Positions 1 to 64,000 are shown, counted from the first letter of the stretch. The stretch is DNA of 64,000 nucleotides from Paragordius varius (GCA_964247055.1 OZ176051.1:5766001-5830000); one strand, 5' to 3'. The notes: generated by a model from the letters alone, not told the origin. A program made the numbers and translations.

Positions 1-160
1 ATATTTGTGATAATAAAATGAATTACTGTAAAATTATTTAAAAAATATATACATTTTTTATATTATCCAATAAAGTACTACCGTGTATCAAAATTTTACA
101 AATTTTTTAACATTTAATTAATTTTTATGAGAATTTGAACTTATTGACAAAATTAAGTAA

Positions 161-1235
161 TTAACCGGTCAAAAAACTTAAATTTAAAATAATACTTTGT
201 TGAATCAAAATGCTAGAAATACAATTCCAATCCTGCAATAAACGTTCAAGGGCTTTTCGACTAAACCGTGGTGGTTCTAAATTATGAGCTGGTACGTAAT
301 TTGATGATCCATTATTAACACTGTTGTTGCTTTCAAAAGTTGTTTCATCCATTTGTGATTTATCAGTGCCATAGGAAGCACTCATTGTATCATAATAATA
401 TTGGTCATCATACACTGAAAAATAGGAAATTAATTAAAATGTAAAAATATATCATTTACACTTAATATTCACTCTTAAACAATTCAAATTCAATCTTATA
501 TAATTCGAATTTAATTTTAAATTAATTATGTGTTTTTATATATTGAAAATGCCGATGTTTTATATTCGTAAAAAAATGAAATCCATTTACGCTTCATATT
601 CACTCTTAAACAATTCATATCGCTCTTACACATTTTCAACTGACTCTTGAACAATTCGAATTTAACCTTCAATTAATTATGTGTTTTTATATATTGAAAA
701 ATACCTAAATTTTTTTATATTCGTAAAAAAATGAATTTTGTTTCAAATTAAAATAATACTGAAAAAATAATTAACTATGCCATAAAAAAATATATGTTAT
801 TAATGATGAGTTATATTAGCCCGAAAACACATAATTTATTTTTAGAGTGAATTTGAATTGTTTAAGGGTGAATTTGAGTTGTAAATGGTATATAATGTAG
901 CAAAACGATTATTATAACTTATATACTTGTTTATATATTAACATATTTTAAAAACATTTCTGAGACATAATAATAAAAAACATATACAATTAATACCATA
1001 AACCAAAAATAGCTTTTTAAATGTGTACCAACACCAAAGTTGAATATTTAGTGGTATTTTTAAAATGTAAAAACTTATAAAAAGAGCTTATCATATACAT
1101 ATGCGCAAAAAATATAGATTGAATCAAATTTAAAATTTACCTGATTTTTTACCATTAATATCTTTGGGTCCGATTTCGGCATAATCAGGCATATGATTCG
1201 TTTTCGGTATGTAGAGTTGAAGAAACTCATCTATA

Positions 1236-1282
<47 letters not shown>

Positions 1283-4200
1283 TAAACTTTAATTATATGA
1301 AAACCAGATAATACTTGGCATAATTTTAAAACAAAACTAAGGCATCTATAAATTTATTTTCAACTATATGCCAAGTGTGCATGAAAAGTTCCCTAATTAA
1401 GCCTAGTCACCATTTTATGTTCAAAAAATAGCAATAAAATATACAAAAAAGAGATAAACAAAAAATATTTTTCATAGGAAACACACACATCATATAAACA
1501 ACAGCAGAAATTCCAAGTAGATTATAATTAAAATTTAAATTCTAAACACGATTATTAATGTCAATTATTTAAAAAAGTTGGTCAATCTGACGAAAATAGC
1601 ATAATTGATGGTACAAAAGAGCAAAATATATCAAGTAAATATATTAAAAGCAATAAATATCAATTCTATGAATATTTAAATCAACAGTCTACCAATTTTG
1701 TTTCCATCATCAGCTCTGTTCTCAGAGTTTATCATATTTGTGTTACCCATATTGTTGGGATTTGTTTCATTTTTAGCATCTACCCTTTTATCTTTATTTC
1801 CACCAGAAGTATTTTGAGAGCCATTATTATTATTTGTTTTAGATGCCGTACTATTTCGTGAATTCGAAGTAAAATAATAGTAATCATCATATAAAACGGA
1901 TGAAGAATTACGACCAATTAGACCACCATTGCTTATCCCGTACGAATTCAATAAATCATAGGCGTGCCCTAAAATAATTTTTCGTAACATAAATTTTTAT
2001 AAATGAGTCTCTTTGAAAATAAAATAATTAAAACACTAATAAAATTTTTCATATATATATATATATATATATTCTTAAAAATTTTATATATAAATTATCG
2101 CTAAAAACTTTCTAACTATATATAAAGCGCACATAAATATAAATATTAAATAACCATTATTTTACCCTTAAACTAAACAAAAAAATGAAATAATATACCC
2201 AAAGTCCCTGATGTAGTTATTAAACTTGCGCTCGATTTGGATTGATATTGTCTTTGTTCAACAACTTGGCGGCCAACGGTACTCACCAAATATTGTAGAA
2301 TGTGTTCACCTCTAAAGGATATAAATAATAAAACAATATAAATTAACTTTAAGATGATAAAATGGTCACTCTTTTCTTACATGGATCTTGTTAGAATTTC
2401 ACATAGAAGAAAAATAAAAAATATTATTTCGCATGAAAAAAACTATTTGATATTAAAACCTTGGCAAAAGTTTTTTATTACAAAAAATTAATTAATGAAC
2501 TAATTTAACACTTGACATTTCGATTATTTTAATATACTTTAAAAAACTAATGAAACATGTAGATGTTTAGCAGTAAAAAAATATTAATCAATATAAAAAT
2601 ATATATTGAACTATTTATATGAATTATTATATTTAATTCAGGAAAAATGGCACAAAAAACAAACATTTTATTAAAATAATAGATTTTATACTCAAATACT
2701 TAACAATTGAATATATCTTACCGTTCATTCGGTTGATTGTAAAGGTATGGACCAAGGGAAGGGTGTTTTAGCATTTTGTTCAATAATTCCCAACGGTGGG
2801 ATTGTGAACCAGGTAAAAGAGCCTTACATTTTGTTTCTATGTATAAAGAAAAAATTAAAATATTTAGAAATTAAAAAATAAACCAGGATATTTGTGATTA
2901 AAACGAAAATAAATTATATTTTTATTCATTAAATATTCTCTTGACACAACATATTGCAAGAGAGAAAAGGACTATTGCTAAAATTTACCAAAATACTTTT
3001 ATATATATGTGGTTTTATTAAAAAATACATCTATGAATCTGTCAAAATAACATGATTTAACAAAAAAACACATAAATACAAATTGATTATGGATAACTAA
3101 ATAAAATTTTAAAACCTTCATTACATATATATTTAACATTTGGATACAACACACTCATTTTAGTCCTTCGATTCAAATTGGGGTAGTTGGATACCCCAGG
3201 CCTGTTTAAAATCAAATACTTAAAAAAGTATGGAAGGAATCTAAACCATGGCAAAATTTTGCACTTATATAACATTAATAAACCGAAATATATAAAAAAA
3301 TTTATTCAAAAATACTTGATATTACTTATTTTGAGTTAAAACCGAAAAAAATTTCGTTAACGTGACATGTGTCAAATTTTAAAATCAAAATATAAGACAA
3401 AATAAACCGCTTTTTCTATTTCTATCAATGTTTGATGTAATTTATATAAAAAATTAGCTTTAGTTTTACCCTTAAAATTAAATGAAGACGATATTTTGCA
3501 AAAATTTTGTAAAATAAAAATGGCGTGGAAGTAGTTTGAGATGGAACTTTTTTTTCAAAACAAAATTTTATCAAGATATTTTGACATATTTATATAAAAT
3601 TTATCAGGATAGAAGCATAAATTTAAATTGGGACCGTTTCCTTCAGTTGTTTTTTTAAAAATTTTAATTTAAATTCAGTCTGGGGTATTTATATACCCCA
3701 ATTTGAATCGAAGTGTTAAAGAAAAAACTTTCACATCTTTTTTTAAATAAAAAATTAAAAAAATATTCCAATTAATAGATGCTTTTACCGTTTGAAGTGT
3801 TACAACCGCCTCGTTCCCAACAATCACAGTATGCAGTGGGCGATGAACGCTTAAAAGTTACCCGATGACCAGCATGGCAAGTTATAGCGCATTCAGTACA
3901 ACAACAAAGGGAACCCACTAGACCACAAGTAGCGCATTCAAATATATCCTAATATGAGGAAAAAGCAATGTTGAATTTGGATTAATAATTAACGTGAATT
4001 TAATCTGACGCAGAGTTTTTTGTAGTTAATTTTTAGAATATAAGTTGATTTTGACATGTAATAAATATGCTCCTTGGAATATAAAGGTTAACTTAACGAA
4101 AAGTGTAAAAACTAACAAAAACATGTTTTAGAATAACGGGCCCTACCTTAAAATTAACCATTTATAATAAACAATGCAATTATCCCCGGAACATCTTATA

Positions 4201-5238
4201 TTTGTTTTAAAGCTCATTTAAAAAATATAATGAAAGCCCATAATTATATTTTAAATAAATATAGCCCATAAACCAATTGACTTGCGCTAATAATCATGTA
4301 CGCGCCAATTCGCAATTAAGTTTATAATAAAAGCGCTAAGAGCTGCGTTTTCCCACAACTAGCTAATTTGGTGATATTTTTAAGCCATTAATAATAAGAA
4401 ATACTAAAATATCAACATTTTTTCGATTTTTTATGATTTGGAAATTTAATAGATTATTCAAACAAATTCATTACATTAACGTCTAATTTTACTTTATTCT
4501 TAAACAGGGGTATGATGTGAATTATTTATGACCATTATAAAAAAATAATAATAATATAGATAAAAATAAATAAAAAAACCCATCTAAAAACTACTATTTA
4601 ATATGGCTAAAAAAGAGCACAAACCTGATTTATATGTTGTTTCCCAGTCCATGTAAAGCTACAGGTATCATTCGAAATTAAAATGTAAAATGGATTTTTA
4701 TCACAACTAGAACTGCTGCTATCAATCATATTCTCATTATCATCCATATATTTTTGATCGTTTACCACATCAGTGGGATAAATCATTGAGCGCAAAAGTT
4801 GAGTTTCGCTTAAAGTGGTTTTTTTAAAAGCGCTATTTTCCCCACTAATTTCAGCGTTTAGGATAAGGTTTGTAATACGTTGGGCAGTATTAAACAATAA
4901 AATGGCAGCAGAATATGCCCTATTCTTGATAGCTCTCATGAATGGTGTATTACCCCACAAATCCCTGTCCAAATAAAATATCAATAAAAATTTGGGAATA
5001 ATGACCTAATAAAGGATTGTAAATTACAAGTTAATAATCTTTTGAGCCGATATATAAATATAAAAAACCATATTTATGAATCATGCGCTAACGGCAAAGG
5101 CCAGTTTCTAAAGATTTATAAAATCACTAATTGTAGACAAGGGCTTGTGTTATGTAAAAAATAGCCTAAGATTATCACAAAGTATAAATATTATGAATAT
5201 AAATTACTTCGTGGTAATATAAAAACTCCGAATCCGGA

Positions 5239-5272
<34 letters not shown>

Positions 5273-8200
5273 ACTAAGCATCGATTTAATTGCTGGTATT
5301 TTGTAAAAAAAAATAATTATAACCATTTTATTTTTATATTTTTAATCTCTAGCATATACAAACTTTACAAGATCAAAAGGCTACTATACCTTTGACTTAA
5401 CATTGTATACAGATACGGATCCAAGGGTGGATAATGGCAAAGAAAATGTAATATTTTGTATGCTTCAATTTCTCTTTCAAGTGGTATCATGTTTGATTTC
5501 CCTTTTCTCATATCTGCAGAATTTTGGAAAAGATTGTAAAAATAATATATACACACAAACATAAATTACTATCAATTTAATAAAAAATAAAAAGTTTATA
5601 AGTCAAAACATACCATTTTGTGAGGAATTTTGAGCTGATGGATCATAAAGTGAGAGATTTTTATCACATTCACGCAATTGTCTAACCAAATTTGATGCTT
5701 TTTGCATTAAATCTTGAAAATCGTTTCTAAATAAAGAGGGAGATGAAAATAATTTTTAGAATCACAAAAAATTGTTTATTAAAGATTTAATAAAAAGAGT
5801 CATACTTTGTTAACTTTTTGATAGTTTGCTCATCACTCTTAGATTCTTGGTTTAAATTTTTTCTTTCTGGAGAATTATCAGATTCGGTGTTTTGATTACT
5901 ATCCTTATTTGACGACGCGTTATTTGAGTTATTATTTGGCATAAATAAGTGTAGCAAAGAATCCATTGCAAAACCCATTCGATTAAGTTTCTGTATACTT
6001 TCCAGCGAAGAAGTATTGCCTAATTCAGGCTTATCATTATTCTGTTGTTCATTTAATAAAGCAAGTGGTGGTGGACAAAATGGGAATAGAGAAGATGATG
6101 TAGGTGGGGGTACTGAATAGCCCGCAATATTTGGCATAAATGACGGCTCAGATTTTATGATATCGGCAATACGTTTATCTGGGGAAAAAGCGAATTCGGA
6201 CATATTGATTAACGTTTTTTCCCCAAAAAGAAAAAAATAATTTTCAGAAAAATTTTTAGCAACTTTTTATTTTTAGCATTATTAAAAAATATATAATATA
6301 TTTTTTAATAAAACACATTTGCATAACAATATAATTTGTTATTGGTCGTAAAACCTGATAGATTTAACTTATATACAAATTATCCCACGTGGCACTAAAA
6401 TTTAATTTTATTAACAAGATGCCATGTGTTATTCCATTGCAAAACGGTTTAAATTGATTATTGAGTGTTTAATTTAAATATATACCATTTAGAGTTAGAA
6501 TTCACCCTCGTACAATTCAAATTCACCCTTGAACAATTCAAATTCACCTTAAAAAAAATTATGTGTTTTCTAACTAAAATAACTCATATAAATATAAATT
6601 ATATCTTTATGGCTTTATTAATTTTTCAGTATGATTTTAATTTAAAACAAATTATATTTTAAAAATATATAAAAATATAGGTAATTTTAAATCTTAAAAA
6701 ACACAATTTATTTGAGGATGAATTTGAATTGTTCAAGGGTGAATTTGAATTGTTTAAGGGTGAATTTGACGGTATAGTTAAAATCCATTTAAAAAGATCA
6801 ATATAAAAAGTGTCTGTCGCAAAAAAAAGCCAATACCTGCTTCATCCTTAGCAGTTGTTGGTTTACATAATTCACACAAGATATGTAAAGGATTCGATAA
6901 TCCATCCGAATAACCCAAGCTTATAGTTTTCATAAACGGATGTTCATCTATATAAAATTAATTCATAAATTTATATGTGGTCAAACTAGAACCACACAGA
7001 TAAATAGAAAAAAACGGCATTATAATTTAAATATTAAATTGGAATAAAACTTTGTTCCCATTATAACATTAGAAAAAATAGCTAAATGGCTATTAAGATT
7101 ATAAAAAACGTAAATTCCCTATTTATTTATGTCAGGGGTGTCCAACACGCGGCCCTCTGGTGTCGCCCGCAAAAAATTAAAAATATACTAAATAAAAACG
7201 AAATTCCATAATTTGCAAAAATATGCTGATAAAATAAGTAAAATTATTTAGAAAAAAATTTTTGAATAAGTATTTCTAATCGGTAAAAAATTGAAAGATA
7301 TAAACACACTAATTATATTCTGTTTGCATTTTTTATTAGTCTTAAATATAAAGACTAATAAAATATTTAATATTCTTTTATATTTTTCTAATGCAGCCCA
7401 GCCCGCTCGCTCGATTCCTTAAGTCAAAAGTGCTGCCCATGAGGCCATTTATGTTGGACACTCCAATTTATAAAGAGTCATTATGAGAAAAAATCATCAT
7501 AGAGTGTGGTCTACTGTATAAGTCTATTCAAAATTTTTAATATAATAAATTGTAAACCGTTTAAGCTCTTTTTATCGGCGTTAAACATAAAAGGTGGAAA
7601 TCCTGGTAATAAAAACGGGGGCGGTAAATACGAAGGCGACATTTTTAGTCCCTCAAAATCACACCGAAGTAAAGGATGTATAAAATTTTGTGTGTCAAAA
7701 GCCATTAACATAAGCAGTGCATGATTTGGTATATCTGATGAGACTGATGCTATAAATAAAAATAAAATTGTAATGACAAATCAATATAATTTTCAAAGTT
7801 TATCGTGAAAATGAAAAAAAAATAGAAATTTTACGCAAGGATTGGAATTTAACCCGTTTTTGTGGAACCGAAACTCAAGTATATAAAAAGTAAACGCTAA
7901 AATAGTTACATAAAATGTTAAACACAGTAAATATTTGATATTAAAAATTTTAAAATTTATTATAAAAACTATATATATTTATATTAAATTTTGTGGCTAT
8001 AGAATTATACAAACTTGAATGATGAAAAAAAATAAGGCCAAAAAAATTTTAAACCAATAAACAACGGTAGAACCGAAGCCGATATTAAACCAATACTACG
8101 TTTAAAAATGATTCCGATTCCAATTATTCATTTATATTTGCAAAATATAATTTTCAAGTTAGTTAACACAAAACATGTAAGATAAAAAAACACATACTTT

Positions 8201-11200
8201 TCGTATGTACATGAGGTAAGGTTATATATGCCATATCAAAGTATTGTAATGGTAAAGACGACATATAGGAGGGACTTATTTCTCGTTCTACCCCATGTAT
8301 GGAATTAAGATAATTATAATTCATGAGAGCAAAACATTTATTGACATCCAAACCTATACCAAATTGTGGAACCTATTGAATTGTAAAAAAACAATATATT
8401 CGAAACAATGTTAACAATGAAAATCATTTTAGCATAATTTTAATTACAATCGCGAATTTTTAACTATTATTCATATCTAAAATTTTGAAATTTATCATAT
8501 TTCATTTGGTTAAAATCAAAGCTTCTATAAAACAAAAGGGAATATGGATACTTCTTTGGGGAATTTTATCGAAAAATTTGTCAAAGCTAAATCCATATTA
8601 GAGTCATTTGTATTGTGCGTTCCTGTCAATCGAATATCGAATGGGGTTTGATAAGCATAACTTATACGTCCAGAAGAGCCCAAACTCCCATGTAAATGAT
8701 ATAAAAACTTTTTGTTCTTTTTAGCGCTCGACAATGTTGCAAGGCAATTAAAACGACCTAAAAATGGAAACATGATTGCATAATGAAAAACATATAAAAG
8801 TTATTATTTCGCTTTCTACCAATTTTATTGCAATTAATAATTGGAAATTGAAATTATTGATTGATTCATGATAAAAATTAAACATTCAAAATTTAACAAA
8901 AGATTAAAATTATGCGGAGAAATTCGCCACAATAACTACAAACAATATAAAAATAATTTAAGGTAAATATTGTTAACAATTAAGATAAAAAATGTATTTT
9001 ACCAGAATTAAGTATACACCAGTCAAGAATCTTGAAATGTGAAGGCACCATTATTTTCCTAGGTCTACGTATGCAATCATCTAATTTCTTGATGCGTTCA
9101 TAATGCCCTTGATCAGCGTTTAATAACTAAAAGGTATAAATAAAAATAGGATATAGAAACGTTGGTAATTGCGTACATTAAAACAGGGACCCCATCCCCT
9201 CATTGTAACCTTAATTATTGAAAATTAATCTATTTAAATAATTAAAATATTCAATTATATAATTCAAGAAAATAGGTAGGAAAAATAAACAATAATTTTC
9301 AAAGTTTTTGAATGATGATAACGCATGACTCCCATTCGAAATAGAGTAACTTTTAACGATTACATTTTAAAAAGAAAGAACCCTATTTATCATTTATCAA
9401 GATATCAATGATTTTTAAGTTTACAGACAAGATTTATTTTTTAAAAAGCATAGCAGGTGGCTGGCAACTTAAATATAAGCACTACTAGTTTAAAATAAGT
9501 GATTAAAAAAGAGTTATTACATACCATTAAATCTGATTTTTTCATAACTTTACATTGATTGAGTAAAGAGGATAGGTCGTCGGATCCATCATTTTGTTTT
9601 ATTTCATTACTCATGTTCACAATGGCAAAATCTTCATCCACCTATAAATAAATAATTAAATTTATTTCCAACAATTTAAATTCACCATCAAACAATTGTT
9701 GAAATTTTCCCTAAAATAAATTATGTGTTTTTCTACATTTAAAATTACCTTTATTTTTTATTAATATTTTTAAATATGAAATTCTGTTAAAAATTTATAT
9801 AATGCTGAAAAAAATAATAAAATATGTCGTAAAAATATATATCAAATTAATGATAAGTTATATTAGCCCAAAAACACATAATTTATTTTTAGGGGAATTT
9901 GAATTGTTTCAAGGGTTTAAATTGTTCGAGGGTGAGTTTGAATTGTATGTTCTGTAAGTAAAATTTCAATAAAACAATTACAAAATACTTTTATAACTCT
10001 TCCGATGGGTGCACAAAAATTGTCCTCTAAAACAATAACATCTTCCAAATTTAACGTAACTATCTCGTCTTGTCCTATATTGTTAAAAACGATAATAATT
10101 AAATATCAAATAAAAAATAGTTAATATATTAATTTATTTGAGTATATTACTGGATGGTGGTAGTTTGAAATGACCGCTGGACAAAGTACCATTATTTTTC
10201 ATTCTATAATTTTGGACACAAAATATTTAAATATAAAATAAAAAATATCTTTTTGCTAATAATTATGTTAAATATCTTACACAATATACTCCCACGCGGT
10301 AATTGGCAAGACTTTAATGCAATCTTTTGAACCTATAATAAGTAATACATTATAATAGTGTACATTATATTAATTGGACATATGTAATTATTTCAATTAC
10401 AGAGTGTAAACTTTTTTAAGCGAAAAATAGATATATTTTAAAATAATAAAAAGTATATGCAAATAAATATTATACCATTTGCGCCCGATGTTAAAACATA
10501 TTCCGTTAATATAGCTAAGATGGGATGATTCGTTACATCATGATTTGTTTTCAATTTCTTTTCGGCTGTTTGCTTTTTGGTTTTAAATGATGATAAATTC
10601 GCAGAGCTATTATCTTTATTTTGTTTGGCAAAATAATTAATGCCTCCAAAAAGTAAAGCACCAGCTCCTAAATAAGGTCTGTTACGCGCAGTAACGAGTG
10701 AACCGACTTGGATTTGATTCTGGATATCATTCAGTTGTACATTTTCTTTTTTATTAACAGTGTTTGTTGGTTGGAAAAAATGAGCAAATAGTTTCATACG
10801 CATACGTGGTGGTAAAAATCCCCTTGTTATCAAAAATTAAAAAAAAAGATATGAATTCAACCAAGGGTTTAGAGGATAAAAATCTAAATTGCTATGCTAA
10901 AAAATTAAGTTTAAGCAAAAACTGTAAGATTCAAATAAAACAAAAGCCCACAAGTATATTAATCAAATAAATGAAATTAATATTTACCACCAATAAAGAG
11001 CGCCAGACCCAGTTTGAATAGCAATGTAAAAATCGCAAATATTCAAAGAATGAATTATGGTAGAATCTAAATGCTGTTTTATATCCGTGACAGACTGTTC
11101 AAATTTTGTGGCGACTGGAGCAATTATAGGGTCAAACCATGTAGCTATCTGTATGCAAAAAATTTAAATTATTTGAATTTTTAGAGTTAATTTAAAAAAC

Positions 11201-14200
11201 CATTATTTATAAAATGGGATTGAATAAAAAGAATAAAAACTAAAGGTTAAAACTAAAAGTATATTTTTTTAAAAAAGCCAATTAAGCACTTAAATATTTA
11301 TATATAATCTATCTGTTTGGGTTGAAAATAAGGAATATAGGTGATTGGTAAAACATACTATAAATTAGTGTGGTACCATTAGGTTTTATGGATAAAATCA
11401 AGGTTTACAAAAGTGTGGTTTTACCATAAAAATATTCTTTTTATGTTGAATTTTTATATTTTGAGTGTGTATTATATGAATATTGGTTGAAATATCCATA
11501 AAAAAATGATTATAGGATTGAATTAAAATCTTTTTAGAGTTTAAATAATATTTCAGTTAGAAATTAATATACCATATTATCACATGTAGTAACTGCAATA
11601 CGTAGCGCACTAGAGGCAATGTGTTGGACCTGTTTAGTGAGTAACCCCATATCTATCGTTCTGGGATGATAAATTTTAACTTTTTTCCCTTCATGCTGTA
11701 AATGTATAAACAAAATAAATGGATTAAATTTAAAAAAACAGTTTAATTAATATCGAGTTTTCTCTATCATTATATAATTTGATTTATTTTACAAAATTAA
11801 ATGTATCCAGAAATATTGATATTAATACTTCAAATTTTTATTATTTCTCTCTTAATTTTTGGCGATAATTTTTTATTTTATATGTATATTTTCGAATTTC
11901 AATTATATAAAAAACTTATTATAGATGTCGGACTTAAATACCATAGAAGCCTTATTTAAATTTATCGCAATATATAGTTTTTTTTTATTGATAAACTCTA
12001 TAAATTACAGTCAACTACGATAAAAATTTTAAAGTGTGTAGAAATTTTAGTACTTCAACAATTTGAAAATATGGAGTTTTCCTATCCCACATCCATTGAT
12101 GTAAATCTCCGTTTAAATCCACAGCCACAAGTTCTGATTCCAAACAAACCATATCTTTAAAACATAATTTTGTGGTACCATCCTATGTATGAAATAGAAA
12201 ATACAAAGTTTAAATTAAAAATATTTCCACATAAATATACACCACAATTATAAAATATTTATTGTAAAAAGTTGTGATGAGTTAAAAAAATTACGGGACT
12301 GATTGTATATAAATAAATTGATAATGATAATCAATTAAATAACTACAATCAAGTATATACAGTCATGAAGACTTTATATTGTTAAAGATTTACTTTTTTT
12401 CGTTAATTGGGTATTAATATTTGGTAAAGAATAAAAAAACAAGAGCAATATGGTATTACCATATCATATTCTTTAAAAAAGTAAAAAATGAAGGGGAAGG
12501 GCGTCGGAAATCTTTGGTAAAAAATGAAAATACACTAACTACTAACCCTTCACTTAAATTTGATGGATATTTTGTAATGTTAAATTTTGAGAATATTATA
12601 GCAATTTATGTTAACATTTGAAATATTGTTACGTATTTAGATGCGGAATTTTGTGGGTTTTTATCTTTAATAATTTAATAAATAGTAAAATGGGTATTTT
12701 ATTATTTATGATTTATAAATAATTAAATTCAATAATTACTATTTTTCAACATGATAAATACCTGTATTAATCGATATTGGTATTATTTTATATAGTTGTT
12801 ATTAGTTATTAAAATACAGGTTTATTTGTTAAAATTTAAGTAGATTTTGGATTGTTTTTGTTTTTATGTTATTCATTGTCAATTTTTATGTATTGACATT
12901 TTAATCAGGTAAAAATTGCGGTTTTTAAATTTAGTCAAATTTAATTTTTTTGTTTTTTATTTAACATTGTTAATTGTAATTAATTACATATTGTAATTTT
13001 AATAATTGGTGAAAATTGTGGTTTTTAATAAATTTAGTTAAATTGAATTTTTTTGTTTTTTAAAATTTGCATTGTTAATTGTAATTAATTACTACATATT
13101 GGATATTTAAAAAAACAGGTAAAAATGGCGGTTTCAAATTTTTTTTATTGTTAATTGTAATTAATTACATATTGTGGACATTTAAATAATTACAGGTAAA
13201 AATTGCAGTTTTTAATAAATTTAATAAAAATTGAGTTTTTGTTTTTTAAGATTTGCATTGTTAATTGTAATTAATTTATTTGGTCATTTTAATAAATACA
13301 GGTAAATATTGCGGTTTTTAACAAATTTCAAATTTATTTTTTTTTTATTTTGTAACATTGTTAATTGTAATTAATTACTACATATTTTGGACATTTTAAT
13401 AAATTAGTAAAATTTTTAATGTTTTGTTCAACCTCGCTAATCTATGTATTATATATTTTTGATACATTGATATCAGGTAAAAATTACTATCATTTGAATA
13501 AAGCAAGGTTGAACAAAACATTAAAAATTTAAATTTTATTAAAAACCGCAATTTTCACATGTTTTTTAAATGTCGAAAATATTTGATAATTAATAACAAA
13601 TAACAATGATACAAAAAAAATTAAATTTGAAATTTGTTAAAAACCGCCATTTTTACCTGTATTTTTTAAAATTTCTAAATATGTAATAATTTAAAATTAA
13701 CAATGTTAAATAAAAAATTTGACTAAATTTAAAAACCGCAATTTTTACCTGATTAAAATGTCAATACATAAAAATTGACAATGAATAACATAAAAACAAA
13801 AACAATCCAAAATCTACTTAAATTTTAACAAATATATAACCTGTATTTTAATCACTAATAACAACTATATAAAATAATACCAATATCGATTAATACAGGT
13901 ATTTATCATGTTGAAAAATAGTAATTATTGAATTTAATTATAAATCATAAATAATAAAATACCCATTTTACTATTTATTAAATTATTAAAGATAAAAACC
14001 CACAAAATTCCGCATCTAAATACGTAACAATATTTCAAATGTTAACATAAATTGCTATAATATTCTCAAAATTTAACATTACAAAATATCCATCAAATTT
14101 AAGTGAAGGGTTAGTAGTTAGTGTATTTTCATTTTTTTACCAAAGATTTCCGACGCCCTTCCCCTTCATTTTTTACTGTTTTAAAGAATATGATATGGTA

Positions 14201-15279
14201 ATACCATATTGCTCTTGTTTTTATATTCTTTACCAAATATTAATACCCAATTAACGAAAAAAAGTAAATCTTTAACAATATAAAGTCTACATGACTGTAT
14301 TTATAACTTGTAAATCGAATCAACCAACCAAATTTCTCTTAATAGTGCTAATAATAGCTTTAAAATAAAAAATTTATAATTTTATAAAATATAATTAATT
14401 ATTTCATATTACGCCACATAAACATATTTTGGACTGAATATTTTCATAAGCAGCCATAGTCATGCCCATAAATGTGCGTTTATAATTGTTAATATCCGAT
14501 TAATAAAATAAAAATCAATCTATATTTTTACCTCATTTAACCAATAAACTAGGTTGGAATCATTCATTTCAATGTGATAATTGCATGTTATAGGTATGGT
14601 CGTAACACTTTTTCCATCTTTGCTATTGCTAGTATGGCTATTAGCATTCGTGGTGAGTTTCTCCAAATTTTGTTCCAATTTTACCCGTTTTGATGGGTTA
14701 TTTTTTGAGGTTGAAACAGCGTTTGTAGAGTCCACAACAGTATTGTCCTTTTTAGGATCCGTTTCTAAAGAAAGATATAATTAATATAACTAACTGTATA
14801 GTAAAAATTGAAATTATAAAGACAAATAGAGTCATGTATCCTTTATTTTATCAAAAATTTATTTTTTTCATTAAACGAGAAAAAATATTTGGTAAAGAAT
14901 GGAAAAAACAAGAGCTCTATGGTATTAACAATATCATATTCATCAAAAAAGTATAAGAATTACCATAGAGCTCTTGTTTTTTCCATTCTTTACCAAATAT
15001 TTATACCCATTTAACGAAAAAAAAAATAAATTTTTGATAAAATAAAGAATAGATGACTGTATTTTTAAAAGACGGTCATACTGTTTATTAATTTTTTATT
15101 AAAATTGTGATGTATATTAAAAAGTGTTATTTAAAACATCCTTATTTCCCAAAAGATAAGTCTAAAAAAATAAGGATTATTCAAAAAAATAGTTTTTAAA
15201 AAACTTTTTCTGAATTTTAACTATATTAACACGATAAGCATTCTTTCTAAAATTAAAATTAACTATTTAATAATTATAG

Positions 15280-15316
<37 letters not shown>

Positions 15317-15441
15317 GGTTGATGTTATTTGGCAATTTGGTTGAATAGTATAACCAATTGGATGACCGAGTAAGTGGGATGGTTAACGTGGGCAAATCTG
15401 TTATAAAGTTTTTAAATAATTAAACTTATATTTTTTATTTA

Positions 15442-15496
<55 letters not shown>

Positions 15497-18400
15497 GAAA
15501 ATTTTTTTAACAGTTTGCATTTTTCAGACACCTTGTCTAAATAATACGCCTAAAATCCAAAAATTTTAATTTAAATAAAATTTGAAATAGTAGGTAAAAA
15601 ACCAAAATGATAATAGAGGTTTATAAAATTTTTCTAAATATATGTATATTACTTTTTCATTATTTTAATTTAAAATTCGTTAGATTTCGTAATTATTCTC
15701 CAATTTTAAACAATTAATTAGTTACTTGAAGAATTTTGACTAGATCGATTATTGTTATCAGTGTTAACAGATGTCGAAGAAGGCGGTGTTGCATTCCATA
15801 TTCCATATCTTTTCTTTTTCAATATGGAGGAAGTTGTAGAAGCGTTTGTTTCTGCCATGCTACTAAAAAATATTGCAAATTAATATTTTCATATATTATG
15901 AATAATATATGTGAAAACAATATGAATTTTATTTTAATTACCAAAGAAATTATATGGAATTAGTTAAATTTATCATCTATTTATGTTTATAACAAAACTT
16001 TTTATTGTTCCGATCTTCATTTTGATTATCAGCATTATTTAGGGATTGAGGTGGAGCTACCGTATCCAATAAGGCAACTAAATAATCACTAATAGGTGTA
16101 GAGGAAAAGGATTGATCTGAATTGCGGCGTAATAGGGGTTTTATATCTACATATTTATATTGTAAAAAATAATAAAAAAATTGATGAGTGTAATTCAAAT
16201 CAAAAGATAGAATGTTTTTTATTTTTATTTATCAAGGATAGTAGATTAAAAAACAATAATGTCTGAATTTATCAAGGCCGGACTTATGCGGTTTACACTT
16301 TGCTATATCGTTATAAAATTTCAAAATAATAGAAGCGGGTGATGGTTAATAAAATAACCCGGTTGATATAATAGCTTGTTTTTTAAGACCTTGAGTTCTG
16401 ATTTTAGGAAAGTGATTGTTTCAAATTAAACATATGTGTTCCATTTTTTAGGAGTTTTACGTTGTAGTTTTTAAGATTAAGTTTTCAACCAGTATTGAGC
16501 CTCCTAATGAGTCAAAAACATTGAAAATAAATTTATGTTTAAAATATATTTTATTGCACTGTAATAAAGGAATACCAAATATCCCCTGAAAATTTTGTTG
16601 AGTGCCAACATTTGTAGTTTGAATTGAATCATTAGATGTTACAGGGGGAGGATTTGTAGGGTTTATGCTAGATGACTCACAATTAGGTGGCGTATTTTTA
16701 AATGAAGTAGTAGATGTGCTTGTAAATCGTACTGAGGAAAGTATGGATGAAATGAACGCGTCCTAGTTAGTAATATTTAATAATATTTTAATTGACTTCA
16801 ACTAAAGCAAAATAATTTAAAATTATTTTTTGACTTATAAAATTTAGCTACCTCAGATGTATAGTGATTTGATGTGGTATTAGATGGTTTGCTATCGTTT
16901 TGAACGATGGAATTTACATCTAATAAAAAATGAAGTAATATAGAATGAAATGAAACATCAACTAAATAAATTTTATTTTTTAGTCACAATGTAAAATACC
17001 ATTTTTAGTTGCATCAGAATCCTGATTAGTTTCCCTGTCGCCTTTTGGCCTCTTTATTTCAATATCATCCGTAATCCGGATAGTTATTTGTTTTGATTTC
17101 GAAGGGCTAGATTGTGTAGTCTTTTCATTGCTAAATGTGTAAGGGTATATGTAATGATTTAACATGGTTAACATTATAATTGGGTGTGAAAGATTATGAA
17201 TGCAAATATTAATCTTTCGTGACTGTAACCGCTATGTTAACCATTTATAAACTTTTAAACAGATATTCTCACGCAATGTATTATATAGAATTTTATACAC
17301 TTTAAATTTTAAAAAATGAAAAAATTCTCAATTTTATTGTATTAAATGTATTGATATTCAATTTGAGGATAAAATTAATTCTACAATAACTGCTAATCAT
17401 CATAAATAACTTAATTCATAAGCATTCAAACCATTATCCTCTACTTTAGTCGGCATAATATTGAAAATATAATAACCAACCTCTGTTCATTTTTCCCAAT
17501 ACTGTCATCATTTTGCTGCAGGTTTTGCAAATTCAAAGTTTGTTCATATATTTGAGTTAGGTTATTTTTTGTATTGCTATTGGCATGGCGTTCTTCATCC
17601 ATTCTCTCAACGTTTGATTGGTTAGCAGTAATGGTTGTAATGGGTTTAAAATAATTTTCAAGCTTTTTCGATTTTTTAGCAGCCGATGTAATTTCAATTT
17701 TAATTTCATTATTATCCGACGTATTTTCCTTCCCGTGCGATTTGGTTTGTTCGTGTTTTTTATTGGCACTCTTTTTTCGGCTACTTTTATCATGGTGTAC
17801 ATCATGTTTGGAACGTGTATCCTTTTTATTTTCTTCAGTTCCTCCGTGGAATTTTTTAGATTTGGAATTATGTTTGGGATTAAAACTGCCCATAGTCGGA
17901 TCATCTAAAAATTAAATAAATTGGAGTTGTGTTAGTTCGACAGTCTTGTATATAAATAGGTTTTCATTCCTAAGATCAATGATCAAAGATTTTGAAAACA
18001 AAATTCATCTTAAAAATTTAAAGTAATTATTATATTTAAAAAAGGTTTATATTAAGTTAAACGTATATTAATATATTATTTATAATTTTATATCTAAGAT
18101 TCAACACCCCCACCTTTTTTACAAAAAAAAGATACGTCTCATTTAAGAAAGAAGAGTGATATATCCACTAGCGGCTTAGAAATTTTTGCTAACAAATCGC
18201 AAAAGTTTAAGTCGGAATTATGTCGCTTTTGTCATAATGTTTATTTATAGAGAATATATAAACCGATATACAGTAAAAACAAAAATATATGGGATAAGTA
18301 AAACTACATTTGAAAATAGGGGAAAGCATAAAGAATTCCCAAAAACCAATTATCCGTTCTCTTTTAATTTAAATATCAAATAATGAACATACCTGCATCC

Positions 18401-20119
18401 AAATAATGTCCTCGACCTCCACCATTTTTATTTCTTCGACGCCTTCGTAACCGTATATAGTTATCGTCTGCTGCTCTGTTATTACCACCTTCATCATCAT
18501 CAATAAAATCATCTGTGTTGTTGTTGTTGCTGTCGTCGACAATTATGTTGTTGTTGTTGTTTACATCTTCTTCCTCATCGTCAATCACGTGATCATCTTC
18601 GTCGTCATGGAAACGGTCGTCGTGGTAACCATCTTCTTCATCATCATCATCATAATCATCTTCACACTCTTCATCAATCTCGTCATCATCATCTTCGTCG
18701 TCATCTTCGTCGTAATCATCTGCATCAGCGTCCTCTTCATCATCCATTTCATCATCATCGTCTTCATCGTCATCATCAAAGGCATCGGCGACATCAGCAT
18801 CAGCTGTGTTTGTAGTTACAGCGCTCGTTGCCATAGCAATGGCATCTTCTTCTTCATCGCGACTCAGGACATTGTTCACGGCAATGTTAATATCCAAATT
18901 CTATATGTGATTTGTAAATACACTAGCGTATATAAAGCATAATTTGTCTTGATATCAAAAAATGTTTTTTGTCGCTTTTTACCCACATGTTACCATGTAT
19001 GACATTGGCCAAAATGCCGGATTCTCACTGCATATGTGTGGTGTGCCAGACTTGGAATCTTTAATTTCACAAAATTTTCAAAACCAATGTCGCCCTGGAT
19101 AGGCGAGTGTTAAAGCAAGTAATAAATAGGAGAAAAGTAATTCTGTATATTTTACATGGGGTGGTGAGAGCAAAAGTTAAATAGCAAGAAAAAATTCCAT
19201 AAATTTATAATGCAACAAAAAAATGAGACTATAAAGTATATATTATATATTAACAATGTAGTAGGTAGAGGTTAATGTAAAATACATTTAAATTTAAACT
19301 ATTATGGATTTGTATTGAGTAAATATATGAATTAGATACCAAATAAAATTTAAATCAAAAACTTGCATTAGTGGAGATATAAAATGCGTAAAAAACGAAT
19401 GCGACCATTTTAATATAAATATACTCTACTAACTAAAATAAGTAAGATTAAAAACCTTAAAAATTATATTCTCCAGTAATATTACACAAAATAAAATACT
19501 TAAAACATTTTAAAAAAAGTAACAATATAATATACCGCTCGTTGTAATTCACGAATTATCACACCCCGCGATTTTCCTTGCAAAACATTTTGAGCCTCTT
19601 GTATCAATTCTTCAGGGACACTCGATGCAGGTATAATAGATCTTTGAAGCAAAAATCCGCTCGTATTTCTAAGACAAGTCGGTAAACGTCTAACACGCGA
19701 TTTACTTGAACTTGTGTTTGAAACATTCGATGTTTGTTTAACATCAGGTTCAATTTTAATTACCCTAAAAATTAAATTAAAAAAAACAACTTTTTTATAG
19801 TAGGTTTATTTTCTTGGATAGATTTTATTAGATAATCAATTCTGCATATAGTTCCATCCTAAATAAAAATTATGTGGATAAAATTGGTAGGATAAAAGCA
19901 AAAAATTACCTCAAATAAAAAAACAAAATGTCGTCGAGATATTAGACACTTGATTATTTTGTGTTTACTAATACTTTCAAAGACTTTTGGCAAAGAAAAT
20001 TGCTGTTTTGATATTTTCTGGCATATATCTTGTAATCTAAAGTGTAAACTAAAATCAAACCTATTATGCAAATCTTTTTCTGTTTTTGGGACCAAAAAAT
20101 TTGTACACACTAAACTCAT
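161..20119 (-). CDS. UBR5: E3 ubiquitin ligase UBR5/hyperplastic discs (EDD), multi-exon; 3' part including HECT domain lies beyond the left edge
   Basis: Spliced exons match UBR5 motifs in order: N-terminus ([37 protein letters not shown]); UBA domain ([50 protein letters not shown]); [16 protein letters not shown]; ALYW; [19 protein letters not shown]; [17 protein letters not shown]; [16 protein letters not shown]; UBR box; [19 protein letters not shown]; [24 protein letters not shown] at 20119. Confidence 0.95.
448..892. mobile_element. MITE family A (TATACCATTTAC-like termini, 21-bp subterminal repeats), intronic in UBR5
   Basis: Left tatatcatttacac, right gtaaatggtata; inverted cactcttaaacaattcaaatt / aatttgaattgtttaagggtg units; related copies at 6481, 9667 and 63457. 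Confidence 0.7.
1236..1279. repeat. (TA)n microsatellite at a UBR5 splice acceptor
   Basis: TA run directly upstream (minus strand) of tatag|atgag acceptor. Other (TA)n runs near 2050, 5243, 15283, 15445, 24519. Confidence 0.9.
3137..3715. mobile_element. piggyBac-like MITE flanked by TTAA
   Basis: TTAA|CATTTGG ... CGAAGTG|TTAA; homologous inverted copy at 48323-48830. Confidence 0.65.
3789..3948 (-). CDS. UBR5: UBR-box zinc-finger exon of UBR5 (absent from ORF track)
   Basis: AG/GT-bounded exon translates [49 protein letters not shown], the Cys/His pattern of the UBR5 UBR box. Confidence 0.95.
6481..6776. mobile_element. MITE family A copy
   Basis: tatacc ... ggtata termini; inverted arrays of cacccttgaacaattcaaatt. 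Confidence 0.75.
7133..7465. mobile_element. hAT (Charlie-like) MITE
   Basis: caggggtgtccaac ... gttggacactcc termini with gcggccc subterminal motifs; relatives at 28135 and 53039. Confidence 0.65.
9667..9950. mobile_element. MITE family A copy, degraded
   Basis: Same inverted subrepeats and the ttatgtgttttt / aaaacacataa inverted pair. Confidence 0.6.
12360..14297. mobile_element. Fold-back element (~1.94 kb) with TA target duplication, in a UBR5 intron
   Basis: TA|CAGTCATG ... CATGACTG|TA; outer arms (~12360-12960 vs ~13710-14297) are near-identical inverted copies; internal ~100-bp tandem units (caggtaaaaattgcggtttttaa); no ORF. Confidence 0.9.
14829..15059. mobile_element. Short palindromic MITE related to the 12360-14297 fold-back
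   Basis: TA|GAGTCATG ... GATGACTG|TA; shares tttggtaaagaa...aaaaaacaagagc..tatggta with the large element. Confidence 0.8.
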
Positions 20120-20215
20120 TTTTTTACAGTGGAATAAATGACTGTATGAAACTAATGTGATCGAATTCTCTAGAATACTAAAATTATCTATTACTTACTA
20201 GGTGGCCTTATATAT

Positions 20216-20453
20216 TGTTACATATGCAATTTTAAATATATATTTTGTATGTATGATATAGTTTTTAGTGAGATTTGCATCGTCTTATTTTTATATTTTT
20301 GTGTTAAACAACATATCCATTAGTTACTCAAATTTTATTTGTTTTATTTGATATCATGCAAATTATGATCACTTAAAAATATTATATAAAGGGTATAAAA
20401 AAATGAATAAGTATCTTTAAGTTTTACGATTTATACTTTTGTTACTTTTTACA
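20216..20453 (+). repeat. 5' LTR (238 bp, TG...CA)
   Basis: tgttacatatgcaa ... gttactttttaca; direct repeat of 24307-24521. Confidence 0.9.
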
Positions 20454-23400
20454 TTTGGTGGCCAATTGAATTCCGAACTAAGCTAATGCTAGTGGAGGTT
20501 TTACCGATATGCGAACAAACATGACAACGCCAATCGCCAATCTCGCTAACTTATGCATCGAAAATATAATGATAAAGTTTGAGGAAAACGTTGATTATAT
20601 GACAAATGTTTAGGAGGCGAAAGATATCTATGTAACAGAACAGGCTCTCTAAACAACTTTGCTTGACTATAGTAGTCTATTGGTTGTGCGAAAAAAAAAT
20701 CAACGACTGTATCCTAAATATATAAAAGATGCATCATGGAGCGATATAATGGCAACAGCCCTAAAAGTATTTAATCCCACAAAATCAAAATTTCAAAGGA
20801 GATTTTTTTTGACTTGTGCGGAGCAACGCTGAATCTTTCCTTCAATTTTTAGTACGGGTTAAGATGCAACCGCAATCGGAAATCGATATGGTATCCCGAT
20901 GCCAAGATCAAAGGACAACCCGTGCATTTAGAAACGATAGTAAATCTCGCACTATACAAGGCTGCTAGGGCTGGCCTTCATAACAATAATGATAATACCA
21001 AGTATAACAATGGTAATAATTTTAATCGATTACAACACACCAATAATAATAAGGCCATGCGTTCACGACAGCCAACAGCAAAACCCCTAACACATTCGTG
21101 CAATCGTTGTGGGAGTAGCCATCGACCAAACAAATGTCCTGCCTGGAACCGCAAATGCAATAAATGTGGAACACCCAACGACTTTGCTAAAATGTGTCGA
21201 TCAAAAAACGCTGCGAAGAGTATGTTCAACCGCCAGATCCATAGAAAAGCATTGCCAACCTGACCATATACTGTAAGAATAATGATTAACAACACAGAAC
21301 AAATATTTATCTATGACACTGGAGCTGACATCCGTGTAATCAACTTTGAGACCTGGAACTAGTAGGCAAGCCAAATATTAGACCCATACCGCCAGAGCCT
21401 ACAATAATAGTATAGTGCCTCTACTGGGCGTAACAACAGTCACATTGCAAATCAATGGGCAAACTTGGAGGACGCAGAATGTTGTGTATTGAAAGAAAAA
21501 ATATCAAAGGCACCGCTTATTTGTGGCTTGATTGGATCACGAGATTCAAGATCGATATTCCTAAAGTACGTTATTGTTAAACTTGATAAAATTATTGAAA
21601 ATTTTCCTAATCTATTTAAAGAATAATTAGGCTGTTACATTGAGCCGGTTACATAGCATCCAATGCCTCCCCAGAAGTTTGACCTTGCCGCCGAGCACTA
21701 TTTCCCCTAAGAGCAAAAGTTGAAAACGAATTGCTAAGATTACAAAAGTTAAACATTTTGGAGCCAATAGACCCCAACCTTACACCTCTGACATGAGCCA
21801 CGCCCACCGTTAATGTGCTAAAAGCGAATGGAGAGCTAAGAATTGTAGCGATTTTAGAGTTACGATTACCAAGTGGCTAACTGAGGACTCTCATATCATT
21901 CCAACGTTGATTTAGTAAGTAAGATTGGCGAAGGCCAAGTTTTCACTAAGATTGATCTGAAAGATGCCTATCTACAAATGCCCATAACTAAAGAATCACA
22001 ACACATCCTAACAATTGCAACTCACAAGGGATTTTTCCGCTACAGAAGGATGCCTTTCAGACTGTCAACAGCACCAATAATTTTTCAAAGAGTCATGGAC
22101 CAGGTTATAAAAGATTGTCCCGGCACTTGTGCATATTTAGATGATGTTTTAGTAACTGGCAAATCTGAACAGGAACATTTGATAAATCTTAATAATGTTT
22201 TAAATCGGTTAGAATTAGCAGGTTTTAGATTAGGAAAAGATAAAATAAAAATTGGTGAACCTTCAGTAAGTTATCTAGGATTTGAAATAAGTAATAAAGG
22301 TATAACTCCTTGCAAGAATAAAGTAAAAGCAATCAATAATTTTATAAAACCTGTGGATAAAAAATCTTTTAAAAGTTTTTTTGGATTTTTAACGTTCATG
22401 AAAGATTTGTACCCAAGCTTCAATCGATTGTATGATTTACATAGTTTAACAAGTAAGAACGTCAGATGAAACTGGTCGGAAAAACACGAGAAAAGTTGGA
22501 AAGCAGCGAAGGAATTATTAAGTGAACATGTATTTTTAACACCATATAATCCGGATAGAAATTTAGTAATTGAAACCGATGCCTCAGACATAGGGTTTGG
22601 ATGTATTTTAAGTCATGTAGTAAATGGTGAAAGGAAACCCATTGCCTATGGTTCAAGAAAATGTAGTACCGCAGAATCAAACTATTCCACGATGGAAAGG
22701 GAATTAAAGGCTATTGTTTTTGCATTAGAAAAGTTTTATAACTTCGTTTATGGTAGAAAGCTTGAAATTTTGACAGACCACTTACCACTGGTTAGGTTGA
22801 TAAATAGGGATAGATATTTAAAGAAATTCAGAATGCGAAAGTTTTAAGATGGGTTAACCGACTGAATGATTATGATTTTGATTTATCAGGCGGGTCCAAA
22901 AAATAGAGCCGATTACTTGTGAAAATGCCCCGGGAAGATAATGTTTACACAATTGATACGGATTACATGGTAACGAGACATCTTAGGTTTCTAAGTTGTC
23001 ATAACGTTCATTTAAGTCGAGATGAGATCCGGAGAGAGTCAAGGATAAAATTTTGCAGAAGGTAATCAAGGCTATTCATAATCAAGATTGGAGTGATGTT
23101 GAGTTAGCTGGGTTTACGAACCGCAAAGAAGAAATTTCGTATTAATACGGATTCCTAAGTTTGAACGATCGAATCATTATTTCGGAAAGTTAACAGGCGA
23201 GTGTGGTTAATTATTTGCACAACGACATAATAATGTAGAAACGATGAAAGCAATGGCAAGGTTTACATGTTTTTGGTCAAAGTTAGAATACGATTTGGTA
23301 AGAAGGTACAAATGTAGTTCGTGTCAGGCAAACAAACCAAGCCTATGTGAAAACCCCACTTACCAATGGGATCCAAATGCTGCAATATGGGAGCACATAC

Positions 23401-24306
23401 ACATTGATATAGCTGGACCAGTAGACGGGTATTTTTGGTTGTTGTTGATGGATAGCGCATCAAAATGGTCGGAAGGGTTCATGTTAAAACGGGTTACTTC
23501 GGTAAATATATTGCACAAACAAAAGGAAACCTTTGCCAGGTTTGGGTTTCCGGGGACGGTAATAAGTGATAACGCTTCTTACTTCAATAATTCGTGCTTT
23601 ATATCAACCCTGACAAACTTGGGAATTAAGCACGTGAGGGTAACCCCCTATCATTTTAAAAGTAATGGGATGGTAGAATGGTTAGTGGGGACCCTAAAAG
23701 GCAAGTATAGAAAAATCAAAAATTATAATATTACACTACAGGAAGCTTTTAATACTACCTTATGGTTACCGTAACTCAATTCATGCTACCATAAAAGAAA
23801 CCCCCTTTTAACTACTCTTTAAACGAGTATCCCAAACACCCCTGACCTGAATTAACACATCAACAACAGTCTTAGACGCACCCCGTCCGCGTCGTGAGTT
23901 TTCAATAGACCAACGCATAATGATGAAAAACGAACAAAGTCCTGGATGGCGAGCCGGCGAGGTTGTTGATAGTTGTCTTCTTTCGTACAGTGTGTGGGAT
24001 CAGGAAAACCAGAAGATGGTCAGAAAGCACGCGGACCAGTTGAAACACGTAGACCCACCCGTCAACTCAACTACACCGGTTACTCAAAACAATAGTAATG
24101 ATAGTAATAACGACAATAACAGTAATAATAATGATAACAGTGTTGACAATAATAGTAATGACAATAATAATGATAAAATAAATGATAATAATAATGAAAG
24201 TAATGATAATATTAATAGCAATAATGACAATATAAAATCCGCACGAGCGTCGTTACCCTGAGAAAATTCGGCGGAAGCCGGTTCGGTTCTCCTAAGGGTG
24301 TAGTGA

Positions 24307-24513
24307 TGTTACATATGCAAATTTTACATATATATTTTGTATGTATGATATAGTTTTAGTAAGATTTGCATTGTCTTATTTTTATATTTTGTATTGTGTA
24401 AATAAAACCTTATTATTTGATATTATGCAAATTATGTTTTCTTAAAAATAGTTTATAAAGAGTAGAAAAAAACGAATAAATATCTTTAAAGTTTTACGAT
24501 TTATATTTTTGTT

Positions 24514-24521
<8 letters not shown>
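24307..24521 (+). repeat. 3' LTR, diverged with an internal deletion, running into (TA)n
   Basis: Alignable to the 5' LTR along its length; followed by a TA run to ~24583. Confidence 0.9.
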
Positions 24522-24587
<66 letters not shown>

Positions 24588-25093
24588 TTTATAATAGAGC
24601 AATCATATTCTGATTGTATCTATTATAAATCTCTAATAAATAGCCCGCTAAAGAGATTTTAAAAGGGGCCTCTGAAGTTTTTAAATATAAAGATTTGGTT
24701 TTTAAGCGCTTTCATTAATTGTTTTTAGGTTATCCAAATGATTTGGGATACTTTTAAATATAATATATATATTTAATATTTTCATGGAATGAGCTTTTAA
24801 GTTTTTGAAGATATCCACAAATAAATTATTAGACACACATTTCTTTCAGCCCTTTGATTCAAATAGGTCGTTAATGAAACCAGGTCTGTTCAAAATATAT
24901 ATGAAAATATGGAATGATACTATTGCATTGCACCTACATAAAGTCTATGAACCAAAATATTCAAAAAACTAGCTTGATATTACTTGCACAATGTATACAA
25001 AAAAATAACATAACGAAATATTTAAATTCCGATGAAAATGTCAGAAATCCCATGCTTTTTGTTTAGAGGCTTTGATATAAAAAAGACACTGTG

Positions 25094-27075
25094 TAAGTGC
25101 TCCATATCTAGCGAAATTTGAGGACATTTTTTGTTATAAATTTTTTTGATGAAAGCTAATTGCTTCTTTCCGAAAAATCACTAAAATCAAAATAATATTA
25201 TTTATAATATTTTTTAGAAGTAAGCTCCAATAGTCCTAAAAAAGTTTTCCTCTCCTAAACGGACTAGTTCTTTCAAAATAAACAAAATATGCCGGGGTTG
25301 CGCGATATAATATATGCTAATTTTGACGTCAAAAAAATATTTTTAAAAACTAGAGAGTTTCAGAAAGAATTATACATGTGTTTCATTGATTACACACAAG
25401 CCTTCGATTCGATTAATTATGACTCCTTGTGGGAAACATTAATATTAGTAGGGGTATCGTCCCATTTAATAAGATTGATTAGCTCTCTCTATGTAAAACA
25501 AAGAGCGATTATAAGAACATCAGCGGGGGACACAGAAGAAATACCTATCTTGAAAGGAGTCAGACAAGGGTGTTGCTTATCCCCTTATCTGTTCAATATG
25601 TGCACGACAGAAATGATAATGAGAAAGTTAGATGGTAAAAATATTGGAAGAATAGGAGGGAGAACAATCAATAATTTAAGGTTTGCAGACGATACCACTC
25701 TTATAGCTGAAAGTGTAAATGATTTAAAGGAATTGATCGAAGAGATTCGAAAGTAAAGTTTGAGTTATGGTCTTATGCTTAACCCTAACAAAACCAAAAT
25801 ATTATGTACTAGATAAAAGCCTACAATTATTATAGATGGAGTGGAAATAGAAGTAGTTAAACAATTAACGTTTTTGGGTGCAGTAATTTCCGAGGATGGG
25901 CCTTCAACCCTGACATCAGAAAGAGAATAGGATTGGGTAAAGAAGCGATGACCAAACTAATAAAGATTTGGAAAAACAAAAGCGTAGGTGTTGCTGTTTT
26001 GTTCTCCCGGTCACAACATATGGTTGTGAGAGCTGGACTCTCAGAAAAAGAGACAAAGAAAGGCTCATGGCTTTTGAAAGGACTAGCGTAGGATGCTAGG
26101 ATACACCTGGAAGGATTTAAAAATGGAAATCTAACTACAGAAATAAAGCTTAAAACAAACATCACCTGGAGATAATTCTAAAAAGAAATTAAACATATTT
26201 TGGTCATGTCATGCGATCGAATTCTCTAGAGAAAGATACAATGTTTGGGAAGGTAGAAGGACAAAGGAAACGAGGCCGACGATGAGGTGGTTGGATATGA
26301 TATAAGAGGAGACTAAAATGACATTGAACGATTTCAATCTAGCGGTAAAAGATATAAGAAAGTGGAAAGAAATAGTGAAAACTATATCCAAAAAGTCGTT
26401 TACGACTTTGGAACCAACCAACCATCTTTTTTACAAAAATTTAGTTTTTAGCGAAATTTTGTTGAAGCGTACTTCTTCCTTTTTTTAGGCATAAACGATA
26501 TAAAAAAGCTTTTAGATATTAATTTGATGATGATGAAAATTTTTATCACTTCACAATTTAGATTAAAAATTCGTTTAATAATGTATGTCAAATATAGTTT
26601 TATATAAAAATTCACTAAATTTTGAAAGTAAGCAAACCATTAAAGACATCATAAAATTATATAAAAAAAGTGTTTTTACTATATCTAAAAGCGTTTTTTT
26701 ACCGTTTCCATTATGCCTAAAAATAGCAGGAAGAACGCTTAAACAAAATTTGCTAAAAATTCAATATTCTAAAAGTATTCAATTTTTTAAAAAAAATTTT
26801 TTTTATAAAATTTAGATTATAATCAAAAATTTTAATGCGGAATTCCATCTTTTTTGCGTTTATTTTAAAAGAATTAGCCCGTTTAGAAGAGCAAAAAATT
26901 TGAAACTTTAGGAGCCCACCTTAAAAATTAAAATATTAAATATTGTTTTGCTTTTAATAAGTAGTTCATGATATATTTTAGTGACTTTTTAAAATGAAGC
27001 GTTTAACTTTCATCAAAAAAATTTAATTACAAAAAATATGGTCAAATTTTGCCATTTTCTGATATGGAGCACTTA
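25094..27075. mobile_element. Non-autonomous long-TIR element hosting a LINE
   Basis: taagtgctccatatc ... gatatggagcactta termini; arms ~25094-25330 and ~26800-27075 are diverged inverted copies; another terminus near 55864. Confidence 0.7.
25331..26424 (+). mobile_element. 5'-truncated, decayed non-LTR retrotransposon (RTE-like) RT fragment
   Basis: CFIDYTQAFDSI, KGVRQGCCLSPYLFN, NLRFADDTTL; C-terminal FGHVMR and GKVEGQRKRGRP; 3' end gtttacgacttt followed by aacc repeats. Confidence 0.88.
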
Positions 27076-27469
27076 GCACAAATGTAATAACAATATCACT
27101 CGTATGGACCAACACCAAAAAAACCATGCCTGCCACATTTTTCTATCAGAATATATTTATTTCATCAGGTATTTTTTCATGACCACCGATGTACACTGTG
27201 TTATTGTATGGATAAACATGAAAGTCAAAATTAAGCCATATAATAAATATGTGTGCAATAGCTAAATACAAAATAATGCAAACCACTTCTTCTGTTTATA
27301 TTATTTTATTTTAAACCATTTATATCGTTGGATTCAAAAAACATTTTGTCAAAATATTGTAAAAATGGTCGCGAAGTAGTATGATATGGACCAAACATGA
27401 AATTTTATCTATTTTTATTTTATAGTTTTTATTAATATAAAAACATAGTTTCTCAGTTGGAATCGAATT

Positions 27470-28022
27470 GTTAATAACATGTTGAAAATTATCCATCAAA
27501 TTACACTTATTCCTTTTTGGGATAGTTGTCTACTCCAGGACTATTTTAATATTAGCAACCCATGACCTCTTGGGGTAGTTTTATATCCGAGAACGATTTA
27601 AAATTTAAATATATTAAAAAAACCGGAATTTAAAAATGTGGTTTCTTTAGCATTTGGGCACATTATACAAAAAAATTTTTAAAAAAATGGCCTATTTTTT
27701 ATATTTTTTTGTAAATTTCTGGTGCAACAGGGAAATAACTATATATGGTTAAAAATGTTAATAAGAACTTTGAAAAGCTTTCAAGGTACATTTTACCGGA
27801 TTTAATATCAGCTGTTTGTTTCCATCGTGTTTTATGTCCCAATTTTAAACTTTAGAAGTGAGAAAACTGTAAAATATAAGCTATAATACACGAGAACACT
27901 GAGAATTAAATTTTAACTAAAATAACTTTCAAAACTATAGTTTATTTACTTAATTGGGTTCTGGGATATAAAACTTCCCCAATATCTCAACTAGCAATAA
28001 TTGAAAAGGTTATAAAGTGCTA
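27470..28022. mobile_element. Dispersed MITE-like repeat (copies ~30470-31045, ~52410-52915, inverted ~56375-56680)
   Basis: Shared blocks ggggtagttttata, aatcagctg, ttttaactaaaat.ctttcaaaact; several copies end AAGTG|TTAA. Left boundaries approximate. Confidence 0.65.
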
Positions 28023-28134
28023 ATCCTAAATTTTTAAGTGTTTTATAGGTGAAACAATATATTATCTAATATAAAAATTTTTAGTGGTAAATATGTCTTT
28101 TGTTACACTATCAACAAAACTATCATTTAGAGTT

Positions 28135-28426
28135 TAGAGGGTCCAACACATCGCCCTCCAAGACTTTATATGCTGCCCGCGAAAAATTTAGTGCAAAAAA
28201 TGCAAACTATGCTCACGAAATATTTAATAAAATTAATATTAAACAATTTTTCTAAATTAATCTATCCAGTTGGCAGGAAGTATAAAAATGCTATATATTT
28301 GTATTTCCCAGGTTTATGTGTTAAATCGAAGAAATTATTTATAAATGCCCATATATATTCCGAATGCGGCCAGTTTGATGTTTGTGTGTATGCGGCCCGC
28401 GAAGGCATTTGCGTTGGATATCCCTG
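28135..28426. mobile_element. hAT (Charlie-like) MITE
   Basis: tagagggtccaac ... gttggatatccctg, gcggcccgcg motif, similar 8-bp flanks gtttagag/ctttagat. Confidence 0.6.
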
Positions 28427-28862
28427 CTTTAGATCAACTATGCATTTTATATGAAGCATATTTTAATTTGATTTCCTATTTAACCGTTATAAAATAAACG
28501 ATTAACAACTTGTAATTTACCATTGTTACCTAGGTTATAAATCATTGTTTTTTATATCTATTTGTTTAGATGTGACATCAAATAAAAATTGTCTAATAAT
28601 TTACCATTTTATGCTGGTTTTATTGCGTAGAATAAATATTGGTAAATACATTATAAAATCGATTCAAACTACTCCCAAGAAAAATTTATATTTTTATCAT
28701 AAAATATAAAGATTAGTTTAAACACCATTTAAGGAACAAAATCACTTGTTAAACATAGTTTGAAGTAATTTTATTAATGATAGTGAATTTTTATTTGATT
28801 CCGAAGACATGTCTAATTTAAATTATTCTTTAAATTTAAAATTATTAGGAAAAACCAATGTA

Positions 28863-29447
28863 TCTATATATTTATAAAAATGGAAAATGCTGGCTTTATG
28901 ATCTGTTTCCGAAAAACCAGTAAACCCATTCAAATCCAAATATCGACAACATATAATCATTAATGAATGCCCCGAAAATAGCTTCGTCCTTTTTTGAATT
29001 AGGCCCCCAGTTCGGGCTCACCCGTGTAAAAAATGCGTTTTTTTTGAAAACAGAAGTCCACAAAAATTGTGTCTTTGAGACAATTTTCCGGAGAACGTGT
29101 TGCACTTCAAATATGATTTTTGTTTACTTATTTTCGATTGCACCGAACATAGTCGGCTCGCTTTTTTAATTTAGGTCCTCTTTTTACCCGCTCCCCCTGT
29201 AAAATGCCATTTTTTTTCAAAAAAAACAAATCCACAAAAATAATTTTTTGATTCTATTTTTCCCCCAAGTAAACAATATATTAGTATGAATACACCGTTT
29301 TTAAATTCCTATGAGATCATAATTATTTAATAATGTTTCGAAATAATCCACATATATGGATCATTTTATTGTTCCTTTTTTCAAATAGACCCCCCAGAAG
29401 TCCGAAGGACTTTCTCGGGCTGCGTAGCAGCACGAGGTTTACGCTAG
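28863..29447 (+). mobile_element. Non-autonomous Helitron (585 bp)
   Basis: A|TCTATATATTTATAAAAATGG 5' end; 3' hairpin ctcgggctgc-gta-gcagcacgag, 7 nt, then CTAG|T; between A and T with no TSD. Confidence 0.85.
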
Positions 29448-30006
29448 TAATTCAATATTTGATTTATAAAATTATATACCCAAAGTTTCTGAACCAGGTT
29501 AAATAGGGGTACTTATAAAATGGGATATATTTATTATTATCCTATCCAACCTCATTTTAGTATCTAAATTATTAAACAGCACATGCGCACCATCAAAAAT
29601 ATGATGGTATTGGATTCAACATTTAATTAATACTACTGATGTTTGCTATGGTGATTTAATGTGTTTAATTAATTTATACAATCAATAAATATGCAGCCTA
29701 AGTATATGAAGTAATCATTCAAGTCAAAAAATATTAATTTAGGTACAGAAAATCATTATGCTTTTAAAATATAATCAATACATATATAAATAAAATTGTT
29801 TATACCTGTTATTTTTTTTTAATTAAAACATACTTGAAAGCCATTGATATCACTTAACACACAAGTTATTTTTATCATTTTACAATAAATACACTTAAGA
29901 AGCAAACTCATTGGCTATACCGATTTTTTTAAAAAATAAAATATATAGCAACTTTTTATTTATACGATTAATTTAATTAATTTACAACTTTATTCATCGT
30001 AATCTA

Positions 30007-33000
30007 ATGGAATATATTCAATCCTTATATTATAAATATTGCAAGGAAAACAATCTACCGATTGGGAATACTGATCTATTGAATTTTGCCAATTGTCCTG
30101 ATTTTATGAACTATTTGGATGATAATGACCCATTAAAGAACTATCGACAACAATTTAATATTCCTGATATAACAACCCTTGGTAAAAGTCAACAAGGTTT
30201 TAATTTAATTTTTACAACTTGTATATATATATATAATTTTCTTCCCAACATTATAACCAGATCCGACTCACTACATTTTACTGATATAGCTAGCCTTCAT
30301 CTTTGTTTTTTGTTATAACATTTGAAAAATTAATGAATTCGATGTATAAGTATGGGAAGTTTTCCGTATTTTTATATAATTAACATCTGGTTTCACAATA
30401 CAATACATAACCTTTTCTCTAAAAGCAGTTACATCTTAACAGAAATTACAATTTTTAGTAGATGATTATCATATAGTGTTTACCATATCTTTTATTCGGA
30501 CATTTATCCGAAATTTGGTACTTTAAACTGCTTTTTATACTCCATTATTTGGGGGTAGTTTTATAAACCTGATCGATTGAAATTTAAATATCTTAAAAAG
30601 TATTAAAGGTATTAAGCCGAATAAAATATGATTTCTTTGGCCTTTTGGCGAATTATACAAAAACAATTTAAAAAATGTAAAATTCTAAAAAAATATTTTA
30701 AATTTTTTTGCCGCCATTTTTTTCTATAATTTTTTTTAAATCGCTAATACAGGCAATAATTGTTTATTACGGTTAGAAAATTTCAATAATTTAAGCCTTC
30801 AGGCTACATTTTAACTCAAAAACTTGATATATTTTGATTTTATAATCAGCTGTTCGTTCTAGAGGTCACAAACACTGTAAAAAATATAACTTTCATTATC
30901 TAATGCATGGGAACAATATTAAATAATTAAATTTTAACTAAAATACTTTCAAAACTGTAGTTTATTTACCAAATTGAGCTGTGTGATATTAAACTACCCC
31001 AATATGTAAACTAGCACAAAAAAGTGAAAAGGTAATGAAGTGTTAATTAATTTTCATTATGGAATTTATTTAAAACCAATCTTGTGAGATAGCTATTGTT
31101 TTTATGGTTTTTTACATATGTTTGATAAAGTATCAAATTTTTATTACCATTTAAATTTTATTATTGTAATTCTAAACTTTTTGATGTAATTACAATCCCG
31201 CTGGTGGTTTCAATAAATAACATATTTACAGTAATTCATAGAAATAAATACTGTATTTCCAATATGTGTGGCATTTTTTTACGTTTACAAGTTGTTTCAG
31301 CTGTATATTAATAATTACATGTACATATATATTTATCTGTACATATATGTCCCTTTTCGGTACACATATATGAGAGATACAATAACATTGCAATATGTCC
31401 CTACTCGCTACATATCTTATTAGGGAACTCATTGCATATGTGTTGTGCATACTTCGATAATTAATTTTTTAAGTTTGATATATAATTTTTTTTATAAAAA
31501 ATAGGTTTTTATGAATTTATTTAAGGAAGGAGATATTTAGAATTTATGTATAGCTTTTTTGAAGAAGATAGTACAGCTGAAAGTTTGCCATCAACATCAG
31601 ATTCAAACTATGGGAACACAATAATAACTCAGACTCCGAGGATCAAAAAAAGTATTTTTTCATCGTCATTTTAGGGCAGTATTGGTAAGGTGACCAGATT
31701 TTTTGAAGGAAAAAGCGGGACAAATCTGAGAAGGGGGAGGGTCATTGGGGGGTACAACCAAAAATTTTTATACAAAAAATTTATTGTAATATATTTTTAT
31801 TTTTAAAACAAATACATTGTAAATATAAAAAAATTTGTACTTTACAGGTTGTTTGTACCTTATTCAATAAATTTACTGCACGAACAAAGGGTGAAGTGAT
31901 GTAATATTCTAGAAAAAAATAATAAAGACGAAATCATCACAAAGTGCGCTGGGTGATGCAAGAAGCGGCACAAAAAATATTTTTAACAATTTAGCGAATA
32001 ATCTTAATCAAAACATTATTGGCAGATACACAACGCTATTCAAACAGCTACTGATTTGTTACCCCTGGATGTGAAAAATATAGATGTTAAAATGCTTGGA
32101 TATTGTAGAACTGTTGATAAGCTCTTTTGCCAGCGATTGAAATATTTATAAAAATGTGATCTCCTAGAATCCTATTTTTTATCACAGAACAATGGTCAAA
32201 ATTCCAAGTCAAAAAAGGAAAATAATTTTATACCATTACCTAATCGCAATATTATAAAGCATCCAAAAAAACAAGGCTTAATGAATAGCCAGAATATAAA
32301 AATGTTTTATACAAACAGAAACGATTATTTGGTAGACAAGACGGTGCACAATGACACTTTTTTATGAAGTCTCATTGTTAAATAAATATATTGAATGAAA
32401 ACTTATATTATGGACAACAGAAAAAAATACGTAGGATAGAAATGGTTAATAATCATTTTTAAACAAATTATGTTCCATACAATAATATTTTAATTGTAGA
32501 ATTTGCATTATCTTTACCTGAACCACTGCTATTGAACGCGTTTTTCCACAGTAAATTAAGTAAGGACAAGGAATCAAATTTAAATGTTGAATAAGTGCCA
32601 TTTTATGTGTTTAAATATAATTTGAAAAATTATGAAGACTTATACAATATTTTAAGTAATTTTGTTTATTTTTTAACATATTTATAAAAATATAAGAAAA
32701 TATTTTATTCTTTGGTATAATTTTTGTTTGAGTGAATGCGTTTTAGCAGATTGTCATCATTTTTTAGTCTTCACAAGAATTTGTCAAATTATATTTGACA
32801 GATAAAACGGCCTTTAAAGGTTCAACAGTTAATTTTGATTTTTCCGATGTCCACACCTGATTTACTGTGGAAAAAACGCGCTCAGTAGCAGCGTTGGTTC
32901 CAGGTAAAGATAGTAAAAATTCCACAATTATTTTTCTATTATTGTATGTATTATAGTTGGCTTCAAAATGATGAAATATTTCCAACCATTTCTTTTCTAC

Positions 33001-36000
33001 CGTATATTTTTTTGTCCATAATTTAAGTTTTTCATTATTAATATATCTATTAACTAAGAATTTTTGGGGACAGATATAATCAAATGATTTTTTAACATCG
33101 CACCAATTAGATTTTGGTTTTGATGTTATCCAATGAAAATGATCAATTTCATTGAATTGCGTCGTCCAGTCTTCCAAATAATCTTTACAGTTTGTATAAA
33201 ACATTTTTATATGGTACAGGATATCTTGGCGATTTATTAAGCCTTGTTTTTCTAAATTATTTATATTGCGGATGGTTAATGGTATAAAATTATTTTCTAA
33301 CCTTTCTTGACATTGGAATTATGTTCTAACTTAATTGACTAATTCAATTGCCGAAATTTTGTCACCTTCTATCAATTTAATAACATTTTGAAAGAGAGAA
33401 GCTTAATTATGTAGGGACTCTAACCATATTTTTGAAGAATCACTTTCAAAAAATTTTCCAAAGTTGTAGGACATTTGTCCTGTGATAAAAAATAGGATTT
33501 TAAAGGATCATACATTTTTAAAATTCTTTCGATAGCTGGCAGAAAAGCTAACCAACGAGTTTTACAATATCCAAGCATTTTTTGATATTGAACTTCTGCA
33601 TTTTCACAGAATTCCTTAAGCGTTTCAACGCGTACCCTGTGTACATAAAAAAGATATATTTTAATAACTAAATTTTCCACATCTAGGGGTAACAAATCAG
33701 TAGCTGTTTGAATAGCGTTGTGTAAATGCGCTGCACACCCAACGCCAATAATGTTTTGATTAAGATTATCTGTAATTTATGAAAAATATTTTTTGTTCCA
33801 CTCCTTGCTTTTCCACCGAAGTTCGTAATGGTATCAGAGCAATATGCGATGATTTTGTCTTTTAAATTATTATTATCTTAAAATATTCATTATTGAAGTA
33901 AAACTTATGTCGGAATTTACACCGGGAAGCGAAATAAAATCTAAAATTTTAATTACTCCAGTTTCTGGATCAAAATATCTTATTAAAGTGGGAAATAATT
34001 TTGTTTCCTTGTGAGATGCATCAAATTATAGCGATATGAAATTAATTTTCAGCAAATCTTTTTGTATTTCAGAAAATGCATGTGGCGAAAGGACATTGCA
34101 TTCAATGGCTTCAGCCCTTGTACGGGCACATGTAAATTTTTTATTGAATAAGGTGTGAATAATCTGTGAGGTACAGTTCATAGATCTAAAGGAATGATTG
34201 TGATTAACGGCGTGAAAAGATAACACGCCCTCAGCTAGTGCCACATTCTTTTTTTCCTCTCCAAAAGCGGTTTTTCGAAAAAAATCGCTCATTTTGTAAG
34301 ATGATGCCGCCATATCTAAACATTTTATCATGTTTCTGTGTTTCCATATGCTTTGTAATATCATGCTTGCCGCCATGTGCTAGGGTGAATTCCCCCTCGC
34401 ATATAAGACATTTAACAGATGATTCATTCTTCGTTTTTTTGATAAAAGGTAAATCTTTCATTAATTCATCGTTAAATTTATAACCTTGTGCTCATATTTA
34501 TAAACTACTATTAGTATAATAAATATTATATTACCTTAATTTTCTGAAATAAACGTGTAAGGTACCGATTTGTGGTATTAATTTCTCTTTTTAATAATGT
34601 TGGCAAGTAATAAAACTAAAATATTAGTATAATAAATATTATATTACATTAATTTTCTGGAATAAACGTGTAAGGTACCGATTTGTGGTATCAATATTTA
34701 ATCTAGAGATTTAGTAGGAAGGAAAGTGTATAATCATTTAATATAAATTCGAAAAAATTAAATAATAATTTAAAAATAAAAAATTTTAATTTAAAATTTA
34801 TATAGATATTAAAGATATTTAATGATAAAAAATTTAAACGGATAAAAAAAATTTATTTGTATTAAAAATTTTTTTTTTATATAATCGTGAAAAAGCGGGA
34901 CATTTTAAAACGTAGCGGGACGCGGGACAAAGTGTGAAAAAGCGGGACTGTCCCGCCAAAAGCGGGACGTCTGGTCACCTTAAGTATTGGTGTAAAAGAA
35001 CATCCACCTTTTTTCATTACACATGAAAAACCAAGTCGATGGTTTTCGATTTCTTAGATATGTCAGAATCAAGCATAAATCGATTGCGACAAAAGTTATG
35101 CGAGGAGAGTCAATGATCATGACTATACAAATCCAAACAGATGATAATTTGAAATTACAGAAATATCTCACTGATATCATCAAAGATAAGAATCAAATAT
35201 ATTTGGAATTAACATAAATCGCATATGTGCGCCATAAAACTGGTATAAAAATTAAATTATACAAATCTAAATATTGTTTTGATTAGATTTCGCATGATGT
35301 ATTGGAGCGTTATCTTACACAATATAATCATCCGGTGAAATCACTTTCCTGGCATCTTTAAGAAAACTGCTAAACCTGCAGCGTCATAACTGCCGATTTT
35401 TATTTCATACTTTACCACCCCTAAAATAAAATAAATAGATTACCGGAAATTCCAATCATACACAATAAAGATACGTTAGGAGATTTGGGTCGTCTTTTTA
35501 TAACCACAGATTTTCCCGAGGGGGCCCACCCATAACAACTTTTAGTATTTATATTAAATCCACATTCATCCACATAAAAAAGAACCATGTATAACTGATA
35601 TTATCAATGACAATAATCATATTTGGAGGAAATTTAGAAATATATTCTGGAAAACTTCACCGTTTCCTGACCCACCCTTTGAAAATGTTTGAAACACATG
35701 AATATGACATACAAAAGAGGTTATTTGAACCCATACATCGTAAAACGCCCCTAAATTTAGACAAACGATTTCAATATGCCAGGGAAGTATTACAAAAAGA
35801 CATGGATCTTTTTTATGTGGATGAATGTGGATTTAATATAAATACTAAAAGTTGTTATGGGTGGATCCCCTCGGGAAAATCTGTGGTTATAAAAAGACGA
35901 TCCAAATCTCCTAACGTATCTTTATTGTGTATGATTGGAATTTTGGTAATCTATTTATTTTATTTTAGGGGTGGTAAAGTATGAAATAAAAATCGGCAGT

Positions 36001-39000
36001 TATGACGGTGCAGGTTTTAGCAGTTTTCTTGAAGATGCCAGGAAAGTGATTTAACCGGATGATTATATTATGTTAGTTAACGCTCCGATACATCATGCGA
36101 AATCTAATCAAAACAATATTTAAATTTGTTTATACCAGTTTTATTGCGCACACATGCGATTTATGTTAATTCCAAATATATTTGATCCTTATCTTTGATG
36201 ATATCAGTGAAAATTTTCTGTAACTTCGAATTATCATATTTCCTCTTTCGGCCCTGATTAGTGATGATCAACTCTCCTCACATAAACTTTTGTCGCAATT
36301 TATTTATGCTTGATTCTGATCTATCTAAGAAATCACAAACCATCGACTTGGTTTTTCATTGTGTAATGGAAAAATGTGGATGGCTTTTTATATCATCTTT
36401 TATATCAATACTGCCCTAAAATAACGATGAAAAAATACTTTTTTTGATCTCCGGAGTCTTAATTATTTAGGTGTTCCCATAGTTTGAATCTGATGTTGAT
36501 ATCATATGTACTATCTTCTTCAAAAAATTACATAAATTCCAAATATCTCCTCACTTAAATAAATTGATAACAACTTAATTTTTTATAACTAAAATTATAT
36601 ATCAAACTATTAATTATCGAAATATGCACACATAACATACTGATTAAAACCTAATTTTTATAAAAAAATTATATATCAAACTTAAAAAATAAATTATCGA
36701 AGTATGCACAACACATATGCAATGTTATTATATGAAATGTAGCGACATATTTTAAATATTAAAAATATATTTATCACAATTTAGAACTTGAAAACAATAC
36801 ATCAATCTATTTAAATGGTAACTCCCTCGGATTGCAACCAAAACAAGGCATCGAAAATTTAAACAAAGAAATACAAAAATGGGCTGAATGGTTTATTTTT
36901 ATTAAAAAAAACATATTTAAATCAAATATAATAAGCTGAACTATCCAGTTAATATTTACGTAATATATATCAATCTCGACATAGGGGTTCTCTCGGCTAT
37001 TTTCATCAGATGTCTAATCAAGATCTAAAATGGACGGAATGCGAAGAAAGCCTAAAAGAGGGATGTGCTTATCTTATAGGTAATTATTTAAACATGTGGG
37101 TTAATTAGTTTTAACTAAATTTTTTCCTATCAACGATTATAATTAATTATAAAAAGCATCGTGCCTTTTTAGTATAATTTATAGTTAATTAAGAATTTTC
37201 GCATAACCTAAAAAATATGATCGTTTTCATTATAGCCTTATGATATTATACATTATATATATTAATGAAGAAAGATCGATATTAATGCATCTATAAAATT
37301 ATCTTATTAAATATTTTTTTGAAATTTACAACATTGGATAGGACCGGAACCGGCTCGTGTTATAGTTTAAACCCGTCTGTTTAAAAAATTAAACCAGGGT
37401 TTTTTTTCCACTAATCACACCAATTTCTTCTCAAATCTCAGAAATATTGGTTTGGTCTCGTTAACCGAAATTATTTTAATAAATACCAAAATAGTTTATA
37501 AACAAAACAAGATCTTCACAGTGTAAATCCCCAAACTTTCTAAATTTTTTGTAGTTTTGTTGCATTTTTTTAAAAAACATGATTTTACGGACTTTTAATA
37601 TTTTAGAAATGTGGAAAAACTCATTTTTATTTGTGGTGCGCACAAAAGTATTTTTTGGAATTTTTAGTTAATAACACGACAAACAGTTCAAAAAATATTT
37701 AAAAAATATACTTAACTAACAACACTGAAAACAAATAATATAAAATTCATTCTACTATCCATATATACCCACCTATATTATATATTAATTATTGAACTTT
37801 ATCAAAAAAAATATTTCATTCGTGGCTATAAAAATATATAATATATTATCTAGGAGCTGAACCCGATGATGTTGCCTGTCTCAATGCATTAACTGTCAAC
37901 CTTCATCTTTTAATGGTTCCATTTTTAAATATAATGTTACAGAGTTTCTTTTGCCTTCAAATATTTCTTATTTAAGTTCCTTTTTAAATTTTAATACAAT
38001 CTAATTGTTTTGGTTAATAGATATAACTATCCATAAAAACATCATAAAAACCAAAAATTGTTACATTTTTAGCAAAAAATTTTACAGATAATTATCATGC
38101 AACTGAATGTAAAAATATAATTATTAATATAAGTATTAGGATAAAATATAAAAAATTATAACGTTTTTCGGAAATATCCTAGATCCACACATTCTGCATT
38201 TAAAAAACTATCGGAACCGTTTTATAACCATGTGTTGTTTTGTAATTTTGTTCAAAAACGGTTTCAGTTATAATTTTAAACTATATTTGCTCTTTTTAAG
38301 AAAATTTTTATCTAATTTACAACAAATTTTATTTATTCAGTCGTAGTTTCTTTGTGTTTTTATGAAAACGCGTTGTATGTTGATTTTCTAAAGAATTCCT
38401 AGTTGCATGCATGCGATTTTTTAAATAAATATTAATATAACTGTTATAAATACAGTATGCATTTTAATGATTGCTTATTCCACATCAGTGATACTCAAAC
38501 CGCGGCCCGCGGGCCGCATGCGGCCCTAAGAGTGCTTTAAAATTGCCCTTTAACACATAAACGAATTTTCGATTATTTTTCTATTAATTTATTTTCTTTA
38601 GATTTCATTTTGGTATTTTTTTTTTCCAATTCGATATGTAGAAAAATTTCCCTACATTAAAATAATTATAAAATTTTTGCACACGTTCTTTCTGTATTCT
38701 ATTTTCTTTATTTTGAAATTTTTATTGCATTCCTTTTTTGTATTTAAGCAAGCCTTTCACCCAAACTTGCATATACATAATCTTTTCCTAGCTATCCTGC
38801 CTCATTTTATATAACTCATTCCCATAAAATATTTTTCAAATCCACATCATTAAATTTCGACCTGTTTTTTTATAGCATATCAAATATTCCTATTTTTTTG
38901 AAAAAATTTACATAATATTTAACCATAAATATAAAGGATGACATCTAAGGCTAAAAAACGTAAATTATCCGATGAAAATCGCCCTTTAAAAAGTATGGGA

Positions 39001-42000
39001 AGAAAAATTCTTTCTCGTTTAAAATAAAATTGTTGTTACCAGCCTTATATGTAAGGACAACATAATTATAAAAAAATACAATATTGAAAGAATTTTACAT
39101 TCCATTTTGCTCATAAATTACCAGAAAATGAGGAATAACGAAAAATATAAAAGGATTAAGGAATTGTACAAAGAAAAATCTATTATGTCCATAGCTTTCT
39201 CCCAGGAAAAAGTTGTATAATTAGCTTCGTATGAAATTTGTTATATTTTAGAAAAATTATGAAACCGTTTACTGATTTCCAACTAAAAGAATGTCTAATA
39301 TTTGGTTGCACTTTTTTATTTGATAAATTCCATATAAAGATCAAATCATGAGGCAAATTAAAAAACTTCAACTTTCTGAACATGTGCTGGACGCATTGAA
39401 GATATGTATTAATATCTTTTTAGCGATACATTATTGGCTCTGAAAAACTGCAAATATTTTAGTATTGATTCTAGCACTGATATTAGTACAACATCTTAAT
39501 GTGTGCTCTTTGTAAGATTTTGCAACGGCAACATAATCAACGATAAATATTTAAAATTTTTACTAATGAATAATACCACGAAAGGAAGTTATTTTCTCGA
39601 AATAATTAAAACTTTTTTCGATAATAATGGTATATCTATGAAAATCGGTTTCGATCTGCACAGATGGCTGTCCCTCTATGATTGGAATAACCAAATGATT
39701 TATTCCTCTTTAAAATATTTTATCCTTTCACTGCTTTATTCATCAAACTTGGTTTCGCGTGTAAAAGATGAATCACTCAGTTCAGTAATATAAACGGTTG
39801 TGGATATAGTTAACCACATCCGTGGCAGAGAATTCAACCGCCGTAAATTCAAAAACCTTCTGAAAGATATCCACAGTGAGTTTGAATATATACTTTTGTA
39901 CATTGCTGTGAGATGGCTAAGCCTTAGCAAAGTACTGAATAGATTTTTTGTTTTAAGACATGAAATTTTAATATTTATAAAAGTTAACAGAAAGTTTCAC
40001 GAGGAAATTTATAGTGACATATGGTGGGTTTTATTAGCCTACCTTTGCGACATTACTTATGAACTTTTTCAATACGTCGTCAAGGAAGCAAAATAATAAC
40101 CCAATTTGCTAATGAAATATATTTAAAAAATTAATAATATAAACTAGATTTTATAAATTAAACACTTCTGTATTCAACTCTTAAAACGATTCATGAAGAA
40201 AATATGGAATTTACCGCGGAGATTAATTTAATAATATCTAACATTTTTATCTAATGAGTCAGTTTCAAAAATTAAGATATATTAAATATTGCCTAAAACT
40301 CGTTGAATATCCATGGCATATGGATATATCCAGCATTAAGCGACTTGAGCACTTCGGTTTTGATCAGGCGCCTATCATTAAAGATGTAGGTTTTAAAAAT
40401 TCCAATTTAAATAGTCAAAGAGAATCGTAGAGAAGAAAGATATGTAGAGTTTTGGCAAGATGTGCCAAATAAATGTGAAAATATAAAAAAATGTACTGAA
40501 GTTATCCTAACTCTTTTTCCCTGAACTTAAACGTGCAAGACGTCATATTCAAAAATAAAATATCTCAAGAATACATACAGAAAGTGCTTAACCGATGTTC
40601 ATATGGACGACGTATTAAGATTGGCCTGTCATGAGGTGAAACCAAATTTGTCAAAAAATATTGGTTAATATCGAAAAAAAAATTTTTATCAAAATATTTT
40701 ATTTAAACTAAATGGTTAACCAGTTTTTAGCTGGATTTACATGCGATCCGCAAAAAATTCATTGTGCTGATTTATAGTATAAATATGTGCATATGTGTTA
40801 AATAGCTATGGAATTATTATAAGGGAATGGCCCTCGAAAAAAAAATATATTTTATTTGGCCCGTCAAATTTTTTTGGTGAGTACCACTATAGTTGGTCCA
40901 TTCGCAGCACACTAGTTTATGGAAACTAAATTGTGTGAGTAACGACGAGGGTTTGTATTGTAAATGATGTGGAAATCGTCGTAAAATATTTTCACGATAT
41001 TTACTATGATTCCCTTATCATAAAACAAAAAATGTTGAAAACACAACTATTTCTTACATTATTTTGTTTGTTGTTTTCCATAGACTACCGTATTGCAAAT
41101 TGCCCAACTATAGTGTGAAATATTAAAATGCATATCTCAAAATAAACAAAAAAAATATTTTTGCTGCTATTTATTTTTCCAAATTTTTCGCTGCGAATAA
41201 AATAAAACTAATGAGCCTTTTTTATTTTATAAAAATATTAAGCATTTACAATATGTTAATTATGTAATTTTGTGTAGATATCATTTTATCGGCCAAATGC
41301 CAAACGTTACAAAATTTTGGTTGAAGATAAAATATTCCCATCAGATTTTTATGCCATAGAATCGCAAATTCGGTTTCATGGTTACGATCCGGATAACGCG
41401 TTAATTATACTTAAACCACGTGAGGTTCTAACTATATTTTTAAAAGAAGATATTAAAGTATATATAATTTTTCGTTTTGAATTGAAATTTAAACAGTTTT
41501 TCAATTTAATTATGCAATCTGAATCTAAGGAAAACCCAGATAAATATAAAAAAAATATTCGTTATAGGGGGAACACATTTTTCGGACAGAAGATATTTTA
41601 CACACAATCTCACAACTTGGTGACGAAATTGCATTGATATTCTTAAGTGCGGTTCAATATTATAGTGGTCAGTTGTTCAATCTAAAGGCCATAACAGCAA
41701 AGGGAAGAGAACATGTATGATTGATAGCATTGATATATATATGTATATATGCAAAAATTTAATATAATATTATTGACTCTTTTATGGTTTAAATAACCAT
41801 AAACTAGTCGAGAAATCTGTTACGGTTCTTAAATAACGCAGGTATTTAAAGGTTTATTTCATACAATATAAATCCTACCCTTCATAAAAATGGAAATTAC
41901 ATATAAATTGAATAATATCGTTATTTACAATAACTTATGATGAAATCTGGAAAGGGCACAGTACTCAACTTGTGGCAGTTATTAATAGCCCTTAAACAAA

Positions 42001-43575
42001 TCCATGAGTATAGTTTATTAGTGCTATTTCTAATATTTAGGTTATAAAATTTAAGAGATTTAAGTTAGCTATTATGTATAAATTATTTTAGGGATGCTAT
42101 ATAGGTTGGAACTTAGCCCATGCAATCGGTAATGTGCCATTAAAACTCAATGAATGGGACGTTGATTTTGCCGTTTGGTGCTCATATAAGGTTTTACATT
42201 TCTTTTATTATATTCATTTTCTAATAGTTTCGATTGAATCTTTTTTTCCTACTATATAAAAATTTGTTTGAAAGAAATTTTTTAAAAAAATTATTTTTAT
42301 TTATCAGTATCTGAACGCAGGCCCTGGAGCCATAGGCGGAATATATGTTAATCCACGTTATAAATACAACGATTTCCCAAAATTTCTTGGCTGGTGGGGA
42401 CACAAATGGTCAACCCGCTTTAATATGGATAATGGTATGCTTATGTTGTTTATAACCATTTAGTTTTTTATTTTGATTTTATAGGAAATATTTATAATTT
42501 GTAGTTTTGGATCCTGAACCAAGTCCAAACATTTATAAAATTAGCAACAGTCCAGTATTCTATGTTAGCACCCTAAAAGCTTCACTAGATGTATGTTCTT
42601 TAACTTATTTAAAAATATTTTAGCCCAAAATTAATAAGGGTTGATGGAATACAAAGTTAATGTTTAATAAGGATGGTCGAATTTTTTTAATGATAATCTA
42701 AGCTACTAATTACTTTAGTTATCATACACTACTTGAAATGTGCATGATTATCGATAGAATGCGTGTTTCATTTTAAATATTTTTTACGATTAACTGTATT
42801 AATATATTAATTTGGGTTCTCTAAATTTAGCGGTTTTTTATAAACAATAACTCAGCAGAAGTAAAATGAGTATAATGAGTTTTGTTAACAAATTTCTTAG
42901 ATATTCAAAAATGCCACCATGGATTTTATTGTTCAAAAATCAACTATTATAACCAGCTATTTAATCACTTTACTTTCGCAATCACCGAAGTCTAAGGTAT
43001 ACACCTATGAAATATTAAATAACAGACTTTGTATAACATAATTACACCAGCGGAACTGAGTGAACGTGGCAATCAAATATCAATTTTACTCTTGCACCCT
43101 GAAACTCATGTCAAAACTATTCACCATTCGTTATTGTCTCAAGGAATATTGGTAGGAAATATTTAATAAATTTATTTAAGACCGAAAATTTTACATATCT
43201 GGATTATGGTGAAAGAGTGAGTCTAAGACTAAAACTGTCATTATAAGTTAAAAAGTTAATATGTTATATAATTTTACGGTTATCATGCTGATTTTATAAT
43301 TATTCCGTTAGTCATTTTATACATTTTCATTAAACTTAAATGCTAGGTTTAAAATTCAAAGTTATTTAATTATCAAAAACAAGATGTTGAAAACTTAATA
43401 TAACGCTTATAAACCAAATAATTTGAAATACTTTTTATATAATTTTAAGGTGGATTACAGAGAACCCAATGTTATCCGAGTTGCTCCTGCCCCACTATAC
43501 AATACCTATAGAGATGTTTACGTATTTGTAAAGAAATTTCATGAAATACTGGACGACATTTTAAAAATACAATAA
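30007..43575 (+). CDS. KYNU: Kynureninase (PLP-dependent), multi-exon
   Basis: Exons: [17 protein letters not shown]; [13 protein letters not shown]; [12 protein letters not shown]; [23 protein letters not shown]; [10 protein letters not shown]; [10 protein letters not shown]...WCSYK|YLNAGPG; GWWGH; [12 protein letters not shown]; [18 protein letters not shown]; TAA at 43573-43575. Confidence 0.96.
31375..36752. mobile_element. Fold-back derivative of a Tc1/IS630-type DDE transposon; left arm interrupted by a hAT
   Basis: 31375-31685 plus 34991-35590 are the inverted copy of ~35800-36752; ORF 35607-35984 has [10 protein letters not shown] and the arms carry a DNAPIHH remnant. Confidence 0.85.
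31686..34982 (-). mobile_element. hAT DNA transposon (Tip100/Zaphod-like termini), decayed transposase
   Basis: TIR TAAGGTGACCAGA / TCTGGTCACCTTA; perfect 8-bp TSD AGTATTGG (31678-31685, 34983-34990); aagcgggac subterminal repeats; BED finger (CLIC...KHMETQKH), TRW motif, C-terminal [13 protein letters not shown]. Confidence 0.95.
38486..40889 (+). mobile_element. Decayed hAT (Charlie/SPIN-like) transposon in a KYNU intron
   Basis: cagtgatactcaaaccgcggcccgcggg start and ggcccg...gtgagtaccact end; fragments [35 protein letters not shown]; no matching TSD found. Confidence 0.8.
40885..41115. mobile_element. Small MITE
   Basis: cactatagttgg ... ccaactatagtg inverted termini with further imperfect pairing. 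Confidence 0.6.
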
Positions 43576-43826
43576 ATGCATACCCACACACCGTACATAT
43601 AATAGAACTATATTTTTATTGTTCTAAAAGAATTCTAATTATTTTTATACATCATACCCTATTATAATGTGTTTTAATTGCAAATTATACCAATAAATAT
43701 ATCTATTACGTCGTTTTTACATATACCTCAATATCTGATTGTTGGTAATTTTTATCACACAATTTTAAATAAAATTACTTAAATTTTTTATCACCCTATA
43801 ATTTTTACCACCATTACATATATTAA

Positions 43827-45069
43827 ATGGGAGAAGTTCAACCATTAGTAGTTGATAATGGCTCGGGTATATGTAAGGCCGGATTTGCGGGTGATGATGC
43901 ACCCCGGGCCGTTTTCCCTTCTATAGTGGGTCGGCCTAAACACAAGGGTGTCATGATGGGTATGGGACAAAAGGATTGTTATGTGGCGGACGAGGCTGAA
44001 GCCAAACGTGGTATCCTTACGTTGAGATACCCGATTGAACATGGCATAGTTACCAATTGGGATGATATGGAAAAAATTTGGCATCATACTTTCTACAATG
44101 AACTGCGTGTCGCACCGGAAGAACACCCGGTTTTGCTTACGGAAGCGCCCCTCAACCCTAAATCTAATCGGGAGAAAATGACGCAAATTATGTTTGAAAC
44201 ATTCAATACCCCGGCATTGTATGTAGGTATTCAGGCTGTGTTGGCCTTGTATGCGTCTGGTCGTACGACAGGTTAGTTGTTGTAGTCACTTGGACTTTGA
44301 GAATAATTAGGCTAATTTTATCAAAACTTTTTTAATTTAATAATCATGATTTAGGATACATAACTTAACGGATTTATTTAATATTATAGGCTTGACATTT
44401 GATTCTGGTGATGGTGTTTCCCACACCGTACCGATTTACGAAGGATATGCCCTACCGCATGCCATTATGCGTATCGATTTAGCTGGGCGAGATTTGACCG
44501 AATATTTGCAGAAAATTTTGACTGAACGTGGTTACTCATTTACTACCACGGCCGAAAGAGAAATTGTGAGAGATATAAAAGAAAAATTATGTTATGTGGC
44601 CCTTGATTTCGAAGAAGAAATGAAATTGGCCGAAACATCGTCTGAAATTGAGAAAAGTTATGAGTTACCCGATGGGCGTATCTTAACAATTGGCAATGAG
44701 CGATTCCGTTGCCCTGAAACATTTTTTAAGCCATACTTTATTGGTATGGAGTCTGGTGCGATACATGAAACGACTTATAATTCCATTATGCGTTGTGATA
44801 TGGATATCAGGAAAGACCTGTACAATAACATTGTATTTTCTGGCGGTTCGACTATGTACCCCGGTCTTAAGGAACGTTTAGAAAAAGAATTACGAGCTCT
44901 AGCTCCTCCCACCATGACTATTTCGGTTTTAGCTCCACCCGAAAGGAAATTTTTGGTATGGATTGGCGGTTCAATTTTGGCTTCACTTTCGACCTTTCAA
45001 TCTATGTGGATCAACAAGGAAGAATATGATGAAGTTGGACCATCCATTGTTCATAGAAAATGCTTTTAA
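43827..45069 (+). CDS. ACT: Divergent actin, 374 aa, one intron (44272-44389)
   Basis: Exons 43827-44271 and 44390-45069 join as [12 protein letters not shown]; full actin from DNGSG to SIVHRKCF. Confidence 0.98.
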
Positions 45070-48000
45070 GCACCTTATACTTATGTATTACATTTTAATG
45101 CTTTTTTTCAATGTCCAAAACCGAAATATCTACGGATGTATTACATAGCAAAATAAATTAATGTTCTTTATTATAATATGAAAATATATAAATATGCAAT
45201 AAAATCATTCAATAAATGGTATTTTACACATAGTAAAACATGGTATTGAAAACATAAAGCAATTTAAAACAAGGTTAAAAACGACAAATTTTCATTTAAA
45301 ATAAATGTAGTTTTTCCAAAAAAGATTTGATTGGCTGAAATGTCTTATGTCGATAAGATTAGAGCCGCCATTTTTGTGGCTCAATAACTTAAAACTTAAA
45401 AAGAAGGAGCAATATATTCACCTAAGCGAGTCACAAAAGCTCATTCAGATGGCCCTAAAGTGTTGTAAACGGAATTAATTTGATGTATCTGCTTTTCTAA
45501 TAGCTTTGAATGGAGTTTAAATATTTCAATGGTTTATACTCACCTATGTTTTCCCGCAATTGATGTGTTTTGCCTTATTTTACTTAAATTTTACAATCTA
45601 TATCTAATCAAAACCTTCCCATTCAGAGTAAAACTAAGCCTTATCAAAGGTATTTGTATTTGGTAAAAATTGTTTGAGGAATCTAAGAATAAAATTCTGG
45701 GATCTATTTATTATGGATATAATTTATCAGCATATATGTGAAAAGTGCATAAAAAATCAACCAATTATTCTTACTGGCATAGCTTAAAAACCTGAAAATA
45801 AATGTTCATACCTTTTAATAAAATATAGACCCTTATATGTAAAATTGATAAATAAAGTAATTCATCTTTACCACGCTGATCAACAACATTATTAATTAGT
45901 TAACTCACACCGATCATCATGTACTCCGATTATTGAATATGGTCAAAAAGTAATAATCAGTGTTTCTTTCCAGAACTTCCTTTATATTTTGAGGGTTAGC
46001 TCTCATACAAAAGATAAATTTTTAGATTTAATTATTTTTTAAATAATTTATTTTATTAGCTCTTTCATGTGTATCTGTGTGTCTATAGGTTAGTTATTTG
46101 CGCATAGGTCTATTAAAGTATTCACGTGTTATCCGAAAAACTCTAAAAAAATATTTTTGGATACTTAGTATTTTTGCGGAAAACGATAAGTTTATAAATG
46201 ATGGGACGAAATTAGGGGCAACAAAAAAAGTGCCTCGACTACTCTCGGCGCAATTGATGTATTTAAATGGACCTACATGATTTTCGGAATATTTCCTTTA
46301 AGTTAAAATTTAACATTATAAATATGATGAGTGGTCATGACGAATGGATCATGAAAAGGACGATATTTATAGGATTTAACGCATTATAGACCAATATGAC
46401 TCATATTTTGCAACTCAATGGTGATTTAAAAAAATTTCGACTATGTTTGGAGCCTTTATAATTGAACGCTAAAAATTGTCTAAAAGTCACAATTTTTAAA
46501 AATCTCCTATTTTTGCTAGGTGGACGAAACACTGGCTAATTTAATTATATTGCATGACTATGCTAGTAAATTTAATAAATGCCATAAAAGTCCAATTTAT
46601 TCAGTAATGACATACTTATTCGGGAATAATTGTCTAAAACAGAAATTTAATTAAAAAGGTATTTTATTTTTTTTAAAAAAAGGCCTTTATGCGGATTAAA
46701 ATTGATGTATGGGGTTAACCCACTCTACCTTGCACAGTTTACTCATTTTTGCTATGATAAACTGCATATTCCGCCATAGTACCCTTTTTATGGCATCTTC
46801 TGGTTTGTAAAATATATTAACTTTAGTTTAACTGTTTCTGATTAATAAATTTTGGGACGATCCTTCCACACTTTCTTTCAACGATATAATCTATGTTTTT
46901 GTATCTAAAGTTATTTTCTCGTTTTTATGAGTGCCAAATAAGCACAATTAAGACCTAATGCCCCGCGATTTGTGGTTCAGGTCCGTTCGCAAAATGCACA
47001 TATAGCCGGCCGAGCAAACAGTAAATTTGGTGGTAAAAAACATATAATTTGGAAATGATATTTTTAAACAATAATAGAAGACTTGCGATTTTTTTAATTG
47101 GGACATAATTTCTCTATGATTTAAATTATGGCAATCCCGTATGGGTTATCAAAGAGACTCCTTAATGAAATTTTTGTCATAATCCTATGAAAAAGGAATG
47201 GAATTGCGTCGTTGATACACTAAATTTCGAACATGGAAATACCTTATCAAAATTGATAAAATTACTAGTTTTGCAGTAGATAGGTATAATCTATTATACA
47301 CTGTTATTTACATATACTAATATCAATCCTACGGATTGGCGTTTATATATTAAACATTGATGGCGTTTATAGCTGTTTTTTATAATCTGCTAGTAGTATA
47401 TCTTACTATTATATTCTGAATTCCTATGATAAAACATGATATCAAACTGGTTCATAAAATTCAATGGTAAAAACTTTTTTAATTAGAAGCTAATACTTTT
47501 AATCGATCTTTGATAATTATTATAATGGTGACGTTAATGCCTCTTTGCTCAAAATAAATCAGAATATCTAGAGCAGTTAATAATTAAATTATCAAGATTT
47601 TTTAAAAAGGCATTTTGGTTTTTTGATTGTTCGATTATAAAAATTTGTTTAAATTGAATAAAATAGCCATCATTAACTATTATTAAATTGATACATAATA
47701 CGAAAAAATGTTTTAAGGTCTTAACATTTACAACCACTATTAATGATAATAATATAACTTTTTATAACAGATTACTAATGTTAAAAAATTATATTTTTTT
47801 AAGAGATATTATTTGAGACTTGCGCAATGGTGCCATTCGACAGGGAGCGGGGTAAAAATCACACAATCTAAACAAGGAACGACAATAATATGTCGAAATA
47901 TATTCGTAAGAAAATTGGATTTAAAAGATCCTTTTCCAAAAAATAGCATTATACATGGCGTTTATGTCCCAAATAAAATAGTTATAACCTTAGAGGTGAA

Positions 48001-48322
48001 CATGACATTTTTAGTTGTGAATTTTTATCATACTTGCCGCCAATATTTTGTAAATTTTTCAAAAAATAAAACTTTACAATATAATTTGGGTAAAATTGTT
48101 TGATGTCAAAATACTTTTGTTAATATTCAATCAACTTTTTATTATTTTGAAATCAGCTGTTGTCTGTGTTACCTCTATATTATAAACTCTGGAATTCATA
48201 TTAATATTAAATTTTTTAATTTGTAATTAATATATTTTATAATATAAATTTTGAAAAAATATTTTATAATAATACTTTACAAAATATGTGGGACAAAACA
48301 TATTAATATGTAACCGTTTTAA

Positions 48323-48830
48323 CACTTCGATGTAAATTGGCCTAAATACCCCAGACTAAATTAAATTGACATTTTTAAAAAACTGATGGAAACGGTCCCA
48401 ATTTAAATTTATGATTCTATCTTTATTATATAAAAAAGCCAAAATATTTAATAAATTATGTTTTGAAATAAAGTTTCATGTCAAACTACTTCGACGCCAT
48501 TTACAAAATTTTTGCAAAAATCAAAGCTAATTTTTTATTTATATTATATTTAACATTGATATAGAAAAAGTGGTGTATGTTGTATTATTTTTTAGTTGGC
48601 CAATTCACATATATTACATTGACTAAATTTTATCTTTGCGTTTTACATTAAAATAAGTAATATAAATTATTTTTGAATAAAACTTTTTATATATTTTGAT
48701 TTATGTTATATGAGTTCAAAATTTTGCCATGGTTATAATTTTTTTAATTATTTAGTTTAAAACAGGCGTGGGGTATCCAACTAACCCAATTCGAATCGAA
48801 GGACTGAAATGAATATGTTCTAACCAAGTG
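48323..48830. mobile_element. piggyBac-like MITE flanked by TTAA
   Basis: TTAA|CACTT ... AAGTG|TTAA; inverted homolog of 3137-3715. Confidence 0.7.
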
Positions 48831-48909
48831 TTAAATGTAAAAAATTCAGACCTAACCAAGTTATAGCATATGTTTAATTTAAACATGAGTTTTTAAAATA
48901 AGCCAGGCA

Positions 48910-51900
48910 ATGGATAATTCCCAAAAAATTACAGTAGCGATTATTGCATCTTCAGCATGCGCCGCGGCACTTGCAACTTTTTATTTTTTGACCAAAATTA
49001 AGGAAAAGGATGAACAAATTTCCAGATTACAAATTGAAATTAATGATCTAACCCGGAAGATACATGGTAACCTGATAATAAAGTAAATAAAAAATTTATT
49101 AATAGTAATCTTGAATCAAACGGAAAGCTTCCAACACCTAAGCTCCGTAGGGGAGTTAGATTTTCTGGATCGGAACCTCGTTTGAATGGATTAAGACGCA
49201 ACTCGTTGAGAAAGTCTTCTGAATGTCTTGCCGATGATATGACAAGTATTTATTCGGAAACTACAAGCATTGATGATGAGTTTTATGATACCATAGAAGA
49301 GTATAATTTTTTTACTAAATTATTTAACCTTAAAATATAATGCAATTTAAACATTAAACCCCATAGGTTAACAAAAGCAGATTCTTGTCAAATAATTATA
49401 GATGATGTCAAACATTTGGAATTTAAAGGCGATGACTATTATATTGAAGCCTATAACTTATTATCACAATATGAATTTACAGTAATTTGATTACATAATG
49501 ATAGGTTCCAGAATACATATGTATGAAAGCTAAGTTTAGTCGATATAGAGCCAGAATGGAAGAAGAAAACAATAATATGGATGGTGCTAAACATTATTAT
49601 GTTGAAGGTTTTTTTCCAATTTTTGCAATATGTTGCTAACCATTTTCATTGTTTCACTAGTTTTTAATTGTAGTAAGGCATTAAGTTCCACATCTATGCA
49701 TTATTCATTAATCATCTTTCATATCATATATTAAGTCAACGTTTTTTATAATTTTTTTTCCTGTTTTATAGCTCATAATCATGCCAAACATGCCGAACAA
49801 ATTGATCCCATCAACCATGAAGTTCAAAAATGGTATACTTTTTGGCATATATTTTTTATCAAAAGCACCATAAAAAAATTTTGACACTAAATATACTTTA
49901 ACTATTTTTGATATCATTTAATTGTTACCTTAAAACACTGTAATTTGGATTATTTCTTATAGCGAAACGAATTGGGTATAAATTGTTATTAAAGTGTGAG
50001 TACAGTTTTTTATTGATTAATGCTAGATAGCATTTACAGCAAAGAGCAATATAATCCACTCTATGGTGCATCTAAAAATTTATCTATAGCTATTAGAAAT
50101 TCTTTTTTTATGGTAAACTATAGTAAAAGCTATCTGGCAATATTTAATTTAAAAACTATATGTTTACCATTACCCACACTTGTTTACAGTTAAAATTTAA
50201 ACCATACAAATTAAACTTGAATTCAACAATACTTTTTTAAAAATCAACATTACTATTATTCTGAATTATATAATTGGGTGTATTAACAACATGCACATTA
50301 TTTTTCAAAACTCGTTGGTTACATTTTTAAACAAGATTGAAAAAGTATGGTTGCCCTTTTCAAAAACAATAATTCTCTTCTAGCATTTACGTTTTGTCTG
50401 TATAATATCATTTTTTTCAACTTTTATAATTTTTGTAAAATAGGTTAGCAATTACACTTAGCGATGTGTCGGAATATGGTGACCACATCAGTCTATCCGA
50501 TCGCGTTCATAATGCCCTTAAAATTAAGGCTTATGCTGAGGCCTGTCTCATATCTGATCCATTTGATCCCCTAGTCCATTATTTATTGGGTCGATGGCAT
50601 TTTAAAGTACTTTAAATTATAAAATTATGAAATAAATGGAAATAAATTTAAAATTTGTAATGGAAAAGTTTTGGGATTTTATTAATTTTAATATACGATA
50701 ATAATTAACCGAAAAATTGAAATCATATTAATATAATGTATATTGTGGTTTATTCAAGTAAAGTAAAAAAATATAATTTGTGTTAAATTCACCATTATTA
50801 TAAAGATATTATTATATTAAATTATTTTAATGTTGGTATATATCTTCTTTCACTTATATAAAACAACGATTTTTGGTTTAAACGCTTTTTCTTTAGCTAA
50901 TTTTATATTAATCCCATATGTAGATAGCATCCCTTAATTGGTATGAATTAAGGACTGCCCGTGCTTTTTGTTCAGACTTCCCAAAATCAACCTATGAAAA
51001 GGCCATGGAACATTTTAGAGAGGTTAAAAAATAAATATACAATATGAAAATTAATTTTTAATATTTTTGAATGTTTTTGTTAAATAAATGACAAAAGGAT
51101 TGAATAACATTGAATAGTTTTTATGTAATCCATATTTTGTGTCCCATACCCATATTTTTATTTAATGTTATGTATATTATTATTATACAGGCTGAACGTA
51201 TACAACCAAACTATTTCATTGGCAATATGTTGTATATTGCTAAGGTTTGCATAATTCCTTTTTTTCTATCTTTTGCCTTTTTTTGTGCATATGCACGAGA
51301 TAAAAATTATATTTTGTAATTTTAAAATAATATACTTTTTAGTGTTACATTGCGCTCAAGGATGAGAAATCACGCGCTTTACATTGGCTTAAGAAAGCAC
51401 TTGATCTCCGAACACGAAATGCTGATGTATATATTTTATTTAAATATAAAAATGTTTACAAATGTAATTTTGCTGTTACTAAAATCATATAAAAAGTGGA
51501 TATTTTAAAAGCCGAAACATTGGTTTTTTAGACACTGTTAAGAAACCAAAAAGGGTAATGTGAGTAAAGTTGTTAAAATTTTTTCAATGCGATATTAACC
51601 TTATTTTTTTACAAATAATTTTTAATATTTCATATTAATAATCTATTTTGGATTTTTAGGGAAAAAAATTATGTTAAATTTGTAAGCTCTTTACATTAAT
51701 CCTGCAAAATTAAAACCTTTTAAAATGTGAAACCGAAGTCATTAAAAAACGATATAACTGAAATTAAAGTTATTTTTCATGTAATCCGTTCTCCCTGGTA
51801 ATTTTTACTAAATAATCATATCATTTATATATTTTTTAAATTATACCTTTTTTAAGAATATTTATTTTAAACTTTCTGGGACAGGAAATAAAATTAGTTG

Positions 51901-52174
51901 CAAATCATAACTTTTATATAAATAAATGTAAATTTATATATAATAAATGGAAAAAACTTGTTTAGTCGTTAAAGTCCAAAAAATCTCGTTCAAGAGTCGC
52001 TTATTTTATATTTACTTTAATAAATTGTTTTTTAAAAAAATACATATTAAGATCAATAATCACCTTACTTGTTGTGCTTAAAAATAATTTTATATATAGG
52101 ATCGAAAAGCCATGGCTGAAGTACGAGATATCCTGGTGAAAGAATTTAAATATGATTTTAATTCACAAACTTAA
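48910..52174 (+). CDS. RMDN: Regulator of microtubule dynamics family (RMDN2/RMDN3/PTPIP51-like)
   Basis: N-terminal hydrophobic segment, coiled coil, acidic EFYDTIE, then TPR-like exons: HAEQIDPINHEVQKW-LAITLSDV; DPLVHYLLGRWHFK; LNWYELRTARAF...STYEKAMEHFREAERIQPNYFIGNMLYIAKCY; ends DRKAMAEVRDIL...QT*. Confidence 0.85.
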
Positions 52175-53038
52175 CATTGACTTTTTTTGTAAAAGAATAT
52201 TAAATCAAATTTATTGTTATTTCTGTTATTTATTTTTTAAAACAATTATTGTGTATCCCTTATGCGCACATACAAATTATATCATTGTGATACATGACCT
52301 AAATTATTTTTATCTTATAATTCAAATAAAATACAATTTTTTATTTTATCTGGTAATTTGTTACCAAAAAAATGTCATAATATTTTATATTGTGCAATGT
52401 AAAACTATACCGATTAATATACAATCTTGCACGCTATTACCTTTTGGAGTAGTTTTATATCCTACAGCGATTTGAATCTGAATATCTCAAAAAGTATTTA
52501 AGGTTATAAGTTTAATTTAAAATTATGTTTTTTTGTTTTAGACGCATTTACAAAAATTTTTATAAAAAAATTAGAAAAGATTCTCATTTAAAACTTTTGC
52601 CATTTTTTTCTATATTTTTAAATCGCCAATGCAACAGGCATAAAATGTATATTACAGTTAAATGTAAATAATCAATATTAAATGACTTTCAGGCTACATT
52701 TACCAGCAAAAACTTGATATATTTTTATTTTAATCAGCTGATCGTTTCAATTGTTTGGTGTCCCAATATTAGACTCTAGAAGTCACAAAACTGTAAAAAA
52801 TATAAGTTTTATCTAATACATGAGAACAATGTTTGCATATTAAATTTCTAAAATAAGTTTCAAAACTGTTTATTTACAATTGAGCTCTTAGAAAAGAGTA
52901 AGATGAAGTGTTAAAGATAATGGTTGCGGTTGTTTACAAAATTAAATCATTTAACCAAAATTAATTTTTGCAAAAAATCAAATTTTTCAAAACTTTTGTC
53001 AGTTTTTGTTCAAAAGCTAAATTTTATATGGCCTAGAG

Positions 53039-53221
53039 CAGGGGCGGCCCGCGAAAATTTGGTATATGCAATAAACTCACAAAACCTCAGTAAAATACTT
53101 CTCAAACAATGTTTTTTGAATTTAACCCATTGGCAAGAATCGAAAAAAATTGATGAATGCCCCCCCCCCCTATATATTTAGAATGCCTCGAAGATGCGAC
53201 CATTTGTGTTGAACACCCCTG
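53039..53221. mobile_element. hAT MITE, internally deleted
   Basis: cagggg ... cccctg with similar 8-bp flanks gcctagag/acctaaag. Confidence 0.6.
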
Positions 53222-56200
53222 ACCTAAAGTGTCCTTTTAATCATAACGTATATTAAAATTTTGAATTTAATTTGCCTACAAAGCAAAATTAATTTAAAAA
53301 TTTATTTTAGCATGAAATGGGATTCAATACTAATTACATTTTTATGCATTAATTGGAAGTTATTTGAATTAAAAGTTATTTACCTTGATGCCATAAATCA
53401 GTAATCTAAATTCACTATTTAAAAATAATAATAAACTAGCATAGTATTAATAAAAAATTTAAAAAGTAATTATTTGGGCCCGGAGAAGATTATTTAAACT
53501 GAAACCTTATTACGTTTTATAGTTATATACCCCCAATAAATTAATTTTTTTATAAAAATAGAGTTATTTTTTAAATTAATATTGAATAGTTAAAATAGAA
53601 AATATACCAAAAATATTTAAATTAGCAATATTTTTCGAATGCTGTCATTTTTGCCTATGTAAACCATAAAGAAATACAAGTCATTTTTTATAAATTGTTT
53701 TAATTTTGATACGTCTATATAATTGAATGCATACTTTTGAAATGGAAACAATACAATTCACATTTTTAAGATTTTAATAGGTCTTAGGTCATCAAAGATT
53801 CTAATTTAAATAAGAGGGCGTGAACATCATTTGTGTTTAAGAGACAAAAACTATTGGTCGTCTATATCTATTTATTCATGAAAATATGGAGTATGACTAC
53901 GTTTGGAAAAAAATTGCTATCTGAATTCTAAAGTGGAAAATTATTATTACCTAATTACCGGACTCTGTTACTATTAGTTAGCCCTTCGGTCAAACACCAT
54001 TATCCTGGTATTTAGAATAATTATTGATTATAAGCTTTCCGGAAAACGTTTAAAGCCATCATTCTAATTGAAAGTTAAGAATTTTTATATCATTTTTTAT
54101 AAATACGCTGAAGGTGGGTGAGCTATTTTTTCTTTAAAGCTCCTCGGTTGCCCAACAAGTGTTTTTTTAAAAAAATGGCTTTAAAGCAATTTTTAGGAAA
54201 ACGTATCTGTCGATTCGATATTAAAATACAATCAACTAGCAGAGCCAGGTCACGCGTCACTGTGACAAAGATGAAATAATTACAGAATCATACTTTTCCA
54301 AAAAATTAATTAAACTTTCTTTTATATAAAGTTTTAGGCCAGAGGGAGCCCAATCCACTGCAAATAGAAAAAAAGCGCTTAAAAAATTTGCTTTCTTACG
54401 GGAAATTCAAAATGTATAAATTCATATGGCTGTGCTGCAAAAATTGGCTTCAAAGTGTCATTTTTATATAGTGGCGAATTCCTCCAAAAATGTTTTAAAA
54501 CCGCTATTTTTTTCAAATATCTATTTCGAGGGATGAATCAAAACTTATGGGCATATTTAATTAGGCTAGGTGTGTCATTAATGAAAAAACTTTCGAATTT
54601 AAATTAGAAATTGGCCTACACTTGGTCGAAAATTGTATCAGCACCAATATTAATAAACATAACCCTATTTTTATACAGGCAGGGCCGAACTGTTGGGTTT
54701 CTAAATGGTCCTGTCAGCCACTTAGTCGTGGTTGCATTAGAGCCATTATTAAAACCCATAACCTGGTTAATTCAATAAAATAGTTTTGTCACGTTTGGCG
54801 CATAAAAAAATCCATCATCGAATTCGATTAGGCCTACGTTTCAAAAATAAATTCAAAGCCTATATATTGTAAAACCCCATTTTTATAGGAAATAAAGAAT
54901 GGCTCTGCTACCCTCAGCACATGCTTAAAATATGAAATCCCATTATATTTAAATAGGCCTGCGCTCAAGCCGTAAATACAGTGCGCACTAAAAGATTTCT
55001 TGGTAAAATATATATTCTGATAAATAAAACAATCAAATTATCATTGTGCTTTGTTTATGAGCCTCATGCCGGATTTAAGAAACGGGTTTTACCAGTTTCG
55101 CAGTTGCTTCATCTTGATAAATTGCAAAATTCGTATATATAATGCTAAATAAATTATTTTGGTCAAAGCCAAATGCTTGACTTAAAAATTTTCATTTATA
55201 TTTTTAAAAAGCAAAATATTCACCATAAGTTTTCATATAATTTTACCAAGTTATTTGATAAAACATCGTAATTTTGAAAGAAAATTATTTATTTAATTCC
55301 AAATATTGTGGATCGGTTTTCTACATTTCTCTTATCTCTCAGGCAATATATATATATATAAAATTGACTTTTACGGAAACCATTCGAAACATTTTTTAAC
55401 GTCTTTGAAATTATTGAAGTGCATGTGTGCGTGAGGCAAAGCTTTCATTTCTGGCGCCCGGTGCCTGAATCCGTGATGCACCCCTTTTAAAATAAAATAA
55501 TCAATTTCGAACCGTGATCATGGGCACTCATAGATCATTTGTAAATGTATTATTTAAAATAATAACTTTTAATCACCTATTTTTTTATATATAATTTTTT
55601 TAAAAATCCGTCGCCCCTTCGACTATGGCGCCCGGTGCATCATCCCTATTTACCCCCTCTAGCCTCTAGGGTGTGTCGATGCGAATTTGTATTAGTCAAA
55701 TGGCATCATTTCAGGAGAATTCAGCGGGTTCGGGACAAAACATTGTTAAGTAGCAATCTCGTTTTGCTAGTTTTCTAGTTCATTCCGGTTGTTTTTCGAT
55801 TAATGAGTTTTTTGCTTTCACAAAATTTTTTATTTACCAAAATGTGCGCAAATTTTGCCTACTGATATGGAGCATTTACATTGAAGGTAAATAATTTATT
55901 TAATTACTCGTAAGGGGCATATCCAAAAGCACAAGGATTATCCTGATACATTTTAATCAGAATATATTATTTGTTCTGGATTTTGAACCTAGTGATAGAA
56001 TTTTTAACCGACAATAATTGAAATCCAATCGCAAGATATAATGTAATATTCTCATTACATAACGGAAGTTTAAATCCTTTATTATCGAACAATCAAAAAG
56101 TATGAAATTGATATGAAAAGTCAAAAAGTCAAAGGATATTTTTGAAAATTATAAGATTTATTTATTTTCTCAAACTTTAGTGTAAAAGGATGAGGGACCG

Positions 56201-56782
56201 CATATGGCTCGTGGTAAACACTCTGGTAGCATGTTATACTTTTTGCGAGATATCGTATTTATCCGTTTATTTTAAAAGAATAAGATCATTTTATAGAGGG
56301 TAGAATTTTTAATATTTGGATTCCACATCTATACCTAACTTTAAAAGAATATATTTATGATTTAACCATTCATTACCTTTTCACTTTTTTGTCCTTGATT
56401 ACAGCTCAATTTGGTAAATAAACTACAGTTTTGAAAATTATTTTAGTTAAGAGTAACAATCACTGTTCTCATGTATTAGATAAGATGCTTATTTTTTATA
56501 GTTTTAAGACTTCTATAGTCAAAATTGGGAGAGCTGCAAAATATGATAGAAACGAACAGCTGATAATGAAATAAAAATATATCATGTTTTTGCTTGTAAA
56601 GTGAGCCTGAAAGTTCTTAAAGTAAATTATTTACATTTTTACCTAAAAATTGTAAATATTTTTATAAAATTACTCATAGAGCCCCGAACCAAAGGGACCT
56701 TAATGATCCATCACATTAGATAAATATATATTTTATTTTTCACATATATTTATATGTTTCTGTATGGTTTCGTCTGATAACC

Positions 56783-59700
56783 ATGAGTGTCAACTGGGTG
56801 GAATTTGTAAAATTACTTTCCAAAAAATTAATCAATCAACACAATGAGGAAAAAGTTAAAGTAAAATAAATTTCTAGATTACATCAGTATTGAAAAAATT
56901 AGATGCAGTACCGATGTCATTGGATATCTTGAAAGTATATTGAATTTAATTTCAAGGAAACCAAAATCGGGAAAATCGTTAATGATCATAGAAAATCGGA
57001 TAATAGTATAATAGCTGATTTTTCCAAACGGCTCGTTAAAAAATGGAAAGATATTGCATCTGCTGAATCCACACAACAGGTAGGTTTTTGTAATTAAATA
57101 ATATAGGGTCAAATTTTAGTGAGTAAAACAGAGAAACATAATCAACCAAATAGTGTAAATATAAGGGATAGTGACCACGATATTTACAATCCTATTGATA
57201 TACATCAAAAATCTTTAACCATTCAAACGCCATACATTCCGACTCCAATCAATCAATCTTTAACATTATCAGACCCTAAACAATATAATTTAAATTCAAA
57301 AAATAATATCGAAACAAATATTCAAGATTTTTATTTGCAAAAGAGCAAAACCAGAACTCAAATATACTCTGGTAAACGGAAAAATATTACTATTAACCAT
57401 CAATTTGGACTGAATAAAGGTAACAAATAATTTTTACGAACATTTCATTTGTATATTTTGCCTATTTATGATATAAGAAAAAATTATGTATTTGCTCTTT
57501 AATGAATTCTAACGAACCGGTAAAGTATGGTTTTCGTTTATAAACTTTTATTTTTTATTCTTCAATATAAAAAATCTACATTTTATTTTATAAATGATAA
57601 ATTTGATATATAAATGTATCATTAATTTTGTTGCATAACTCTAATTTTTTTATCAATTAATTAATAAATCTTTTTTAGGTGTAATTTGTCAGGATGATCG
57701 TATACCTACCCTATATTCCTTGTGCATTCAAACTCTGATTCAAAATATCGATTCTATCGAATGTATTGGAACCATTCCGGTTGAAATAATTGCACCAGTT
57801 TTAGCAAAGTGTTCCCCAATACAATTATATAATTTGGAAAATTTTAATCCTGTACATAATTACAAATTATTTGATTAAAACTTTCAAATACTCTGTTGTC
57901 AAAAAATAGAGTCATCAATAATGGCTATCGTAATCTTTAAGTTAATTTGTTAAGGGAAAATTATTAATATATTTGTGGACCACTTTAAAAAGGTGAACAT
58001 TTAAAGAAATTTTATTGTTTATGGTCCATATACACTTATTTTTTTTCTTCTTTTAAAAAATATGACTTGTTTTCCATTAAATATTGCCAGATTGTATTTT
58101 AATAAAAAAAATTTTGACTGAAAGGAGAAAAAGGCGGAAAAAATACATATGCAAACAAAAACTTTAAGCCAATCATATTTCTTTTTACTGTAAAGACAGT
58201 ATTCATGTGTAATTTATCTTTAATTTATCTCAAAATATAATTTATACAGAAACTTATCGATGATACCGATACTTATTGGGAGCGACACAGTTTTCGCGAA
58301 TTCAAGCCAGCTCATCAAAAGCGAATGCAACGTTTAGAAAAGAAAACTAGTCATAAATCATCACAAAATAAACGAGTCAAACACAACAGTATAAAAATTT
58401 ATTGTGAATAAAATTTAAAAATAGAAAATAAAAATCTTTTCATTATTTTGGATGTCGTTTGATGATAAATGGCTATGAATATAATGTTAATTGATTGGTT
58501 CAATTATACAAAATAATTTAGGTAACAATATTAATATGCTAATTTTTTTTGTATTATATTAACCGTATACCATCATTTTTATCCAATTATAACTAAAATC
58601 ATATACAGTATTATTAACATTGCTAATTTTTCATTGATTATTGGCAGATAGCCCATACAGCAAACAGTTTTGTATTGGCTTAAATCTATTATTTTTGATT
58701 TTTTGGCTATTTACACGAATAATCATGCTTTTTGCTCTAAATGCTTTGCAATATATGAAATCAACTAGCAATGTATAGTCATTCACACTGTATATAGGAA
58801 AACATAAAAGGAAAAATTTTCAATTTTTTTACACAAACAAACCCCTCTTAAACTTTTATAATCAAAACTTTATAAACATAGGTATCGCTTACCTCCTTTG
58901 AAAGGAGAAAATAGCGCACAAAGGTGATATTCATAAATAAACATAGGTCAGGATACCCAACAAAATCAGAGTGACAATGACGATAGTTTTGATGATGATG
59001 ATGAGGGAAGTGTGAGTTGGCGAGAATTTTATTTGACTCAAATGGATGAACGTGATGCTCGCCTCCAAAAAATTACGGCAAATATTACGGCCTCAATGGC
59101 TCGTTCAACTCCGGGTCCCCGTGTTAAATTGGCTTTCATGTCGGGCCAAGCTAAACCACCGCGAAATGTGTTGCGAAAACAACTCTTGAACTGTACTACC
59201 GCTCCAGGTATGACATTGTAATTTAACAAATGGTGTGATTTATACTTAATAAATGGCATCTATAAATAAGTTGTGCATTTTAAACTTTTTTATTCTATAT
59301 ACGCATACTTGTTTGGTTATTTTATGGAGAATCTTTTCGAAAAAAACATGAAAATACTACAATGTTTTTCAACTAAAATCTAATATAAATTTAGGTTTAA
59401 AACCTTTATCTCTAACGTCAATTAAACCGCTTAATAATGGTTTAACAGCCCAATTAAATGGGAAGGCAATTAACAACAATGCATTGAACCATTTTGCTAA
59501 CTCTAATTCTATGAGCGGAAGTAGTATACGAATTAGTGATCTAGAGGTAGACCCCGAAAAATATGTCGTCCCAAATGGTAAGTTTAATTTTTAAGTCCAT
59601 ATTTTTGTCACAAATTATTTTTGATTTTATTATTTAACCAACATAAAATGAAATTGAGTTAATGCATTATGTTTAATTGTTCCAATAATACCGATTTTAC

Positions 59701-59853
59701 TACGCATATTGATTGAATAATATTTATCCCTATATTTTAAAATAAATTTATTATATAGTCTCAGCTCTAGGAACAAACGTTGCAACAAAAAAAGTAGCCC
59801 CTATTATGAACAAAACTTTGAAATTATTTAAAAGATATCAAACACGCAGGTGA
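56783..59853 (+). CDS. ELOA: Elongin A (transcription elongation factor B polypeptide 3)
   Basis: TFIIS-N domain (LKKLDAVPMSLDILK-ETKIGKIVN...LVKKWK); TQIYSGKR; BC box IPTLYSLCIQTL; ILAPVL-type helix (IIAPVLAKC); SWREFYL; KPPRNVLRKQ; C-terminal KKVAPIMNKTLKLFK; TGA 59851-59853. Confidence 0.93.
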
Positions 59854-60322
59854 TTGGAGACCTTGTTTATTTATTTGGTTTTCATAGAAAATAAATAAAT
59901 TATTATGTGATTGATTTGAAATATTTATGGGCGAATGTATTTAACTCTTGCCTTCAATTATCTAGTCAGTTTCTTGCATATTTTTCTATTTCTCATTTTA
60001 AAATACAACCGTTTAGGGAATTTAGAAATGAAATATTTTATATGGTATGCATTTAACCATTCTTTTCTAAAGGTTTATGGATAAAATACAAACTATATTT
60101 TAAACTGATTAAAATAATTTTTATGTCCCATTAAGGCACAGTTTTTAAGGATCATTTAAGTTTGTGTTTCAATTACCATAAAGATTTATTTGGGGATTAC
60201 CGTTTGATGATTAAGTTATCTTAATTATGAGTCATGTACTTATAACGAATCGGAAAACGATTGTAAGGATTGTTAGCGCTAATAATACATGATATAAGGC
60301 TTTTTATGATTCAACTGTTATA

Positions 60323-61500
60323 CAGGTGTATTTATAATTTTTTACTGGATTTTAAGTGTAAAAAGGCAATTATTTATTTTATACAAAATGTTGTCAATCG
60401 GCTTCTCATCATTTTACACACCTGTTGGGTAGTATTAGAATGGCGTTTTTATGCACAAAACCATTTATCAACTCATTTTTCCATCAAAAAATTTTTAAGT
60501 GCTGCTCTACGCTCTTCCATTGATGCAAAATGTATTAGTTGAGGTGGTGCCAGGTCAAGATAATACGGCATAGGCGGATGAAGTTTCCATTGATGAAATT
60601 TTTATTTATTACCTGTTGGTTATGTGAGCTAAGGATTGTCATGTAAGAAAATCAATTTGACATGTTTACTGGCTCATTCCGGTTAATCGATTGATGTACG
60701 ATTATAATTAGGTATTTGTTAGCGATTGTGTTGTTTAACAATTTCACGGCACTACGAAAGTTAATATTGCTACTATAGTCATAGACACGAAGCCTTTCTT
60801 GCCCAAAAGATTTGGCATTGGTGTTGATGGACCGGCTTGGTGATCATGATTTTTCCATTTGGTTTATAGAATAGGGCCTTTTCTGATCCCACGTCTCATC
60901 GTGACGTTGAAGCAGGATTTCATTAGTCCTTGCGCTTTCGATTTAACGTACCCTCCATTCTAGACATCTATTGATTGTTTTTTTGATACTGCTTCTACCA
61001 ATTTCCGTTGAGTTTCAGTTAGGTCACCATCCAATTCTTGCATTTGATCGTCTTTGTGGTTGTGGTAAATGCTACAATAGTAAAAACTGACAATTTAACG
61101 ATGAATAAGGTTCATTATTTTAATCATAATAACGTCAGATACTGTTCAATATAAATGAACTAATTTTAAGATTTTTATTACCATCATCTTCACATGTGTA
61201 TATTTCCTAACGGTTTTTACTTTTAATATTTAATTCTGTCAAAATTGCATTTATATCTTATATAATGTCCATCCACCTTTTTTTGGCCTCCCTTACGTGT
61301 ACGCTGACCTTTCCCAATATCAAAAATGAATAAGACATAATGGGCCAAATAGTTAAGCAATGAAATATCTGGATTGATTTGTTAAGTATATTCTATTGTA
61401 ATCAATACATTTCTATAAAATATATTTTATAAAAGCGGTAAATGAACGAAATTTGAAATCTAGTCGATCTCGACTGTAGCAATACACACTCATAAACAAA
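60323..61500 (-). mobile_element. Heavily decayed mariner transposon
   Basis: Frame-shifted remnants in mariner order: KGGQKK, PSTPMPNLLGKK (cf. TPKPNLHGKK), LIFLHDN, HPPMPYYLDLAP (cf. HPPYSPDLAP), KWF; TA|CAGGTG terminus at 60321-60328. Right boundary approximate. Confidence 0.75.
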
Positions 61501-61855
61501 AAAATTTTATAAACCATTTTTTCTTCTTAAAAACAGAATTTAATCATTTTATATAACATATGTTGCAGTGCAACCTTTTTTTGTTCAGGTCCTACCAATT
61601 GCAAAAAATATTCTTGCGCTCCCTCTCTCTCAAAAAAATAAAGTTAACAATGCAAAATTTATCACAACCATTTATATTTGTAGCTTTTCGCTATTTTATT
61701 TTTATATTATAATGTTTAATAAGAACCAGTATAAGAAAAAATACAATATGATAGAATTTTAACTAATTATAACTTCCCAATTCTTTAACTTTAATTTAAA
61801 ATTATAAATTATATAAATCATTTTTCAAATATAGCAATATGTTTATTGACATTTT

Positions 61856-62800
61856 AAGGTCGGTTCTCCAAATTTCCCCACCCTCCTAGAGTTTTCTATG
61901 CATCTCTATAACAACCACTGATATATGGCCTGTCGCGTTCAAATAAGGTGCACACTAACTTTGTATTTTATAAAAATGGGGATACCGCCTGCATATTTTT
62001 TATAGTGATATAAACATGAAAATACGATTCAGGCCTAAATAATTCACACTCAATGGGTCTTAGAATCACGCTTATTAACTTTATAAATTGCAAGTTTATA
62101 TTGAAACCCTAAATAATGAGCTAATTTGTTTTATAAAAACGCTTAGGTTCACACTCAATCACTACATCCTGACCAAATACATTTAGACAAATGCGAATAT
62201 TTACCTTTAATTAATTATTATAACAACAATATAAAAATTACATCAAATAATATATAATTTTGTATATTCCGATTTATTAATTATTTTATAGTTTGGAACG
62301 TATTCAAATAAAATTTGGTGCGAGCCTTTTCATTATCACTTATTACTGCCCTCATCACCGCTAAAAATATTCAAAGTGCTTTCAACGGCATTTTGTGAAG
62401 TTTCGTTATTGGGAAAACATAATGGCTCGTTTCTCGCGCACATTCCTGTACCAAAATTATGTTGGCTGACATTTTTCCATTCAAGTTTGTTCGATATTTT
62501 ATAAAAATTATTATTGTTAACCTAATATCCTAAAATGATTATCACACAGAGATTCCAATAAAAATAGTTATGGGACAAAATATTTACCCTAATAAGTCAT
62601 ATTCAGTTCCACAATTAACTGGACCCAGGTGATCATCTGGCATGTAAATTGCTTGACATTTATTATAACAATAAAAGGGTTTACAAAAAATGACATCATA
62701 AGTTAAGCATTGATGTTACACACATTTGTACAATTCTTTTCCACATCTGGATTACAATGTTGCGGTTCCCGCGATATAATCTTTACACACAAAATTATTG
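61856..62800 (+). mobile_element. Possible decayed pogo/Tigger-like (DDE_1) remnant
   Basis: GC-elevated patches with stops in all frames; weak motifs HTQSLHPDQIHLDK and ITAKNIQSAFNGI. Confidence 0.3.
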
Positions 62801-63467
62801 AAAAAATAAATAAATGCGTAGCTATTAATTATTTACAGTAAAAATTTAAAATATGCGGACAAAAGGTAAAAATATATAGAGACAAAATTTTTTTTTCAAA
62901 AAACAACCAAACTTTTTTAAACCTTAATTTATCCCATAAAAATTATTTAAATTGTGTCATCACTTTATATCTCTACTTTATACTTTGCAGTGAAAAACCA
63001 TCTATAAAATATACAAAACTAAATTTGCATATCCAAGTCTATTTTTATATTTGCTAATTTAGGAGTACAAGTATTACTAGCACCCAAAAATGATTTCTGA
63101 ATCATATATCATCCAATAGCTAAAGATCTTCTGGATAATTAATATCAAATGAGGCTCAAATTTAAGGAGTTTTTAGCCAAAATTAAAAATGGCATTTTCA
63201 TCGCATATCCGTTCAAATAAAATTAAATACATATAGGAATACGCATTAGCTAAATCTTACCTGTTAATATTAATCATAATGATAATCCTAAACATTAACG
63301 ATTAAAATTCTGCATTTTTTTCAAAAACTTCTTGAAGACTTAGAGGTATTGATGCCGAATTGCATAATTTGGCGTTAAAAAACACTTGCAATGAAGATAA
63401 AGATTAATCCTAAATATATTATATATATTGCGTTTACATAAGGTCCAAGTCTTACATATACCATTTA

Positions 63468-63633
63468 CACTTCAAGAGTGTCCTTGAACAATTCAAGAGT
63501 GTCCTTGAACAATTCAAGTTGGTCCTTGAACAATTCAAGTTGGTCCTTGAACAATTCAAGTTGGTCCTTGAACAGTTCAAGTTGGTCCTTGAATAATTCA
63601 AGTTGGTCCTTGAACAATTCAAGTTGGTCCTTT
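63468..63633 (+). repeat. 21-bp minisatellite, 7 full units (tccttgaacaattcaagttgg)
   Basis: Units at 63481, 63502, 63523, 63544, 63565, 63586, 63607; preceded by the family A terminus tataccatttacac. Confidence 0.92.
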
Positions 63634-64000
63634 AACTTTTTTGCTTTGTTTTAAACTTTTATCAATCAAATCGAAAATAATTCGTCTATTTTATTGTTTT
63701 TAACCTATTTTCTATTATTTAACATAAATTTTAAATCGATATCAACTTTTAATCTTTGAAAAACCGTATATCTTTATTAATTTCTTAAAATAAATTTGGA
63801 TATTTATAAGATTTTAACATAAAATGAAAAATTATATAAGTTTTCTGGGTTATAAATTAAAATTTTTCATTAAAAACATTTAAAAGTCAATAATTTTGTT
63901 GAATTGAAAAAAAATAGTTTGAAACAAAAAAGTGGTTTTTCAATAAAATATTTTATTTTTAAAAGAATAAATATATAATAAATAAAGAAAATTAGGTAAA

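Follow-up and report, generated by a model that had tools for sequence, protein, structure and literature searches.

This locus raises the question of whether animal transcripts can carry spliceosomal introns of fewer than 30 nt beside introns of several kilobases. To our knowledge, animal introns below 30 nt were long believed absent. The window, i.e., the whole 64,000-nt stretch of DNA that was analysed, was originally predicted to hold such tiny GT..AG introns in four genes (UBR5, KYNU, RMDN and ELOA), together with multi-kilobase introns in the same genes. The predicted coordinates, lengths and termini are correct for all nine segments, each of which begins with GT and terminates in AG on the expected strand; equally correct was the statement that retention of any of them, with the exception of the 24-nt segment of UBR5, shifts the reading frame or introduces in-frame stops. 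In our opinion, the segments are very probably genuine GT-AG spliceosomal introns, a discrete class of 22–29 nt that belongs to the nuclear genome of a Gordionus-related nematomorph. The features that bear on this reading are listed in Table 1.

Table 1. Tiny and kilobase-scale introns of the window, with the actin gene that was compared with Gordionus
Feature	Position	Strand	Length	Phase	Character	Basis
UBR5 intron 3	19765–19790	−	26 nt	2	T-rich, GTTGTTTTTTTTAATTTAATTTTTAG	frame logic
UBR5 candidate intron 1	20037–20060	−	24 nt		in frame, no stops	GT..AG termini only
KYNU intron 1	30182–36784 (approximate borders)	+	~6.6 kb		transposon remnants	exon alignment and transposase domains
KYNU intron 4	37895–41277	+	~3.4 kb			between small exon 37853–37891 and exon from ~41278
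KYNU micro-intron	42997–43025	+	29 nt	0	GTATAC...AACAG	position shared with Gordionus intron
Actin gene	43827–45069	+			one 117-nt intron	compared with Gordionus
RMDN intron 1	49083–49105	+	23 nt	2		frame logic alone
RMDN intron 3	49482–49504	+	23 nt	0		frame logic
ELOA intron 1	56855–56877	+	23 nt	0		Gordionus intron position and profile score
ELOA intron 2	56935–56956	+	22 nt	0		exact Gordionus splice position
ELOA intron 3	57080–57106	+	27 nt	0	two in-frame stops	stops between conserved parts

Judged by its sequence, the window is from a nematomorph related to, yet distinct from, Gordionus sp. m RMFG-2023, because the actin exon 2 protein is 99% identical to that of Gordionus (P0001), while the actin coding DNA is merely 78–80% identical and gene order differs. 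Intron content differs as well, and the two sequences show no similarity outside exons. A horsehair worm relative fits the divergent parasitic lineage that had been guessed from the DNA. The 99% actin exon match and the common intron positions in KYNU and ELOA rule out a dicyemid or orthonectid affinity and, on the same grounds, the myxozoan affinity raised by a recent survey (PMC13644364). Searches of protein collections with actin returned no protein of the window's species, the full-length Gordionus ELOA retrieved no orthologue from it, and an exact look-up of the actin exon-1 open reading frame found no record. Gordionus, a member of the same phylum, is the closest annotated relative; as far as they are searchable, the papers on its genome do not mention introns.

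It should be noted that, in DNA as AT-rich as this, the bridging of frames is no proof by itself, because GT..AG is not enriched among such bridges: in a homology-free count across the window, abutting pairs of open frames were bridged by GT..AG in 46 cases against 39 expected, which is rank 11 of 256. A raw homology-free count by terminal dinucleotides was dominated by noise and was discarded. Support for the tiny introns therefore rests on homology. This chance-level bridging also favours the most serious rival explanation, namely that some of the gene models are wrong and that more distant splice sites, a downstream start or retention of the segment as coding sequence would take the place of a tiny intron. 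We consider this explanation unlikely; it is aimed chiefly at the 24-nt segment of UBR5, at RMDN intron 1 and at the precise limits of introns 1 and 3 in ELOA. The comparable introns (KYNU 29 nt, ELOA 22 nt and ELOA 23 nt) fall on an orthologous Gordionus intron position in 3/3 cases, and the chance of landing on such a position, estimated from intron and codon counts, is less than 1 in 100 per intron.

The identity of KYNU follows from its similarity, exon by exon, to the kynureninase gene of Gordionus, and all 11 of the 11 intron positions are common to the two. The exons that flank the 29-nt intron are conserved with Gordionus KYNU, yet they lie in different frames. The Gordionus counterpart is a 999-nt GT..AG intron at the identical codon and phase, with no indel at the junction (...SQSPKSK/TLYNIITP in the window versus ...TSSFYK/KYFEIITP in Gordionus, the slash marking the splice site).

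ELOA, which is recognised by the Pfam families Med26/TFIIS-N and Elongin_A, was compared with the annotated Gordionus ELOA (CAK9293016.1, isoform XP_065325143.1). The 22-nt intron 2 separates ...LDILK from ETKIGK..., and the splice junction of Gordionus P0121 at precisely this point spans 6,425 nt (L004 10180–16604). The exon that follows intron 2 corresponds to positions 18–51 of the 52 positions of the Med26 profile. Against a profile of 110 Elongin-A N-termini, the ELOA N-terminus scores 79.2 bits spliced and 6.2 bits unspliced, while retention of intron 2 cuts the protein to 45 aa and the score to 29.4 bits. The counterpart of intron 1 is, within a codon, a 41-nt intron of Gordionus ELOA (L004 10082–10122); the acceptor position is equal in the two species, and exon 2 encodes 19 aa in both. 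Intron 1 had been proposed to be of either 23 or 17 nt, the shorter reading using an alternative donor at 56861; it scores 75.4 bits, 3.8 below the 23-nt reading, which is favoured. Intron 3 separates the TFIIS-N domain from a same-frame open stretch of 107 codons with a conserved QKSKTRTQIYSG motif. It has no counterpart in Gordionus, where the exon is continuous, and a 30-nt GT..AG segment (57090–57119) would also remove both stops. Paramecium introns with a length that is a multiple of three reportedly tend to hold in-frame stops, as Jaillon et al. are said to have found in 2008, and the stop-bearing 27-nt intron resembles them in this respect. The existence of the 17-nt and 30-nt alternatives speaks for wrong models; against them, the borders of the KYNU intron and of ELOA introns 1 and 2 are fixed by orthologous positions and profile score. 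Thus, from orthologous positions and restored domains, tiny spliceosomal introns in KYNU and ELOA are well supported.

The RMDN and UBR5 cases are individually weak, because they follow from frame logic only and frame bridges occur at about chance level. UBR5 is identified by its EDD/UBR5 UBA domain and zf-UBR (Pfam). The exon after the 26-nt intron (19536–19764) encodes the EDD UBA domain (Pfam E = 9e-16) and is without its own start codon; joining exon 2 straight to it produces an immediate stop, and an open frame requires exon 3 (19791–19858), with a 51-nt intron (19859–19909) on one side and the 26-nt one on the other. The immediate stop upon skipping of exon 3 argues against a wrong model here. 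The 24-nt segment, which is in frame and free of stops, would simply add eight residues (FDFSLHFR) if retained; this favours the rival, and independent support for the segment was not found. In RMDN, the later exons of which match Pfam RMD1-3, intron 1 links an exon with the ATG and a hydrophobic segment (48910–49082) to the next exon and is the sole GT..AG combination found to preserve the frame. Intron 3 is the sole GT..AG bridging its two open frames, which again counts against a wrong model. The lack of Pfam or PDB matches for the N-terminal exons of RMDN and UBR5 counts in its favour: the exons flanking RMDN intron 3 have no match of their own in either database, PDB searches with RMDN exons 3 and 4 gave chance hits or none, and Pfam searches of exon pieces of 21–49 aa gave mostly no matches. 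A PDB search with the N-terminal UBR5 reading frame, which has diverged too far for a match to human UBR5, also gave chance hits or none, and the UBR5 exon-5 region had no match in protein collections. Two further candidate tiny introns in RMDN (50435–50461 and 51316–51342) were rejected, since their flanking frames are not the conserved exons. By reading-frame logic, the 26-nt UBR5 intron and both 23-nt RMDN introns are plausible. Thus, of the original claim that introns of ~22–29 nt and multi-kilobase introns share genes, the tiny introns of KYNU and ELOA are the best founded, those of RMDN and the 26-nt one of UBR5 remain plausible, and the 24-nt one is a candidate.

The accompanying claim that the same genes contain kilobase-scale introns filled with transposable elements (TEs) is confirmed for KYNU. 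KYNU exon 1 (~30115–30174) aligns with the first coding exon of Gordionus KYNU, and intron 1, which follows it, contains a hAT dimerisation domain on the minus strand (32767–33204) and a DDE_3 transposase remnant (35607–35981). The Gordionus intron upstream of the counterpart of the small exon at 37853–37891 is ~44 nt, and the conserved blocks neighbouring this exon are 4,190 nt apart here versus 255 nt in Gordionus. Within the window, no kilobase TE-filled introns were found in RMDN or ELOA, where the largest introns are ~0.6–0.7 kb, and an LTR retroelement at 20.9–24.3 kb precedes the start codon of UBR5 and is outside any intron. Overall, intron lengths differ widely from those of Gordionus, and in both directions. 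The small introns of Gordionus itself have 38–49 nt in KYNU, and its ELOA has one of 41 nt; none of those examined is below 38 nt, and 6,425 and 999 nt stand where the window has 22 and 29.

Without the 24-nt segment of UBR5, the size class comprises introns of 22, 23, 23, 23, 26, 27 and 29 nt; above it, the smallest intron of these genes has 51–70 nt. In KYNU, RMDN and ELOA taken together, ~6 of 26 introns are of 22–29 nt and the next smallest are 66–70 nt; on the scale of this window, the tiny introns are thus a minority rather than the dominant class, the others ranging from 66 nt to 6.6 kb. The segments (17–29 nt) were described as almost pure AT, which is slightly overstated, because their GC content is 9–25% against a window background of ~27%. 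In eight introns, a number insufficient for a sequence logo, the 5' end is GTA in five and GTAAGT in none, and the 3' end is TAG or AAG in seven and CAG in one. By eye, an A occupies position −8 in six of the eight, which is not significant at ~37% A, and TTAAT-like motifs occur in several; a clear run of T is seen only in the 26-nt intron of UBR5. No branch-point or polypyrimidine signal could be demonstrated from the eight sequences, and an Rfam search of the window gave no matches.

AT-rich long-read assemblies do carry indel errors, and the segments might accordingly be errors of sequencing or assembly; they might also be mutations of pseudogenes in decay. We find either very improbable, as such errors are typically 1–2-nt homopolymer indels rather than GT..AG insertions of 22–29 nt, three of the segments stand on conserved intron positions, and the exons around them are undamaged and show conservation along whole genes. 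The least credible alternative is removal without a spliceosome, by ciliate-like somatic DNA elimination or by an endonuclease-ligase pathway as for tRNA and XBP1 introns, which would suit lengths below those accepted by well-studied animal spliceosomes but agrees poorly with the invariant GT..AG ends, with the homology to ordinary long GT..AG introns in a relative and with the comparably short spliceosomal introns of dicyemids, myxozoans and ciliates (PMC13644364; PMC5014332).

If the segments are spliceosomal introns, the major (U2-type) spliceosome would excise them from RNA. Recognition may take the form of intron definition, the signals being minimal: GT followed by A/T at the 5' end, A/T followed by AG at the 3' end and perhaps a branch A ~7–9 nt upstream of the AG. 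Since the same pre-mRNAs would carry tiny, ordinary (51–700 nt) and kilobase transposon-bearing introns, the machinery would have to accept a spacing of only ~12–20 nt between 5' splice site and branch point and yet handle long introns. Individual ancestral introns presumably shrank by deletion, and others would have grown by transposon insertion. The SPF45-dependent splicing of short human introns, which involves truncated polypyrimidine tracts and modified 3' splice-site recognition (bioRxiv 10.1101/784868), is a possible mechanistic lead. Human ultra-short introns are rare and, at 43–65 nt (PMC4463651), about twice as long as those of the hairworm.

In the published work searched, animal introns below 30 nt are reported only for dicyemids and myxobolid myxozoans; a survey of 51 genomes (PMC13644364, 2026) reports them from two parasite groups, both small and highly reduced, and ties them to compaction. 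Dicyemids and ciliates had been named as precedents at the outset; the myxobolid Myxozoa had been left out (PMC13644364). In the latter (Henneguya salminicola, Thelohanellus kitauei, Myxobolus spp.), ultra-short introns were validated by conserved positions, as here. These myxobolids are an unrelated lineage (Cnidaria) in which tiny introns are the majority (median 22–27 bp) and TE content is relatively low (PMC13644364), whereas in this ecdysozoan worm tiny introns are a minority, in three genes, beside kilobase TE-bearing ones. The dicyemid Dicyema japonicum is likewise a parasite with introns below 30 nt at conserved positions, but it is a spiralian whose reduced genome has mainly short introns (PMC6736024, and the summary in PMC13644364); the hairworm combines a repeat-rich genome with long and tiny introns in one gene. 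Ciliates resemble it in their narrow class of ~15–30 nt, GT-AG ends and high AT content, with introns of ~25 nt in Paramecium and Nyctotherus (PMC5014332) and of 15–16 nt in Stentor (cited in PMC13644364). They differ in being protists with essentially only tiny introns, while in the hairworm these form a separate class alongside long ones.

It seems to us reasonably likely that Nematomorpha add a third and independent lineage to the animals with spliceosomal introns below 30 nt. In contrast to dicyemids and myxobolids, they would have them as a discrete minority class, often clustered toward the 5' end of a gene, within a genome that is large and rich in repeats and with kilobase TE-filled introns in the same transcripts. 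If so, extreme intron shortening would be uncoupled from genome compaction, and introns of 22 nt and 6.6 kb in one transcript would mean that the lower length limit of an animal spliceosome can relax without genome reduction. A macroscopic ecdysozoan with a TE-rich genome would thereby change the compaction-linked picture of tiny introns. Such introns will escape gene prediction and read alignment wherever the minimum intron length is set to ~20–40 nt, and standard gene finders would then systematically break hairworm gene models. More speculatively, it may be necessary to revisit hairworm annotations, BUSCO values (71.6% for Gordionus) and claims of gene loss, since broken models could exaggerate both the losses and the low BUSCO values reported for this phylum. 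The two hairworms would offer a pair of related species for study, the same intron having 22 nt in one species and 6.4 kb in Gordionus.

Recomputation of each segment with its flanks confirmed that all nine (the eight candidate introns and a 17-nt alternative of the first ELOA intron) have a 5′ GT and a 3′ AG in coding orientation and the lengths originally predicted: 26 and 24 nt in UBR5 (minus strand), 29 nt in kynureninase (KYNU), 23 and 23 nt in RMDN, and 23 (or 17), 22 and 27 nt in Elongin-A (ELOA). Their GC content is 9–25%, and the window average is about 27%. For each segment, the flanks and three-frame translations were compared with and without it. The segments of 26, 29, 23, 23, 23 (or 17) and 22 nt shift the frame if kept, and the 27-nt ELOA segment introduces two in-frame stops; the 24-nt UBR5 segment is, as predicted, the only one that preserves the frame and adds no stop. 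The gene assignments also hold, UBR5 by an EDD-type UBA domain (E = 9e-16) and zf-UBR, ELOA by Med26/TFIIS-N and Elongin_A domains, and RMDN by an RMD1-3 domain. All but one of the eight tiny introns fall within the first few hundred bases of their coding sequence. Among the approximately 26 introns of KYNU, RMDN and ELOA, 6 measure 22–29 nt, and the next smallest there are 66–70 nt; UBR5 also has an intron of 51 nt.

The main line of evidence is homology with ordinary introns of the closest annotated hairworm, Gordionus sp. m RMFG-2023 (hereafter Gordionus). Compared at the protein level with its Gordionus locus (L001, L003), KYNU aligns exon by exon, and all 11 intron positions are common to both species. 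Intron lengths differ widely and in both directions, being, in gene order, approximately 6603, 94, 774, 3383, 143, 377, 117, 70, 310, 29 and 298 nt in the window and, for Gordionus introns 2–11, approximately ~459, 44, ~170, 49, 80, 287, ~50, 38, 999 and ~2316 nt. The 29-nt intron, flanked by ...SQSPKSK and TLYNIITP, corresponds to the 999-nt Gordionus intron (...TSSFYK / KYFEIITP), which has canonical GTATGT...CCTAG ends; codon and phase are identical, and the alignment is without indels. Gordionus has small introns of its own, of 38–49 nt, four of them in KYNU, where the window introns are 70–774 nt, and one of 41 nt in ELOA. The identity of the tiny intron is not conserved between the two species.

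The best match of the ELOA C-terminal exon in the protein search is Gordionus Elongin-A (P0121, CAK9293016.1; isoform P0271, also XP_065325143.1), whose introns were located by mapping the annotated protein back onto its 21-kb locus, L004. The window 22-nt intron (...LDILK / ETKIGK...) occupies exactly the position of a 6,425-nt Gordionus intron (between ...LEILK and ETKIGK...), and intron 1 has the same acceptor position as the 41-nt Gordionus intron that follows ...NDTSK; exon 2 encodes 19 residues in both species. Against a profile covering residues 1–110 of 110 Elongin-A homologues, the window N-terminus scores 79.2 bits when spliced at 23/22/27 nt, 75.4 bits with the 17-nt variant of intron 1, 29.4 bits with intron 2 retained and 6.2 bits unspliced. 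The 27-nt intron has no counterpart in the annotated Gordionus gene. Its two stops are preceded by the TFIIS-N domain and followed by an in-frame open stretch of 107 codons, which bears the conserved QKSKTRTQIYSG motif; some removal is therefore required there, and an alternative 30-nt GT..AG exists at this third intron. The Gordionus exons are continuous here and also at two longer window introns of ~307 and ~690 nt. Thus, these two hairworms differ in intron presence and not in length alone. Judged from these comparisons, the KYNU and ELOA introns are very probably real.

Positions of features in the window and in the Gordionus loci
Feature	Sequence	Position	Strand	Remark
UBR5 exon 5	window	18379-18900	-	acidic run
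UBR5 UBA exon	window	19536-19764		
UBR5 exon 3	window	19791-19858		
Ty3/gypsy-like element	window	20900-24300	+	zinc-knuckle Gag-like ORF, RVT_1, integrase core; upstream of UBR5 start, outside introns
Separate reverse-transcriptase ORF	window	25289-25756	+	upstream of UBR5 start, outside UBR5 introns
Actin	window	43827-45069		
RMDN-like protein	window	48910-49303	+	predicted N-terminal hydrophobic anchor
ELOA 27-nt intron	window	57080-57106		
ELOA ~307-nt intron	window	57372-57678		
ELOA ~690-nt intron	window	58332-59024		
ELOA 41-nt intron	L004	10082-10122		
ELOA 6,425-nt intron	L004	10180-16604		
ELOA continuous exon	L004	18811-19266		
ELOA continuous exon	L004	19563-19979		
Actin gene	L001	10001-11125		
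Actin gene	L001	12585-13667		
Actin gene	L002	10001-11125		

It should be considered that open frames may be bridged by GT..AG segments by chance. A homology-free test on both strands of the whole window took pairs of open frames, each ≥30 codons long, that abut within 10 codons. Of 487 such pairs, 46 have an 18–32-nt GT..AG bridge, against 39 expected from composition, and by itself the test gives no support beyond chance. In DNA of 27% GC, about 9% of such pairs have a GT..AG bridge by chance; a frame bridge by itself therefore does not count as evidence of a micro-intron here. The three micro-introns that can be compared with Gordionus all have an orthologous intron position; going by the numbers of introns and codons, we estimate the odds of each such coincidence at less than about 1 in 100. 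The case for micro-introns depends on homology and not on frame-bridging.

For UBR5 and RMDN, the support is internal to the sequence. The UBR5 UBA exon is without a start codon; exon 2 joined straight to it reads GGT AAT TAA, and the frame is kept only via exon 3, using the 51-nt intron and the 26-nt intron, the 3′ half of which is T-rich. No GT..AG combination in RMDN other than the 23-nt introns keeps the frame; the first of them links the ATG exon, with its 21-residue hydrophobic segment, to the remainder. This layout fits RMDN2 and RMDN3, which possess an N-terminal membrane anchor. The 26-nt UBR5 intron and the RMDN introns are probably real. The UBR5 N-terminus has no detectable match to human UBR5, and the 24-nt segment, for which no independent support was found, is only a candidate intron. 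The RMDN-like protein would also carry a DDEFYDTIEE stretch resembling a FFAT-type motif, as in RMDN3/PTPIP51. UBR5 exon 5 encodes, directly after the UBA domain, an Asp/Glu-rich run of ~110 residues, followed by an Asn-rich stretch; the acidic patch of human UBR5 is much shorter.

The tiny introns start with GTA or GTT, none with GTAAGT, and end with TAG, AAG or CAG. Six of the eight have an A at position -8, which is not significant. The major spliceosome probably removes these introns, using minimal signals. No transcript-derived protein of this species was found in the protein searches. The original prediction also placed kilobase-scale introns filled with transposable elements in the same genes. 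This stands for KYNU, whose 6.6-kb intron contains a hAT dimerisation domain and a DDE_3 transposase remnant and whose second long intron is 3.4 kb, but none was found in RMDN and ELOA, whose largest introns in the window are ~0.6–0.7 kb. At UBR5, the Ty3-like element with reverse transcriptase and integrase is upstream of the start codon.

Ultra-short spliceosomal introns are already known in animals: a survey of 51 metazoan genomes (PMC13644364; Mol Biol Evol, September 2026) found introns <30 bp only in myxobolid Myxozoa and Dicyema, and Nematomorpha go unmentioned in its main text. Neither the Gordionus genome paper nor a comparison of four hairworm genomes uses the word “intron” in its main text. 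In the literature searched, no paper ties hairworms to intron length. Hairworms would be the third such lineage, with the notable difference from the known ones that the tiny introns of the window are a minority class beside kilobase introns.

Exon 2 of the window actin is 99% identical to “unnamed protein product [Gordionus sp. m RMFG-2023]” and at most 80% identical to other actins. The coding DNA is only 78–80% identical to two Gordionus genomic copies, with nothing alignable outside the exons; both copies are intronless and arranged differently from the window. These comparisons indicate that the window comes from a nematomorph related to Gordionus, most likely a gordiid, and not from the Gordionus assembly itself; a dicyemid or orthonectid, the initial candidates, is thereby rejected. 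The window actin is divergent, being only ~79% identical to typical actins, and is interrupted near codon 150 by a 117-nt intron. Gordionus has two identical, oppositely oriented copies of the 99%-identical actin, separated by ~30 kb, together with a third actin of 360 aa. Kynureninase adjoins actins in both species, in inverted relative orientation.
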